In this document: piece after piece, positions 1 through 64,000 of the stretch
Position numbering within the stretch: the stretch's first letter is position 1
Layout of the letters: each line of letters begins with the position of its first letter
Position numbers and translations under genes: made by a program
Source: a virus
Taxonomy: Duplodnaviria; Caudoviricetes
Virus record (IMG/VR): IMGVR_UViG_3300032227_001336
Span: 1-64,000 of that record
Reading direction: 5' to 3' (one strand)
DNA length: 64,000 nt
Notes under the pieces: model-generated
What the model saw: only the letters and a program-made list of their open reading frames with translations
The model's database searches: none
What the model was told of the DNA's origin: nothing

Positions 1-160
1 AAATTTCTCCAGAATCTAAATCTTTAAGAAAAATTTTCCAAGGTCTAGAATATGTAATCTTATCTTCCTTTTCAGATTGACAATGTAATAATTTTATTTT
101 ATTATCTTTTTTGAATAAAAAAGGTTGATGAGTATAAATTATTTTGTTTATATCATTCAC
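1..160 (-). CDS. hypothetical protein, 5' part (runs off window start)
   Basis: Manual translation from GTG at 160: MNDINKIIYTHQPFLFKKDNKIKLLHCQSEKEDKITYSRPWKIFLKDLDSGEI..., no stop before base 1; same strand as upstream genes. Confidence 0.55.
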   Translation of the reverse strand, partial: MNDINKIIYTHQPFLFKKDNKIKLLHCQSEKEDKITYSRPWKIFLKDLDSGEI

Positions 161-184
161 TTACGCAAGGCTATTTCTATCAAC

Positions 185-520
185 TTATGTAAGCGCACCC
201 CATTGTCCAGCGTACGGATATTGAGGCGTACAATCACATTTTGAAGTACATCCGCAACAATCTTCTGGTTTAGAGCATTCTGCATCTGGATTATAACAAT
301 CATCGCAACTATCTGTACAACCACCCTGTTTGCATATATCGCATGCTGGCCCATTTAAACTTGCGTCTGCATCATAGTTGCAAGCGGTAGAATCTGTGCA
401 TCCACAAGTAGCGCACTCGTCACAAGCATCACAACAACAAAATGTTTGCTTAATGTTGGGATTGCATTCGCAAGTTGGCTGACAAGGACATTCGAATGAT
501 TCGTTAGGTACATTAGGCAT
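185..520 (-). CDS. small Cys-rich protein (23 Cys in 111 aa) with GCTD..ACNY-type repeats
   Basis: ORF translation; GTGTAAT motif 8 nt upstream of the ATG supports this frame over the overlapping 157..354 ORF. Confidence 0.75.
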   Translation of the reverse strand: MPNVPNESFECPCQPTCECNPNIKQTFCCCDACDECATCGCTDSTACNYDADASLNGPACDICKQGGCTDSCDDCYNPDAECSKPEDCCGCTSKCDCTPQYPYAGQWGALT

Positions 521-528
521 ATATTACT

Positions 529-535
529 ATTACAC
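529..535 (-). promoter_or_regulatory. GTGTAAT putative late-promoter motif
   Basis: 8 nt upstream of ATG at 520; one of about 24 such sites. Confidence 0.7.
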
Positions 536-541
536 TAATAT

Positions 542-829
542 TTAATCTTTAAATGGTATTAATTTTCTTCTTATAAATACTAAGTTAATAAAAAATCCAG
601 AAAAAGCACTTAATATATTAGAAACATAATCTAAAGTATAATCTTGAAATGGGTTTAAAAATAAAGTTAAAAATAAACAAACCCAAAAACTACTGCATTC
701 ATGACAAAGCAATGGCTTTCTGATATAAGGTATTCTAGCTACAAAATTTCTAAAAGGTCTGGAAGCTTCCGTATCAGACCAAGCGTAACTTACTCCAAGA
801 CAAACAAACAAGTACAGTAAAAATATCAT
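542..829 (-). CDS. small membrane protein with CxxC (DUF1360-like)
   Basis: Three hydrophobic segments; LLCHECSSFW resembles the LLxCxxCxxFW signature. Confidence 0.6.
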   Translation of the reverse strand: MIFLLYLFVCLGVSYAWSDTEASRPFRNFVARIPYIRKPLLCHECSSFWVCLFLTLFLNPFQDYTLDYVSNILSAFSGFFINLVFIRRKLIPFKD

Positions 830-1240
830 TTATAAAAAGTAAACATGAATAGAATCTTCTTTTTCTATAGCAGAAAAACTCCTAAAGACCTTTCCAGATG
901 TTACTCTCCATAAATTAGCCCAATCTTCTTCACTTTTACCAATTTTTATAATTTTACCGCTTAATATTTTTTCTGAATGCAAGGAGCTTGCGGAAGTTAT
1001 ATCTTTAATTAAATCTGGTCTATGATCTACATATTTATCAAAAATTGATTCATTTCCTGCAACTATTTTTTCGTTAAAAAATTTAGTAACCCTTCCTCTA
1101 CATGAGCAATTTGGATTCTCTCTAAAAGTCGTTAGGTCCGCTAAAATTTCTGGAAAATCGCGTTTAAGCTCTTCAAATGCGTCTTTATTTTGAAGAATTA
1201 TATTAATTATATTAGCTAGGTTATTTTTATCAATTTTCAT
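830..1240 (-). CDS. hypothetical protein with NPNCSC motif
   Basis: 136-aa ORF abutting the next gene (TAA directly followed by ATG). Confidence 0.7.
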   Translation of the reverse strand: MKIDKNNLANIINIILQNKDAFEELKRDFPEILADLTTFRENPNCSCRGRVTKFFNEKIVAGNESIFDKYVDHRPDLIKDITSASSLHSEKILSGKIIKIGKSEEDWANLWRVTSGKVFRSFSAIEKEDSIHVYFL

Positions 1241-1282
1241 ATATTATATTATATATGAATATCAATATATTTCTATTATTTT

Positions 1283-2083
1283 TTAAGAATTTATATATCC
1301 TTGAAAATTCAAATCAAACTTGCCATATTCATTAACTGAGAAATTATAATTTTTATTAGAGTAAATCATTTTATTTAAATTAAAACTTTTAACAATTGCA
1401 GAATTATTAATATTTTTAAAATTAACCTGTAAGTCTTTGGTCTGCAAATTAGAAAAGAAACTATAAGGAGAAGAAATAGATTCATCGCTTATTTCAAAAT
1501 TAAATCTACAAGAAACCTCTATAGGATATTCGCTAGTTACCGCAGAAGGTACATAATTACCAATTGTATATATTGGTAACTTTTTACAAGAATAAGAGAT
1601 CCCACAATTGCTTACTCTGTTTAAATTTGTTTCAGCCAAGTTAAAATCAATATAACAATAATTAATAGGCGAAATTTCATAATTAATAGCAGAATTATTA
1701 GTATTTATACCAGTCAGATAGCTTAATTCTCCTAATACTCTGCCTTGAACAGACACTTCTACTGGCCTATCAAGTTGAGCGTCTATAGAATAACCATCTA
1801 TAAAACCACTAGAAAAATACAAATATTTGTCACCATATTCAATTTTTCCTGTAAAAAAAGAATTACCAGTATAATCAATAAATGGCTCTGAAGTTCCAGG
1901 TATATAATTTAAATTAAAATTAGCAATAATTGGTTGATTTATTATATAATTCATACCAGTATTAGATATAGCAAATGAAGGAGTTATATTCGTATCATAA
2001 TTTAAGCTTAAACTTTGTATACCAGATATAAAAGTATTATTTAGGTAAAATTTTTGATTTTGAATCTGAGAAACATTAAACAT
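1283..2083 (-). CDS. tail tube-like structural protein (paralogue)
   Basis: Beta-strand pattern parallels the tail tube (GIQSLSLNY vs RVQTANYSF; PIYTIG..YPIEVSCRF vs PIERLG..FPLTVNLSV); motif 8 nt upstream. Confidence 0.55.
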   Translation of the reverse strand: MFNVSQIQNQKFYLNNTFISGIQSLSLNYDTNITPSFAISNTGMNYIINQPIIANFNLNYIPGTSEPFIDYTGNSFFTGKIEYGDKYLYFSSGFIDGYSIDAQLDRPVEVSVQGRVLGELSYLTGINTNNSAINYEISPINYCYIDFNLAETNLNRVSNCGISYSCKKLPIYTIGNYVPSAVTSEYPIEVSCRFNFEISDESISSPYSFFSNLQTKDLQVNFKNINNSAIVKSFNLNKMIYSNKNYNFSVNEYGKFDLNFQGYINS

Positions 2084-2091
2084 TAAATATA

Positions 2092-2114
2092 ATTACACCC
2101 TTTTTAAGTGTAAA
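2092..2114. promoter_or_regulatory. back-to-back divergent GTGTAAW motifs
   Basis: ATTACAC (2092-2098) and GTGTAAA (2108-2114) between divergent genes starting at 2083 (-) and 2135 (+). Confidence 0.7.
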
Positions 2115-2134
2115 TTTATAGAGGTTAAAGGTAT

Positions 2135-2671
2135 ATGGCAAGCGTTTACGACACAGTATATGGTTGGGCTGTAGGTACTACTTATAGTAAGTACAATATT
2201 GTATCTGGATCTAATAGCAAATATTATTATTCTTTAATAGATAATAATCTTGGAAACAATCCAACTACAATTGCTTATTTACAATCTGGATGGGATGGTT
2301 ATAAATTATTTAATTCTAGTTATATACCAAACTTTTTCTGGCAACCATCTTATCAATCCAGCACAAAAATTGAACCAAGAGTTAAAAAAATTCAATTTGG
2401 AAACGGATACCAACAAAGAATACCAGACGGTATAAATTTTGAACTTAAAAATTTAACTTTAACTTTTGAAAATAGATCAGAAACAGAAACAGTATCAATT
2501 TTACATTTTTTAGAACAAAGAGGCGGACAACAATCTTTCGCTTATAATGTTCCAACTATTTACGCAAAACCTTCTGGAGTTAGTAAATTTATTGCACCCA
2601 ACTGGGAAACTAATTATAATTTTTACAACAATTATAGTATTAAAACAGTATTTGAAGAAGTCCCAAATTAA
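2135..2671 (+). CDS. minor tail protein, lambda gpM-like (distal tail), with N-terminal CBM-like extension
   Basis: FFWQP..PRVKKIQFGNGYQQRIPDGIN..FLEQRGG..F..TVFEEV is the gpM signature; first gene of an M-L-K-I-J run. Confidence 0.9.
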   Translation: MASVYDTVYGWAVGTTYSKYNIVSGSNSKYYYSLIDNNLGNNPTTIAYLQSGWDGYKLFNSSYIPNFFWQPSYQSSTKIEPRVKKIQFGNGYQQRIPDGINFELKNLTLTFENRSETETVSILHFLEQRGGQQSFAYNVPTIYAKPSGVSKFIAPNWETNYNFYNNYSIKTVFEEVPN

Positions 2672-2677
2672 AATAAT

Positions 2678-4060
2678 ATGCCAACCTCTTTAGAAGTTTA
2701 CAATCAAATAGTAAGTGGATATAAATCCATAAATACAGAAACAAGTAAATTAGAACCATCTGTACCAGTAGTTTTTTATGAAATAGATTTAACTCAAATT
2801 TATCCACAGATTAGAAATACCACTACGTTAACAAATCAACCATTACAAAATGGTATTTTAAGAATATATAATGATTATAATTTATACAATTTATCAAGCC
2901 AACCCTATGGCACAATAACTTGGAAAAATAATCAGTATTTTCCAATGCCTGTTCATGCAGATGGATTTGAAATGAATAGCGCTGGAACTCTTCCAACTCC
3001 AAGAATTTTTATTGCAAATAGTAGCCCAGATACTTCAACAAATTCTTTTTATAAATATATAAGATTACAAATTCAATCTTTAGGAGATATAGTTGGCGCA
3101 AAATTTACAAGAATTAAAACTTTTTTAAAATATTTAAATGGTGTTAATTTTTCTGGAGGATTTAATCCATATACAGATGATCCATCTATATCTGAAATTG
3201 AGCTACCAAAAGATATTTACTATATTGATCGAAAATCTCAAGAAGATAATTTAATTTTAGAATATTCTTTAGGTTCTATTTTAGATGTTGAAGGAGTATT
3301 CTTGCCTTCAAGAACGATTTTTTCTAATAAATGTCCATTTGAGTATAGAGGCGAAGGATGTTTATATGAATACGATACCAGAAGATCTATCGCCCATAGC
3401 GGAGTTTATGGAGGAGTTGTTAATTCGAATGGAGTTAATATAAGATTACTACAAACTGCACCACCAGTTGCGACAGAAAATGACCAGCTTTTCTTGGGAT
3501 CGTCTGGTTCAGTTTTTGTTACTGGAGTCAATACATATGCAGTAAATAGAATTACTGGTGGAGCGGGTAATTTAGGAGCATGGAATACTGGGATATCCTA
3601 TACAAGTGGAGATTTTATATATCTACAAAATACAAGTAAATTAAATTATTATTTTGTATGTATCAATAATCATACATCTTCCTTAGAAAATTCTCCACCC
3701 AATACAACATTTTGGCTAGCAGATTCTTGTTCAAAAAGTATTTCTTCATGTAGATTACGATGGTTAAAAAATCCAGCTTTCAGGCCAGTTATTTGGCCAA
3801 CTAATAGAGGAGGATGGGATTTAAATTATTATAAATTAGCTGATAGAGCTATGAGAACAGCTGCAGACGCAACTAGTGTATTAAGTCCACCAACTTTCAC
3901 AAATACAGGAATCAACTCGCCATTTCCAAGGAGACCAGCTTGTTTTAATCCAAATTCAGATCTTTCACATGGAATACCAAAAGATTATTTAGGAAATTAT
4001 TTAAATGGATTTCTTCCATTTGGAGGATTCCCAGGAACAGATCAACCGAACAATCAATAA
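2678..4060 (+). CDS. tail tip protein, lambda gpL-like (Fe-S Cys motif)
   Basis: YEIDL, GFE..GTLPTP, YYIDRK, CPFEYRGEGC...CSKSISSCRLR, LPFGGFPG. Confidence 0.9.
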   Translation: MPTSLEVYNQIVSGYKSINTETSKLEPSVPVVFYEIDLTQIYPQIRNTTTLTNQPLQNGILRIYNDYNLYNLSSQPYGTITWKNNQYFPMPVHADGFEMNSAGTLPTPRIFIANSSPDTSTNSFYKYIRLQIQSLGDIVGAKFTRIKTFLKYLNGVNFSGGFNPYTDDPSISEIELPKDIYYIDRKSQEDNLILEYSLGSILDVEGVFLPSRTIFSNKCPFEYRGEGCLYEYDTRRSIAHSGVYGGVVNSNGVNIRLLQTAPPVATENDQLFLGSSGSVFVTGVNTYAVNRITGGAGNLGAWNTGISYTSGDFIYLQNTSKLNYYFVCINNHTSSLENSPPNTTFWLADSCSKSISSCRLRWLKNPAFRPVIWPTNRGGWDLNYYKLADRAMRTAADATSVLSPPTFTNTGINSPFPRRPACFNPNSDLSHGIPKDYLGNYLNGFLPFGGFPGTDQPNNQ

Positions 4061-4785
4061 TGAATACTAAAATTAAAAATAAAATAAAAAATCATGCCTT
4101 GGAAGAATCTCCCAAAGAATGTTGTGGTTTTGTTATTGAAAATAATGGGATTATAGATGTTTTAAAATGTAAAAATATATCTAAAGATCCAATTAATAAT
4201 TTTAAAATATCTGCTTTAGAATTTTTAAAAATAAAAAATTCATATAATCCACTTTATATTTATCACAGCCATTTAGATGAGGAAAATTTTTCTATGATGG
4301 ATAAAAATTGCGCAGAAGAATCATCTATAGATTTAATACTTTATATATTAAAAAGTAATACTTTTAAACATTACAGTTCTAATAATTCAGAAAGTTTAAA
4401 ATACATTGGAAGAAATATTAATTTTCAACAAACGAACTGTTTTGATTTAGTAAAATTATACTATAAAAATGAATTTAATGTAGATTTAAAATTTCCAGAA
4501 AATTTTATAAATGACCATATGCTAAAAGTAAATCAAGAAAATCTTGATCTAGTATTAGAATATGCAAAAATAAATAATCTAGAAGTAGATTATACTGATA
4601 AATTTATAAACCACGATATATTAGTATTTAATAGTGATAGTTATTTTCATTTAGCTATTTATTTAGGAAATGACAAGATTTTAGAACAACCTAGAAATGG
4701 ATTTTCAAAAATAACAAATTACTGTAATTTCTATAAGAGAAATAAAATAGCTAGACTAAGGAGATCAAAAAATGGTAACAGTTAA
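4060..4785 (+). CDS. tail tip assembly protein, lambda gpK-like (JAB/MPN plus NlpC/P60)
   Basis: PKECCG...YHSH..S..D JAB motif; NCFDLV...HLAIYLG NlpC/P60 Cys/His. Confidence 0.9.
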   Translation: MNTKIKNKIKNHALEESPKECCGFVIENNGIIDVLKCKNISKDPINNFKISALEFLKIKNSYNPLYIYHSHLDEENFSMMDKNCAEESSIDLILYILKSNTFKHYSSNNSESLKYIGRNINFQQTNCFDLVKLYYKNEFNVDLKFPENFINDHMLKVNQENLDLVLEYAKINNLEVDYTDKFINHDILVFNSDSYFHLAIYLGNDKILEQPRNGFSKITNYCNFYKRNKIARLRRSKNGNS

Positions 4786-5524
4786 TTTACATGGTAGATT
4801 AGGGGAAGAGATAGGAGAAACATGGCATTTAAATGTTACTTCTGTATCAGAAGCTATGAGAGCAATAGAAGCAAATACTAGAACCTTTAGAAAATGGCTA
4901 CTAGATAACTCTAAAACAAAAGGTTATTCTTCATACGCAATACTTATAAATAATAAACCAGTAGAAATTAAAAATCAAGAAAATATAAATGAATTTAAAA
5001 ATTCAGAAGTATTTATGGAATATGGAGAAAAACTTCAAACAATAGATCTTATACCAGAAGTAATGGGATCTCGTAGTGCTATATCATTTCTTGTTGCAAC
5101 AGTTTTAATTATTACAGCAATTTTTGTTCCTCCGTTAGCTCCAGTTTTAATATTAGGTGCAATTGGATTAATCGCTGCTGGTGTTACTAGTTTGTTAAGT
5201 AAACCACCACCACTTATTCCGTATAATGCGCAACAAGCAGATCCTATAAGCACTTCTGCAGGAGAAGTTGGAGGTCCAAGTTCTTATCTTTTTAATGGCC
5301 CAGTAAATACAGTTGGCGAAGGAGGACCAGTCCCAGTAGGATATGGTACTTTATTAATTGGATCAAATAATGTATTTGCATCTTATGATACTCAATATAA
5401 AACAGCTAGAAGAGGAGTTACTGCTGCTGGAAATACAGTATCTTCTGGATCTTATACGTATTTATTTAATTCTAATTGTAGATTGATGGGTCAAAAACCA
5501 ATAACAAACGAAATAAATTTCTAA
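4772..5524 (+). CDS. tail assembly protein, lambda gpI-like
   Basis: VNLHGRLG..EAMRAI ubiquitin-like domain, hydrophobic segment, SYLFNGPVNT..GGPVPVGYG. Confidence 0.9.
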   Translation: MVTVNLHGRLGEEIGETWHLNVTSVSEAMRAIEANTRTFRKWLLDNSKTKGYSSYAILINNKPVEIKNQENINEFKNSEVFMEYGEKLQTIDLIPEVMGSRSAISFLVATVLIITAIFVPPLAPVLILGAIGLIAAGVTSLLSKPPPLIPYNAQQADPISTSAGEVGGPSSYLFNGPVNTVGEGGPVPVGYGTLLIGSNNVFASYDTQYKTARRGVTAAGNTVSSGSYTYLFNSNCRLMGQKPITNEINF

Positions 5525-5525
5525 T

Positions 5526-8500
5526 ATGGCAGGAGCAACAAATCTTAGCACAGAAGGATTAGAGTACCTTTGGAATCCAGGAAACGAAGGATTAACTCTT
5601 GCTGGTATGAATTTTCCAGAAAGCGAATGTATAGATAGCGCTCCAGGAAATAATTCTTTTTCTTTTAGTGGTTATGACCCTAATGGAAATATTGATTTTG
5701 CTTTTAATAACGCAATAAGTGGATATAAAAGTTATTCTAGTCAAATAATGACATTTGACGGCGCTCCTGGATGGATATACCAATTGGGAAATACAGCAAT
5801 TGATTTGGCAGGTCCAGGAATTGCTTATCTTAGGGGTGCGCCAAATTTTAATAGTTTGTATTCAATTCTTTATGGCGGAGCTGCTTTTGATGCAGGAGGT
5901 TATGGTAAAACTACTTTAATAAGTGGTACAACTGGAAACGTTGGCGTAACAAGTATAAATAAAATAGGAGTTTTAGATTTAATTTGTGAGGGTCCAATTG
6001 AAGGATTTGTAACAGGAACTTATTTTTATAGTTATTCTGGAAAAAATACTGGAGATATTGGATATACTTCGTATTCTTTTATTCCATTTAATGCTTCTGG
6101 TTTTTATGGTGGATCAGAAGATGGAAACCAATATCTTGAATCTCCACCAGAATCTCGTTCAATTTTTTGGAATGATATTCCAATTGTTCAAAAAAATGGA
6201 GCATATAATTTTAAATCAGTAAACTATAAATATACCAAAGGCGATCCTAATTTACATACTCAAATGAGTCCCACAATAAATTTATTTGAAGATAGATATA
6301 GCTATTTTGGAAATCAAATAGATAAATTTAAATATCCTCTTGTAACTTCAAGAACAAAATCAATAAATGAAAGACTTTTTGGAGCAATTATAACTACTGG
6401 TATTTATGATGTTGGATTTCCTAAATCTTATAACGTATATAATACAGACATTTCTTCTATAAAATTAAATATTAAAATCAACGGATTAAGTCAAACAATT
6501 GTTGCTGTCGGATCTGGAAATCAAGGAGATGTTTATAAAGAAAATCTTAAAATTAATTTTTTATTATTCAGACTCTTTAAAGATGGTAGTACCGCATTAG
6601 TAGACGCTTCTCAATATTTTCCATATAAAAGTCAATATTATTTTAACCAAAGCATTTTACTAAAAGGAAAAATAAGTTCTCCAATGTTGACTTGTTATGA
6701 AATGTCTGTTAGACCATTTGCAGAAAATTTTCCATCTTTTCAAGTCATGCAAAATCAAGTTGGGTGGTCAATTACAGTAACAAAAATAACTCAAGAAGGT
6801 TTGCCTCCAGGAATAACAAATTCCTGTTCTGTAGATAGTATAACAGAAGTTTACAGCGACCGATTTGTTTATCCCAATGTTGCAATGGTTTATAATGAAT
6901 TTGATTCTAGATATTTTAATAGCGTTCCAACAAGAAGTTATAAAATGAGATTATTAAAAGTTAAAATTCCAAATAATTATGATCCAATTACAAGGAGTTA
7001 TAATGGTTATTGGGACGGCACATTTAAATTAGCATGGACAGATAATCCTGCTTGGTGTTATTATGATTTAATTACTAATAATAGATATGGATTAGGTAAA
7101 TATATTGATTCATCTTTAGTTGACAAATGGAATCTTTATGAAATTGCACAATATTGTGATCAATTAGTTCCAGATGGTAATGGTGGTCTAGAACCAAGAT
7201 TTACCTGTAATTTAATGATTTCAGCAAAAGATGAAGCTTATAAAGTTTTAAATGATATGGCTTCAATATTTAGAGGGATAACTTATTATTCTGCTGGATT
7301 AGTTTTTGCAAATCAAGATAGACCCAAAAATATTATTTATTCATTTAATAACGCAAATGTTGTAGATGGTAAATTTACATATTCAGATAGTTCAAGAAGA
7401 GTTAGAAAAACCGTAGCAACTATTAGATACAACAATGAAGATGATAATTATAAACCAGCAATAGAATATGTAGAGTATAGACCTGGAATATTAAAATATG
7501 GAATAAGAGAAATTGCAGTTACTGCATTTGGTTGTACAAGCAGAAACCAAGCAAGAAGATTAGGAAAATGGTATTTGATTACAGAAAATTTAGAAACGGA
7601 AACAGTAGTTTTTGATGCAGGATTAGATGCTGGATATCTTATTCCAGGAGATTTAGTTCAAATTTATGATCAAAATAGAAAAAATGTAAATTTTGCTGGA
7701 AGAACGAAAGAATTATCTACAGGATCTGCGACTCTTGATTTACCATATAACACTGGAATATTAAATAATTTAACTGGATTTAAGAGTAATTTTGATATTT
7801 ATTTCTTAACTCCTACTTATAATTTAAATTACGGAACAGACTTAGGTAATGATTATATAACTGGTTACAATATAACCTCAAGCGGTGCGACAGGATTAAA
7901 CTCCGATTTTTTTAGAAGAAGCGCTGTTCAAAAAATGACTATACCATTACCAACTCAAAACTATATAACAAGAGGAACTGGAGTTTATTCAGATAATATT
8001 AGAATAATATTTCCTTCTGGTTTGAACGGATCAGGATATAGTTTATTAGAAAATGCTGTATGGAATATAGATGTAAATATTAGTGGATATACTGGTATAG
8101 ATATTAGATCGCCAATAAATAATCCTTCTAATTTAACATATCCAGGCGCATTATACGATGGATATTTAAATGAACCACAAATTTATAGAATTTTAAATAT
8201 AAAAGAAGATCCAGAAAATAAAACATATAATGTATCAGCTATGCAATATGTACCAGCAAAATATGGAGAAATAGATTTAGATGCTCAATTAACAAATGTA
8301 CCTAATAAACCTCTAGTTCCTGGTGCACCAAATATAATTTTGAGTGGTTTATATAGAGATGCATTCGGCAATTTAACAGGATCAAATAGACTATTGTATC
8401 AAGGAGTTCAAACTGCAATTGGAATTAATAGCGTAGCGTATTCTACATCTCCATCTACAAATGGTTCTTATGTTAGTCAATATTTAGTTTACATGAGAAC

Positions 8501-8780
8501 GGGCACAGCTTTTACTAGCTTAACAAACGATCAAACAGATTTAATAGATATACAACCAGCTAATGTTAATACTGGATTTTACCCAACCGATCCAGTTAAT
8601 GGAAGAGATTTAGGGTTATATCCTCCATATTTTACTCCTCAATATGCTGGAACTTTTTACTTTAAAATTTATGCACAAAATTCATTAAACGAAGTATCAA
8701 CTCCAACATTAGGCTCTTTCACTTTGACTAGTCAAGCTCCTCTAGATAGAGTTAATGCTTCTGGAATTAACATATTATGA
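5526..8780 (+). CDS. central tail fibre / tip attachment protein, lambda gpJ-like
   Basis: LDLICEGPIEG, YPNVA, WDGTFKLAWTDNPAWCYYDL..RYGLG, EPRFTCN, FGCTSRNQARRLGKW, PGD. Confidence 0.92.
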   Translation: MAGATNLSTEGLEYLWNPGNEGLTLAGMNFPESECIDSAPGNNSFSFSGYDPNGNIDFAFNNAISGYKSYSSQIMTFDGAPGWIYQLGNTAIDLAGPGIAYLRGAPNFNSLYSILYGGAAFDAGGYGKTTLISGTTGNVGVTSINKIGVLDLICEGPIEGFVTGTYFYSYSGKNTGDIGYTSYSFIPFNASGFYGGSEDGNQYLESPPESRSIFWNDIPIVQKNGAYNFKSVNYKYTKGDPNLHTQMSPTINLFEDRYSYFGNQIDKFKYPLVTSRTKSINERLFGAIITTGIYDVGFPKSYNVYNTDISSIKLNIKINGLSQTIVAVGSGNQGDVYKENLKINFLLFRLFKDGSTALVDASQYFPYKSQYYFNQSILLKGKISSPMLTCYEMSVRPFAENFPSFQVMQNQVGWSITVTKITQEGLPPGITNSCSVDSITEVYSDRFVYPNVAMVYNEFDSRYFNSVPTRSYKMRLLKVKIPNNYDPITRSYNGYWDGTFKLAWTDNPAWCYYDLITNNRYGLGKYIDSSLVDKWNLYEIAQYCDQLVPDGNGGLEPRFTCNLMISAKDEAYKVLNDMASIFRGITYYSAGLVFANQDRPKNIIYSFNNANVVDGKFTYSDSSRRVRKTVATIRYNNEDDNYKPAIEYVEYRPGILKYGIREIAVTAFGCTSRNQARRLGKWYLITENLETETVVFDAGLDAGYLIPGDLVQIYDQNRKNVNFAGRTKELSTGSATLDLPYNTGILNNLTGFKSNFDIYFLTPTYNLNYGTDLGNDYITGYNITSSGATGLNSDFFRRSAVQKMTIPLPTQNYITRGTGVYSDNIRIIFPSGLNGSGYSLLENAVWNIDVNISGYTGIDIRSPINNPSNLTYPGALYDGYLNEPQIYRILNIKEDPENKTYNVSAMQYVPAKYGEIDLDAQLTNVPNKPLVPGAPNIILSGLYRDAFGNLTGSNRLLYQGVQTAIGINSVAYSTSPSTNGSYVSQYLVYMRTGTAFTSLTNDQTDLIDIQPANVNTGFYPTDPVNGRDLGLYPPYFTPQYAGTFYFKIYAQNSLNEVSTPTLGSFTLTSQAPLDRVNASGINIL

Positions 8781-10213
8781 AACTCTTAGCTAAAAACTTA
8801 GATTTAAAATTAAGCTGGGAATTATCTTCAGCTCTTCCAGCGTTATACGCTAATGAATTAGTACCAATTAAATATTTCCCTAATTTTAATGTAGATATTC
8901 GTGATGAACAAAATAATCTCTTAGAAAGTTTTAAAAATATTGATTCAAAAAAAGAAGTAGAAAAATATATTGTATCAAATGAAACTCTATATCCATCCAA
9001 AGAATCTATAGAAGGCACAAGAACTCATAGAAATCTTCAATCAGAAAAAAATATTCAAAAAGTTTTAGAAAATTATTTTGAATACCCTTTCCTTTCTAAT
9101 TATAAAAAGTATAAACAAATAAAAAATAAAATAGGATTTTTTGATAAATTAATATTTGATATTACCTTTAACTCAAAAGAACCTTCTTATTTAAACTTTG
9201 AAATAGACTACCCAAAACTTAATACTTTAAAGATAGATTCTGTCTTTAATAAGATTTATAGAAGTAATGATTATTATTCAATTAAATTTTTGATAAATAC
9301 AGAGAATTGGAACGAAAGTCAAGCTTATTCATTGCTAATATTCCCTTCTTATAAAGATATTAAATTAAATAAAATTTTAGCAGAAAACGTAAGTACTTTA
9401 TGGCTTAATTCAATAGACGAATTAAAGCTATTGACTATTCCATTTGTTGAAACTGGATTAGTAGAAAATTTAAACTCTTTAGATCTTAAAATATATGTTT
9501 TAAATAAAATTCAATCAGATTTATACAAATTCCTTGGTGATTTTGAATTTCCAGAAGATATAGAGAACTTTTTTTCAAGTACTTATTCTGACCAAATTAT
9601 AAATGTTTCCTTGGATCAAAATAATAATAAAAATGGATTCTTTCAAGGCAGTTTATATTCATTTAATGATGAAAACTTTAATACATTATCTTGGCCTAAA
9701 GATGAATTATTAATTAATAATTTAAAGTATAAAAATTACTTTCCACTTTCTAATTACAATAATAAAGATACTATTTCAATAGAACAGCAACCAATTATCA
9801 ATAATGTATTATCTATATTTAATTCTGAAGATATAGAATCAAATCAAGTAGGATTATATTACAATAATACATATGAATCCTGCGCTCAAGATATACCATT
9901 TTTTAATTTTTTAAATTTAAACAATCTAGAAATTGTTGAAGTTAAAAACTCTAATGGCAATATTCAGATATTTTTAGAAGCAATAACTAATATAGAAAAT
10001 ATAGAAAATATATATGTAGAAAACTCTTCTAATTTAATACTACAAAATAAATACTTAAAAAATATAAATGGTAAAGCTTATACTGCTATATTATTTTTAT
10101 ACGAATATTCAAAATTAGAGGTAATAAATAAATCTTTACAAGATAACTTACAAGTAGATCAAATAATTTATAAAAAAGCACCAATTAGTTTTTCTTGGAA
10201 AATTGTAAATTAA
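8777..10213 (+). CDS. hypothetical protein downstream of gpJ-like gene
   Basis: 478-aa ORF, ATGA overlap with gpJ; shares TTAA stop overlap with the convergent tape measure gene. Confidence 0.7.
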   Translation: MKLLAKNLDLKLSWELSSALPALYANELVPIKYFPNFNVDIRDEQNNLLESFKNIDSKKEVEKYIVSNETLYPSKESIEGTRTHRNLQSEKNIQKVLENYFEYPFLSNYKKYKQIKNKIGFFDKLIFDITFNSKEPSYLNFEIDYPKLNTLKIDSVFNKIYRSNDYYSIKFLINTENWNESQAYSLLIFPSYKDIKLNKILAENVSTLWLNSIDELKLLTIPFVETGLVENLNSLDLKIYVLNKIQSDLYKFLGDFEFPEDIENFFSSTYSDQIINVSLDQNNNKNGFFQGSLYSFNDENFNTLSWPKDELLINNLKYKNYFPLSNYNNKDTISIEQQPIINNVLSIFNSEDIESNQVGLYYNNTYESCAQDIPFFNFLNLNNLEIVEVKNSNGNIQIFLEAITNIENIENIYVENSSNLILQNKYLKNINGKAYTAILFLYEYSKLEVINKSLQDNLQVDQIIYKKAPISFSWKIVN

Positions 10214-13200
10214 TTTTTCATTGTATACTTGCTACTACTTAACATTCCGCCTGGTCTTTGCTCGGTATTTAAAACCTTAAGAACTTCAGATTTAATTCTA
10301 TCTGATAATTTTCTATTTTTCTCTAATTCATCTCTTCGATCTTGATCAGTTGTAATTTTATCGTTTGATTGATTATTTGCGGTACTAGTTTCAACAGACG
10401 AACTCTTATCTATATTTACTGTTATATTAATATTATTAGTATTTGATACCGAAGATTGAGTTTCTGATTGATTTAATCCTGCGTTTTGATTTCCTACTGA
10501 TCCTCCATCTGCAAATTTACTTATTCTTCCAGAATTTAATGAATCAAAAAATCCTTTACCATACCTATTAACCGTATCTTTATTAACGACATATTCTCCA
10601 TCCATTAATAGTGCTGGCACATTATCTTTATATGGCGAACCACCTTTAGCATACCCTTTTCTAATAGTTGGAGTAGTTCCTCTTAATCCATAATTATTTG
10701 CTTGATTTGGTGGGCCGAATTTCATGCTTCCAGCAGAATAATCTCCACCAGCCCAATTCGCCCATCCTTGATTTGATGTTCCACCAAATATACTTGAAAA
10801 TCCTTGTTTGAGAGCTGGAATACCATATTGACTTAATAGACCACCCCCAACAGCAGTTCCAGCTTGTAATAACGAGCCCCAAAATGCGTTATTTTGTTGC
10901 TTGTTATAAGCATCTCTATTTTGTTTATTTAATTGATCTACCCTAGCTTTTTCTTGTCGATTTCTTTCTGCAAGATCTGTAAGATATTGATCATAATTAG
11001 AAACTTCATTTTGAAATGTTAATAATCTTTGAACTTTTTCATTTCTTAATTGATTCATTGGATTATTTTCATCTAATATTGCTTGAGGAGATAATCTTGG
11101 ATCAAAGAAATATGATCCTTCTGTTGGTAATCCATATTTAGTTGCACCAGTAGTATAAAAATCATTTAATAAATCTGAAGAAAATGCTCCGCCAGTATCT
11201 GTTCTTTGAGATGAAACATCTGAACCAACCGATGTCATAGCTATTGGCCAATTATTTACTTTTATCCATTCGTTAGGATCTCCTATTTTTGATCCTACTC
11301 CAAATCCTCCTCCGTCAGCTTTTTTAACTGTTCTTCCACTATTTAAACTATCTAAGAAATCTTTTCCATATTTTTCTACAGCAGCTTTTTTAACTACATA
11401 TTCTCCTTTGCTTAAATATGCTGGAATATCATCTCTTACTCCTGATCCGCCAGTAACATGTCCACCAGTTGCATATCCTTTAATAAATCCACCATTTTTT
11501 CTTCCTAATGGACTTTTAAATAAATCACTAATTCCACCTACAGAGCTAAATACGCTATTAAATATCAAATTAGTTGACATTTCTAATGCTAACTGTTGAA
11601 TTCTTCTTGATATATTTAAAGCCATTGTAGTAAATGCATCGCCTACTGTTTGTGTTCCTTCTATAACAGATTGAAATGCGTTATTAAATTCTGATTTAAT
11701 AGTTCTTGCCGTATCAGAAGCTGTATTATTCAAATCCCTCATCACATCTTGGGTTCCATATGCAAATTCATCTTGGAAACTTTCTAATGTATCCATTGGT
11801 GTATAATTTCCACCTCGGATTGCTTTTTCTCTTGCAGCTGCTCTAGCTTGTTTAAATTCATCGCTAAAAGCTGTGCCTTCTCTAAATTTAGCTTCTGCTA
11901 TTAGACTTTCTACGGTTGCTTCTATTGCAAAATTTAATTTTGTGATATTATCACCTAAAGTTTTTGTTAATTCTGCTTCTTTTTCTTTATATGTATTTAA
12001 AGCTTCTTGTCTTAATGATGTATCAGATATAGAAGAACTCATCGCTATTAAACTTTTTTGAGTCATAGCAGCAGAAGTATTTATATCATTAATTGCTGTT
12101 TGTAATTGTACAAAAGCCTCATCTGTAAGTTTGCCACCGTTAGCTACAACTGATGCGCTTGTTTGTTTTAAAGCTTCACCTAATTGTTTTGTATATTTTA
12201 ATCTTTTTTCTTCATCAACTGTGCCACCAAAAACTCCAGTCAGACCTTGATTAAAGGCGCCACCTACTACTGCATTAGGTCTAAATTGTTTACCAGTTGT
12301 TTGTAAGAAGTCTTCTACTAAACTACCAAAATCTGCTTGTTGTAAAAGTTTATTTCCAGTATCCCTTACGTTATTATCTTTGTTAAATAAATCAATTAAT
12401 CTATCTTCTAATTGTAAAAGATTAAATGCTGTTTTTAATCTTCTCTTTTCTGCAACCGCTAAAGCATCAGATGCATTTGCTAAATTTTTATATATTTTTT
12501 CTAATTCTACACCTTTTGATCCAATATCTAATGGAGATTTTAAAACATTTGTTATCTGATCTTTTAAATCTTTTCCAGTTTGAGGTAAAATTTCTCCAGA
12601 AGAAATTAAATTATCTATAAAAGAACTTAAATTTTTACTAAAATTATCAATCGCAGTTTGACTTCTGGATTCTACTATATTACTTATAGCTCTATTTCTT
12701 CGTACTTCAAATGGTTGAGCGCGTCCAGTTGATATTCTTGCTATTTCTTTTTTAAGTTCTTCATCTGATATTGCTAATTTAGAAGCTGGACCTTTTGCTG
12801 TAAATGTCGCAGATGAATCTCTTGCATCATCTAATGCGGATTTACTATTAATTAAAATTTCTGTTAATTTATCAAAACTTGACATTACATCTTTATTTTT
12901 TGAAATTAAAGCTCCAAGTGATTCACCACTTCTAGTAGTCAAAACATTAAATTGTTTAAATACTTCACTAAATTTTTCTGCACTTTTAATATTTTCTGGT
13001 TTTAAAGTATTTACAGAATCAATAAATTCTCTAATTTGTTTAGTAGAAGTTAATGCTGAAGATGCTTTTCCTAACGCTTTTTGTAATTCATTTTCTGATC
13101 CACTTGCAATAGCATCTACAATAGATTTTCCAATATCTGAATCTGAACTAGCGATTATTCTACTTAAAGCTTCATCTCTTGCTTTTGATGCAGCCTCAAG

Positions 13201-16200
13201 ATTACCTTTTGATTCTCCAGTTCTAATTCCTCTTGCTGTTTCTCTATTTGTTAAGAATGCTTGTACGTCTTCAGAAAATCTTGCTAAATTAGATGTAGCC
13301 TGTTCAGTTAATCTTTGATATTGTTCTGTTTTATCTTTTAATTGCGAAAAGGCTTTAGTAAGTCCTATTGTTACTCCTATTAAACCTCCTACGGCTGCTC
13401 CATATGGGCCAAATATTGCTCCTGTTCCAGCAAAAGCTGCTGTATCGCTTGCTACTGTTGCTCCAAATTTTACCGCTTTATTTTGTGGAGCAAACTGCTC
13501 TAAAGTTTGAGAAACAATTGGAACAGCAATACTAGCTAATAATCCTGCATTTTGTAATCTACCAGCAGCCATAGATCTTCTTTGAGCTACGCTATCTAAA
13601 CTTCCTCGAGCAGCTTCTCCAAATTTCCCTTGTTGATTCGTTAATTGTTCTAATCTTGCTCTGGCTTTTCCTCCTCCAAAAACTCCAAATGCTCCAGCAG
13701 CTTCTTTTTCTAATCCAGATAAATATGTAGCAAATCTTTCGCTAGATGTTGAAACTTTTGTAAATAAATTTTTTACTTTTTGAGTACTTTGAGCTGTTAA
13801 TTGATATGATTGAGCAATTATTCCAGCTTCTTTTTCTGCTGTAGCGAGATCAATTTCCTGTGCTTTTAGTCTTTTGGAGATTCTAGCTAAATCTTTAGCA
13901 ACTTCATTAGATAATATAGAAATATCTTTTACAGCCATTCCGCTTACTGCAGATTGTTCAAATTGAATATTTTGTGCTGCAAAATTAGGTACGAATCCGA
14001 AAGCTGCACCAGCTTTTTTTGCAGAAGATATTGATGAATATCTTGAAATTCCTTGATTTAATCCTTGTGGTTCATCTTGAGTATTATAAACCCCTAAACC
14101 CAATGGATTACTTGATGCCATTAATTTGTTATTTTGACCAATTCTAATTCTTGAGTTTGGTACACCAGCCGATATTTCTCTAGATACGGCTTGTTGTAAT
14201 GCTGAAAAATTAGGTATAAATCCTGAAGCTGCTGTTCTTGGCTTTGGCAATAGAGGTCTAGTAGTAGCGTCTCTATATGCTTTATCAATAATTTCTCTTG
14301 CTTGTTCGCTTGTAATTGTTCTTTTTGCATCTGCTCTTAAAACTGGTGGAGAAAATCCAAATTTAGAATTAAATGCATTCGTTGGTGGACTTGATTCTTC
14401 AAAATCAAATGGTTTTTGAGCAGTATTTTGATCAAAAGCTTTTTCCAAAGCCCCTCCACGTTTAGTACCTAAATTTACAGCTGCTTCAAAAATTGATCCT
14501 TCAGTTCCTGCTGGAAAAAGATTAACTCCAGCCTTTCTATTATTAGATGCAAGTAGAGATTTAAATTTAGGATCTGGACTTAAAGGCCCAAAAATATCAT
14601 TTGCAAGTTGAGCGAGCGGATCAACAAATAATTTATTGATTGCTGTAGAAAAAGAATTTTTATCTTGAATTTCACTATTTTTTAAATCTTCAAGAGTTCT
14701 AGCTTGTATTCCTTCAAATTTTACAGATCTTGGATCTTTTGTATAACCTAATGTGCTAAATGCAGTTTGAGCATCTATAGATCCTCTTCTTCCACCAACT
14801 CCAACTATTCCAAATTCACTCGCTGGCACAACAACTACTTCGCCTTGACTAGCTTTTGTTCCTGCCATTTTACCATTTTTAATTGCATCGACTTCTTTTT
14901 GAACTTCTGGAGTTATTTTATAACCTCTAGATTTTATAAAAGCATCTATATTTTGTCCCTTAGCTTCAGTAAATAAACTTTGTGCAATTTGTAAACTATT
15001 TTTAGCAAAATTAGGTATAAATCCACTACTAGCATATGGATTAAATCCATGAATAGAAGAGAATTGATTTTGGTAATTTTTTCCAGCTTTGCTTTGTGAT
15101 GGAGGCATAATTGCTGGTTGAGATAATCCTGGAAATTTTTTAACAGTTTCTGCTGAATTATAAACAGTTTTTCCTACGCCAGAGATATTCATTTCTTTTA
15201 TTTTTCCTGGTTTGTATCCACCAGATAATGCGCCAGAAATTTCTGACATAGCATATGATGGTATAAATCCAGAGTTTGCCGTGGTAACTTGTCCACCTTT
15301 TACAGAAACTCCTCTTCTTACTAATCCACCTGTGATAGTAGATGATAAACTAGAAGCTTGTGCTCTTACGGCGTTTTGTTCTTTTAATATTTGTAATATT
15401 TTATTTTCTACACTTAAGACTCCAATTTGTTTGCTTGCAATTGCTGCTAATAAAGTTGGTTCCTGGGTTAAGACTTGATTAATTTTATTTTGTAATTGTA
15501 ATCTACTTTCTGCTGCTTGATTTATTCCTAATAAAGTTTTAACAGAAGCTGCTGCGAATTGTCCTAAGTTTAGCAATAATTTTCCTAGAACTGCTGTAAT
15601 TAAAACTACTCCTGGCCCAGATATAAAAGAAGAAATTCCATTTAATATTCCTTGTCCAATTTTAGATCCAACACTCTCAGTATCTTGATTATTAATCATC
15701 TCTAAAAGACCATTAACATTTTTTAGTGTTCCTTCTATCGCTGGTTGAAATGCTCCTGCTCCAACAGTTGCGCCTAATTGAGCTACATTATTTATAGTTC
15801 TATTAAATAAAGCAGCTAATGTCTCATTTAATGCTTGATTTCTTTTAAGAGCTTGATCTGTTGCAGATGTAGCGGTATTTAAAGCATTTTGATAAATTGA
15901 ATATTCTTTACCCAAATCTCCTAATGCTGCTTTCAAAATATTTATTTGGAAAACTCCACCAACAGTTTCTGCTACTTGAGATTTTTGTGCATCAGATAAA
16001 GTATCAAATGTTGTACTTAATTGTTTTAAAATTTGTATTGCTGGTAAAGTATTACCTTCTAAATCTCTTACTCCAATTCCTAAAGCTTGTAATTGAGATA
16101 ATACTTCTGGTCTTTCTATTCTTGTAAAAATAGTTTTAAGTGAATTACCTATTACTGCTCCACCTCTAGCAGTGGTTTGTTGAACACTTGTAACAACAGC

Positions 16201-16887
16201 TAATAATTCATCAAATCCAACTCCTGCGTCTTGAGCAGAAGTTCCTACTCGTTTGATCGCTTCAGCCAAATCAGCAGAACTAACTGCGAAAGATGCATCA
16301 ACATTAGCTAATTTATTAACAATTACTGTAGAATCTAAAGCTGTTTTATTAAAACTGTTTATTGTAGCCGTTAAAGCTTCAACGCTACTAATGGTATCTA
16401 ATCCACTTAATCTAGTAAGAATAAGAGCATCTCTTGTTCTTTTTAAAGTCTCTTCTACTCCTAAACCTTGACGAGCTAATTCTGTAGCTGCTGCAGCTAC
16501 TTCATTAAACCCTTGTCCAGTGCTTTTAGCTATATCAAATAAATCGGCTCCAAATTTAGCTAGACCGCTAGTTGTTGTATTTAAAATAACATTAATATCA
16601 GTTAATGATTTTTGTACATTAACTGTAGTTTTAATTAATTCTACAAAAGCTTTTTCTACAGTATATATTACTCCTGCACTAGCGCCGAATGCAATAACAC
16701 GAGCATTTGATGCATCTAATGATTTTTGGAATTCATTTGCTGCACCAGTGATTCTACCAAGAGGTTGAGTAAAGGCCTTTTCATTCAATCCTTTGAATTT
16801 AAAATCTCTCGATAAGGCGCTCTGAATATCTCTTTCGAGTTGCCTTGTATCTGCACCTACTGAAATTGTAGCGGAAGTCCTAGCCAT
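10210..16887 (-). CDS. tail tape measure protein (TP901-type N-terminal domain)
   Basis: 2225 aa, Ala-rich helical; ELARQG, IGNSLKTIFTRI; C-terminal YATGG..DDIPAYLSKGEYVV motifs; follows tube and chaperone genes. Confidence 0.93.
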   Translation of the reverse strand: MARTSATISVGADTRQLERDIQSALSRDFKFKGLNEKAFTQPLGRITGAANEFQKSLDASNARVIAFGASAGVIYTVEKAFVELIKTTVNVQKSLTDINVILNTTTSGLAKFGADLFDIAKSTGQGFNEVAAAATELARQGLGVEETLKRTRDALILTRLSGLDTISSVEALTATINSFNKTALDSTVIVNKLANVDASFAVSSADLAEAIKRVGTSAQDAGVGFDELLAVVTSVQQTTARGGAVIGNSLKTIFTRIERPEVLSQLQALGIGVRDLEGNTLPAIQILKQLSTTFDTLSDAQKSQVAETVGGVFQINILKAALGDLGKEYSIYQNALNTATSATDQALKRNQALNETLAALFNRTINNVAQLGATVGAGAFQPAIEGTLKNVNGLLEMINNQDTESVGSKIGQGILNGISSFISGPGVVLITAVLGKLLLNLGQFAAASVKTLLGINQAAESRLQLQNKINQVLTQEPTLLAAIASKQIGVLSVENKILQILKEQNAVRAQASSLSSTITGGLVRRGVSVKGGQVTTANSGFIPSYAMSEISGALSGGYKPGKIKEMNISGVGKTVYNSAETVKKFPGLSQPAIMPPSQSKAGKNYQNQFSSIHGFNPYASSGFIPNFAKNSLQIAQSLFTEAKGQNIDAFIKSRGYKITPEVQKEVDAIKNGKMAGTKASQGEVVVVPASEFGIVGVGGRRGSIDAQTAFSTLGYTKDPRSVKFEGIQARTLEDLKNSEIQDKNSFSTAINKLFVDPLAQLANDIFGPLSPDPKFKSLLASNNRKAGVNLFPAGTEGSIFEAAVNLGTKRGGALEKAFDQNTAQKPFDFEESSPPTNAFNSKFGFSPPVLRADAKRTITSEQAREIIDKAYRDATTRPLLPKPRTAASGFIPNFSALQQAVSREISAGVPNSRIRIGQNNKLMASSNPLGLGVYNTQDEPQGLNQGISRYSSISSAKKAGAAFGFVPNFAAQNIQFEQSAVSGMAVKDISILSNEVAKDLARISKRLKAQEIDLATAEKEAGIIAQSYQLTAQSTQKVKNLFTKVSTSSERFATYLSGLEKEAAGAFGVFGGGKARARLEQLTNQQGKFGEAARGSLDSVAQRRSMAAGRLQNAGLLASIAVPIVSQTLEQFAPQNKAVKFGATVASDTAAFAGTGAIFGPYGAAVGGLIGVTIGLTKAFSQLKDKTEQYQRLTEQATSNLARFSEDVQAFLTNRETARGIRTGESKGNLEAASKARDEALSRIIASSDSDIGKSIVDAIASGSENELQKALGKASSALTSTKQIREFIDSVNTLKPENIKSAEKFSEVFKQFNVLTTRSGESLGALISKNKDVMSSFDKLTEILINSKSALDDARDSSATFTAKGPASKLAISDEELKKEIARISTGRAQPFEVRRNRAISNIVESRSQTAIDNFSKNLSSFIDNLISSGEILPQTGKDLKDQITNVLKSPLDIGSKGVELEKIYKNLANASDALAVAEKRRLKTAFNLLQLEDRLIDLFNKDNNVRDTGNKLLQQADFGSLVEDFLQTTGKQFRPNAVVGGAFNQGLTGVFGGTVDEEKRLKYTKQLGEALKQTSASVVANGGKLTDEAFVQLQTAINDINTSAAMTQKSLIAMSSSISDTSLRQEALNTYKEKEAELTKTLGDNITKLNFAIEATVESLIAEAKFREGTAFSDEFKQARAAAREKAIRGGNYTPMDTLESFQDEFAYGTQDVMRDLNNTASDTARTIKSEFNNAFQSVIEGTQTVGDAFTTMALNISRRIQQLALEMSTNLIFNSVFSSVGGISDLFKSPLGRKNGGFIKGYATGGHVTGGSGVRDDIPAYLSKGEYVVKKAAVEKYGKDFLDSLNSGRTVKKADGGGFGVGSKIGDPNEWIKVNNWPIAMTSVGSDVSSQRTDTGGAFSSDLLNDFYTTGATKYGLPTEGSYFFDPRLSPQAILDENNPMNQLRNEKVQRLLTFQNEVSNYDQYLTDLAERNRQEKARVDQLNKQNRDAYNKQQNNAFWGSLLQAGTAVGGGLLSQYGIPALKQGFSSIFGGTSNQGWANWAGGDYSAGSMKFGPPNQANNYGLRGTTPTIRKGYAKGGSPYKDNVPALLMDGEYVVNKDTVNRYGKGFFDSLNSGRISKFADGGSVGNQNAGLNQSETQSSVSNTNNINITVNIDKSSSVETSTANNQSNDKITTDQDRRDELEKNRKLSDRIKSEVLKVLNTEQRPGGMLSSSKYTMKN

Positions 16888-16910
16888 GCCTTATTCCTTT
16901 ACTACAATAT

Positions 16911-16917
16911 ATTACAC
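16911..16917 (-). promoter_or_regulatory. GTGTAAT motif upstream of tape measure gene
   Basis: 23 nt upstream of ATG; leader contains AAAGGAATAAGG. Confidence 0.65.
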
Positions 16918-16939
16918 AAATATTAACTATTATAGTATA

Positions 16940-17938
16940 TTATATCCCATGTAATTTCATTAAATCTTGCATACTTAAATTTCCACCACGTTTCTTAGCC
17001 TCTTCTATTAAACTTATTCCACCTTCTTGCTTTACCCCTGCTTTTTCAAGGTCTTCTTTTGAAGCGCCAACGATTGATGTGGCCATTACTCCATCGTTTT
17101 TAGATACATTTTTAGATGTTTTATCTAATAATTCTTCTATATTTTTAGCACTTTCCAACCATTCAATTAGCTTATCTGGATCTTCAAAATATTCATCTGG
17201 TGGTTTATTCTTAGCATTTTCAAGTTGATTTTTGAAATATCTTGCATATCCATATATATCAATTTGATATAAAGTTAAATATATTACTGGCTTACCAAAT
17301 AAATTATAAATATTATCTCCACCTAAATTAAATAAACTTAAGAAAGTAGGAGAAAGGGCTATTTTTCGTAAATTTAATTCAGAAAAATTATCAGTTACTA
17401 TATTATATATACCGATAATATCAGAAATATCTGTATTTTCTAAATCTTCAAATTCTTCATTGGAAAAAAAGCTTCCATTTAAGTCTTTATCTTTAAATAA
17501 AGATATAAACATGCAATATTCATTTATTTTTTTATTAGCATAGTCTTCTGCGGTAAATCCAATTAGATCTTTCTTTTCAGCTTTTAATTTTAATAAATTT
17601 AATTCATTTTGATTTATTTGATTATTTATATTTTTTAAATCTTCGTTTTTGAACATTTTAGACTTGTTCTTTTTTAGAGTCTTAATATATGTCGTTATAG
17701 ACTGTATTTCTTTATTACGGTCTTCAGACCATAAATTTTCTTTTAATATATACTTTTCTTGCTCTTCTAACGAGGGAAGTTTTTGATTAATTGCTCTTTG
17801 GTAGATTTCTTCTTTTTTTAAGTTTATATTACCGATGCTTAAGTTATCAAAATGTTTTATATAAACTGGTTGTTTTTTATAATACGCTTTTGAATAACCA
17901 TTTAAAATATCTGTTAATGTATTTGTATTCTTAAGCAC
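16940..17938 (-). CDS. putative tail assembly chaperone (second, gpT-position)
   Basis: Charged helical protein immediately upstream of tape measure gene; GTG start overlaps previous gene by 8 nt. Confidence 0.55.
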   Translation of the reverse strand: MLKNTNTLTDILNGYSKAYYKKQPVYIKHFDNLSIGNINLKKEEIYQRAINQKLPSLEEQEKYILKENLWSEDRNKEIQSITTYIKTLKKNKSKMFKNEDLKNINNQINQNELNLLKLKAEKKDLIGFTAEDYANKKINEYCMFISLFKDKDLNGSFFSNEEFEDLENTDISDIIGIYNIVTDNFSELNLRKIALSPTFLSLFNLGGDNIYNLFGKPVIYLTLYQIDIYGYARYFKNQLENAKNKPPDEYFEDPDKLIEWLESAKNIEELLDKTSKNVSKNDGVMATSIVGASKEDLEKAGVKQEGGISLIEEAKKRGGNLSMQDLMKLHGI

Positions 17939-18683
17939 CGTTTTCTTTATTTTCTATTTCAAATAGTTTTTCAAATTCTTCTACAGTAGAGGCTCTTCCC
18001 ATATACCAAAAACTAACAAAAAGAACTAATTTTTTAATTAATTTTTCAAAAAAACTATCAGTCATTTCTTCTAATTTGTCATATACCATAATTCTATCTT
18101 CAAAAGATCCTTCTCCGAATATAGGAACTAGATTTCCATTTTCGTCTTCTTGATGACTCAAATTCAATACCCACCACATGATAGTCTTATTTCTAGCTCT
18201 ATTTTCTGCTGTTTGATCAAATAAACTAGCTTGTGCAAATTCATAATCTTGGATTTTTTCTCTTATTTCTGTAATTTGTTTTATTAAGGATTTATATTCT
18301 GCATTCTCTTCTTCAGAACGGTCCTTATCTTCTTTTAAAGAAATCTTTTGAAAATCATTTTGAAGTTCAAATATTTTCATATAGAGTTTAGTATACTCTT
18401 CTTTATCGATTTCACTAAATACTCCACCATCATTAGTAAATCTTTTTGATAAAAGTGCTCTAGTCAATAATCCAGCTTTAATACCTTCAGATAATCTAAC
18501 GCCATAAAATAATTCAGCTTCATCAAATAATAGTCTTGTTGGTTTTTTAATGACAATTTTTTGAGGTATTTGTTTTTTTATAGTTTTTGTAACTGATATT
18601 TCTTCACCATTTTCATTTTTTTCACTTATGGTTTCTTTGAGTTCTACTTCTTTATTTAATGTGAATTCGTATAATTTTTTCAT
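17931..18683 (-). CDS. putative tail assembly chaperone (gpG-position)
   Basis: Acidic/coiled-coil protein between tube and tape measure genes. Confidence 0.55.
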   Translation of the reverse strand: MKKLYEFTLNKEVELKETISEKNENGEEISVTKTIKKQIPQKIVIKKPTRLLFDEAELFYGVRLSEGIKAGLLTRALLSKRFTNDGGVFSEIDKEEYTKLYMKIFELQNDFQKISLKEDKDRSEEENAEYKSLIKQITEIREKIQDYEFAQASLFDQTAENRARNKTIMWWVLNLSHQEDENGNLVPIFGEGSFEDRIMVYDKLEEMTDSFFEKLIKKLVLFVSFWYMGRASTVEEFEKLFEIENKENGA

Positions 18684-18949
18684 ATAGTTTCCTTATTTTC
18701 TATTTTTTCTAAAAAACTTTTAATCTTTTTATAACTAGCAGGACCACCTATAGTTTTAATAAACTTGTTCTTTTTGTTTTCATCCCAGCATTGATAATTT
18801 TTAACAAAATTGGGATTTGAGAATATTTTTAATGTAGGATTTAAAATACCAAAATCATTTTTTAATGATCTTTGTATTGATTGAAGATTCAAATTACTTT
18901 CAATAATTTGTTCTGCAGAAAAAACAAAGCTTAATTTTGTGGATTTCAT
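18680..18949 (-). CDS. hypothetical protein
   Basis: 89-aa ORF with ATGA overlaps at both ends. Confidence 0.7.
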   Translation of the reverse strand: MKSTKLSFVFSAEQIIESNLNLQSIQRSLKNDFGILNPTLKIFSNPNFVKNYQCWDENKKNKFIKTIGGPASYKKIKSFLEKIENKETI

Positions 18950-19170
18950 TTTAATGTAATATTTAATTTATTGAAATTTTCTTCTAGTTCTCTTACTGCA
19001 TCGTTAGCATTATCAAGTACTCTTTTTCTGATTTTTTGATAAGTTTCATCACTTATATTATATCCAGAATCAGATAAATCTTCAAGAATAAAAAAGAAAT
19101 TCTTGTATATACTTGTAATTTTCCTCTTTATCTGAAAAAGAGTCATGTCTTTTATAGGATCATTTTCCAT
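18946..19170 (-). CDS. hypothetical protein
   Basis: 74-aa ORF (YQKIRKRVLDNAND); GTGTAAT motif at 19209-19215 and AAGGT-repeat leader. Confidence 0.7.
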   Translation of the reverse strand: MENDPIKDMTLFQIKRKITSIYKNFFFILEDLSDSGYNISDETYQKIRKRVLDNANDAVRELEENFNKLNITLK

Positions 19171-19216
19171 AATCTTTTACCTTTATTTAACCTTTAACCT
19201 TACAATACATTACACC

Positions 19217-19251
19217 AAAAAATAACCCCCGCAGAACGCGAGGGTTATTTT
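19217..19251 (-). terminator. intrinsic terminator after tail tube gene
   Basis: AATAACCCCCGC/GCGAGGGTTATT hairpin; the single mismatch is a G-U pair on the minus strand; U-tract follows. Confidence 0.85.
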
Positions 19252-19273
19252 AATTTAATAATTTAATTATTTA

Positions 19274-20389
19274 TTAATATAAGCCACTAATAAACAAGCC
19301 ATTAACTGTGTCTTGCGGTCCACCAACTTGTGAACTAAAGTTCAATGTAACGGATTTGTTTGAGCCGATATCAGAACTAAATTCTTGACTATCTAATTTA
19401 GCTCTTCTTAGATCAAATTGAGCGACTGTTACATTTGAGTCTAGTGGGCTCTTGATAGTAATAATTGGATTATAGAAGGTTGAACTATCATTAACTACTA
19501 AATTTTGTAGTGTTCCAGTTGAGATATCTGTTACTTGTGCGTCTACGCTCAAATTAACAGTAAGTGGGAAGTCGATTTCACGAGCAAATGCGAATTTACT
19601 TCCTAATCTTTCAATTGGAGTACGAGCTAAGTCAAAGTTTAGTGTGTAGCTTTGAATGTTGAATGTTGAACTATCTGCTCCTGGAGTTGTTGGCAAGCTT
19701 AAAGTAATATCTCCTGGGCGAAGAGCACTAATTCCAGTTGCATTTGCTCCAGTAGCACTATACTGAGCAGCAACATCTAGAGCGTAGTACTTATCGGTAA
19801 CAGCTGTTCCAAGACTAGGATTGATAGCTGGAATATAATTTCCAGTTGTTCCTTGTTGGAATGTCATATTTAAACCTTCAACATTAATTGTTGTGGTTGG
19901 GAAATTGCCAACGCTCGCTTCGGTTGAGTAAGAGGTCATGAAGCCGTTTCCAACTCCAATTACTCCGATGGTTGAACCTGTAGCTGTATTTCCAACTGCA
20001 TCTGTTCCTTCTGGAGTTGTTTTGATAAAATAATTTTTCTCGTCTTGAGTCTTATTTAAAATTCCAGATATAGCAGAAACTGCTGCGGTTGAACCGTTTG
20101 TTGATACAGTGAGTCCTAATTCTTTTTCATTAGCTAAATTAGCTAGGATGTAACTAAAATCAAGAGCTACAGTTGGTGATGTTAAAATAACACGATCAAT
20201 TGCTGCCAATTGACCAAATTGATTAACATCTGTGCGGTCTACTGTAAAGCTATAATTAGCTGTTTGTACTCTTTGAAGTTGTTGAACTAGATTATCTCCA
20301 CTATTTCCTAAACTAAAGTGGTTTCCTGTTGCTGGGGAAGGTCCAACGTAAAGAGCTTCTGATTGATAAATTATACGATTTCTTGCCAT
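19274..20389 (-). CDS. major tail tube protein
   Basis: Ser/Thr/Gly-rich beta protein between tail completion genes and chaperones; GGAG RBS, own motif at 20414-20420, terminator after it. Confidence 0.8.
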   Translation of the reverse strand: MARNRIIYQSEALYVGPSPATGNHFSLGNSGDNLVQQLQRVQTANYSFTVDRTDVNQFGQLAAIDRVILTSPTVALDFSYILANLANEKELGLTVSTNGSTAAVSAISGILNKTQDEKNYFIKTTPEGTDAVGNTATGSTIGVIGVGNGFMTSYSTEASVGNFPTTTINVEGLNMTFQQGTTGNYIPAINPSLGTAVTDKYYALDVAAQYSATGANATGISALRPGDITLSLPTTPGADSSTFNIQSYTLNFDLARTPIERLGSKFAFAREIDFPLTVNLSVDAQVTDISTGTLQNLVVNDSSTFYNPIITIKSPLDSNVTVAQFDLRRAKLDSQEFSSDIGSNKSVTLNFSSQVGGPQDTVNGLFISGLY

Positions 20390-20446
20390 ATTATTGTTTC
20401 TCCATTTTCTGTTATTACACCTATTTTTTAACTTTTTTTCTAATTT

Positions 20447-21310
20447 TTATTGATTTGGATATCTATTTTTACCTAGTTCAAAATCAACAAAAGCTGAATA
20501 TACGTTACGATTTAGGCTGTTTGTAGCATTTAATAATTTAGTATCAGTTTTAGTAACATTAACTTCGTTAATATATACATATTCACTATCTACTACTTTA
20601 TTTTTTGTTAAATTAATATAATTAAATGAACTACCAGTTACTGACCCTAAAGAGTTAAATGGCATTTCGTTTGGATATATTAATGGTATTAATTGGCGAC
20701 TTGTATCTCTCATTATACTTGTAACAGCATCTAAGTTGAATACGCTATCTGCTAATATTACTGCTCTTACAAAACTAATGGTTTGATCAAAACCACCGAA
20801 AGCTAAAGGTTTATTTTTACCACCCTGATATTTTAAATATATAACAGGATAAGTTTCTGCTCCTATAGGTAAACCTGTAGGATTTTGGTATGTTTTAGGA
20901 TTTATTTGATATTGAGTTTCAAATAATAAACTTTCTTCAGTTTTACTAGTTAAATATATATTAAAATCTTTAACAGCATAATTTCCACTTAAAGCTGTTG
21001 TAGGATTAGATATTGGTGAAGTAAAATATAATTGACCATTTGCAGCATCAATTCCGCTTAATGTTCCTTGGCCTGGAATAGTGAAAACTCCACTTACATA
21101 AACTCCGCTTATAATATTTGCCCCAGTTATAGAACTATCAATTACCATTTGCTTGAATGGAGCACCATAAGTATAATATCCATAATACATATTAGGAAGT
21201 GGATAAAATGTACTTTGATAATTTGCATAAGCTTCACCTTTTGTCATTATTTTATTATCTAACCAAAGTAAAATGCTTGTCATTATGATATTATCAAATT
21301 GTGGTAGCAT
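20447..21310 (-). CDS. putative tail terminator / completion protein
   Basis: Position directly upstream of tube; TYPVIYL..PLAFGG pattern. Confidence 0.55.
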   Translation of the reverse strand: MLPQFDNIIMTSILLWLDNKIMTKGEAYANYQSTFYPLPNMYYGYYTYGAPFKQMVIDSSITGANIISGVYVSGVFTIPGQGTLSGIDAANGQLYFTSPISNPTTALSGNYAVKDFNIYLTSKTEESLLFETQYQINPKTYQNPTGLPIGAETYPVIYLKYQGGKNKPLAFGGFDQTISFVRAVILADSVFNLDAVTSIMRDTSRQLIPLIYPNEMPFNSLGSVTGSSFNYINLTKNKVVDSEYVYINEVNVTKTDTKLLNATNSLNRNVYSAFVDFELGKNRYPNQ

Positions 21311-21311
21311 A

Positions 21312-21902
21312 TTATCTTAAACTCCTTATAAAATTTTGATATAATTCAGATATATATTTTACTGGTTTATAAGTTATACTTCTAACTTTATTTTTTGATT
21401 GAATAGCTTTTCCAGATCTACTATTGGGAAATAATAATCCATAAACATAATATCCAAATCCAGGAATACCATCTTCTATACCTTTGACCCAACTTCTACC
21501 ACCTTCAAAAGGTAGTGGAGTTTTAGTTTTAATTTCGTCTGGAGATGGAGTGAAAACATTAAATTTTAATTGAAGATTTCTGGTGTCAAATGTTGATTTT
21601 TTATCTAAAAAAGTATTTTGTTTTACTAAGTCTTTTAGATCTTCTATAGGTTTTGATTCTGCTTCAAATCCAATGAATGCGAATAAATTTTCAACTCCAT
21701 TTAAAGTACGACTTAAATTTTCTCCTTCTGGACCCTGAGAAAGCTCTTGAGAAACTGGATGTTGATCGATTTGTTCGATATAATCATTAAGATTTTCATT
21801 TAAAATTTGTTTGGCTAAATTTGTAGCTTCTTTCTTGAGAGAAGATTGGTATGCTTCGCTTAATTCTGATTTAACCTTATTAAAATTAATTTTAGTTGCC
21901 AT
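21312..21902 (-). CDS. putative neck / tail completion protein
   Basis: Synteny within head-tail joining cluster. Confidence 0.5.
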   Translation of the reverse strand: MATKINFNKVKSELSEAYQSSLKKEATNLAKQILNENLNDYIEQIDQHPVSQELSQGPEGENLSRTLNGVENLFAFIGFEAESKPIEDLKDLVKQNTFLDKKSTFDTRNLQLKFNVFTPSPDEIKTKTPLPFEGGRSWVKGIEDGIPGFGYYVYGLLFPNSRSGKAIQSKNKVRSITYKPVKYISELYQNFIRSLR

Positions 21903-22342
21903 TATTTTGTTTGTTCTAATCCATAAACATAATACGAATTAGTTAAATATTTTTTGACTATATCTTCTGTTATTACATTCCATGTTTTTCCATCAAATTC
22001 AAGTTTTATAGTTTTACCATTATTAATAAAATCTCTTGCATCTTGTCTAACTTTTAAAGTAACATCGCCACGAGCGAATACTAATTTTAAATCACTATTT
22101 ACAGCATCAATATCCCTTGAATTATTATAATATATTCTTCCATTAAAAGTTCCAGTAACGGGTTGATATGTATAATTTACTGCATCTGATGCTTGACCAT
22201 AACCATACATAGGAACACTATCTAATTGTTGAATAATTTTTATTGGTTCTTTATGAACTACAAAAGGTCTTGAAAAATAAGTAAAAAAATTATCGTATTC
22301 TTGAGCAAATCCATCAACTATTGAGGAGTCTATATAGCTCAT
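21902..22342 (-). CDS. putative head-tail stopper (head closure) protein
   Basis: 146 aa, beta-rich, LEFDGKTWNV motif; synteny. Confidence 0.55.
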   Translation of the reverse strand: MSYIDSSIVDGFAQEYDNFFTYFSRPFVVHKEPIKIIQQLDSVPMYGYGQASDAVNYTYQPVTGTFNGRIYYNNSRDIDAVNSDLKLVFARGDVTLKVRQDARDFINNGKTIKLEFDGKTWNVITEDIVKKYLTNSYYVYGLEQTK

Positions 22343-22347
22343 AATTA

Positions 22348-22857
22348 TTATCCATTATAACTGGTTCTTATATTATATAATGCATCTCTATAAAAATAAT
22401 CATAATAGCCAGGAATTGTATCATCTCCAGCAACTTGCAAAGGACTAACTTCATTAAGTTCGTATTTATCAACTAAATCTTTTAATTCTTTATATTCTTG
22501 TTGTCTTATTTGATAGAAATTTCTCAAAACTTCATTTTTGTTTAATTTTTGGACGCTAGCGATATCATCTTTGATTACAGTATAATCATTAATCGCTAAA
22601 CTTCCAGTACTTTTAATTTTAAGGTCAAAAAAGTATACAGAATACATTTTCTTAAAAATATACTTTTCAACATCAGAAAGATTGGGGGATATTTCATATG
22701 TTTCATCATTTATAGAAAATGATTTATTTATCATATTGCTCAAACCACCTATATTTCTTCTTACCCAAGCGGCGATAGCTGCTATACTAAAATCAGAAGG
22801 TTCGCCCATTTCTTCATATATTTCTTGCGCAATAGATGCAACTGTATTTATTATCAT
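22348..22857 (-). CDS. putative head-tail adaptor protein
   Basis: Start moved from 22932 to ATG 22857 (MIINTVASIA) because GTGTAAT lies 9 nt upstream and overlap with the previous gene is removed. Confidence 0.55.
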   Translation of the reverse strand: MIINTVASIAQEIYEEMGEPSDFSIAAIAAWVRRNIGGLSNMINKSFSINDETYEISPNLSDVEKYIFKKMYSVYFFDLKIKSTGSLAINDYTVIKDDIASVQKLNKNEVLRNFYQIRQQEYKELKDLVDKYELNEVSPLQVAGDDTIPGYYDYFYRDALYNIRTSYNG

Positions 22858-22895
22858 ATAATACAAATTACACCTTAGAATATTTTTTTTATCTA

Positions 22896-25772
22896 TTAAT
22901 AATATACTGGAATAAATCCACCTGGAGCCCAATTGAAACCGTCTAGTGGAGTAGATATATTTATATATCTCATTCTTCTGCTGCTAACCATTGGCTCAAG
23001 ATTTGGTATATTTTCTATTGTAACTTGAGGTAATGAATTAATTGATCGTAAGCTAGAGACTAAAGCTGGATTAAAAGTTGTCCAACTTCCAGAACTATAC
23101 CAATTAGACAGTGGAATTGTGTCAGGAGCAATTGTTTGTCCTGATTGATAATTATTTAATAATAATATTTTATATTGACTTGGATTTTGACCAAGCGCTC
23201 CTGTATAGAGCGTCCAAATTCCTCTACTATCCGAAGTGTTTTTAACTGCATTATAAGATATAACAGAAAAATTATTGCCTTGGAATCTTGCATAAAAATA
23301 ATAATATGGATTATCTACAATATTATCTATACTCATTGCTCGTAATAATTCAGCTTCTCCAGAATTAGCATAGGAATAAGATGGAGGGTATGAAAGAGAT
23401 ACTTGTCTACTTGTTGCTCTTTGAAATCCAAATTCTAAACCACCTCTTTTAAGAATTCCAACGTATAAATCGTATGTTCCAGTAACTATTGTTCTTCCGT
23501 AATCCCCTCTTCCAAGCGTATTAGGAACTTGAATTGTTGAAGGTATTTTAATTGGACTATACATCTGATCATAATCTTGCCCATTAGAATCGAGGACTTC
23601 TCTATTTAAAGAATAGATAAGTTCCCCATTTAAACCAGTTCTTTCAAGTGTTGTTGTTGAAAAATGCCAAGATTGATTTGTAATATAGCCTAATGCTTTT
23701 TGATTATCTATATTCGCTAAATTAAATGGTTGACTTGCTGATCCAGTAAATATAGTTGATCCACTTAAATATATATTGTTTGCTCTTAAACTTTTAGATC
23801 CTAAATTTAAACCACCCGAATTAAATGTAAAACTATTTGTTCCTAGTTGAACTTTTAATGTATTTGATTCATTATTAAATACGTTTCCATTACCTAAAGC
23901 TACATTATTACAGCTATTTGTAAATGTATTTGATAATCCTAAAGAAGAATTAATAATTGAGTTGCATGATATATTATTATTTCCAAGAATAACAGAGCTG
24001 CTTGCGTTATTAAGACAATTTGTATTTCCTATGGATATATTACTATTGCCAGTTCCAAGAACCGTCGTAAAGTTTCCTAAAATTAAATCATTTGAACCAC
24101 AGGAATTGTTGCTACCACCAATCGAAATAGAATTTGCAGAACCTGAAGCGTTTGGTAATGATTTACTATTATTTCCAATTAATATAGAACGATTAATATA
24201 ATTACAACTATTATTACCAACTAAAACATTTTGTTGTAAAATTGAGTTTGAATCTGGAATTATATTAGTTCCATCTAATGTATAATTACCATTTCCAAGA
24301 GTATTCGAATTTCCAACGAGTACAGAATTTTTTGTATTAAAGAATGTATTTAAATTACCTAAAGAAATAGATGTATTTAAAGTTTTATTTATATTACTAT
24401 TTCCTACAATAGTAACTCCACTTATAGATCTATTTGAAATATTATTTCCAAGCGAATTCACATTTGAAGAGATTGCCATTTCATTATTTTGTCCAACATT
24501 ATTAATTGATTTTAATCCGCTAGTAAAATAATTATCTGTACCAAAAGAGTTGATATCAGAAATAATATTTTTTGCATCTACTAATGTATTTGTATTTCCA
24601 GCAACATTTATATTGTTAAAACTATTAGAGAAAATTGTGTTTCCTTTGCCAATTAAATTAACATTAGAGCCAGTGCTATTGCTCATTAATTGTCCAACTC
24701 TATCTTGATTTATACTGTTATCTCTACCTACTATCATACTAGTTTCTATAGATGTTACTCCAGTGCTTACTGTATTAGTTGCTCCTAAATAAATTGAAGA
24801 GTTTGAGTTATTGAGAGTTGTAGCGTTTCCAATTACTATATTGCCAGTAGATGAATTTATTATTGAATCTGATCCTACTAATAAAACATCAGATCCAGTG
24901 CTTATTATTGAAGAATTACCAAGTAGAACTATTTTATCACTATTAAAAATAGTATTTAAATTACCATTAACTATTGAATAAATTGATGGACTATTTATAT
25001 TTCCACTGTTAAATAATGCATTACTTGCACCAAAAACATAGTTGTTTTGTTGATATAAACCACCTACTCCAGTATAATCAGAGTCTATATAGTTAAATTG
25101 TCCAATTGAAACATTTGGCCCCGCAAACGTACCATTTGCTATTGCTCCAGTAGGACTACTAGATCTAATTTCAATTCCAACAGGATAGAGTGCGTTTTCA
25201 ATTTTAATGTAAGCTTCTTGATTGTCTGATCTAAATAATAAATTTCCATTGATATTTACTTTTTCTGCAGTTACTCCTTGATCTATTCTTCCAAAATTTA
25301 TATAATCATCATAACCTACAGCAAATGTTCCACTATTATATAATTTATTTATTTTACCATTTAAATCTAACGGTAGAATTTGAGCTTTAAAAAAACAAGT
25401 ACTAGGGAAAACTGCTCGATTTATACTCAACCCAGTAGAATTAACTTGAAGTCCTTCAAATCCAGTATATTTTGAAAATGATCCAGTTTGAGTTCTGCCA
25501 GTCATTAATAACCAGTATTGATTTTGATAATGATACTTTAAATCGTTTATATCATTAAAGACTAACCCTACATTAAGTCCAGTTCCATAAGCAATTCTTA
25601 AAGTGTCGCCACTTGGTATGAAAAAAATATCATCATATAGCCCAGTTCTTACAGAAGATGGAGTTACTATGCTTGAAGTATATAAATTTGGAACTATTCC
25701 TGTACCTTGAAAAATTTCAAAGACCCCCGAATTTAATCGTAAATTACCCTGTAAATTGCTAATAGTTGGCAT
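22896..25772 (-). CDS. fibre/adhesin-like virion protein with YadA-type beta-roll repeats
   Basis: Long run of ~14-16 aa (S/N)xxxGxxN repeats; 958 aa. Confidence 0.7.
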   Translation of the reverse strand: MPTISNLQGNLRLNSGVFEIFQGTGIVPNLYTSSIVTPSSVRTGLYDDIFFIPSGDTLRIAYGTGLNVGLVFNDINDLKYHYQNQYWLLMTGRTQTGSFSKYTGFEGLQVNSTGLSINRAVFPSTCFFKAQILPLDLNGKINKLYNSGTFAVGYDDYINFGRIDQGVTAEKVNINGNLLFRSDNQEAYIKIENALYPVGIEIRSSSPTGAIANGTFAGPNVSIGQFNYIDSDYTGVGGLYQQNNYVFGASNALFNSGNINSPSIYSIVNGNLNTIFNSDKIVLLGNSSIISTGSDVLLVGSDSIINSSTGNIVIGNATTLNNSNSSIYLGATNTVSTGVTSIETSMIVGRDNSINQDRVGQLMSNSTGSNVNLIGKGNTIFSNSFNNINVAGNTNTLVDAKNIISDINSFGTDNYFTSGLKSINNVGQNNEMAISSNVNSLGNNISNRSISGVTIVGNSNINKTLNTSISLGNLNTFFNTKNSVLVGNSNTLGNGNYTLDGTNIIPDSNSILQQNVLVGNNSCNYINRSILIGNNSKSLPNASGSANSISIGGSNNSCGSNDLILGNFTTVLGTGNSNISIGNTNCLNNASSSVILGNNNISCNSIINSSLGLSNTFTNSCNNVALGNGNVFNNESNTLKVQLGTNSFTFNSGGLNLGSKSLRANNIYLSGSTIFTGSASQPFNLANIDNQKALGYITNQSWHFSTTTLERTGLNGELIYSLNREVLDSNGQDYDQMYSPIKIPSTIQVPNTLGRGDYGRTIVTGTYDLYVGILKRGGLEFGFQRATSRQVSLSYPPSYSYANSGEAELLRAMSIDNIVDNPYYYFYARFQGNNFSVISYNAVKNTSDSRGIWTLYTGALGQNPSQYKILLLNNYQSGQTIAPDTIPLSNWYSSGSWTTFNPALVSSLRSINSLPQVTIENIPNLEPMVSSRRMRYINISTPLDGFNWAPGGFIPVYY

Positions 25773-25791
25773 ATATAATTATATACACAAA

Positions 25792-26661
25792 TTACACCAA
25801 ATTTTTAATTAATAAATCTTTATTATAGATCTTGTTGATATCTATATCGCATTGATGAGGTAAACCTACGAATTCTTTCTCTAGTATAATTCCATCTATT
25901 TTATGGGTAAAAACTCTTGATTCTTCTAATGGTCCAAGATTATTATGTATATTATATCCTAATTTTTCTGGTGAAGTAGCTACCCAACATACCGTCGATG
26001 GAAGCATAAGAGCTGCAGCAGCATGTTGGGCAAATGAATCAATTAAAAGTCTTTTATTTGTTAATGTTAAAAAACAAAATATTTCTCGCCAATTAGCATT
26101 TAATTTTTCTGTATCTTTTAGAGTCATTTGATCATCTCTTCTTAAATGAAAAATATGATACTTTCCTTTAAGTTCGTCAACAACTTCTTGAACTATATCT
26201 GTATTTAAATCTCTAGCCCAATTATAGTTAGATTGATTTTCTGCTCCTCCATTAGTTTGTAAAGCTAATATTGGTTTATTTCTATTATATTTTTTATATG
26301 CATCAATTAATTCTATTTGAGTTAAAAATAATCTAGGATTTTCACCAGTATATTTTAGTCCAAACATATTGCACCAAGATTCAATTAAATGTTTGCCAGT
26401 AGTAACATATTCATTACTTTGATAAACTTCGTTTCCTAAAAATATAACATCTTTATTTTTAATAAAATCTTCATAAAAATACTGGGCAGTATTTGATCTA
26501 TAAACTCTATAAACAAAAGGATTATTTAAAAAAACTTCTGGGTATGGACATATTACTATTAATTTTCTATCTGGATAATTTTTATTTATATTCTCTGCTA
26601 CCGCAGTAGCTGCGATATGTTTGCCTATACCGCCCTGAAGAAAGAAAATTACTGTTTTCAA
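25792..26661 (-). CDS. glycosyltransferase, GT9 (heptosyltransferase)-like GT-B fold
   Basis: GGIGKHIAAT..YPDRKL..FLNNPFV and IDSFAQHAAAAL; probable TTG start at 26661 (ORF track start 26691). Confidence 0.7.
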   Translation of the reverse strand: MKTVIFFLQGGIGKHIAATAVAENINKNYPDRKLIVICPYPEVFLNNPFVYRVYRSNTAQYFYEDFIKNKDVIFLGNEVYQSNEYVTTGKHLIESWCNMFGLKYTGENPRLFLTQIELIDAYKKYNRNKPILALQTNGGAENQSNYNWARDLNTDIVQEVVDELKGKYHIFHLRRDDQMTLKDTEKLNANWREIFCFLTLTNKRLLIDSFAQHAAAALMLPSTVCWVATSPEKLGYNIHNNLGPLEESRVFTHKIDGIILEKEFVGLPHQCDIDINKIYNKDLLIKNLV

Positions 26662-26722
26662 TTTATTTATTATATTATAATACCATAACAATATCTATTA
26701 ATTGTTACTCAAAAATATAATA

Positions 26723-26962
26723 TTAATATAATTTATTTTTAATATGATTTACTGTTTCTATAAAAGTATCTATGCGAATTTCACTTATACCATTTTCTTC
26801 TATTCTATTAACTAATGTTACGTTACCAATAGGTCTAAGATAAAAGCTTAAATGATATGCGTTTTCAGCATAAGCAACAGTAATATCGTCTTTAATATAA
26901 AAAGCAGGATTATTTTCATTAAATCCAAGAGAAATTAAATGATTTTTGATATTTTCAAGCAT
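26723..26962 (-). CDS. hypothetical protein
   Basis: 79-aa ORF; GTGTAAT 8 nt upstream (26971-26977). Confidence 0.7.
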   Translation of the reverse strand: MLENIKNHLISLGFNENNPAFYIKDDITVAYAENAYHLSFYLRPIGNVTLVNRIEENGISEIRIDTFIETVNHIKNKLY

Positions 26963-26977
26963 ATGTTTATATTACAC

Positions 26978-29900
26978 TTATATAGAAAACAATTTGAAGT
27001 CTTTTTTAAGTACTCCATCTATTCCCATTTTACCTATTGCAATTCTTTCTTCTGGATAAGTATCTAAAAAATCACCATAAAAATAGATATTATCTCCAGA
27101 ATAATTAGCTCCATTAATATATTGCCTCATCCATTGAGTTTCCCCTCCAAATCCTCTTCCATAGAAATTTTCAATATTTGTATTAAGTGTGAAATTTTTA
27201 TTACAAATTGGATCACCATTAGTTTTATTTGTTATAGTTAAAAAAGCATTTTGATTAGTTAATCTGTTCATATTTTCATAACCAAAATCTCTTGTATAAC
27301 GATTAACAACATACAATTTATTATCGTAAACCATAAATTCTTCGCCAGCTCTTCCCTGAAGAGTTTGTCCTCCACCAACATTATCCTGTGCTTCCCAAAC
27401 AGAACCAGCATATCCTCCAAAAGTTTTTATTAATTGACCACCAGTAGCATTAACAAAATGAACACCTCGATTACCAGAATTTTGATATAATTCCCAATGA
27501 TGGCCACAAAATCCAACACCAGTTCCAGGATATACTTTTACATCTTCAACATAATCATAACTTTGAAGGGTGAAATTATTAAACAAATAAGAACTTGGAT
27601 CAGAATAATAAGATTTATTTACGCTAAAATTTGGTATAGCAGTGAAATTACTATAAACAGCTCCATTAGATACATTCACTGCGCACATTCTTAACTTTGA
27701 TGTAACTCCTACTGCAGAAAAATTACCACCAGCATATAAATAATCTCCACTTATATCTATTGCTCTAACTGTACTATTAAAATTAGGATTAAAAGATGCA
27801 TCTAAAGCTCCATCTGAAAGTCTAATTTTTGCACATCGATTTCTTGTCACTCCACTCACAAGAGTAAAGTCACCACCAACGTACATATGACTTCCGCTTA
27901 TTTTCATACAAAGAACTGAATTATTTCCAATATTAGGATTAAAATTTGGATCTAATGTATTTGTACTTAAATTCCATGCTGCTATACGATTTCTTGTTAT
28001 TCCACCTACTGTTGTAAAACTTCCTCCTATATATAACATGTTTCCACTGCTAGCAAACGCCAAGCAACCACCATTCAAATTTGGATCAAAAGATGTTAAA
28101 AATGTATGGGGTTGAGTTTTAACATCCCAACCAGCTATATAATTTCTTGTTGTAGTTGCCGTGCTAGGTGGAGGACTATTTCTAACATTAGTAAAATAAC
28201 CTCCTATAAATACAAGACCACTATCTTGATGAATATGCATAGATTGAACTGTAGAGTTTGGATTTGGAGCCCAACCAGTGTATAATCTTCCATTATTTAA
28301 TTCATAAGCTATACAAGCTCTATCAAGAGGTAAAGTGTCATTTTGCGTTAAATTTGATCCACCTATATAAAGTTTCCCACTATAAATATCCATACAATAT
28401 AAATCATTCATCATTGTTGATCTTGGGTATCTTTGCATTTCGGTTGTATTAAAATCAAAAGCTGTTAATGTATAAGCTTTTCCTGTGCCTAAATCTGCAA
28501 AAGTTCCACCTACTATAATTCCAGATGGATGAACTCTAACTTGAAGGGGATGCCTACTAAATGCTGGATTCCAATTTGTTATACCAGAAGTTGTTAAATT
28601 TATTGCAGCGCCTCTTGGTCTTGGCAAGCCACTTACAGTATGAAATCTACCAACAGCATATAAAATATTATTTGCATCATCAATATCTAAATTATAAATA
28701 ACATCATCAAATGGTATATTTAAATCTGTTATTTGTTTTTTTTGTATATCATAGCAAAATAATCCACTTCTACTTAATCCACTCACTTGAGTAAATCTTC
28801 CACCGACATAAAGAAGATTATCTTTTCTTTTCATTGTACTAACGAGGGAACTATTAGTATAAGCTCTTCCATATCCTTCTTTGTTTATTGGATCAGGAAA
28901 ATCTTGAATTTGCCAATTTAATCCTTCAACGATTGTGTTTGTTCCAGTATTAACTCCTACAAAAAATCTAGTATTAATATCTCCATTTTTTTGAAATTGA
29001 CCACCTATATATACAATATTTCCACTTTTTTCTATACATGTTACAGCACGATCACTATTATAATAATCTAAATTTGGATTAAATGAAGAAGTCGTTTTTC
29101 CACTTATAAGGTCTACGCTCGCAATTCCACCTCTAACTTGTGAATTAGCCCAATCAAAAGTACCACCTAAAAACATAGAGTTAGATCCAGTATCAAGATA
29201 CATAGTATTGACTAAAGCTATATTAACATTAGGATGATAAATTTCAGGGGCCCAATCTGTTATTGAGTTAGTATTTAAATCTATACATGCAGTATTAGAT
29301 CTTTCTTTAAAAATTTTATTATTAGAACTTGAGCATGGACTTGTGTGAGTAAAAAATAATTTATTATCTATAATTCTTTTAATTGATTGGCTTGCTGAAC
29401 CTAAAACTCCTCCCCGATAATGGTCAAGGGTTCCATAAAGATATTTACCACTGATTGTATCAATTATGTTTGTATATCCGTATAATTTTCTTCCACTTAA
29501 AGCTATATCAGTAGATATATTAGGCCAACCATAATTAGCATTTACTACATTATTATTAATACCGCCCCCAGCTTCAATTAATAAAAATTTTCCATCGCCA
29601 AATTCTTTAATCATTTTTCCATTATATCCACATAAGCTTGGAGATCCTCCTCTATCAGGAGCAAATTGACTTATTAAATTTCCACTATCATAATCAAATT
29701 TTGCTATCCAATTATATGGATCTCCAGATCCTTGTGGATTCATTGGCGTAGTTCCACCTAAAATATAAACTCCACTTTTACCAAGCTCTAATTGTCCAAA
29801 TAGATTATTTGCTATGTTAGGGTTCCAAGGTAAAAGATTAAAATTTAAATCACAAGCTGCTGCTCGATTTCTTGTTACTCCATTTACAGTTGTAAAATAT

Positions 29901-30781
29901 CCTATAAAATATATTGCTTTTCTTATAGGATCTAATTTTGCATGGACTACTCCTCCGTTACAACTTTGCAATCCAGTAATTGCAAATCCACTAATAATTT
30001 CATGAGCAGAAATTCCCCCTAAAGTTTTGCCATCATTTGTTGAAAAATTATTATTATACATTACTATTCCTGTGCCACCGCTAGGATAAAAAGATCCTGT
30101 TACAAAAAATGGTTCTCTTGGCGCATTACTAACTGTTCTAGAAAGATTACATGTAGAATTTGTTTGAGTAAGATAATAACCCATTGCATTTCTGGTATCT
30201 TTAGCTAAAGCAATTCTATTAGTTGTTCGACTTCCAGGATTTTCAGCAGAACTAGGTGGAAAAAAAGTACTTACATTATTTCCGCCACCAAAAAGCCAAC
30301 CTGTCCTTGAATTTAACATTAAAATAGTTTTTCCATCTTTTCCTCCACCCATTCCAAGAGCCCATCCAGTGTTTAAACCAGAAGTAGTAATATTAACATA
30401 ATGCCCATATCTTAATCTATTATTAATTGTAACAGGTAATCCATTGGCTGGACTAGAAAAATAATATTGATTATTTGATCTTACTTGAGTTATACAACAA
30501 ACATAACTATTATCATCTAATTTTACAATATCATTAAAATATACGCCATTTCCATGATGAAATTGATCTAATTTAAATTCTATTGGGTTCTCTGAGATTT
30601 GAATACCAGATCCAGTATAATCAAAAACAGTTAATGGCGCAGATTTATATCCAGCAACTCCAAAAAAACCTCCTCCAACATACAAAAGATTATTATTTCT
30701 AACTGATGTACTAATTGGACCATTAAAAGCTCCAAGGTTATTATTTTGATCTGCTTCACTTGTTATAAATGTATTAAACAT
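26978..30781 (-). CDS. beta-propeller repeat protein (delta-60-like repeats), probable receptor-binding virion protein
   Basis: Repeated YVGGxFxxVxGxxRNxxA..D..FNPN units. Confidence 0.7.
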   Translation of the reverse strand: MFNTFITSEADQNNNLGAFNGPISTSVRNNNLLYVGGGFFGVAGYKSAPLTVFDYTGSGIQISENPIEFKLDQFHHGNGVYFNDIVKLDDNSYVCCITQVRSNNQYYFSSPANGLPVTINNRLRYGHYVNITTSGLNTGWALGMGGGKDGKTILMLNSRTGWLFGGGNNVSTFFPPSSAENPGSRTTNRIALAKDTRNAMGYYLTQTNSTCNLSRTVSNAPREPFFVTGSFYPSGGTGIVMYNNNFSTNDGKTLGGISAHEIISGFAITGLQSCNGGVVHAKLDPIRKAIYFIGYFTTVNGVTRNRAAACDLNFNLLPWNPNIANNLFGQLELGKSGVYILGGTTPMNPQGSGDPYNWIAKFDYDSGNLISQFAPDRGGSPSLCGYNGKMIKEFGDGKFLLIEAGGGINNNVVNANYGWPNISTDIALSGRKLYGYTNIIDTISGKYLYGTLDHYRGGVLGSASQSIKRIIDNKLFFTHTSPCSSSNNKIFKERSNTACIDLNTNSITDWAPEIYHPNVNIALVNTMYLDTGSNSMFLGGTFDWANSQVRGGIASVDLISGKTTSSFNPNLDYYNSDRAVTCIEKSGNIVYIGGQFQKNGDINTRFFVGVNTGTNTIVEGLNWQIQDFPDPINKEGYGRAYTNSSLVSTMKRKDNLLYVGGRFTQVSGLSRSGLFCYDIQKKQITDLNIPFDDVIYNLDIDDANNILYAVGRFHTVSGLPRPRGAAINLTTSGITNWNPAFSRHPLQVRVHPSGIIVGGTFADLGTGKAYTLTAFDFNTTEMQRYPRSTMMNDLYCMDIYSGKLYIGGSNLTQNDTLPLDRACIAYELNNGRLYTGWAPNPNSTVQSMHIHQDSGLVFIGGYFTNVRNSPPPSTATTTRNYIAGWDVKTQPHTFLTSFDPNLNGGCLAFASSGNMLYIGGSFTTVGGITRNRIAAWNLSTNTLDPNFNPNIGNNSVLCMKISGSHMYVGGDFTLVSGVTRNRCAKIRLSDGALDASFNPNFNSTVRAIDISGDYLYAGGNFSAVGVTSKLRMCAVNVSNGAVYSNFTAIPNFSVNKSYYSDPSSYLFNNFTLQSYDYVEDVKVYPGTGVGFCGHHWELYQNSGNRGVHFVNATGGQLIKTFGGYAGSVWEAQDNVGGGQTLQGRAGEEFMVYDNKLYVVNRYTRDFGYENMNRLTNQNAFLTITNKTNGDPICNKNFTLNTNIENFYGRGFGGETQWMRQYINGANYSGDNIYFYGDFLDTYPEERIAIGKMGIDGVLKKDFKLFSI

Positions 30782-30787
30782 AATAAA

Positions 30788-33700
30788 TTAATTAGAAAAG
30801 TTCTTAATATAAGTAGTAATGAACCTATTGTCTAATTTTAAAATATTAAAAATATCAAATTTTCCTGAAGCTTGAGTTATAAGTGGTGAAGCATCGGCTG
30901 GAAATCTGTAATTATTGCCAAAATTTAGAAAATTATTTCCATAATTACTTTGAATTACTTTTATAATTATCGTCTCGCCTTCTGGGATATTAATAGGATT
31001 ATTTATAGTATTGTAAGTTGTTGCAAATCCAGTTAATTGATAAACAAAATTTCTACCAGATACATAATTTGGAGTAAATGAAATTCCAGAAGCATAAACT
31101 ATATCTTTTTGAAAATAAACTTCTTTGCCGCTAACTAATGGCACAGATTGAAAGTTTTTAACTCCGCTTACAGTTTGATTTCCAGTAGTTCTTACTGTTG
31201 ATCCTAAGTCTACTTGAGTAGCTTGTCCACTTAAAAGAACGCCTGTTCCATTAACAAAAAGTCCACTAGTAAAATTACCGCTTCCATAAACTGTGAAATT
31301 ATTACCAGAAATAACTAAAAAGTTATCTTGACTAGGATCGCCAAATACTGTATTATCTGCAAAACTTTTAATTCCAGAGATTGTTTGATTGCCAGTGAGT
31401 AGTACTACTTCTCCAATATTAGCTAAAATATTAGTTCCATTAATATTTTTAGATCTCCAAGTTCTATTGGTTGTAGTAGGAACAGTTGAATTATTGTATT
31501 GATACCAAGGATGAGATGAGAATGTTTTACCATAGGTAACATACCAAATTTGCGTATCATCTTGATCAGCGCTGTAAACTTGCAAATACCAAGCCTGATC
31601 ATCTTCTCCTCCCCAATATAAATTGCTACTAGTTTGACCATTTGTAAATGGAGTATTTCCACCAGATGGTCTAGTCCAAACTCCATTAGCTTCAGCTATA
31701 CCTGCGCCAGTTAAAGTAATGCTATATAAAAATTGATCAAGATTTTTATCAAAACCATCATTTAATGATATACGATCATTCTGAGTTTTTATATTTACAT
31801 AGTTTGAATTTACAGAAGAGTCATTCATGTTTACAATGAAAGAGTTTCCAGTTGCAACTATATCACTTTTAAAATACGTTGGTGCTTGAAAATAACTATA
31901 ACCATGGTAACGATTTGAGCTATAGTAATCATTAGATCCTTTAAATAGCGTTGGACTATTAAATGTTACAGATGAATCAAAAGCTGCATTTTGTGCTACC
32001 CCTAAGTATCCACTGATTTTTGAAATTTCAGGATCATTAAATGAAACTAAACTTCTAACATAAGAAAAATTACCGCCACCACCACCTTGCCAAGAGCTAA
32101 ATTTCATTAAGTAATAATTATTACTTACAAGATTCCACATTACGAGTTCTGCGTCAACAATATAATTACCAATTTGATTTTGAAAGATATCAACAAAATT
32201 ATCATATTTTCTGCTTCTTATATTACTAAGATCACTCCATCCATCCAAATTCCATTTTGTATTTCTTGGGTTGATATAATCTGGATTAGTACTATCATTA
32301 CCGAAATAAGTAGTACTATAATAATTATATAATGGACCTATTGAGCCTCTTGTTAAAGCTATACCATCAAAAGCATCATATAGATTTCCAGTTTTTATAA
32401 ATGAAACTGCTGCGCCAGTAGTAACGCTATTATCTCTAGAGAAAGTTAAATTATTTCTTGGATTTAAAAGACCACTAATATAAGATCCAGTTGTGAAATT
32501 TAAATAGCCGCTAACATTAGGAGTATTAAATGTTTTGATTCCATTTATAGTTTGATTTCCAGTAGTAAATACAATATTACTGCCAGTAGAATTTATATAA
32601 CCACTAAGATTATCTATTTTTGTATTTAAATTAGATCCAGTTAAAATAAGATTAGTTATTGTGGCAAATTTATTATCTGCAACGCCACTATAAGCTTGAA
32701 TATCTTGTACTGATGCAATATCTGGTAGAGTAGATAAATCGCTATTTCTTGTGCTAAATCCAAATTTAAATTTTGTACTATGATCAAAACCAATAATTGG
32801 ACCAGTATCATTTACTCCAGTTAATCCACTTCCAGTAACAAAAAATATTCCACCATCAACTGCTCCACCAGTAATATTTAACAATAAATAATTACTTGCA
32901 AGATTAATTTGAGAAGTATTAACAATTGTTTCTGTTCCAGTAACATAAAGATTATTAATATAAACATTATCTCTAAAAGTTTTAACTCCACCAATACTTT
33001 GATTTCCATAAAGTAAAACTGAACTACCGCTTAGTGAATCTATTTTATTACTTAAAGTAGATCCTGTAGTATTTAAATTAGTCGATAAAGTTGACCCAGT
33101 ACTTGCAAGATTCGTTGATAAAGTTGAACCAGTACTCGCAAGATTGGTTGCTAATGTACTTCCAGTACCTGCAAGATTTGTGATTGTAGCGTAAGTAGAA
33201 CTAGCTGCAGCAGAAGTCAGGTAAGAACTTAAATCTACCCCAGTAATTAATGGTTTACCAGAAATAGTTGGCATATTTGTTAAAGTTATACTGCCACTAA
33301 CTATTTGAATATTTACGCCACTTAGTAATATGTTATCTGTATCTGAAAGATCAATTTGATTAAAAATTGCAGTTCCTGTGACAATTACATTGTTATTAAA
33401 TGTTTTATTTCCAGAAATACTTTGATCACCAGTAGTAAAAACAATATTGCTATTTGGAGAATTAATATAACCACTGAGATTATTTATCTTTGTGTTTAAA
33501 GTAGATCCAGTTAAAGCTAAATTAGCCGTTGTAGCATAAGAGCTTAAATCTATGCCAGTTAAAATTGGATTTCCAGAAATATAGATTTGACCATCTGAAT
33601 AAATAGGAGTTTTATTTAATGTATAAACTCCAGTTTGATTTACTTCAAAGCTTTTAATTGAAACTCTTTGACTATATTCATTTAATCCGCTTTTATAAAT

Positions 33701-36085
33701 TTTAAAACTATGTCCTAATCCAGAAGGATAAAGAGAGCTATAATTATTTATATCTATATTACCTTTGAAATTAATATTTCCATCTACTTGATCTCCTGCT
33801 GCAGTTAAATTAATTTTTCCAAGACTAAAAGAACTTTTTCCAGGAGTTATATTGATGTCAGTTCCAAACATAGATGAGGAATAACCAGATATTAATAGAT
33901 TTTCTTGATCTGCTGCGATTATGCTTTTTGTTTTAATAGAATCTTCAAAACTTTTAATTCCACTAACAGTTTGATTTCCTGTAGTTCTTACTGTTGTACT
34001 AAGATCAACTTGGGCAGCTTCGCCACTTAGTAAAACCCCTGTACCATTAACAGTTAGTCTAGAGTAGAAGTTTTTAATTCCAGAGATATTTTGATCTCCA
34101 ATTTTAGCAACACCATTTATACGGTCTACATCAATAGGATCATTTCCATCAGTATAGTGAGAAATATTATGAGAATAAGTTGGATAGATTCTCATATTTC
34201 CACCAGACCAATTATTTAATGGTAGTGGAGCAGATGAACTCGAAGCTTGAACTATTGGAGATGCATCTACAAAAGAATTATTTACAGTGTACCACCATCT
34301 AGAAGTACCTGTATTAAAGTAAATTTCAACGGGTTGGCCAGGATTTACTCCAGTGTAAAAATAATTTGGGTTGGGAAAAACTACTGGTCGATATTCTGGT
34401 TTAACTTCAAAACGAAATACTCCTGGACCAGAAAATCCAGCAAAAAAAGTTGAAGGTTGATTTAGTGAATTAAATGTAACTGTTGAAACTATATCTTGAT
34501 CTACAAATCTTTTTTGACCACTTATATTTTGGTTTCCAGTAGTAAATACAATATTACTACCAGTAGAATTTATATAACCACTAAGATTATTGATATTATT
34601 TTGTAAAGTTGAACCTGTTAAAGCTAAATTATTAGAAATAGCTGTATCTTGATAATCAACATAACCGCTTAAATTGTTTATTTTGTTATTTAAAGCTATT
34701 CCTGTGCTTCTAATATCATTTAGATCAGATGATAAGTTTGCTATTTTGCTTTGATTTATGTTTGCGTTATTATCAACATCATTATCAAAAATTCCAGTAG
34801 CAGGACTTTGGAAAACTCCATTAACTACTTTAACAACTCCATTACCTGCGACTGATGGAATTGTTGTATGAACGTGACTTGGTCTGTAGGAGTCAAAATA
34901 AAGAGTAATCCTTCTATTATTTGTTGTGTATTTTTTACCAAAAAATTGTATATAAATTCTTTCATTATTTGCTATGCCAGTTTGAGGTACTGTTGCATTT
35001 AAAATATATTGAGCAATAGTATCCGTTTCGTATAGGTAAACATCATCAGTTGATGCTAAGTAGCGATAAGTAGAGTTCGTAGGATTATATATATTAACTA
35101 CTGCTCTAATTGAACATTGAATTGCACTTGCACTATCTACACTAGCCCAAATATTAAAATCCCAAAGTCCAGCAGGAATATTTGTTACTTGAGGATTTCC
35201 ACTAGCTGTAACAAAACTACATAATAATCTTTCTACAAATCTTGGATCTAATTCGTTACTTGTAGCTTGTCCAGATCCTACAGAATATTCTATTCCTAAT
35301 AAAGAAAGTGCATGATCGCCAGTAGTTGGTAATCCGCCCGTTGGAGCTATTCCACTTCTATTAGCAAAATCAAAATAATAAACTAATCCACCACCACCAT
35401 TACCACCAGCAGGTATTGTTCCAGCTGCCCAAGATGTTCCATTCCATTCTAATACTTGACCAGCCGCTGGTGTTGCTGAAAGATCAACTTTATATCCTTG
35501 GAGTTTATTTATTGTTGGATGAGGCAAGTAGCCAGTTAAATCTCCACTAATTATTGCATCACCACTTAATAAAACTGGAGTTGTACTAACAGTAGGTCTC
35601 GTTGTAAAATCTTTTAATCCACTTATAGTTTGATCACCAGTTGTATAAACTATTGTTGTTGGAAGACTTGCTGCTTCGCCACTTAAAAGAACTCCTGTAC
35701 CATTTACAGTCGGACGAGAATAAAAATTCTTAATTCCAGATACATTTTGATCACCAGTTGTATAAACAATGGTATTTGGCAAACTAAAGTTAACAACTTC
35801 ACCGCTTAATAATACTCCTGTGCCATTTACAGTCGGACGATTTGTTAAACTAACTTCACCGTTTATAATATTTATATCTACTCCAGAAATAGTTAGAGTA
35901 TCAATATTATTTAAATCAAGAGCATTAAAAATTCCACTTCCAGAAACATTAATATTATCAACAAAAAATTTATTACCAGATATAATTTGGTCGCCAGTAT
36001 TATAAACTAAATTAGGCGCAGTAGCCTCATAAGAAAATCTTCCAGTGCTGCTTACTAACGTTTTAGCTTTAAAAATCTGTGCCAT
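30788..36085 (-). CDS. long tail fibre protein
   Basis: 1765 aa; 11 copies of a TG(D/N)QxISGxKxF-type repeat, coiled-coil repeats and interspersed globular modules. Confidence 0.8.
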   Translation of the reverse strand: MAQIFKAKTLVSSTGRFSYEATAPNLVYNTGDQIISGNKFFVDNINVSGSGIFNALDLNNIDTLTISGVDINIINGEVSLTNRPTVNGTGVLLSGEVVNFSLPNTIVYTTGDQNVSGIKNFYSRPTVNGTGVLLSGEAASLPTTIVYTTGDQTISGLKDFTTRPTVSTTPVLLSGDAIISGDLTGYLPHPTINKLQGYKVDLSATPAAGQVLEWNGTSWAAGTIPAGGNGGGGLVYYFDFANRSGIAPTGGLPTTGDHALSLLGIEYSVGSGQATSNELDPRFVERLLCSFVTASGNPQVTNIPAGLWDFNIWASVDSASAIQCSIRAVVNIYNPTNSTYRYLASTDDVYLYETDTIAQYILNATVPQTGIANNERIYIQFFGKKYTTNNRRITLYFDSYRPSHVHTTIPSVAGNGVVKVVNGVFQSPATGIFDNDVDNNANINQSKIANLSSDLNDIRSTGIALNNKINNLSGYVDYQDTAISNNLALTGSTLQNNINNLSGYINSTGSNIVFTTGNQNISGQKRFVDQDIVSTVTFNSLNQPSTFFAGFSGPGVFRFEVKPEYRPVVFPNPNYFYTGVNPGQPVEIYFNTGTSRWWYTVNNSFVDASPIVQASSSSAPLPLNNWSGGNMRIYPTYSHNISHYTDGNDPIDVDRINGVAKIGDQNISGIKNFYSRLTVNGTGVLLSGEAAQVDLSTTVRTTGNQTVSGIKSFEDSIKTKSIIAADQENLLISGYSSSMFGTDINITPGKSSFSLGKINLTAAGDQVDGNINFKGNIDINNYSSLYPSGLGHSFKIYKSGLNEYSQRVSIKSFEVNQTGVYTLNKTPIYSDGQIYISGNPILTGIDLSSYATTANLALTGSTLNTKINNLSGYINSPNSNIVFTTGDQSISGNKTFNNNVIVTGTAIFNQIDLSDTDNILLSGVNIQIVSGSITLTNMPTISGKPLITGVDLSSYLTSAAASSTYATITNLAGTGSTLATNLASTGSTLSTNLASTGSTLSTNLNTTGSTLSNKIDSLSGSSVLLYGNQSIGGVKTFRDNVYINNLYVTGTETIVNTSQINLASNYLLLNITGGAVDGGIFFVTGSGLTGVNDTGPIIGFDHSTKFKFGFSTRNSDLSTLPDIASVQDIQAYSGVADNKFATITNLILTGSNLNTKIDNLSGYINSTGSNIVFTTGNQTINGIKTFNTPNVSGYLNFTTGSYISGLLNPRNNLTFSRDNSVTTGAAVSFIKTGNLYDAFDGIALTRGSIGPLYNYYSTTYFGNDSTNPDYINPRNTKWNLDGWSDLSNIRSRKYDNFVDIFQNQIGNYIVDAELVMWNLVSNNYYLMKFSSWQGGGGGNFSYVRSLVSFNDPEISKISGYLGVAQNAAFDSSVTFNSPTLFKGSNDYYSSNRYHGYSYFQAPTYFKSDIVATGNSFIVNMNDSSVNSNYVNIKTQNDRISLNDGFDKNLDQFLYSITLTGAGIAEANGVWTRPSGGNTPFTNGQTSSNLYWGGEDDQAWYLQVYSADQDDTQIWYVTYGKTFSSHPWYQYNNSTVPTTTNRTWRSKNINGTNILANIGEVVLLTGNQTISGIKSFADNTVFGDPSQDNFLVISGNNFTVYGSGNFTSGLFVNGTGVLLSGQATQVDLGSTVRTTGNQTVSGVKNFQSVPLVSGKEVYFQKDIVYASGISFTPNYVSGRNFVYQLTGFATTYNTINNPINIPEGETIIIKVIQSNYGNNFLNFGNNYRFPADASPLITQASGKFDIFNILKLDNRFITTYIKNFSN
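32556..34590. repeat. 58-bp direct repeat inside fibre gene (32556-32613 and 34533-34590)
   Basis: 57/58 identical by manual alignment. Confidence 0.85.
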
Positions 36086-36191
36086 TTTTCTTTTTATTCC
36101 TTTTGTTGGTTTTTAGGCCAATCTGTCGCTTTTTACGGCGAACTAAAGAGTAAAAGAATTATTAATTCTATTATTCTAGTGAATATTACAC
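36086..36191 (-). promoter_or_regulatory. long structured leader with twin hairpins
   Basis: GTGTAAT 36185-36191; TCGC-CGTAAAAA-GCGA (36126-36141) and TTGG-CCTAAAAA-CCAA (36106-36121). Confidence 0.55.
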
Positions 36192-36199
36192 TAGATAAC

Positions 36200-36979
36200 T
36201 TATTGTGTAGAAGCAAAAGTATGGATTTTTACATTACTTTCTAAAACATTGTCAGAAAGTAATCCTGTGTATCCAGTGAAACCAACTGATTGTACAGATA
36301 AATTATACATTACATCTCCAGCAACTTCAAGAGTTGCTTGTACTTTTGGTGGTATTACACCGCCAAAGGGTACTGGATAATTAATTGAATATGCATCTGC
36401 TCCAGGAGTTAAAGAGGTTGTAAATACTTGGTTGCTTGTTTTTGCAACGAATGTTGCATTTGCGTAACCACTTAAAGTATTAATGTTTGTTTGTAAAGTA
36501 CTTCCAGTAGAAGCTAGGTTAGTAGCTAATGTGCTTCCAGTAGAAGCAAGATTGGCGGCTAGTGTACTACCAGTTGAAGCGAGATTGCTTGCTAATGTGC
36601 TACCAGTTGAAGCAAGGTTTTGACTTAAAGTAGTTCCTGTTAAATTAAGATTTGAAGTTAAAGTATTAATTAAACCTTGAAAATATCCACTATTTCCTAC
36701 TATTGTAATTTCGTTAGTTCCAGTATTTACTTGGATAGTGATTCCATCTGAACCAGTTATATTAACATTTCCTGATAAACCATTTATACTATTTACGTCT
36801 GCTGTTGCTGTATTAATTAAACTTTGTAAATAACCGCTAATTCCAGTAAGTTCGCTGTAGTAAGCTAAACCACTATTTCCGAAGCCAAGTCTTAGTGATG
36901 AACTGCCGTCCCAAACTGCACTTTGAACTGGAGTTAAATTATTTCCACTTAGTCTGATATGTTTAAATGCGCTTATCAT
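36200..36979 (-). CDS. short fibre / collar protein with 11-aa coiled-coil repeats
   Basis: NLASTGSTLAx tandem repeats; VNSINGLSGNVNI motif. Confidence 0.7.
   Translation of the reverse strand: MISAFKHIRLSGNNLTPVQSAVWDGSSSLRLGFGNSGLAYYSELTGISGYLQSLINTATADVNSINGLSGNVNITGSDGITIQVNTGTNEITIVGNSGYFQGLINTLTSNLNLTGTTLSQNLASTGSTLASNLASTGSTLAANLASTGSTLATNLASTGSTLQTNINTLSGYANATFVAKTSNQVFTTSLTPGADAYSINYPVPFGGVIPPKVQATLEVAGDVMYNLSVQSVGFTGYTGLLSDNVLESNVKIHTFASTQ
36488..36650 (-). repeat. 33-bp tandem coding repeat (NLASTGSTLAx)
   Basis: About five degenerate copies; related copies near 33055-33180. Confidence 0.8.
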
Positions 36980-37016
36980 AAATTAATATTTCCTTTCATA
37001 CTATTACACAGATATT

Positions 37017-37568
37017 TTATTTTTTAACTTGAATATTTAAATAATAACCATTATTTAATAGAGTATCGCTAAAGTTTATATAAAAACCAGTAGAATTTAT
37101 ATTCCCCATGTTAAAATAGTAGGCCATATCATCTATTGTATTCTGAAAAGTACAAACTACAGACTTTGGAGTAGAGGGTAATACTTGAGGAAATTGAACA
37201 TAATAACTATCAGATCCTTGAGGTGTTAAATTAGCTCTATATCCAATTACATTTTCTGCTTCAAAATAGCCACTTAATGGTGATGCATCAATTTTTATTG
37301 ATTTATAAGGATTTAAATTTGGATTAGTTAATATTGAAATTCCTGTACCAGCAATAAATTGTAAAGTTTCTGCTCCAGTTGGAATTAAAGTTGGTTGTCC
37401 AGTTACGTTTATTATTTTGAAAAGATCAGCAGCACCAGATGGTCCTGGAGGACCTTGTGGACCATCCGCACCAGGAATAAAAACATTAGCATTTTCAGGA
37501 AAACTTGGAGAAGTTACATCCGTTGTGATTGCGTTTGGCAAAATTACGTCTACGATTACATCTGCCAT
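37017..37568 (-). CDS. virion structural protein with short collagen-like segment
   Basis: GADGPQGPPGPSG; C-terminal domain resembles that of 36200..36979. Confidence 0.65.
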   Translation of the reverse strand: MADVIVDVILPNAITTDVTSPSFPENANVFIPGADGPQGPPGPSGAADLFKIINVTGQPTLIPTGAETLQFIAGTGISILTNPNLNPYKSIKIDASPLSGYFEAENVIGYRANLTPQGSDSYYVQFPQVLPSTPKSVVCTFQNTIDDMAYYFNMGNINSTGFYINFSDTLLNNGYYLNIQVKK

Positions 37569-37572
37569 AAAA

Positions 37573-37974
37573 TTAAAAAGATGTTACTTCTGGACTTACA
37601 ATAAACTTGCCTCGAATTAATTTTATAGAATTACCAGTTGGTACTCCATAAGGAAATCTTTCTATATCGTAAACAAATGTTCCAACTGGAACACTTGCCA
37701 TAGTATATGAGGATACATCTACATTAATTAATCCAGAAGCATAAAGATTGCCACTAACTCCGCTATTAATTACTGGATTTAAATTCAATATATATCCAGA
37801 TATATAATTTCCAGATTCATCTAATGCTGGTGGCGATGCAAAATAAGCGTATTTAACTACGCCTCTAACATCATATCCGCTTAAATTTATTGGGGTATAA
37901 TTTTGATTCTTTACAGCAAGAGTTAATTGTAAGTGATCACCTTGAATTGTGTTTATATTATACGAAGTAGCCAT
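37573..37974 (-). CDS. putative fibre-anchoring protein (BppU N-terminal-like)
   Basis: IQGD..L..PINLSGY..YDIE..RGKF.VSPEVT pattern; start reset to 37974 (motif 8 nt upstream). Confidence 0.6.
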   Translation of the reverse strand: MATSYNINTIQGDHLQLTLAVKNQNYTPINLSGYDVRGVVKYAYFASPPALDESGNYISGYILNLNPVINSGVSGNLYASGLINVDVSSYTMASVPVGTFVYDIERFPYGVPTGNSIKLIRGKFIVSPEVTSF

Positions 37975-38011
37975 ATAATACAATTACACTTCAATTATAA
38001 TTTATTATTAA

Positions 38012-38359
38012 TTATCTACCTTCAGACAGAATATCTTTTGTTTTTTTATCTATTTTAGCTTCAGATTTCTCTGTTTTTGGTATTCTGTATGTTGATACGT
38101 ATTTCTTAAATTCTGATATTAATCTTTTTGTAAGCATTTCTCTGTCGTCAATTGGGACTAGATCTAACTTTGCTGCGTGAGCTTGTAAATCGGTTTTATT
38201 TAATTCATATAAATAGCTAACGTACTCTTTCTCGTCTAGAGTCTTGTATCGAGCTAAACCGTTATCGCCCCATACTTGATCTAATGTTTTATACTCAAAA
38301 CCCTCTAATTTTCCATGGGTTTGAGATAAGTTTTGTAATTTAGTTTTGCCTTTTTTCAT
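38012..38359 (-). CDS. hypothetical protein
   Basis: 115-aa basic ORF with AAGGA RBS. Confidence 0.7.
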   Translation of the reverse strand: MKKGKTKLQNLSQTHGKLEGFEYKTLDQVWGDNGLARYKTLDEKEYVSYLYELNKTDLQAHAAKLDLVPIDDREMLTKRLISEFKKYVSTYRIPKTEKSEAKIDKKTKDILSEGR

Positions 38360-38421
38360 ATTTATTCCTTATTATATTATACTTTAATAATGGGAAATTT
38401 CTAATTTAAAATAATATATAA

Positions 38422-39090
38422 TTACTGAAATGAGGTTTTGAGAGTGTCACCAAAATTTATGATGCGTCCTTGATCTAAATGTAAATCTCCAAAATTAATA
38501 ACTCCATCTTGGAGTAATTCTCCTTGAGAATTTGGCGCAGTAATTATTACTTGTTGTAGAGTTACGATTTGATTCTGCGCTTGTGGAAGAAAAATATTTT
38601 GCATCCACTGTACAGTAAGATTAAATTGTCGCTCAAAAATTTTACCTTGCGCATCAAAAGCGCTTGGAAGTTGAGGGGCTTCTAAAAGAAATGTTCTTAA
38701 ATTAACGGACCACTCAACAGTATATGGTACTTGATTTAAAACTGCTACAACTGGATTATCGGTGAATTGATAATAAAAAGCTGGGTAGCTTACTCTATCA
38801 AGATGAGCGGTTACTGATATTGTGGCATTATTAACAGTATTAGAATTAAAAGTACCAGCGAAACAAGTATATCCTCCACCTTGAGGAACCTCTCCTTGTA
38901 TTAAAGGAATACTAGACCAACTTTGGATATAAATTTGTCTAACTGGTCTAACTGGACCGCTCGGATGATTTATATTCCACTGTCTATCTATTTCTGCAGC
39001 AAGAGCATACGCCTCTGCTGCTCCTCTGCTTAGGCCATAATTTTCAGAAAGGCTAACTTCAGACAAATCCTGCATTTTCCCTGGCGGCAT
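38422..39090 (-). CDS. hypothetical protein, paralogue of 39136..39804
   Basis: Same length (222 aa), near-identical C-terminal 160 aa; AGGAG RBS. Confidence 0.8.
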   Translation of the reverse strand: MPPGKMQDLSEVSLSENYGLSRGAAEAYALAAEIDRQWNINHPSGPVRPVRQIYIQSWSSIPLIQGEVPQGGGYTCFAGTFNSNTVNNATISVTAHLDRVSYPAFYYQFTDNPVVAVLNQVPYTVEWSVNLRTFLLEAPQLPSAFDAQGKIFERQFNLTVQWMQNIFLPQAQNQIVTLQQVIITAPNSQGELLQDGVINFGDLHLDQGRIINFGDTLKTSFQ

Positions 39091-39135
39091 ATAATCTCCT
39101 ATATTTTACCATCAAACTAATCAAATGTTTTTAAA

Positions 39136-39804
39136 TTACGGAAGTGAGGTTTTACCAGTGTCACCAAAGTTTATGATATGTCCTTGATCTAAATGTAAAT
39201 CTCCAAAATTAAGAGATCCATCTTCAATTAAATCTCCTGGAGAATCTGGCGCACTAATTATTACTTGTTGTATAATTACGATTTGATTCTGTGCCTGTGG
39301 AAGAAAAGTATTCTGAATCCATTGTGTAAGAAGATTAAATTTTTGCTCAAAAATTTTACCTTGAGCATCAAACGCTCCTGGAAGTTTAGGAGCTTCTAAA
39401 AGAAATGTTCTTAAATTAACAGACCATTCTAAAGTATACGGTATTTGATTTAGAGTTGCTGCAACTGGATTGTCTGTGAATTGATAATAAAAAGCTGGGT
39501 AATTTATTCTATCAATATGAAGAGTCACTGATATTGTTGCGTTATTGACTGTGTTAGAATTAAAAGTACCAGCAAAACAAGTGTAGCCTCCTCCAGCAGG
39601 AACTTCGCCTTGGTAGGAAGGCATACTTGTAAAAGATGTATATGAAAGTTGTCTAACTGGTCTTCGGGGACCAGTCGGATGAGTTCTGTTCCATTCATTA
39701 TCGAGTTTCATTGCGATAGCTTCTGCTGCTACTGCGCCTGCACTTTTTCCATAATTGGTGTTTAAGCAATCGTCACTATCGTATTTTACCCATCCGTCTG
39801 ACAT
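39136..39804 (-). CDS. hypothetical protein, paralogue of 38422..39090
   Basis: See paralogue; AAGGAG upstream. Confidence 0.8.
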   Translation of the reverse strand: MSDGWVKYDSDDCLNTNYGKSAGAVAAEAIAMKLDNEWNRTHPTGPRRPVRQLSYTSFTSMPSYQGEVPAGGGYTCFAGTFNSNTVNNATISVTLHIDRINYPAFYYQFTDNPVAATLNQIPYTLEWSVNLRTFLLEAPKLPGAFDAQGKIFEQKFNLLTQWIQNTFLPQAQNQIVIIQQVIISAPDSPGDLIEDGSLNFGDLHLDQGHIINFGDTGKTSLP

Positions 39805-39820
39805 GTAATTCCCTATCTCC

Positions 39821-40477
39821 TTAGCACCAAACTATGCAAGGATTAAAAATTGGCGCAATGGGTTGCGCATTAAACGGTGTTGGATTATTTGGTCTTGGCC
39901 AGAGTAAATTTCCTTTTATATCAAATGATCCATATCCACATGGATATCCATCTGCACCGTAAGCATCACTAGTTCCTAATGGACATCCTTCAAAATGACC
40001 ATCTGTATAGTATGTTACTGTTGTAGTTTTAGTCCAAACTGGTTGATTATACTTATTACCTTTTGGTAGATAAGCTCCTTTATCTTTTAATCCAATAGCT
40101 GCTTCAATTAAATCTTGCCAATCACTATCTGAGCATTCAGATATTACTTGAGCTAATCCGTTATCTGTGCTAGCTCCATTTAACCATCCTTCTCCATGTT
40201 CTTGAATATATTCATTAGCTTTACTTATAACTGCTCCAGGAATAGGTTGAGTTAAAGATATAGATGGACTTACATTTACGTTTTGTACTGTACAAGTTAA
40301 TCCGTTTACTTTTGCTTCAACTTTATAAGTAACAGTTCCGACTTGGATAGAAGGAGATGTAGGAGGTGCTCCAGCGCTATCAACATCTTCTTCTACTGTT
40401 GGCTCTTTTAATGCATCAAACGTTTCATAAATATCACAAGCATTAGGAGAGCAATAAAAATCTGAACAATTTGGCAT
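39821..40477 (-). CDS. hypothetical Cys/Pro-containing protein
   Basis: 218-aa ORF; GTGTAAT 8 nt upstream (40486-40492). Confidence 0.75.
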   Translation of the reverse strand: MPNCSDFYCSPNACDIYETFDALKEPTVEEDVDSAGAPPTSPSIQVGTVTYKVEAKVNGLTCTVQNVNVSPSISLTQPIPGAVISKANEYIQEHGEGWLNGASTDNGLAQVISECSDSDWQDLIEAAIGLKDKGAYLPKGNKYNQPVWTKTTTVTYYTDGHFEGCPLGTSDAYGADGYPCGYGSFDIKGNLLWPRPNNPTPFNAQPIAPIFNPCIVWC

Positions 40478-40533
40478 ATACTTATATTACACTTTTTTTA
40501 AAAAAAAATCTAAAATACTTTAACCTAGTATAT

Positions 40534-40570
40534 AAAAAAAGAATCTGGTAGGGATAAACCTACCAGATTC
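40534..40570 (-). terminator. intrinsic terminator after major capsid gene
   Basis: Perfect 12-bp stem GAATCTGGTAGG/CCTACCAGATTC, 6-nt loop, 7-U tail on minus strand. Confidence 0.92.
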
Positions 40571-40594
40571 CTTTATGCTAAACTTTTTTAAAAT

Positions 40595-41659
40595 TTAGAC
40601 AAGAATTCCTGCAACTGCACGGCCGTCGATACAAACGCGACCCTCTTCGAGGAAACCGTAGAAACCAGTTTTCTCGTTGCGAGTTACGAATTGATCGTCA
40701 GGAAGAACTGTGAATGTTCCACCACTTTCGGCTTGACGAGCAACAGGGCGGATGAATGATTCTTTTGTTAGATCAACTCCGACTAGAATTTGTTTGGCTG
40801 TATTGGCTACTCCGCCATTAGCTGTAACTAGAGAAGCAAATAGAGTGTTGTATTTTTGTCCAACACCTAGTTCAACTAGTTGATGTAATGTTACGCCAAA
40901 GATTTCACCAGCACCAGCATTACGGAAGATTTCTTCACGAACAGTGTTTGGTGCTGTTTCTTTGTTAACAGTTCCACCAATTGGATTGAACGCTAGCTCT
41001 CTAACTTGTCCCATGATCTCAGGACTCAAGAATAAATCTGTTAGTCCGTAAGTATCAGTGGTTGTACCACCAGCATAAGAGGTATTAATTCTTTTTACTA
41101 GTGTCATTAGATTGCTCAAATCAACCAATTGTAAAGTTCCAGCTGTAACAGCATCAACGATATGATCTGCACCATTGGAACGGGCTTCAGCAAGAGCTTT
41201 TAGAACTACTGCCCAAGCATTGCGCTCTTGTTTAACAAGAACTTCATTGCTCATGCGCTCTACAGCTTTACTAACTACATCAAGACGGCCACGGCGAGCA
41301 TAGCGTTTTAGGAAACTTACAGCGCTATCTAAACGATAGGTTGAAATTTTCATTTCGCTAAATCCTTCTACTGTGGAAGAAGGAAGTCCACCTGCGACGG
41401 TTTGACTCCAGGTAGTTACATAATCTTGACTTTGATTATAGTAAAGGTCTAGAGGGAGACTAGGATTATCATCTTCGTCATATGGTGCATCACTATAGAT
41501 TGCACTGGCTGTTCCAGCTTGTAGCAAAACTTTGCTAACGACTGGGCCAATGAAAGCTGCAAAAGCTTCAGTAGCTTCGCGAGCTACTGCAACATCTCTG
41601 CTGCCCATGGCTTTAACAAGTTCTACTTGTTCTGGTGTGTTTTTTAATTTGATCTTCAT
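40595..41659 (-). CDS. major capsid protein (HK97 fold, predicted)
   Basis: 354 aa, follows protease/scaffold and decoration genes; AAAGGAG RBS, higher GC, strong terminator. Confidence 0.85.
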   Translation of the reverse strand: MKIKLKNTPEQVELVKAMGSRDVAVAREATEAFAAFIGPVVSKVLLQAGTASAIYSDAPYDEDDNPSLPLDLYYNQSQDYVTTWSQTVAGGLPSSTVEGFSEMKISTYRLDSAVSFLKRYARRGRLDVVSKAVERMSNEVLVKQERNAWAVVLKALAEARSNGADHIVDAVTAGTLQLVDLSNLMTLVKRINTSYAGGTTTDTYGLTDLFLSPEIMGQVRELAFNPIGGTVNKETAPNTVREEIFRNAGAGEIFGVTLHQLVELGVGQKYNTLFASLVTANGGVANTAKQILVGVDLTKESFIRPVARQAESGGTFTVLPDDQFVTRNEKTGFYGFLEEGRVCIDGRAVAGILV

Positions 41660-41680
41660 TTTAAATTTTCTCCTTTAAAA

Positions 41681-42262
41681 TTAGAAGTTAACGCGAATAA
41701 TGGCTTGACCATTATAAGGTCTGCTTAGTAGAGTACCTACTCTGCCAGCGCCGTTATCGGTGGTAGAAAGTTCACCAGCAACTGTGCCTAGGTAAACTCC
41801 TGCTCCTGGATTTACAGGGGAGATTTGAGTTCCACTGTAACTGATAACTCCGCGAGTTAGAACTGGTACTGATTGTCCACTAACAACAACGTTCATCTCT
41901 GCAGCCTTACGAGGATTGAAAACGAGTTTTTCGCCGTTTTCATCAAGTTCGCGTACATCGAGTAGAGTGATACCAATAGCATTTTCGCCAGAAACGGCGG
42001 CTGATACTTTTGATGTTACTCCCCAACGAGTTGAAACTGTATTTGCGTATGTGGCTCCAAGACCATCAACTAGATCAACTGGATTTGTTCCATTGAGTCC
42101 AGAATTTGGTACTGCAACTGGCATAAAGCCGCTGCCTACGATTTTAACTACTGTTCCTCTACTGGCGATAAGACCATTTGCGTCTTGATCTCCACTATAG
42201 GAAAATAGGTTGATTACATCATGTTCGCTGTAATCTCTAAATGGTTTTAATGTATGTGCCAT
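41681..42262 (-). CDS. capsid decoration/cement protein
   Basis: Gly/Val-rich 193 aa between scaffold and capsid genes (lambda gpD position); AAGGAG RBS. Confidence 0.7.
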   Translation of the reverse strand: MAHTLKPFRDYSEHDVINLFSYSGDQDANGLIASRGTVVKIVGSGFMPVAVPNSGLNGTNPVDLVDGLGATYANTVSTRWGVTSKVSAAVSGENAIGITLLDVRELDENGEKLVFNPRKAAEMNVVVSGQSVPVLTRGVISYSGTQISPVNPGAGVYLGTVAGELSTTDNGAGRVGTLLSRPYNGQAIIRVNF

Positions 42263-42278
42263 TTTATTATCTCCTTAT

Positions 42279-43790
42279 TTATTTAATATCAAAACCTTCT
42301 AAACCAAAAGCGTTACTAAATTTTTCTTTTAGTGTTAGCTCTGTGGCTGTTGAAGAATTTGGGATTGAAGTTTTCTCTACTTTACTTGTTTCGAGAGCTT
42401 CGTCTACAACTTCGGTTGCAGAAAGTGTTGAAGCTTGAGAAGCCATCATTTCTTTTTCTTTTTTAGATGCATCTTCTTTTGCTTTTTTGGCTGCTTTATT
42501 TTTCTCTTTCATGAGAACAGACATTTTATTCTTATAAGCAGCAAATGTTTCTTCGGTTAAATCTTTGATATCATCAGCGATGATTTTGCGATCTTCGTCA
42601 GATAGATCAAACTCTTCATCTAGTGATGCCATGCGAATATTAAAAGATTCTTCTTTCTCTTTAGCAACTTTCTCTTCTTCGAGTTTTGCTAGAGAAGCCT
42701 TGAGTTTTTCAAGTTCTTCTTTTACTTTTTCGCTTTCAACTGAAAGTGATTCGTATTTTTCTTGAGCGGCTTTAATAGCGTTATCTTTTTCACTCTTTTC
42801 GGCTACAAAAGCTTCAGAAGCTTTTTTGAGCTCATCTTGAATGAAATCGGTTATGCTAGAAGCAGTTGCTTGCTTCAAAAGCTCGTCTGTTATTTGGTTA
42901 ATATTTTCTATTTTCATAATTATTCTATTTATAACTCCTTCTTCTTTTACATTATTTTCTTCGTTTTGTGAAATGTTATTTTCACTAGTTTGAATTGCTG
43001 ACTCAGATTCTTCATCATTTTGAGATAATTCTATTTCTATAGAATCATCTTTTACAGCTACTCCTTCAACATCTGCGGCTGGATTATATGTTAAACCTAC
43101 GCCTAATGGAATAACATTTCCTATTACTTGGCGATAGACATTAACGCTATTGTTAATTTTACCATTTCCACCTAAAGATTTTAAATTTTTACTTAATTTT
43201 TGCACTTCTTTATCATCTGTTATAATTTCTGCATCTTCTAAAGATTTAGAGTCATTTTTAAGAAGAGCAAGATTGTAATCATTAAATCCTAATTCCCAAC
43301 TTGCACTTACTTTCATGTAATTTTCACTAGAAGGATCATTACTTTCTTCTATTAAATTTGATAATTTAGGATTAATAACCTTCCAGATTACTCCACCTAA
43401 AGTAATATAAAATGGTCCATTTAAATCTTTTACTTCTGATTGACTAATAGGTTCGTTTGTTCCAAATTTACTAAAACTAGCTGTTAATATGCATCCTATT
43501 ACTTTGGTACGATCATGTTCAATATTAATTGGTTTATTAATGAAATTTTGTGCAATTTCTGATGCAGTAGCAGAGTCTATAACGTCGCCGTTTTTATTTA
43601 TTCTATTTACAACACATGCATCAAATGCTATTGGAAGAAGGTCTATATTCTTATCTGTATCAATATCTGGTACAAATTTTTTAAGATTAGATAAAGAAGC
43701 TAAAGCTAGATATTTATCTTTTTCTTCACTAACTAATGGTTTAATTTGCAAATTAGCAAATATTGTTGAATTTTTAAATTTATTTTTCAT
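42279..43790 (-). CDS. prohead protease fused to coiled-coil scaffold
   Basis: NKNGD, INIEHD, SASWELGF, GVGLTYNPAA in N-half; E/K-rich coiled coil in C-half. Confidence 0.8.
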   Translation of the reverse strand: MKNKFKNSTIFANLQIKPLVSEEKDKYLALASLSNLKKFVPDIDTDKNIDLLPIAFDACVVNRINKNGDVIDSATASEIAQNFINKPINIEHDRTKVIGCILTASFSKFGTNEPISQSEVKDLNGPFYITLGGVIWKVINPKLSNLIEESNDPSSENYMKVSASWELGFNDYNLALLKNDSKSLEDAEIITDDKEVQKLSKNLKSLGGNGKINNSVNVYRQVIGNVIPLGVGLTYNPAADVEGVAVKDDSIEIELSQNDEESESAIQTSENNISQNEENNVKEEGVINRIIMKIENINQITDELLKQATASSITDFIQDELKKASEAFVAEKSEKDNAIKAAQEKYESLSVESEKVKEELEKLKASLAKLEEEKVAKEKEESFNIRMASLDEEFDLSDEDRKIIADDIKDLTEETFAAYKNKMSVLMKEKNKAAKKAKEDASKKEKEMMASQASTLSATEVVDEALETSKVEKTSIPNSSTATELTLKEKFSNAFGLEGFDIK

Positions 43791-43793
43791 ATA

Positions 43794-44300
43794 TTAAATG
43801 TCTAATCTATATGTTACACTATCTTCTTCATCTTCTAGATAAAGATCATCTGCATTTTTAAAATCAAAATCATTGAGCCCAAAAGTTTTAATATCTTCTT
43901 GCGCTTTAACGATGTCTTGCTCTTTTGGGTTAAAGCTAGCAGATATAATGTAATTATTATTGATTGCTTTTGATAAATTGTTATTTGATCCAATAAAAGA
44001 TGAAATATCATTTACCATTCTTAAAAACATATTTACTCTTGCTAAAGCGAATTCATTAAAGTTTCCTTCAAAGGGTTCTGAATTTCTATAAACTTTTTTA
44101 AGTTGAGAAAAGGTAACTTTTTTTGAATTATTAGAATTATGATCTTTGCATTTAGCTTTAAGAATTTCTAGTATTTTCTTAGAAAATTCTATAGCTTTAT
44201 CGTTTTTAATTAATTCAGTATTATGATTTTTAGATCCTTTGAAATTTGGCTTGTAATTTTGTACTAATTCAAAGCCCAAATTATCTGAATTATAATTCAT
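43794..44300 (-). CDS. hypothetical head-region protein (ARVNxFL motif)
   Basis: LKKVYR..FALARVNMFLRM; GTGTATA 7 nt upstream. Confidence 0.65.
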   Translation of the reverse strand: MNYNSDNLGFELVQNYKPNFKGSKNHNTELIKNDKAIEFSKKILEILKAKCKDHNSNNSKKVTFSQLKKVYRNSEPFEGNFNEFALARVNMFLRMVNDISSFIGSNNNLSKAINNNYIISASFNPKEQDIVKAQEDIKTFGLNDFDFKNADDLYLEDEEDSVTYRLDI

Positions 44301-44400
44301 AAATATATATACACTTATAACGTATTAAAATTAATTAAATATATAATATTTTTGCTTGTCATGTTGAATTATATTATTATAATGAAATTAAAATATATAT

Positions 44401-44550
44401 CTATTTTTTATATAATTCTTTTGTTACATCATCCGCAGAACCCATTGTTGGTGTTTCTGGATATTTAGTTGGTAATTCCCTACTATCAAAATCTGGTTCT
44501 GAACAACTAATTAATAAAAATAAAGGTAATATTAATATTAATTTATTCAT
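44401..44550 (-). CDS. small lipoprotein, 49 aa (not in ORF track)
   Basis: MNKLILILPLFLLISCSEPDFDSRELPTKYPETPTMGSADDVTKELYKK; lipobox LISC; GTGTAAT at 44559-44565, 8 nt upstream; TAATG overlap. Confidence 0.8.
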   Translation of the reverse strand: MNKLILILPLFLLISCSEPDFDSRELPTKYPETPTMGSADDVTKELYKK

Positions 44551-45863
44551 TAATATGGATTACACTGAGTAACTGCGGTTGGATTTGATTCAATGTATAC
44601 TCCTTGAGTATAGTTTTTAGGAATTCTGAATCTTGTTCCGACTGCTGTAAATGAATAAATAGTAGAACTAAAAAGTTGAGTAGTTTTTAATTGTAAAGTC
44701 CATAATCCATTACAATACATTAGAGTTGATTCATATGGATCATATGATCTTCCATAATATGTATTTATGTAATTATCTACAGATCCTAAAACTGGAAAAT
44801 TCGTAGATTGATCTATTTCTGTTATTATAAATGTTCTTTTACATTCCTCTCCAGAATTAACATCACTAGCTGTTGAAGCGTCTGTATTAGCTGTTGTTAT
44901 TCCAAAAATATCAAATCCCACAGTTTGCGATCTAACAAGACCTGGATAAGAGTCTGATAGAGGAGTTACGTTTATTTTTGCTGAATTAGTATTTGTTTTT
45001 TTAATTATGCAATTTTTTTTATTAAGATTTAAATCAAAAACAGTAAGTTGATATCCGCCACCAAGAGTATTCATTACTGTATTAATTTGATCTATATAAG
45101 GAGCAATAAAAGTAGGTCCACCAGTAGAAGTATATCTATATCCTATTATTATAAGTTTATTTTCATAAACAAAACATATTGGATTAGCAGAACTTCCGCT
45201 TCCAGATGCTTCAAAAAAACTTGCTCTTTGAGCATTAGAAGATTGGCTAAAAACTAGCCAAGAATTATTTGGATTAATATAACCGTCTTCAATGATTGCT
45301 TTTTTAGATGGAATACTAGTAAATGTTGGGAATTTATTTTCAACTGTAGCTTGAGTACATAAAAGTTGACTTCCTATTTTGCAAAAACTTACATTCGATG
45401 GTAAATCTGAATCTAATAATCCAATTCGAATATCCGAACTGCCTACTTGTAAAGAATTCGATAGGGTTCTTATATAACAAGTATTATCCATGGCAACAAA
45501 AATTAATTTTTTACCAACTTTTATTTGAAAATGATTTGCTAATAAAATGTGCCTTGGGCTAATTAGAGTACCTACTCCACCATATCCGCCAGCGTCTAGA
45601 GGCGCTGGATATCCTCCTCCATTATTCCAAACTGAAATAGGAGAAGTATCAATATTTTTCGCCCAGCATGTTGTGCTTCTTATGAAAACTGGATTTACTG
45701 GATCAGTAGAACTATCTCCATTACAGCAAGTTCCATTTGGTTGCATTGTACTAAAAATAAGTTTTGTTGAATCATTTGCAGTTAAACCATTTATCGCAGA
45801 ATCAATATCTGTTGATAAAAGATTTTTGTACCAATTTGGTGTTCTGCTTATTTTAAATGCCAT
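44550..45863 (-). CDS. trypsin-like serine protease domain protein with C-terminal extension
   Basis: GTLISPRHILLANH (His), SDIRIG (Asp), GSSANP (variant of GDSGxP). Confidence 0.7.
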   Translation of the reverse strand: MAFKISRTPNWYKNLLSTDIDSAINGLTANDSTKLIFSTMQPNGTCCNGDSSTDPVNPVFIRSTTCWAKNIDTSPISVWNNGGGYPAPLDAGGYGGVGTLISPRHILLANHFQIKVGKKLIFVAMDNTCYIRTLSNSLQVGSSDIRIGLLDSDLPSNVSFCKIGSQLLCTQATVENKFPTFTSIPSKKAIIEDGYINPNNSWLVFSQSSNAQRASFFEASGSGSSANPICFVYENKLIIIGYRYTSTGGPTFIAPYIDQINTVMNTLGGGYQLTVFDLNLNKKNCIIKKTNTNSAKINVTPLSDSYPGLVRSQTVGFDIFGITTANTDASTASDVNSGEECKRTFIITEIDQSTNFPVLGSVDNYINTYYGRSYDPYESTLMYCNGLWTLQLKTTQLFSSTIYSFTAVGTRFRIPKNYTQGVYIESNPTAVTQCNPY

Positions 45864-45871
45864 GAAATATA

Positions 45872-46498
45872 TTACACTTTTAAAGATTCTTCAATTAATT
45901 TAGCTTCTGCGTCTCGTCTGCGACTCATGCCTTTTTCGATGCTTCCACCAATCCAGATTCTTTTCATATTTCTTATTTGATTAGCTATAAAAGTTAAAGC
46001 TTTTTGATCATAAGAGGATACTAATTTCATACCATCTCTTATTAATTTCATTTCGCGGCGACGATCACCTTCTAATGCATTTCCTCTATTAAATACAAGA
46101 CTAACTAATCCGCCTTTTGCATCTTCTGGAAGATTATCAAAATTAGGAAAAGTTTTTTGTGTCAAGTTGTAAAATTTAGTTACTGTTTTATTATTAAATA
46201 CTTTTAGTGCAAGATCCCAAGGAATAGTTATATCTTTTAACCCTCTAATAAGATTCTTAGCATTGTATCCTTTGATACCAACTACTTTATATAATCTATC
46301 AAAAATTTCTTTGGGAAGATCTTTCCAGTCTTCAGTGAATTCTGTTTTATTTACATAACCTAAATCATAACCAACACCAATTGTAACTCCACTTTGCTCT
46401 CCTGGCCATGCTGGATTTTTTAAAAATTTATTATAGTAGTTTTCACCACCACCAACTTCAAATTCGAGAATAAGATCTAAGGATTTTTTATTTAACAT
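45872..46498 (-). CDS. endolysin, lysozyme-fold (GH24/pesticin-like muramidase)
   Basis: ILEFE..WPGEQSGVTIGVGYDLG..LVSLVFNRG..GMSRRRDAEA. Confidence 0.88.
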   Translation of the reverse strand: MLNKKSLDLILEFEVGGGENYYNKFLKNPAWPGEQSGVTIGVGYDLGYVNKTEFTEDWKDLPKEIFDRLYKVVGIKGYNAKNLIRGLKDITIPWDLALKVFNNKTVTKFYNLTQKTFPNFDNLPEDAKGGLVSLVFNRGNALEGDRRREMKLIRDGMKLVSSYDQKALTFIANQIRNMKRIWIGGSIEKGMSRRRDAEAKLIEESLKV

Positions 46499-46501
46499 AA
46501 T

Positions 46502-47947
46502 TTAATTTTGTGCATCAGGGAAATTTACAAATGATGGATTAAAATTACTTGTATATACAGCTCTTTGAGTCCATCTCATATTTGAAATATAAATATCATA
46601 TCCATTACCAAAATCATGTCCAGCTCCCCATTCCCAATAAGCATATTCATATACAGGATTACCACGATTATCAGTCGTATAAGGTGTTTCTGCGCTATTT
46701 ATTCCATTTATATAAGTAGTCGTTTTTCCTAAAGATTTATCTGAAACAATTGCAATATGATTCCAGGAATTTAAGTTAAATATAGATGGACTCGTTTGAT
46801 ATGGAACTCCTGGATTTTCCTCTGTATTAACATAAACAAGAACACTTCTATCTCCTTGAAATAATATACTAAGTGGATCACCATAATCTGATCTTAAAAG
46901 AATAAATGCGCCTGGGAAACCAAACGCATTGATATCTAAATCAATAGATGTTGCATAAAACCAACATTCTATTGTAGAACTTTTAGTTAAATCAAGCATT
47001 CCTATTTGACCAAATCCTGCTGTAGAATATAATGCACCATAAGTATTTTCAAGTTGCGGACTTGGACTTAAATGTAAACAATTAGAATTTGGGCAACCTG
47101 CTGGTGCAGTTGTAATTTCTTGATATGGACCTTGTATCCAAGTAGTATTTTGAGAGTTTACACTTGAATTGAAAGTATTATTAAAAATAACGCTTTTAAC
47201 TGCAGATATTTTTCCGTCACCAAGATTTTGTTTTTTAATAGAAATTTTATTATTTGGAATAGGATTGTAAATTGCATATTTAGTATTTAAATAAGCTTCA
47301 ACTTTCTGGCGTTCTGATATTGTTAATGCTCTATTATAAATAATTATTTCTGCAATTTGTCCATCTAAGTTCCAATAACTATTTAAATCTGCATCTGTTC
47401 CAATTATTAATGGGGCAGTTGGATTTAAAGATGAAGTATCATAATCGCCATTCGCAACTTGGGTACCATTTTTGTATATTATACTTGTGAGATTGTTTGA
47501 TCTTATGGTTGAACCAATCATCCAATTATTTCCATTATCTGCGCCGTCATTTGCTATTTCGAAAAGATTACTAATCCCAACTGAAAAAGAATTATTTGGA
47601 TTTGCAGTTAAAGCAAAAACTAAACCTTCATAATCGCTAGTAGAAAATATTATTCCATGATCTCCTCTAGATTTTACAACAAAAAATATTGAACTATTAT
47701 TATTTAAATTTTGATTATCGCTTGTAAAATATTGACTAGCATTAAAATCTATAACTGGTTTTCCATTTATTTGGTTTGTGATTAATTGTGGATTATTATA
47801 TGCTGATGCATTTCTCCCATTCCCACTTTGATCTGCCCATGCTATTACATCTGAACCAGAAAGCGTAACGCCAGCATCAGCCTTTAGCCAAAGAGCTAAA
47901 CCTTGTAAATCTTTTGGTGAAAATTGTTTTACTAATAAACGACCCAT
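46502..47947 (-). CDS. LamG/ConA-like lectin two-domain protein
   Basis: LWLKADAGV..WADQSGNG..GQIAEIIIYNRAL..YLNTKY and TIECWFY..WNHIAIV..YING. Confidence 0.8.
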   Translation of the reverse strand: MGRLLVKQFSPKDLQGLALWLKADAGVTLSGSDVIAWADQSGNGRNASAYNNPQLITNQINGKPVIDFNASQYFTSDNQNLNNNSSIFFVVKSRGDHGIIFSTSDYEGLVFALTANPNNSFSVGISNLFEIANDGADNGNNWMIGSTIRSNNLTSIIYKNGTQVANGDYDTSSLNPTAPLIIGTDADLNSYWNLDGQIAEIIIYNRALTISERQKVEAYLNTKYAIYNPIPNNKISIKKQNLGDGKISAVKSVIFNNTFNSSVNSQNTTWIQGPYQEITTAPAGCPNSNCLHLSPSPQLENTYGALYSTAGFGQIGMLDLTKSSTIECWFYATSIDLDINAFGFPGAFILLRSDYGDPLSILFQGDRSVLVYVNTEENPGVPYQTSPSIFNLNSWNHIAIVSDKSLGKTTTYINGINSAETPYTTDNRGNPVYEYAYWEWGAGHDFGNGYDIYISNMRWTQRAVYTSNFNPSFVNFPDAQN

Positions 47948-47952
47948 TTTGT

Positions 47953-48369
47953 TTAATTATTTATTTTATCTATTGTCTTGTCTATGATGTTATCTTGAGG
48001 AACTTTTTCTTTCAACCAAGAGTTTAAAACTCCAAAATAAACAAGATGCTCGCTATCAATAAGATATAATTCATTATTGAAATTATCTTTATAAGGTTTA
48101 ATGCCAGAATCTATTTTTAGTTCTATTGCTTTTTCTTTTTTAAATTTAATCTTATACATTTCAATAAGATTGTTATATCTATCTCTAGCCTGTTTTGTAA
48201 TTAATGCATCATCTCCAATAAAAGAAATTAATCCGCCGTTATCTTTATCGTATTGTTTTGGAGTGGTCGCGTCATAAGATGATTTATCATCTTGTATTTT
48301 ATTTGGTGTTACGGTCGCACAACCAATAAGAAGAAGATTAAGAACTAATACGCTTACGAATTTCTTCAA
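47953..48369 (-). CDS. lipoprotein, o-spanin candidate
   Basis: TTG start, MKK-hydrophobic-LIGC lipobox; overlaps 3' end of preceding coiled-coil gene. Confidence 0.6.
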   Translation of the reverse strand: MKKFVSVLVLNLLLIGCATVTPNKIQDDKSSYDATTPKQYDKDNGGLISFIGDDALITKQARDRYNNLIEMYKIKFKKEKAIELKIDSGIKPYKDNFNNELYLIDSEHLVYFGVLNSWLKEKVPQDNIIDKTIDKINN

Positions 48370-48538
48370 GATTTTTCTCCTGTACTTCTTTTTCTATTTC
48401 GCTTTGATGGTTAACTTCTTTTTGCGCCTCTTGACGCTCTTTCATTTCTTTTGTATTCTTTGCTCCGAATACATTATTAATTGCTGAGAATATTCCAGAT
48501 ACTGCTGAGAGTAATGCTTGAAGTATTCCAGTTGGCAT
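48338..48538 (-). CDS. small membrane-anchored coiled-coil protein, i-spanin candidate
   Basis: Start reset to MPTGILQALL (2 nt after previous stop); hydrophobic N-terminus then E/K/Q helix. Confidence 0.55.
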   Translation of the reverse strand: MPTGILQALLSAVSGIFSAINNVFGAKNTKEMKERQEAQKEVNHQSEIEKEVQEKNLEEIRKRISS

Positions 48539-48540
48539 GA

Positions 48541-48990
48541 TTACTCTACGTAACTTGCTGTTGCATCTTTGCATCCAGATGCAATAGCGTTAAGCACCTT
48601 TATAGCTAAAGCTGTATTGCCGTCTAATCTTGCGAATTGTTGAGCATAAAGATCTTTGATCACAGTAACATAATTTGCCCAATGAGTTTTTTCTGCTGGA
48701 AGGTAATCGTTAAGAGCTTTTTGAAGTTGCTCTGGAGTTGGAGTATTTCCAACTGTTAATCCCTCAACAATTGCTGCAACATGATTAATCATCTTAGCTT
48801 TTTCAATTCTATCATTACCAGAAACTGCTTGATCAAGAACAACAGTACAAGCTAATACTACTGCTGGCTTAACATAAGGAAGAGTATTTTCAACACTTGT
48901 TGCAACATCAACTTTTCCAGTATTGGTTGTGGCACAAGCTCCAAGAAATACGCTCAAAAGAGCAACTGCGGCTAATTGTAATTTATTCAT
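48541..48990 (-). CDS. lipoprotein in lysis cassette
   Basis: MNK-hydrophobic-LGAC lipobox; helical body. Confidence 0.7.
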   Translation of the reverse strand: MNKLQLAAVALLSVFLGACATTNTGKVDVATSVENTLPYVKPAVVLACTVVLDQAVSGNDRIEKAKMINHVAAIVEGLTVGNTPTPEQLQKALNDYLPAEKTHWANYVTVIKDLYAQQFARLDGNTALAIKVLNAIASGCKDATASYVE

Positions 48991-49271
48991 ATATTTTCTC
49001 CATTTGTTCTATCTTTTGCTTCACTTGTTTGAGCTACTGTTCCACCAGTAACCGCTGCATCTTTTACTGTTAATGCAAAAATAATACCAGAAACAACTGC
49101 AATTAATTTTGCTATTCCTGTTATATAAACTTCTGCTTGATCTGGAAGAAATGCTACTAATGAAGGATCAGAGTGAATTGCTATTGCAGTACAAACTGCT
49201 ACAACTGTGGCTATTCCAGATGAGCTAGATCTCCAATTAGCGCCAAATATTTTAGATAGCATAGTTTTCAT
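48987..49271 (-). CDS. putative holin
   Basis: 94 aa, NWRSS..G start, two transmembrane segments, KD and charged tail; heads the lysis cassette. Confidence 0.65.
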   Translation of the reverse strand: MKTMLSKIFGANWRSSSSGIATVVAVCTAIAIHSDPSLVAFLPDQAEVYITGIAKLIAVVSGIIFALTVKDAAVTGGTVAQTSEAKDRTNGENI

Positions 49272-49318
49272 AATATATTACACTATATTATAATAATATA
49301 TATTTTTAAAATCTAATA

Positions 49319-50296
49319 TTAATTATAGCAATATAATACGACGCTATCTCTTACAAGATTGGGATATGTTGTATATCCACTCGCATACAGAGCGGCTACA
49401 ACTAAATCTCCAGATGTTACATTAATTGGATTAGCGAAATTTGTTATATAAATAGATGGTGTAGTATCACTTGAACTATCTAAATTTGTCATAACTATTC
49501 CTGTTTGAGGCGGAACTGTTGAAGTATTAATAATATATCCAGTTGAAGGAGTATTTGCTGGAGTACCTGTTGTGCCAACGAAATGGGTCCATGATACTTT
49601 TCTAATTTGACAAGTTTCAGCAATCGGAACTCTTCTTCTTAAGCCTCCTGCTGATTGACTATACCCAAGATCATTTATTGCAAAATAGTTAAAACCAGTT
49701 CTATAACCATCCGCTGCATGATTTAATTCAATTGTAAAAGTATTATATGGTACATTATTAACTCTATATGTCCCACTTACCATATTCATTCCAGACGCAT
49801 CTATTCTTGCTATTACTTTATTTTCAGTTGTTCCACCAGCATGAAATTCTATTATTTTTCCAGGTGTTCTTGTGCCGATATCTAAGTCTCCACCATCTAT
49901 AAATAAATATCCATCAAAACCAGTTGCATTATTGTATAGAGGATCATTGTATCCAGAGTTATTAATTCCAAGATTTATAAAATTAGTAGAATCTGTACCA
50001 TTATTTGCTGTGATAACTAAATCTGCGCTAGCAAATGTTCCAGTTGAACGGTTTTGAATATTAAGCTGCATATAGCTATTTCCACTACCTACTACAGTTA
50101 ATGGATTATTTAATAATGGTGCTGCAAATGTAGATCCATTAGAAAAAACTCCAGTTACTCCGCTAAGATTTTGCATTGAAATGCTGGCAGCATTTAGTCT
50201 TCTTAAATTTCCATTTATAACACCTAACAATGAATCGGAGGTATTTAAATCTATAAATCCTGTTGTTGAAAAGCTATTTACATTTTTCTGTGCCAT
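49319..50296 (-). CDS. fibre-like virion structural protein
   Basis: NIQN..ASADLVITANNG..LGINNSGY module; Thr/Gly/Asn-rich; GTGTAAA 6 nt upstream. Confidence 0.6.
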   Translation of the reverse strand: MAQKNVNSFSTTGFIDLNTSDSLLGVINGNLRRLNAASISMQNLSGVTGVFSNGSTFAAPLLNNPLTVVGSGNSYMQLNIQNRSTGTFASADLVITANNGTDSTNFINLGINNSGYNDPLYNNATGFDGYLFIDGGDLDIGTRTPGKIIEFHAGGTTENKVIARIDASGMNMVSGTYRVNNVPYNTFTIELNHAADGYRTGFNYFAINDLGYSQSAGGLRRRVPIAETCQIRKVSWTHFVGTTGTPANTPSTGYIINTSTVPPQTGIVMTNLDSSSDTTPSIYITNFANPINVTSGDLVVAALYASGYTTYPNLVRDSVVLYCYN

Positions 50297-50315
50297 ATAT
50301 TATTTACACTTAATA

Positions 50316-52100
50316 TTATAACGGAATTCCTTGAGTATTCCAAGATAATTGGTATTCAGTGCCCTCATCTATTCCTAATAACTCGTATTCTATATTATTA
50401 CTAGCTTCGGTGCCTAAAATTAAATTATTGCTTGCTTGAGTATATAATAAGTTTCCACTTGCAAAAATTCCTCTTGTTCCAAAACTTGGATCAAGTTCAA
50501 AATTAAAATTTAATGATGCTGTTTTATTCTTACCTATAGAAGACTCGTAGCTAATGTTATCAAATTTACAACCACTAAAAATTAATTTTGTTGGATAAAC
50601 ACCACTTTTATTTGTATTAAAATCAATAACGACACTATAATCATCATCGCGATTTAAAGTATCAAAAAATGAACCTTCTAAATTTTCTTTTACAATAAAA
50701 CTTGTGCTTAATTTTCCATTAACTGGAAATGATATTTTTCTTCCTAATGGGAATTTATAATTTAATGATCTTAAAGTATTTCTTTGAAAAGCTAGTGAAT
50801 ATTCTAAACTTTGAATAGTATCATTGTAGTATTCAATGTTGGAAAGAATTCCATAATTAGCAGTTATAGCTCCACCTACTTGATTAAAACTTGAATCAAA
50901 ATAATAAGTTGTATTTGGGATTGGTACATCAACTGATCTGACACTAACTCCATCTTTGAAATAAGTAACAGTCTTTCCATTATATTCTATTCTAAATTTT
51001 GTTGAAATTGTATAAGTTCCAAAACTAGCTATAAGTAGGCCAGTTTCATAGATATTATAAGTTCCAGGTGCACTAGTATGCCAAGCATAGTTTATTGTAT
51101 CATAACCAGCGCTTCCTGTTGGATTATTGCTTAATCCAAACATAGCTCCAGCCGTGGTTTGATTAGGGCTTACCTCAACATACATATTATTATTATAACC
51201 TATGCTAGAATAAGCTTGCGCATCGCCCCAAGTAATTCCAGCAATTTTTGTAAATACATTTCCAACTTTACTCATAGTTACTGGAGTTATATTTTCAGGA
51301 ATTAAACTGCTAATATTAGTTGAACTATTGGTTGGGTTTCTATAAAAAGTAACACTAGCATCTCCTGGTAAAAGAGTATTTTGTCCACTTATTCCGCTTT
51401 GATTTAAATCTAAAGCTTTTGGAATTATTATTTGATCATTTTGGGGTTGATTTATTCCAGATTTTAAATCTAATATTGTATAATTTATTCCACTACCACT
51501 TATATAAAAATTAATATTATCAGAAATATAAGATTGAGTTACTGTCGGCATTGAATCAACTTGAACTCTAAAGTTATAATCTGTTAAATAACAATTTTGA
51601 AAATTTAAAACTGCATAGTTATTTGATTTTGGATCAATAATATCATTAACTCCAGTTGGATTTGTATAATAATCTGTTAATATATAATTGCCATATAAAT
51701 CATCTTCGTTTTTATTTATAACAAGATAAAAATCTTTTTCGTCTGTAATTGAGTTATCTTTACATAACCCAGAAAACATAACTGGTTGATTTGCTGATTG
51801 ATAATTTGCAACATCAAAATTTAATCTATTTTCATTTGTAACGCCATCTGGAATATATGAAAAAGTAAAATTTACAGTTGGAGAATTTAAATCATTTCTA
51901 AATATACTTTTATTCGCACCAAAACCAACTAGACCTATTCTAGATTGATCAATAGAATAATTAAAATTTTGTATTTTCTCTAATCTTTTAAGTATTTGAT
52001 AACCGCTTAAATAATAATAATCGTCTACTGGATTTTGTTCTCCAGAGTAAGGAGCGAAATATAGTCCTTGAGTATTATATATTATTCTATTCCTTGGCAT
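50316..52100 (-). CDS. tail tube paralogue with inserted beta-sandwich (lectin/SPRY-like) domain
   Basis: MPRNRIIY vs MARNRIIY; LLPGDASV vs LRPGDITL; ESSIGKNKTASLNF vs SSDIGSNKSVTLNF. Confidence 0.75.
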   Translation of the reverse strand: MPRNRIIYNTQGLYFAPYSGEQNPVDDYYYLSGYQILKRLEKIQNFNYSIDQSRIGLVGFGANKSIFRNDLNSPTVNFTFSYIPDGVTNENRLNFDVANYQSANQPVMFSGLCKDNSITDEKDFYLVINKNEDDLYGNYILTDYYTNPTGVNDIIDPKSNNYAVLNFQNCYLTDYNFRVQVDSMPTVTQSYISDNINFYISGSGINYTILDLKSGINQPQNDQIIIPKALDLNQSGISGQNTLLPGDASVTFYRNPTNSSTNISSLIPENITPVTMSKVGNVFTKIAGITWGDAQAYSSIGYNNNMYVEVSPNQTTAGAMFGLSNNPTGSAGYDTINYAWHTSAPGTYNIYETGLLIASFGTYTISTKFRIEYNGKTVTYFKDGVSVRSVDVPIPNTTYYFDSSFNQVGGAITANYGILSNIEYYNDTIQSLEYSLAFQRNTLRSLNYKFPLGRKISFPVNGKLSTSFIVKENLEGSFFDTLNRDDDYSVVIDFNTNKSGVYPTKLIFSGCKFDNISYESSIGKNKTASLNFNFELDPSFGTRGIFASGNLLYTQASNNLILGTEASNNIEYELLGIDEGTEYQLSWNTQGIPL

Positions 52101-52173
52101 ACCTTTTACCTCAATAAATTTACACTATAAATGAATTTATAGAATAAAAGTAATTTTCTCTGTATAATATATT

Positions 52174-52611
52174 ATGAAAAAATATTGCATAAATTGTGGT
52201 TCTGGAACCGAATTCTCTTCTGTTAAGCCTAAATTTTGTAGTGGGTGTGGGCATAACTTTGATACGTCTTTTGCTGGGACTAAACCACCAGTTAAGCAGC
52301 CTATAGAAAGAAAAATAAAGCCAAATATATCTTTAGATAATAATATTGAAATTGATAATGATGACGATTTTGACAATGATGATGTTAATCATGTCCCAAA
52401 TATAAATGAATTAAATGTAGATTGTGAAGTTCAAAAATATCAAGGTATTAAATTCAACAAAATGATGGATAGTCCAATTAATCCATCTTTTGGATCTCTT
52501 AAAAAAGAAAAAGTAAAAGGAAAAAAAGTCTCAAAAAAAGACGCTCAAGAGTTCTTTGATAATTTCTCAAAAGAAGCTGGCGCAATAAGACCTAAGAATA
52601 AAAGAAAATAA
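52174..52611 (+). CDS. zinc-ribbon protein
   Basis: YCINCG..PKFCSGCG at N-terminus; acidic tract. Confidence 0.75.
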   Translation: MKKYCINCGSGTEFSSVKPKFCSGCGHNFDTSFAGTKPPVKQPIERKIKPNISLDNNIEIDNDDDFDNDDVNHVPNINELNVDCEVQKYQGIKFNKMMDSPINPSFGSLKKEKVKGKKVSKKDAQEFFDNFSKEAGAIRPKNKRK

Positions 52612-52612
52612 A

Positions 52613-53299
52613 ATGCCAGCAAAGAAATCTAATTTTGAGTCAAAAATCGATGAGATTAATGCTGAGATTTTTAAAAGAAAACATAAATGGAGTTTGACTT
52701 CTTTATCGTGGCTTGACTTTAGTGATGTTGCTCAAATATTAAGAATACATATATATAAAAAGTGGCACTTATATGATCAAGATAAAAAACTTGCTCCTTG
52801 GGTAAATAGAATAATCAGTAATCAAATTAAAAATTTAATAAGAAATAATTATGGTAATTTTTCTAGACCTTGCTTGAAATGTTCTGCTGCAGAGGGCGAA
52901 GATCTATGTAACATATACGGAAAACAATGTAATAACTGTCCACTTTACGCAAGATGGACAAAAAGTAAAAAAAATGCATATGATACAAAGCTACCTGTTA
53001 GTCTTGAAAATCATACTCAAGAAGTTCATGATATGGTATATGATTCTATAGATATAGAAAAGAACGCAGAAGTTATACATAAGAAAATGTTGAATACATT
53101 AAAACCTCTAGAAGCAAAATTTTATAAATTAGTTTACATTGAGCATAAATCTGAAGAAGATGCTGCTAAACATATGGGCTATAAAACTTCAGAAAAAAAT
53201 AGAAAAATTGGATACAAACAAGTTAAGAATTTAAAAAAATCCATAATGATAAAAGTTAAAAAACTTATATATAATGGAGATATAGATTTAGATGTATGA
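52613..53299 (+). CDS. RNA polymerase sigma-factor-like protein with Cys-rich insertion
   Basis: Region 2-like DVAQ..YD..LAPWVNRIISNQIKNLIR; SLE; region 4-like LKPLEAKFY..EEDAAKHMGY. Confidence 0.7.
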   Translation: MPAKKSNFESKIDEINAEIFKRKHKWSLTSLSWLDFSDVAQILRIHIYKKWHLYDQDKKLAPWVNRIISNQIKNLIRNNYGNFSRPCLKCSAAEGEDLCNIYGKQCNNCPLYARWTKSKKNAYDTKLPVSLENHTQEVHDMVYDSIDIEKNAEVIHKKMLNTLKPLEAKFYKLVYIEHKSEEDAAKHMGYKTSEKNRKIGYKQVKNLKKSIMIKVKKLIYNGDIDLDV

Positions 53300-54387
53300 A
53301 TGATGAATTGTCTTTAACTGAAGAGCAGCAATTAAAACTACTCGAAGAGTGGAATCGTAGACCAGATAATCCACCAGCATTAACTGAGTTAGTTAAATTA
53401 GCTTTTGATCGTGATGATTTAGACGGAAGAAGTAAAGAAGGTAAAGCTGTAAAAAGTTTTCTAGCTTCAAGACAGATCAAACCAAGAAAAAGTCATGAAT
53501 ACCAAGCTAAAGGTCTTATAGAATTAACAGAAGATCAAAAAGAATACATTAGTAATAATTGTGCAACTATGACTGGAATTGAAATAGCTAAAATTTTATT
53601 TAAAAATGAATCATTAACTAATCTTTCTCAAGAAACAAGAAGTATTCTTGATTATATGAAAACTATACCTAGTAATATTAAATATCTTAATGATACAAAT
53701 GAAAATATTGCTACAGAAACTTATAAAGCCCCACGAAGCGAAGAAAGAATGGTTGTTAAAATCAATAAATATATATTAGATGGAATAGATAAAGAAAAGA
53801 TTACTCCAAGGCAAAAAAAAGAAGTGAACTCTTTAATTGGTTATATGAATACATATAGATTTACCCATCAAATTAATCTTTATGATGATGAGAATGATAG
53901 GGATCTTTTTGAAAGTAGTTTTGTAAGATATACTTACGATAAAAGTGATTTAACTCAAGAAGAAGTTGATCAATATATTGTTCTTGCAACAGAAGTAGTC
54001 ATATCTTCAAGTATTCAACAAACAATTACAACTCTTCAAAATCAAATTGATCTTGCGACTCAAGAAGATGGTAAAATTCCAATGACTTTAGTAGAAGCTA
54101 GTAGCACAGCTAGAAAAGAATACAATGATTGTGTAAATCGCCAACAAAAATTATTACAAGATCTTAAAGTCAAAAGAAGCGAAAGACTTAGCAAGCAAGT
54201 TAAGGAGAATGCAAGTATTCTAAATCTTGTAGAAATGTGGAAACAAGAAGAGTCTAGACAAAAATTATTAAAAATAGCAGAGCTTAGAAAAAATAGTATT
54301 AAGAAAGAGATCGAAAGACTTGGGACTATGGATGAAATAAAAGCTAGGATACTTGGAATATCAGAAGATGATATTTTAAATGGATAA
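53296..54387 (+). CDS. hypothetical helical protein, terminase small subunit candidate
   Basis: HTH-like LTEDQKEYI..GIEIAKILF plus C-terminal coiled coil; upstream of TerL. Confidence 0.5.
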   Translation: MNDELSLTEEQQLKLLEEWNRRPDNPPALTELVKLAFDRDDLDGRSKEGKAVKSFLASRQIKPRKSHEYQAKGLIELTEDQKEYISNNCATMTGIEIAKILFKNESLTNLSQETRSILDYMKTIPSNIKYLNDTNENIATETYKAPRSEERMVVKINKYILDGIDKEKITPRQKKEVNSLIGYMNTYRFTHQINLYDDENDRDLFESSFVRYTYDKSDLTQEEVDQYIVLATEVVISSSIQQTITTLQNQIDLATQEDGKIPMTLVEASSTARKEYNDCVNRQQKLLQDLKVKRSERLSKQVKENASILNLVEMWKQEESRQKLLKIAELRKNSIKKEIERLGTMDEIKARILGISEDDILNG

Positions 54388-55327
54388 ATTTATGTCAGTT
54401 ATATGTAAAGTAGATGGAAAAGAATTTGCAAGTGATAAAGCTTTACATATGTCACTTAAAGGTTATGGTTTGAATAAAGTTAAATACTATCAAACATATT
54501 TTGAACGAAGAGATCTTCTAACTAACGAGCTTATTAATTTCAAAACTAAAGAGCAATATTTGAATAGTGATTTCAATGATAAAAATAATATGAAAAAATG
54601 GCTTAAGCAACAATCAGTTGAAAAAGCTCAAGAATATTGCAAGCAATTATTATCCAAAAGAAAACATGAGAAAAATTTAACTTATAGTCCTTCACAAGTA
54701 GAATTAAGAACAATTATGGCCCCGTCGATTGTTTTTTATAATAAAATATTTAATGATTATTATGATGTTTGCTCGAATCTCGGCCTAGAGAATAAATTTA
54801 TTCACCCAAATAACATAACTGATCAATTTAAAAATAAATTAAATAAAAAATCAATTATCTATGTTGATACAAGAGAACAGAGTTGGTTGAAATTTGATAC
54901 AAAGTTTGAAATTAAAACATTACCCTTCGGAGATTATTCTTGCAGTAATGATAATTGTAAATGTTTTATAGAAAGAAAAAGTTTAAGTGATTTTATAAGC
55001 ACGTTAAGCGTTAAAAACTTTGATAGATTTAAAAATGAAATAGATCGAGCAAAGAAAAGCGGCGCATATTTAATTGTTGTAGTAGAAGAGAAATTGACTA
55101 ATGCGTTAAGCTTTCAATATCTTCCGCATATTAGTAAAAAAATTAAAGCTACTCCAGAATATATATTTCATAATGTTCGAGAGTTACTTCAAAACTATGA
55201 TAATCTACAATTTCTTTTTGTAGATGGAAGAGGAGAGATGACAAGGGTAATTGAGTCTATTTTTACGTCAAATTGTTTTTACAAACAAGTAGACCTTCAA
55301 TTAGCTTATGATCTAAAACTATTATGA
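54380..55327 (+). CDS. ERCC4/XPF-family nuclease
   Basis: YVDTREQ..LPFGDYS..IERKSLSDF..RFKNEIDRA..VVVEE. Confidence 0.85.
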   Translation: MDKFMSVICKVDGKEFASDKALHMSLKGYGLNKVKYYQTYFERRDLLTNELINFKTKEQYLNSDFNDKNNMKKWLKQQSVEKAQEYCKQLLSKRKHEKNLTYSPSQVELRTIMAPSIVFYNKIFNDYYDVCSNLGLENKFIHPNNITDQFKNKLNKKSIIYVDTREQSWLKFDTKFEIKTLPFGDYSCSNDNCKCFIERKSLSDFISTLSVKNFDRFKNEIDRAKKSGAYLIVVVEEKLTNALSFQYLPHISKKIKATPEYIFHNVRELLQNYDNLQFLFVDGRGEMTRVIESIFTSNCFYKQVDLQLAYDLKLL

Positions 55328-57168
55328 TATACTCTCCAGATAAATATAAAAAAGATTATCCAGATGTAAATACAGAATTAATGAATCTTAAAGGTATTCT
55401 TAATGACAAAGATGCTAAAATTTCTCTTGCTAAATTTTTAAGAGCTAATTTAGGCTTTACTACTGAACTTATAAGTGGTATCAAATTAGCTCCATATCAG
55501 GAAATTCATCTTAAGGGTTTATTAAATAGAAACTTTAGTATGTGCGTATTTGGTCGAGGTTGTGGCAAGAGTTTTATCGCAAGCGTGTTTTGTTTTCTTC
55601 AATGTGTCTTTGAACCTAATACTAAAATTCTAATCGCAGGACCAACTTTCAGAACAGCTAGATTCATATTTAATAATCTAGAAAAAATTGTAAATAGTAA
55701 AGGCGCAGAACTTCTTCAACAAGCTTTTGGTTCAAAAAGTAAAAGAAATGATCAATATGAATGGTCAATTAATGGTGGAAGTATCGTAGCTATTCCTTTA
55801 AGCGGAGAAAAGATTCGAGGATTTCGAGCTAATGTATTAGTTCTTGACGAGTTTCTTCTATTATCAGAAGATATTGTTAAAACTGTATTGATGCCATTCT
55901 TGGTTGCTCCACAAAATATGAAAGAACGAATGGAAATTAGAGAAATGGAAGATACTTTAATCAGAGAAGGCATAATGAAAGAAGAAGACCGAATGGTTTT
56001 TGAAAATAATAGCAAAATGATAGCTCTTTCCTCTGCAAGTTATACATTTGAAAACCTTTATAAAACGTACAATGAATGGATAGAGAAAATTTATTCAAAA
56101 GAAGACACAGAAGCATCTTATTTTGTATCTCAATTAAGTTATGAAGCTTTGCCTTTGGAGATGATAGACAAAACAATTATTGAGGAAGCTCAAAATGGCG
56201 GCTCAAGTCATAGTAGTTTTTTAAGAGAATATTGTGCAAGATTTATTGATGGTAGTGATAGTTATTTTAGTGCAAAGAAGATGGAGGAATGCACTATTCC
56301 AAATGGCCAATCTCCTCATACTTTAATGAAAGGTGTTTCTGGAAAGAAATATATTCTTGGGATTGATCCTAATATGAGTGATAGTCCTAATGCTGATTAT
56401 TTTGCTATGGCCGTAATGGAAATTGATGAAGAAACTAAAACTGGAACGCTAGTTCATACATACGCTGGATTAGGAAATTTAAAAAATCACGTTAATTACT
56501 TGTATTATATCCTGACAAACTTCAATATTGTATTTATGATTTTAGATAATGCTGGAGCAGATGTATTTCTTTCTGCTTGTAATCAATCTGAGTTATTCAA
56601 AAATAATAATTTAAATATAAATAGTTTTGAATTTAATTCTGATTTGGAGGGACAAGATTATGATCAAGAAATTCGTAAAATTAGAAATAGTTATAATCTA
56701 GAATCAAAAAAAATAGCTTTTAATCAAGTCTTTACGAGTAACTTTATTCGCAAAGCTAATGAACACTTGCAAGCTTCTATTGATTATAAAAAAATATGGT
56801 TTGCTAGTAAAACTTGTGCTAATGATAGCTTTTTTGAGTCTCAATTCAGTCAAAATATACCAATAGATTTAATGAAAACAGAGGAAAAGAAGGATTGGTC
56901 TACTCTTGATTTCATTGAAAATCAAGATGATTTTATATATCAAACTAAAAAACAATGTACTCTTGTAGAGCATTCATCTACAGCCAGAGGAACCCAATCA
57001 TTTGACTTGCCTCAACATTTAAAAAGAAGTTCTTCTGCGAATAAAGCAAGAAAAGATAATTATTCTGCACTTTTATTAGTAAATTGGGGTTTAAAGTGCT
57101 ATTATGATATAATGAACGCTCCAACCGAGGATATATCAAGCACTTTTATGCCTATAATGATTAATTAA
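55324..57168 (+). CDS. terL: terminase large subunit
   Basis: LAPYQ, Walker A GRGCGKS, Walker B LVLDE, LSSA, FLREYCARF, RNase H-like LGID..KDNYSA. Confidence 0.92.
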   Translation: MIYSPDKYKKDYPDVNTELMNLKGILNDKDAKISLAKFLRANLGFTTELISGIKLAPYQEIHLKGLLNRNFSMCVFGRGCGKSFIASVFCFLQCVFEPNTKILIAGPTFRTARFIFNNLEKIVNSKGAELLQQAFGSKSKRNDQYEWSINGGSIVAIPLSGEKIRGFRANVLVLDEFLLLSEDIVKTVLMPFLVAPQNMKERMEIREMEDTLIREGIMKEEDRMVFENNSKMIALSSASYTFENLYKTYNEWIEKIYSKEDTEASYFVSQLSYEALPLEMIDKTIIEEAQNGGSSHSSFLREYCARFIDGSDSYFSAKKMEECTIPNGQSPHTLMKGVSGKKYILGIDPNMSDSPNADYFAMAVMEIDEETKTGTLVHTYAGLGNLKNHVNYLYYILTNFNIVFMILDNAGADVFLSACNQSELFKNNNLNINSFEFNSDLEGQDYDQEIRKIRNSYNLESKKIAFNQVFTSNFIRKANEHLQASIDYKKIWFASKTCANDSFFESQFSQNIPIDLMKTEEKKDWSTLDFIENQDDFIYQTKKQCTLVEHSSTARGTQSFDLPQHLKRSSSANKARKDNYSALLLVNWGLKCYYDIMNAPTEDISSTFMPIMIN

Positions 57169-57175
57169 GTGTAAT
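57169..57175 (+). promoter_or_regulatory. GTGTAAT motif upstream of portal gene
   Basis: Directly after TerL stop, 11 nt before ATG 57187. Confidence 0.65.
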
Positions 57176-57186
57176 ATTTAAGTAAA

Positions 57187-59085
57187 ATGAAGAAAAATAC
57201 CAAAAAAATACAAGAAATTAAAGCATCTACAGAAGAGCAAATATCGCCATTAATGGTTTATGGTTCAGAAAGAAAATTAACAGCTTCAGAAGCAAGAGGA
57301 AGTTCACCAGTTAGAAGAAATACTGCTAGTACAATTGAAAGAACTAACAGGTTTACAAATATTGATACTGGAATTATTCCATTTAGATATTCTAATTATG
57401 TTAAAAATTTATCTACCCTAGATGTAAGAGATGCTGTTATACTTTGTCAAAAAGCTTATTATAATGTTGCAATTTTCAGAAACACAATAGATTTAATGAC
57501 AGAATTCTCTGCTAGTTCTATTTATTTAACTGGTGGAAGTCAAAAATCAAGAGAATTTTTCGATGCTTATTTTAAAAAGATTAATTTAACAAGTTTTCAA
57601 GATCAATTTTTTAGAGAATACTATAGAAGTGGGAATGTGTTTACTTATAGATTTGATACTTCTTTGGACTCTGAGCAAGTATTTAAAATAACTCAAGTAT
57701 TTGGTTCAAAAGCTTTGGCTAAAGATGGATCAATTAAAATTCCTGTAAGATATACTATAATTAATCCAGCAGATGTTTATGTTGGTGGTGGAGTAAATTA
57801 TTCTTATAATATATATTATAAACTATTAAGTAGTTACGAATTAGAAAAACTTAGAGATCCAAAAACTGAGGAAGATATAGAAGTTTACCAAGGATTACCA
57901 GACGATGTAAAAGAAAAGATTAAAAATAAAAGTAATTCTTATATTTTAGTTCCATTAGATCCTAAAAAGATGGCCGCAGTTTTTTATAAAAAACAAGATT
58001 ACGAACCACTCTCGATTCCAATGGGTTTTCCAGTATTAGATGATATTAACTGGAAATTAGAAATGAAAAAAATGGATATGGCAGTTACAAGAACAACTCA
58101 ACAAGCTATTCTTTTAGTTACTATGGGCAATGAGCCTGATAAAGGTGGAATCAATCAGAAAAATTTACAATCCATGCAACAATTATTTGAAAATCAAAGC
58201 GTTGGCAGGGTATTAATTGCAGATTACACAACTAAAGCTCAATTCGTAATTCCTGATATTGGAAGTTTAATTGGGCCAGAGAAATATGAAGTAGTTGATA
58301 GAGATATTCAAATTGGATTAAATAATATTCTTATTGGCAGTGAAAAATTTGCTAATACAAGTATTAAAGTCCAAGTTTTCATGGAAAGACTAAAGCAAGC
58401 AAGAGAAGTTTTCTTAAATGAATTTTTAATACCAGAAATAAGAAGAATTAGTAAAGATTTAGGATTTAAAAATTTTCCAGTACCAGTATTTGAAGATATT
58501 AGTCTTAAAGATGATGTACAATATTCTAGAATATACAATAGATTGGTTGAGCTTGGCGTATTAACTGCTGATGAAGGAATTCAAGCTATAGAAACTGGAA
58601 GATTACCTACTCCAGAAGAATCTGTACAATCTCAACAAAAATTTAGAGAATTAAAAGATCAAGGATTTTATCAACCACTTATTGGTGGTGGTGCTCAAGC
58701 TGGAAGACCTATGGGTTCAACTGGTACTCCTCAGTCTACAAAAAATGTAAAACCAATTGGTAGTTCAAAAGCCTTTTCTGTTCTTAAGATAAGAGAAAAT
58801 ATTTTAGCTGTTCAAGATCTTGAAGAAGAAGTCAAAGGTTCTTTAAGAAAAAAATTTGAAATCAAGAAATTAAGTAACGCACAAAAAGATATGGCAGAAA
58901 AAATTACAGAATTAATTATAGCAAATGAAGATTCTAGTCAGTGGAAAGCAAAAATACAAGATTATATTGAAAAACCATTTGATCAAAATTTAAATCAAGT
59001 AAATGAAATTCAATCAATTGCTTCCGAGCATCAAGTCGATAGTTATTTAGCTAGTTTATTGTATCACAGCAAAAAATCTGAATAA
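57187..59085 (+). CDS. portal protein
   Basis: Follows TerL; FRNTIDLMTEF, YYRSGNVF, GRP near C-terminus; 632 aa helical. Confidence 0.82.
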   Translation: MKKNTKKIQEIKASTEEQISPLMVYGSERKLTASEARGSSPVRRNTASTIERTNRFTNIDTGIIPFRYSNYVKNLSTLDVRDAVILCQKAYYNVAIFRNTIDLMTEFSASSIYLTGGSQKSREFFDAYFKKINLTSFQDQFFREYYRSGNVFTYRFDTSLDSEQVFKITQVFGSKALAKDGSIKIPVRYTIINPADVYVGGGVNYSYNIYYKLLSSYELEKLRDPKTEEDIEVYQGLPDDVKEKIKNKSNSYILVPLDPKKMAAVFYKKQDYEPLSIPMGFPVLDDINWKLEMKKMDMAVTRTTQQAILLVTMGNEPDKGGINQKNLQSMQQLFENQSVGRVLIADYTTKAQFVIPDIGSLIGPEKYEVVDRDIQIGLNNILIGSEKFANTSIKVQVFMERLKQAREVFLNEFLIPEIRRISKDLGFKNFPVPVFEDISLKDDVQYSRIYNRLVELGVLTADEGIQAIETGRLPTPEESVQSQQKFRELKDQGFYQPLIGGGAQAGRPMGSTGTPQSTKNVKPIGSSKAFSVLKIRENILAVQDLEEEVKGSLRKKFEIKKLSNAQKDMAEKITELIIANEDSSQWKAKIQDYIEKPFDQNLNQVNEIQSIASEHQVDSYLASLLYHSKKSE

Positions 59086-59104
59086 TATAATTTAATTAGT
59101 TGGA

Positions 59105-59824
59105 CTAATCAAGCTCTTCAAATTTTTCTATGATATAAGCTAATATATCATTTCTCATAATATCTTCGCGCCCAAATTTAAATGTGCATATACCCTTATC
59201 TTTACTTTTCTTGTCATCAAAAAGATTATATATCCTGTCAAACCCGCTATTCTTGATATCTGATTGACGAATATCTCCAATTAAAATTAATTTACTAAAC
59301 TTGCCCATTCTTGTAGTTATTAATAATAGATCATGTATGCTTAAATTTTGAGCTTCGTCACATATAATGTAACTAGCATTAATACTAAGTCCTCTTAAAA
59401 AGCCTACTGGTAATCCTTTTACTCGTTCTTGTTTTAGGAGCGTTTCTACCTGATTTTTTGGTAGTAATTCATGCAATTTATCCATTAATGGTTGAAGATA
59501 AGGATCAAGTTTACTATGAAGATCTCCTTTAAGAAATCCTAGATTATGAGTTGAACTTTCTACTGGATTACGTACATAAAATATTTCACCAATTTTTTTC
59601 TGATTTATAGCATTTAAAGCTGCATATACGCTAAGAAGACTTTTCGCTGTTCCTGCTGGGCCTTTACAAAATACCATTTTGGTATTTTTATCTTGAAGCA
59701 ATTGAATAAATTTCTTTTGATTATCTGTCCATTGTAATTCTCTAATAGTTAAGAAACCTTCAATTTTATCTCTTTGAGGAACAGGGACTGACTTATCTTC
59801 TTTTTGCTTATGTTTTTTAGACAT
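59105..59824 (-). CDS. phoH: PhoH-family ATPase
   Basis: GPAGTAKS, LGFLKGDL..K..PY, FLRG, ICDEAQN, TRMG, GDIRQSD, DIMR. Confidence 0.92.
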   Translation of the reverse strand: MSKKHKQKEDKSVPVPQRDKIEGFLTIRELQWTDNQKKFIQLLQDKNTKMVFCKGPAGTAKSLLSVYAALNAINQKKIGEIFYVRNPVESSTHNLGFLKGDLHSKLDPYLQPLMDKLHELLPKNQVETLLKQERVKGLPVGFLRGLSINASYIICDEAQNLSIHDLLLITTRMGKFSKLILIGDIRQSDIKNSGFDRIYNLFDDKKSKDKGICTFKFGREDIMRNDILAYIIEKFEELD

Positions 59825-59892
59825 TGTACTTACTGTAAATAATTACACCCCAATTGTATTAATTTTTAAATTAATTTTAATAAAGTTTAAAC

Positions 59893-60177
59893 TTAATTAA
59901 TTAAAGAATAACCTTCTTTAAATTTTAAATCTAAAGAAAATGAATTAACAGCTTGGCCTTCGTCAAATCTTTTAATAAAGTTTGCTCCAATTTTTGGCAT
60001 AACTGCAGTATATTCTTTGTTTTTAATTTTTATATTAACATGAGAAGGTAGTACTGAAATGCTAGTAATTTTACCTTTCATATTTTTTTTGATTGCTCTG
60101 GCGATTGCACAATTTTGAGGATTAGCTTTTTCTCCTTCAAAAATGTTTCTTTCTGTTATGTTTATTGTTTTATTCAC
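59893..60177 (-). CDS. hypothetical protein
   Basis: 94-aa ORF (NCAIARAI..FIKRFD), GTGA overlap with the previous gene. Confidence 0.7.
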   Translation of the reverse strand: MNKTINITERNIFEGEKANPQNCAIARAIKKNMKGKITSISVLPSHVNIKIKNKEYTAVMPKIGANFIKRFDEGQAVNSFSLDLKFKEGYSLIN

Positions 60178-60815
60178 TTTTTTATTTCCTCTATTTTATA
60201 GTTATAATTATTACTGTCTTCAGTAATCCATTTTGGACTATTTTCAGAAGTATAAATATGACTATTTATTTTTCTTTCCAAAACCAATTCATTTGGTTTT
60301 GTAGCGAAACTTGGATCAAAGACTTTAATTCTATTATTTGGTTGAATAGCAAAATTACCATTATCAAGTTTAATAACATGTCCAGCTTTGTGTTGATCTG
60401 GTTTTTGACTAAATCCAAAATTTAATTCATTATAATCACTATGCGCCCAATCAAGAGTAAATAAATAACTACCCATGTATTCCTTGCCAGTTCTTCCTGT
60501 ATATTTGAGTACTTTATTTTCTAATAAATAAAAGGTTGTTACAGCTATATGATAACTAAAGCTATCCCAAAGCTCTAACTCTGTTAATTCCATAGTTGGA
60601 GCATCTTCTTTATGACAAAACGCACTAATAGGCGCATGCCACCAAATTCCGCCATCTTCCATAAGAAAATTAAAAAGCGGAGCTTGGCTAGGAAGACTTG
60701 TAACACCAAAAATTAAACATTTATATTTTTTATCAAAACTATCTTCTTGATTCCTCATGTAATTTCCACGAACATAGCATTCGATAGGAGGAATATTTGC
60801 GTTCAAGAAAGACAT
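60174..60815 (-). CDS. hypothetical phage protein
   Basis: 213 aa (LNANIPP..YLFTLDW..HK..LDNGNFAIQPNNR); GTGTAAT 8 nt upstream. Confidence 0.78.
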   Translation of the reverse strand: MSFLNANIPPIECYVRGNYMRNQEDSFDKKYKCLIFGVTSLPSQAPLFNFLMEDGGIWWHAPISAFCHKEDAPTMELTELELWDSFSYHIAVTTFYLLENKVLKYTGRTGKEYMGSYLFTLDWAHSDYNELNFGFSQKPDQHKAGHVIKLDNGNFAIQPNNRIKVFDPSFATKPNELVLERKINSHIYTSENSPKWITEDSNNYNYKIEEIKK

Positions 60816-60824
60816 TTAATATTA

Positions 60825-62312
60825 TTACACTAATGATCCTGTTATATTTAATATAATATTGCTGTTTTTCCCACCAAAGTATAATCCATTACTGAAATCT
60901 ATTGTTAGTGCATTAGAATTGCAAGAGTTATGGGCTCTATCTTCTCCATCTCCAAGAATTGCTGCTCCACAATGATTAGCATTAATAATTGAACATCTAC
61001 CTCCTAGTATGGAACCGTAATTTGCACATACTTTATTAGATGATCCACCGCCAATAAAAGAATAATCTCCATAAGCTTTATTATATTGTCCATTGCCAAT
61101 AAATGAAAAAGATCCACTTGCATTATTTTCCATTCCATTTCCTATAAATGAAAAATATCCAGCATTAATAATATTATCCTGTCCATTACCAATAAATGAA
61201 TCAGGGCTACAAATTTTATTTGAATTTCCATAACCGATAAATGAACCATATGCATCGCCTCCGCCGTCGCCACCAGATATTATATTTGCAATTCCTCCGC
61301 CAATAAAAGAACCTTGTATTGCTAAATTACAAACTCCACCAATTATGATACTAGCATTAATTGCTTTATTTTTACATCCATGTAAAATTATAGAAGCAGA
61401 TTCTGTTTCATTTTCAGATCCTCCACCAATAAAATTAAAACCACAATATGCTTTATTATCAAATCCTCCACCTATAAAATCTCCATATGTAGCAGTTTCT
61501 TCATCTATAATTCCACTTACTAAATTACCCGCTCCACCAATAATTGTAGACCCCATTGATAAACATATTGTATTATCGCTGCCATTTAAAATTGTTCCAT
61601 AACAATTCGTTGTATTATTTTTTCCTCCGCCGATAAAATTACCATGATTGTATGCTTTATTTAAACATCCACCACCAATAAAATCTGGAGTTGCTTCCGA
61701 TAAATTTTGTCCACTAATAGCATTCATTCTTCCACCAAGAATTGTGGACATTCTTGAATTGCATATCGAATTGCACCATCCTCCTAATATATTATTTAAA
61801 GCAAAAATTCCACCTCCTGTTATTAAGTTTTCTAAACCACCACCAATAAATGACCAACTACCATCTATAGTATTATTTGCTCCATTTATTATTGATGATT
61901 GATATGATGGCGCATTACGGCTTCCAGGGCCAGTTTTAGGTCTTATAGTTATAAAATTACAACATCCTGCTCCAATTAAACTAAATGCGCTGCCAGCAAT
62001 ATTATTCCAACCTCCACCAATAACTACATACTGATCTATAGCTTGATTATCTGCTCCACCTCCAACAAATGCATATACATCTGCTATATTATTTTGCCCT
62101 CCACCAATTGATGCAAAATCTCCTGTGATAATATTTGCTGTTCCACCAGCAATTACTCCTCCTACGCTTAAAGCTTTAACGCTTGATTGACTTCCAAAAT
62201 CTGCTTGACCAGATGTTCCTAAAACTTCGTTTTTAATTATATATCTAGCGTCTAACTGACCAGAATCGGTTAATTGCTCGGTAAATATCTGAAGTCCATT
62301 AAATGTACGCAT
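60825..62312 (-). CDS. fibre-like protein with IGGGxxN beta-roll repeats
   Basis: Many ~14-aa FIGGGxxN repeats, several with Cys; GTGTAAA 8 nt upstream. Confidence 0.75.
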   Translation of the reverse strand: MRTFNGLQIFTEQLTDSGQLDARYIIKNEVLGTSGQADFGSQSSVKALSVGGVIAGGTANIITGDFASIGGGQNNIADVYAFVGGGADNQAIDQYVVIGGGWNNIAGSAFSLIGAGCCNFITIRPKTGPGSRNAPSYQSSIINGANNTIDGSWSFIGGGLENLITGGGIFALNNILGGWCNSICNSRMSTILGGRMNAISGQNLSEATPDFIGGGCLNKAYNHGNFIGGGKNNTTNCYGTILNGSDNTICLSMGSTIIGGAGNLVSGIIDEETATYGDFIGGGFDNKAYCGFNFIGGGSENETESASIILHGCKNKAINASIIIGGVCNLAIQGSFIGGGIANIISGGDGGGDAYGSFIGYGNSNKICSPDSFIGNGQDNIINAGYFSFIGNGMENNASGSFSFIGNGQYNKAYGDYSFIGGGSSNKVCANYGSILGGRCSIINANHCGAAILGDGEDRAHNSCNSNALTIDFSNGLYFGGKNSNIILNITGSLV

Positions 62313-62321
62313 ATCATATAT

Positions 62322-62930
62322 TTACACCAATATACCAGTTGTATTTAACAAGAAATTAGAATCAGTTGGATTGATTATAATATTATTGAAAAATCCTGTA
62401 TTATCCACTTTTAAATTCCCACCAGCTATGTGAACTTTTTCTTGTGGGTCAAATGTACCAAAACCTATTTTTTGTCCATTTTGCAAAGCAAAAACTCCAC
62501 TTTGCTCTATATGATTAAATCTTTCATCAATTGTATAGCTTGTTAGTATTCCTTGGCTAAAAAAAGCAGGAGGTGCTGGATTCGGAAATGGTATTGTTAC
62601 TCCAGTTTTATTTATTTGGATTGTGTTGTTTCCTTGGATTCTTCCAGGCACACTTGATCCTGTTACTATATACCATTTTTGAGTATTTATATGACGATTT
62701 AAATCTGCTTGACTAGAAAACGTAAAACTAAATTTGAATCCAGTAGCATAAACTCCACCAGGACCAAACGGAATTACGGATTCTGTTCCATTAGATAATA
62801 AATATCTTTGTATTGGTGTGGATGGTACAAAAGCATTATTTGTATATCCAGAAGCTATATATGCTGATCCACTCAGACTTGTAGATCCAAGTACTGTTAA
62901 ATTTCCTGTTATTAATGAGATATCTGCCAT
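62322..62930 (-). CDS. fibre-like virion protein
   Basis: KIGFGTFDPQEKVHIAGG fibre motif. Confidence 0.6.
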   Translation of the reverse strand: MADISLITGNLTVLGSTSLSGSAYIASGYTNNAFVPSTPIQRYLLSNGTESVIPFGPGGVYATGFKFSFTFSSQADLNRHINTQKWYIVTGSSVPGRIQGNNTIQINKTGVTIPFPNPAPPAFFSQGILTSYTIDERFNHIEQSGVFALQNGQKIGFGTFDPQEKVHIAGGNLKVDNTGFFNNIIINPTDSNFLLNTTGILV

Positions 62931-62934
62931 AAAA

Positions 62935-63756
62935 TTATCCTGCTGTTACTGTTGGAGAAAAAACATTCCCATCTGCTAACACCAGCAATTGTCTTCCATT
63001 TAAATAAAGTCCTCCACTTATATAAACTCCACTGGCAAAATCTAATGTTAGAGTATGAGGACCAGAAGAATTATGCTGACGAGCTTGACCATCGCTCAGA
63101 ATTGTCGCACCGCTATCTGAAATACTTATGTAATTACATCTGCCCGCTAAAATAGAAGAATAGTTTGAAAATGCAGTATTTTTTTCTCCACCACCAATAA
63201 AAGAATATAGACCACTTGCTATATTATTGCATCCTCCTAAAGCTTCAGAATACATACCAATTGCGCAGTTATATTGTCCACCACCAATAACTGCATAACG
63301 ATTCTGAACGCAATTTAGTCTGCCGCCTCCAACAAAACCTCCTTGACAAGTTACATAGTTACAATTGCCACCACCAATTACAGCGCCATTTCCATCTACA
63401 AAATTTTCATATCCTGCGCCAATTAAAGAATATATTCCTGAAGTGCAATTAAATGCACCGCCAATAATTGTAGAATATGCACCAATAGTACAGTTGTATG
63501 AACCACCCACGATAGAAGAATAACTAGATAAAGTTGAATTAAGCGCTCCTCCAAAAACTGAAGACCAATCTCCAGATGCCGTATTACATAGCCCTCCTAC
63601 TACTGCAGCTGAACGACCAGATACATAAGAATTAATTCCAAAATTAACTGAACCAGAACTGCCAATTAATAAATTAATTTCACTCGCCTTGACTTCGCTT
63701 TTTCGTCCACTATCATCAATTTTAATAAGATATATTTTAGTTAAGTCTGTTGCCAT
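62935..63756 (-). CDS. fibre-like protein with IGGGxxN repeats, paralogue of 60825..62312
   Basis: Same repeats; shared GAxILxDG..HNS..LTxDFxxG end domain. Confidence 0.75.
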   Translation of the reverse strand: MATDLTKIYLIKIDDSGRKSEVKASEINLLIGSSGSVNFGINSYVSGRSAAVVGGLCNTASGDWSSVFGGALNSTLSSYSSIVGGSYNCTIGAYSTIIGGAFNCTSGIYSLIGAGYENFVDGNGAVIGGGNCNYVTCQGGFVGGGRLNCVQNRYAVIGGGQYNCAIGMYSEALGGCNNIASGLYSFIGGGEKNTAFSNYSSILAGRCNYISISDSGATILSDGQARQHNSSGPHTLTLDFASGVYISGGLYLNGRQLLVLADGNVFSPTVTAG

Positions 63757-63760
63757 AAAT

Positions 63761-64000
63761 TTATACCTTAGTCCAATTTATATATACTGGTATAGCAAAC
63801 CAATTTCCTTCTATACCATTCCCACTAGAACAGATATACATGAATTGATTATCCCAGGCTATTTGGCCACTATACCCAGGAGAATAAATTCCAGTTGGTG
63901 GATTACCTGCACCAAGACGAACCCCTGCATTTAGATTAATTTCTGATGTATTACCTGTTACTCTTGCGTATCTTAAATCTAATTGACCAGTATTAGTCAA
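63761..64000 (-). CDS. small fibre-associated protein, 5' end outside window
   Basis: LTNTGQLDLRY matches LTDSGQLDARY of 60825..62312; GQIAWDNQFMYIC motif. Confidence 0.65.
   Translation of the reverse strand: MTNTGQLDLRYARVTGNTSEINLNAGVRLGAGNPPTGIYSPGYSGQIAWDNQFMYICSSGNGIEGNWFAIPVYINWTKV

Follow-up and report, generated by a model that had tools for sequence, protein, structure and literature searches.

The word GTGTAA(T/A) recurs just before gene starts on both strands of the genome of an uncultured lake phage, which raises the question of whether it is a promoter and, if so, which sigma factor would read it. In this study, we analyzed a window of 64,000 nucleotides belonging to a 74,129-bp record, in which 75 gene starts were called by a simple ORF caller made for this analysis, with ATG preferred. 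The sites and their neighboring elements are provided in Table 1. At every position named in an earlier sequence-only reading, the motif was found, always sharing its strand with the gene that follows, and the spacing counts of that reading were correct (8 sites exactly 8 nt from the ATG, the commonest gap, and 15 within 5–11 nt). It must be noted that the number of GTGTAAW copies in the window (27) is not above chance (20.4 ± 4.4 in dinucleotide shuffles, with at least 27 in 8 of 100 shuffles) and the case therefore rests on their placement. Of the 27 copies, 21 preceded a same-strand start by 5–38 nt and one by 99 nt, while five lay away from starts (34353+, 36354−, 47157−, 54131+, and 58223−). 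Three variant sites were also present, GTGTATA at 25782 and 44308 and GTGTAAC at 43813. When both strands of the whole record were counted, 28 of the 37 copies of GTGTAA were found in sense orientation at most 50 nt upstream of a called start, making it the most enriched upstream hexamer (33-fold, binomial 1e-32, 75 starts). Random start positions gave 1.08 ± 1.04 upstream copies (maximum 7 in 2000 trials), and few control forms were upstream (reversed 2/21, complementary 1/21, antisense 3/37). The test for positional enrichment, which had been suggested as a check, thus gave a strong signal relative to controls of matched composition, of reversed or antisense form and of random position. The base directly 5' of the box was mostly a purine (A in 16 and G in 9 of 28 sites). 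With the exception of this adjoining purine, no upstream column exceeded 0.35 bit in the 28 sites, nor did any exceed 0.25 bit when 340 unique sites of relatives were combined, which bears out the earlier remark that no shared −35 element was evident.

Table 1. Boxes and neighboring elements in the window (strand given for the element; distances are to the start codon of the downstream gene).
Element	Position	Strand	Context
GTGTAAT	529..535	-	8 nt before ATG of ORF 185-520
GTGTAAT	2092..2098	-	8 nt before ATG of ORF 1283-2083; half of divergent pair
GTGTAAA	2108..2114	+	20 nt before ATG of minor tail gene 2135-2671; GAGG/AAGG Shine-Dalgarno-like stretch between
GTGTAAT	16911..16917	-	23 nt before tape-measure gene 10210-16887; Shine-Dalgarno-like stretch between
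GTGTAAT	19209..19215	-	immediately past terminator; 38 nt before ORF 18946-19170
Intrinsic terminator	19219..19251	-	14-bp hairpin then U-run; ends few bases before box 19209..19215
GTGTAAT	20414..20420	-	24 nt before ORF 19274-20389; 4-codon mini-ORF begins 8 nt past box
GTGTAAT	22867..22873	-	9 nt before ORF 22348-22857
Tandem boxes	25782..25797	-	GTGTAAT 25791-25797 and GTGTATA 25782-25788; 18 and 9 nt before ORF 22896-25772
GTGTAAT	26971..26977	-	8 nt before ORF 26723-26962
GTGTAAT	36185..36191	-	99 nt before 1765-aa baseplate/fibre gene 30788-36085; long leader, AAGGA at end
GTGTAAT	37003..37009	-	23 nt before ORF 36200-36979
GTGTAAT	37983..37989	-	8 nt before ORF 37573-37974
GTGTAAT	40486..40492	-	8 nt before ORF 39821-40477
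GTGTAAC (variant)	43813..43819	-	22 nt before ORF 42279-43790
GTGTATA (variant)	44308..44314	-	7 nt before ORF 43794-44300
GTGTAAT	44559..44565	-	within 3' end of ORF 44550-45863; 8 nt before 49-aa ORF 44401-44550
GTGTAAT	45871..45877	-	overlaps 45872-46498 at its stop codon; 7 nt before ORF 44550-45863
GTGTAAT	49277..49283	-	5 nt before ORF 48987-49271
GTGTAAA	50303..50309	-	6 nt before ORF 49319-50296
GTGTAAA	52119..52125	-	18 nt before virion gene 50316-52100; GAGG/AAGG between
TGTATAAT, sigma-70-type −10 box	52161..52168	+	5 nt before ATG of operon 52174-57168; no GTGTAA box
Sigma-70-family protein, 228 aa	52613..53299	+	region 2, four-cysteine insert, sigma-4-like C-terminal domain
GTGTAAT	57169..57175	+	junction of large terminase and 632-aa gene 57187-59085; 11 nt before ATG of latter
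GTGTAAT	59842..59848	-	17 nt before PhoH-like gene 59105-59824
GTGTAAT	60824..60830	-	GTG-TAA ends ORF 60825-62312 (final codon plus stop); 8 nt before ORF 60174-60815
GTGTAAA	62321..62327	-	GTG-TAA ends ORF 62322-62930 (final codon plus stop); 8 nt before ORF 60825-62312

Several boxes occupy promoter-like settings, in divergent gaps or immediately past a strong terminator hairpin. The 51-bp divergent gap 2084–2134 contains two boxes only, one for each flanking gene, and gap 52101–52173 has a box on one side and a TATAAT on the other. The terminator has a folding energy of −20 kcal/mol (z −6.3), with none of 200 shuffles as good. In addition, the box at 25791–25797 overlaps the stop codon of ORF 25792–26691. 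Shine-Dalgarno-like words were found in none of 21 cases where the box was at most 12 nt from the gene, and in 2 of 22 in G001, a near-complete 133.6-kb relative; with the box 13–40 nt away, the corresponding figures were 6 of 8 and 6 of 12. Inside coding sequence the word was avoided: 3 sense copies were observed vs. 12.9 expected and 3 antisense vs. 15.9 in this record, and 1 vs. 18.6 and 6 vs. 25.9, respectively, in G001, none of the 300 codon shuffles that supplied the expected values being as low. When ranked with the hexamers of equal composition (90 in all), GTGTAA was the most avoided in three of these four tests and second in the fourth, while in the distant genome G008 the avoidance was not marked (ranks 22 and 17 of 90). 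Since it affects both strands, the signal acts on DNA and not on RNA.

With respect to gene class, the box precedes 23 of 65 genes of the virion/packaging block of G001 vs. 6 of 102 genes in the replication, nucleotide, and early classes (Fisher p = 1.5e-6); an equal frequency before early and replication genes, which the sequence-only reading had named as an adverse outcome, was therefore not observed. Strict sigma-70-type promoters show the reverse distribution (1 of 65 and 16 of 102, respectively). Before non-virion genes of G001 they have the form TTGACA-N17-TATAAT and, like GTGTAAT, lie at a leaderless distance, the gap to the ATG being mostly 6 nt for TTGACA-N16-18-TAnnnT boxes and mostly 7–8 nt for GTGTAAT. 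The gene of the small ribonucleotide reductase subunit is among the six non-virion genes with a box.

Upstream of the 632-aa gene, the box is identical in 26 of 26 unique relatives, and the bases after it vary. As had been proposed for checking, the motif co-occurs with homologues of the sigma-like protein encoded at 52613–53299 in many related viral contigs. GTGTAA was the top hexamer around 44 of 80 loci with homologues of 65–100% identity (pooled, 301 of 536 copies upstream) and around 13 of 66 loci with distant homologues (157 of 380), p < 1e-3 being reached at only 19 of the latter 66, and the loci of related contigs are not mutually independent. It was also the top hexamer in G008, a complete 146.9-kb genome with 40.5% GC (27/54, 4e-21). 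In two unrelated low-GC siphoviruses GTGTAA was not enriched (1/22 and 2/34) and AGGAGG was the top hexamer.

The product of ORF 52613–53299, earlier called sigma-like, is a divergent sigma-70-family protein. It matched Pfam Sigma70_r2 with 28.5 bits (cut-off 24) and TIGR02937 over residues 29–193 with 36.9 bits, below the cut-off of 42.9. Most of the 50 matches listed in a fold search with its model were sigma factors, and its C-terminal domain aligns structurally with sigma-4 of SigD (1.8 Å over 62 residues, Z 8.7); the family scores are marginal, the fold Z of about 8–9 belongs to a helical protein and the pLDDT of the model is 71.8. The operon that contains its gene also contains the large terminase. 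No sense GTGTAA precedes this operon in the 33 unique relatives listed, all of which have TATAAT followed by 5–8 nt (mostly 7–8) and ATG. Pfam scans of 71 ORFs of the window and record and of 116 of the 174 ORFs of G001 revealed no phage RNA polymerase.

In attention to the above, (A/G)GTGTAA(T/A) is probably a one-box late promoter giving rise to leaderless or short-leader mRNAs, with the phage sigma as its candidate reader; we assign this reading a probability of about 0.68. The placement, the class specificity, the co-occurrence and the sigma-family ORF support the earlier idea of an analogous single-box promoter with a different consensus. In sequence the box is similar to a −10 element (compare TGTAAT and TATAAT), a G taking the place of the canonical −11 A. 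It must be counted against this reading that no −35 element was seen although the 228-aa sigma includes a sigma-4-like domain. The host sigma-70 RNA polymerase would first transcribe the early genes and operon 52174–57168 from TATAAT-type promoters, and this operon would supply the phage sigma, which may take the place of the host sigma and steer the host core enzyme to the GTGTAAT boxes before late genes, virion and tail genes among them. If the box behaves like others of the −10 type, transcription would start some 6–8 nt downstream of it, so that with the usual gap of 7–8 nt the 5' end would fall at the ATG or 1–2 nt before it, and the messages would be leaderless and without a ribosome-binding site. 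For boxes 17–99 nt upstream, the predicted leader instead usually includes a Shine-Dalgarno-like stretch.

A different explanation would have the box work at the RNA level, where it would replace the Shine-Dalgarno sequence in ribosome binding or translation enhancement, or mark a cleavage site at which messages are trimmed to the start codon. This would agree with the usual 5–11 nt gap, which is in the range of a ribosome-binding site, and with the absence of Shine-Dalgarno-like words from close-box genes. We consider it highly improbable, given that the antisense avoidance inside genes, as strong as the sense one, is unexplained by an RNA signal, that ten sites of the record lie 17–38 nt upstream, most of them with a separate Shine-Dalgarno-like stretch, that boxes occur in divergent gaps and right after a terminator, where a promoter is needed, and that the ordinary −35/−10 promoters of the clade are at an equal distance from the ATG. 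It is also rather unlikely that no phage sigma is involved and the host primary sigma treats the box as an atypical promoter of the −10-only or extended −10-like sort, perhaps once a phage protein has blocked initiation that depends on a −35 element, as happens in Thermus phage P23-45. TGTAAT equals TATAAT at five of six positions, and the register GTG-TAATnn would provide T-12, A-11, a TG-like element upstream and an ATG gap of exactly 6 nt, as in sigma-70-type promoters; moreover, excerpts of PMC7403470 place P23-45's middle and late promoters in the extended −10 class, spared by gp39. However, all six positions, both Gs included, are far stricter than in the sigma-70-type −10 hexamers of the clade. 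The TGTAAT register puts at −11 a G, a base not accepted there by the primary sigma, while GTG-TAATnn has the TG abutting the hexamer without the one-base spacer and an unconserved T at −7. The motif also follows the phages encoding the 228-aa sigma family, and the two other low-GC phages are unenriched.

The identity of the reader deserves separate consideration, since complete and near-complete relatives encode a second sigma and co-occurrence cannot tell which of the two reads the box. This second, ECF-like protein, which lies outside the genome part covered by the 74-kb record, is encoded in G001 at 102820–103449 (TIGR02937 47.1 bits, above cut-off, with r2 and r4 in order) and in G008 at 94735–95247, each genome thus having two sigma-ECF-like ORFs, and G009 encodes both kinds. 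A phage-specific late promoter read by this sigma from the nucleotide-metabolism region, with the 52613–53299 protein serving another function, is conceivable although unlikely. The second sigma scores better as a canonical ECF, and in G001 and G008 a single class of phage-specific upstream motif is prominent, which leaves one of the two sigmas without a visible target set. Nevertheless, canonical ECF sigmas normally require a −35 element and none is present here, the 228-aa family adjoins the motif at 146 loci, and its position in the packaging operon behind a non-GTGTAA promoter fits a late regulator. Fragments G002–G004, with the motif and the first sigma and no second sigma in their sequenced part, argue weakly in the same direction because they are 57–65% complete.

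As a probable one-box late promoter with a candidate phage sigma, the signal can be compared with known systems. The late promoters of T4, TATAAATA, have as their reader gp55, a region-2-only protein that lacks a sigma-4-like domain and requires both gp33 and the sliding clamp loaded on DNA. The analogy with T4 drawn in the earlier reading holds for the working principle, a one-box −10-like late promoter and a phage sigma-family protein that would act on the host core enzyme, but not for family membership, since the lake-phage sigma is two-domain, with the sigma-4-like domain that gp55 lacks. Furthermore, gp33- or clamp-type cofactors were not identified in the lake phage, and its box contains G whereas that of T4 is pure A/T. 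According to excerpts of PMC7403470, P23-45 likewise has middle and late promoters without a −35 element, its gp39 inhibiting −10/−35 promoters. It differs in using the host primary sigma with phage inhibitors gp39 and gp76 and no phage sigma, and in its canonical TGnTATAAT box. P23-45 transcripts are reportedly largely leaderless, a result attributed to Berdygulova et al. in 2011.

In the Escherichia phage phiEco32, as described in excerpts of PMC8948821, sigma gp36, without homology to region 4, reads middle and late promoters (tAATGTAtA) whose starts are 6–8 bp downstream of the box. Both boxes share the core TGTA and differ otherwise, the 228-aa sigma has the sigma-4-like domain and four-cysteine insert, and no sequence relation between it and gp36 was detected (hhalign probability 0.07%). 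In the lake phage, unlike phiEco32, the box abuts the start codon and most messages would therefore be leaderless. The same excerpts report that late promoters of Salmonella phage 7-11 (GTAAtg-N16-aCTA) are read by gp47, an ECF-like sigma with a region-4-like C-terminus, but they are bipartite and a second element was undetectable in the lake phage. Short phage-specific late boxes near the start site are also reported for AR9 and phiKZ (AACA-N6-TA/G and TATG; excerpts of PMC5312081); however, their readers are phage-encoded multisubunit RNA polymerases, of a kind not found here in the Pfam scans, and AR9 leaders are 26–491 nt long. Our literature search found nothing on a GTGTAAT signal. The lake phage would exert a phage control of a known kind through a GTGTAAT signal that is itself new.

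All the GTGTAA(T/A) sites listed by the sequence-only reading were present and lay on the coding strand of the gene downstream. The window contained 27 copies of GTGTAAW (GTGTAAT or GTGTAAA) vs. 20.4 ± 4.4 in shuffles, and 21 of them were located 5-38 nt upstream of a same-strand start, one at 99 nt and five elsewhere; therefore, it is the placement of the motif and not its bare count that exceeds chance. In the whole record, no hexamer was more enriched upstream of starts than GTGTAA (28 of 37 copies, 33-fold, 1e-32), random positions giving about one copy vs. 28, which bore out the expected positional enrichment, and the control forms (reversed, complementary and antisense) appeared upstream of starts in only 1-3 copies. 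The gap between the 7-mer and the ATG was 8 nt at ten sites of the record, 5-11 nt at nineteen and 17-38 nt at ten. A purine directly preceded the box in 25 of 28 sites. No other upstream information was found in these 28 sites, nor when 340 unique sites of relatives were pooled, in agreement with the previous remark that no -35 element was evident. Since only the box and its 5' purine carry information, the motif is a single box, (A/G)GTGTAA(T/A), that is, one -10-region element with no -35 element. Several boxes were part of the gene located before them, whose last codon and stop are GTG-TAA. A phage promoter of GTGTAA(T) type was not described in any paper retrieved by full-text literature searches, whose matches were primers or unrelated work.

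The presence of GTGTAA inside coding sequences was compared with that obtained by shuffling codons within each gene (300 shuffles). In the record it was 4-5-fold under-represented (3 vs. 12.9 expected in sense, 3 vs. 15.9 in antisense), and in the near-complete 133.6-kb relative G001 the counts were 1 vs. 18.6 and 6 vs. 25.9, respectively. None of the 300 shuffles was as low as the observed counts and, among 90 hexamers of the same composition, GTGTAA ranked first in avoidance in three tests out of four and second in the other. The null model can be considered sound, because the median observed/expected ratio over the 90 hexamers was about 0.9. Given that a signal in the mRNA would be spared on the antisense strand while a self-sufficient transcription start would not, the purge from both strands indicates that the box acts on DNA. 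It must be noted that avoidance was not marked in G008, a distant complete relative with a G+C content of 40.5% (ranks 22 and 17 of 90), which weakens the generality of this argument. With respect to gene context, the divergent genes 1283-2083 and 2135-2671 are separated by 51 bp that hold two outward-facing boxes and little besides, and in the gap 52101-52173 a box serves the leftward virion gene and TGTATAAT serves the rightward operon 52174-57168. In addition, the box at 19209-19215 comes after a 14-bp hairpin followed by a U-run (-20 kcal/mol, z -6.3). Judging from the arrangement of the genes, these must be positions where promoters are required.

The box GTGTAAT ended mostly 7-8 nt from the ATG, a geometry equal to that of -10 boxes if TGTAAT is aligned with TATAAT. 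In G001, the genes for replication, sugar and nucleotide metabolism, named through Pfam (Pol III alpha, DnaB, primase, ThyX, ribonucleotide reductase, ligase and others), were preceded by TTGACA-N16-18-TAnnnT promoters in which the end of the -10 hexamer was mostly 6 nt from the ATG. Shine-Dalgarno-like words were found in 0/21 (record) and 2/22 (G001) of the genes with a box at most 12 nt away, in 6/8 and 6/12 when the box was 13-40 nt away, and in 16/42 and 26/108 of the genes with neither box type. The whole clade appears to be arranged for leaderless messages. At the right end of the record (Table), the three promoters are of sigma-70 type with a TGTG extended -10 and positioned for a leaderless start, and this segment is probably the start of the early region. 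The TATAAT boxes with a poor -35 may constitute a -10-only 'middle' class, apart from the early -35/-10 and the late GTGTAAT classes. TTAGAT was rejected as the mark of another middle class, because it occurs frequently (120 and 222 copies) and without specificity for gene starts. A scan of positions 1-20000 for sigma-70-type promoters gave no enrichment (82 vs. 110.9 in shuffles). Mini-ORFs of 4 codons were also observed between a box and the main start codon (Table), and their GGAG could be the Shine-Dalgarno sequence of the main gene.

Table. Location of features related to the GTGTAAT box, its candidate readers and neighboring genes.
Feature	Position (strand)	Description
TATAAT with poor -35	1248-1275 (-)	7 nt before ORF 830-1240
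TATAAT with poor -35	52161-52168 (+)	5 nt before the sigma operon
Similar TATAAT boxes	G001, before 2830-3639, 14544, 41536 and 64219	Several, poor -35
Mini-ORF	20389-20420 (-)	ATG 8 nt past box; 4 codons, MEKQ-stop; stop one base 5' of main ATG
Mini-ORF	G001 44875-44906	MENN-stop; stop one base 5' of main ATG
Similar mini-ORF	Start of 36200-36979	7 codons, overlapping the gene start
Tail-region protein	26978-30781 (-)	1267 aa; Kelch/beta-propeller repeats
Tail-region protein	30788-36085 (-)	1765 aa; three copies of the lower-baseplate N-terminal domain BppL_N
145-aa protein	52174-52611 (+)	Directly 5' of the sigma gene; position conserved across 33 unique relatives, most with 138-151 aa and two with 124-125; weak N-terminal zinc-ribbon matches in the G001 orthologue
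Sigma-70 region 2	Residues 32-79 of 228 aa, ORF 52613-53299 (+)	Pfam PF04542, 28.5 bits (cut-off 24)
Paralogous gene run	60174-63756 and on to record 68309	Products ending ...(I/T/V)TG(S/I/T)(L/I)V-stop; in most, next gene 7-8 nt on, often about 90 aa; box = final Val codon + TAA; some weakly match beta-roll family PF21300
Right end of record	Record 71.7-74.1 kb (L009:9650-12129), outside the window	Three small genes, each with TTG(aca)-N about 12-TGTGATAGATT-N6-ATG
Second sigma	G001 102820-103449	TIGR02937, 47.1 bits
Second sigma	G008 94735-95247	TIGR02937, 34.4 bits
Sugar-related genes	G001 65-68 kb and 79-94 kb	Large block of genes for about a dozen glycosyltransferases, GDP-mannose dehydratase/epimerase-type enzymes and methyltransferases; transcribed along with replication genes

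The distribution of the box among gene classes was analyzed in G001, with functions taken from Pfam. It preceded 23 of the 65 genes of the virion/packaging block vs. 6 of 102 replication, nucleotide and early genes (p = 1.5e-6), so it is not equally frequent before early and replication genes, as had to be the case for the late promoter proposed from sequence. Strict sigma-70-type promoters showed the reverse distribution (1/65 vs. 16/102). At 95.7-99.7 kb of the same genome, the box was found before all three genes, of unknown function. The genes under GTGTAAT would be those of the late class.

The protein previously proposed as reader of the box, encoded by ORF 52613-53299, is sigma-like, with a Pfam region 2 match above the cut-off (Table) and 30.4 bits in a six-frame search. 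Pfam did not show any match to region 4 in the 228 aa. The matches listed for its predicted fold (pLDDT 71.8, moderate confidence) were mostly sigma factors, and the C-terminal 80 residues were aligned with two -35-binding sigma-4 domains; residues ~145-225 superposed on SigD4 (Z 8.7, 1.8 Å over 62/62) and on region 4 of sigma-E (Z 8.3), a Z of about 8 being moderate for helical folds. Four invariant cysteines (C87, C90, C106, and C109) are located between both halves. Against TIGR02937, the model of the ECF superfamily, it scored 36.9 bits, below the cut-off of 42.9, with residues 29-193 aligned, and it appears to be a divergent relative of this family and not a curated member. Sequence comparison with solved structures gave nothing below E 0.04, PHROGs had no family for it, and tblastn against GenBank phages (50,697 records) gave no match. 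The family comprises more than 1,869 homologues, in 417 clusters at 50% identity. The operon also encodes a 145-aa zinc-ribbon-like protein (weak matches), which could be a cofactor or an anti-sigma factor, an ERCC4-type nuclease and the large terminase. In the 33 unique relatives listed, TATAAT was always found 5-8 nt (mostly 7-8) before the ATG of this operon, and sense GTGTAA in none. The control of the operon by TATAAT and not by GTGTAA fits with a regulator produced ahead of the firing of late promoters.

The association between motif and sigma extended to related phages. GTGTAA was the top upstream hexamer at 44 of 80 loci with sigma homologues 65-100% identical (41 of the 60 loci of at least 10 kb; 301/536 copies upstream when the 80 were pooled) and at 13 of 66 loci with distant homologues (p<1e-3 in 19; pooled, 157/380), all of them being loci related to one another and not independent samples. 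It was also the top one in the complete genome of G008 (27/54). At the junction between the terminase gene and the adjoining 632-aa gene, the box was unchanged in 26/26 unique sequences and the next 11-13 bases varied. In phages phiCD211 and Basilisk, GTGTAA was not enriched and AGGAGG was the top hexamer. The search for clades with a changed box, in order to find sigma-motif covariation, gave none, the distant sigma clades still showing GTGTAA. A second ECF-like sigma of about 210 aa, more canonical than the first one, was identified in the nucleotide-metabolism region of complete relatives (Table). It was present at 38 loci of the viral collection, and another relative (G009) carries both kinds; the 74-kb record ends before the region where it would lie. 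As relatives encode two candidate sigmas, co-occurrence cannot name the reader of the box.

Control of late genes by a phage sigma acting at a one-box promoter is textbook knowledge from T4 and phiEco32, and the GTGTAAT boxes would work in the same manner as T4 late promoters. The box is very unlikely to be a Shine-Dalgarno-type site, since the ten record sites 17-38 nt away mostly have their own Shine-Dalgarno-like word, and the antisense-strand avoidance of the motif in genes also speaks against ribosome binding at the mRNA level. The box does not conform either to the extended -10 of a primary sigma (TGnTATAAT): aligned as TGTAAT, it has G at -11, and aligned as TAATnn, its TG directly adjoins the hexamer and T occupies -7 in only about half of the sites. 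The main mechanistic rival is a host sigma working on extended -10-like boxes in the style of Thermus phage P23-45, for which excerpts of PMC7403470 describe host sigma on extended -10 promoters.

The promoters of phiEco32 gp36, according to excerpts of PMC8948821, have a single element, tAATGTAtA, and starts 6-8 bp downstream. This one-box mode of action is similar to that proposed for GTGTAAT. The hhalign comparison of the 228-aa sigma family profile with gp36 gave a probability of 0.07% and did not place it in the gp36 family, although a remote homology may escape a test with a single-sequence template for gp36 and a shallow query profile. Unlike gp36, the 228-aa sigma retains a predicted sigma-4-like domain. 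In this regard, the absence of a -35 element here is notable, because the sigma of Salmonella phage 7-11, which has region 4, uses a bipartite promoter in the same excerpts (PMC8948821). Phages AR9 and phiKZ differ in that they use their own polymerases (excerpts of PMC5312081), whereas no RNA polymerase gene was found in the Pfam scans of 71 ORFs of the record and 116 of the 174 ORFs of G001, the scanned set of the latter excluding the 23-54-kb virion part, ORFs <70 aa and six ORFs crossing fetch boundaries.

The record is linear, 74,129 bp in length, with an estimated completeness of 50% and a G+C content of about 30%. It has the gene set of a long-tailed phage, with a 2225-aa tape-measure protein, minor tail proteins of M, L, and J type, large terminase and a PhoH-like protein, and many of its ORFs lacked family assignment. 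Positions 40001-48000 showed no DNA match in GenBank phages (blastn, 50,697 records). Among the GenBank phage matches listed for the large terminase, identity was about 25-27%, mostly to Bacillus, Synechococcus, Lactococcus, and Clostridium phages, including large siphoviruses of Bacillus and Clostridium at only this level. The search of sequencing runs found three lake-water metatranscriptomes containing 7-16% of the sampled words of 40001-50000. When RNA contigs were compared with 36001-56000, mainly 40.8-43.8 kb was covered, some pieces having 0-1 differences over 150-224 nt, and one contig of 1,694 nt, from a relative, spanned 40797-42436; these are assembled contigs, silent on starts, strand and expression level, their gaps are uninformative, and RNA libraries can contain DNA. 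The sigma profile was found at four loci (L212-L215) among genomes of 185,579 species, all in metagenome bins, three with Flavobacteriales-type labels and one with Pseudomonadales. Co-binning of phage contigs is the probable origin of these loci, and the hint on the host is weak at most. The TTGACA/TATAAT early promoters do not have a Bacteroidota-like appearance.

In attention to the above, the GTGTAAT feature is strongly supported as real, and most likely it is a one-box late promoter, specific to the phage and giving leaderless messages. The 228-aa sigma is its probable reader, and we infer in which register the box lies with respect to the start site. The type of control is already known; what would be new is a different and very widespread sigma family together with a new box. 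In the most far-reaching reading, to which we give a probability of roughly 0.35, a large and so far unstudied sigma family, whose region 2 and sigma-4-like domain are separated by an insert with four cysteines, would act as master regulator of late transcription in a widespread clade of aquatic phages of 75-180 kb. Its 6-7-bp box would have G where the canonical -11 adenine is expected and would be read without -35 contact despite the sigma-4 domain, and nearly every early and late unit would be leaderless, with the promoter abutting the ATG. The box offers a test case of a sigma-2 domain reading G where a primary sigma needs A, and the strict 7-bp promoter and the small sigma could be a possible orthogonal expression pair. 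The genome-wide leaderless layout, common to the early sigma-70-type promoters, is a clue to translation in the host. Furthermore, with the box as a marker, late genes and transcription units can readily be annotated across thousands of contigs from uncultured phages of lakes and marine waters.
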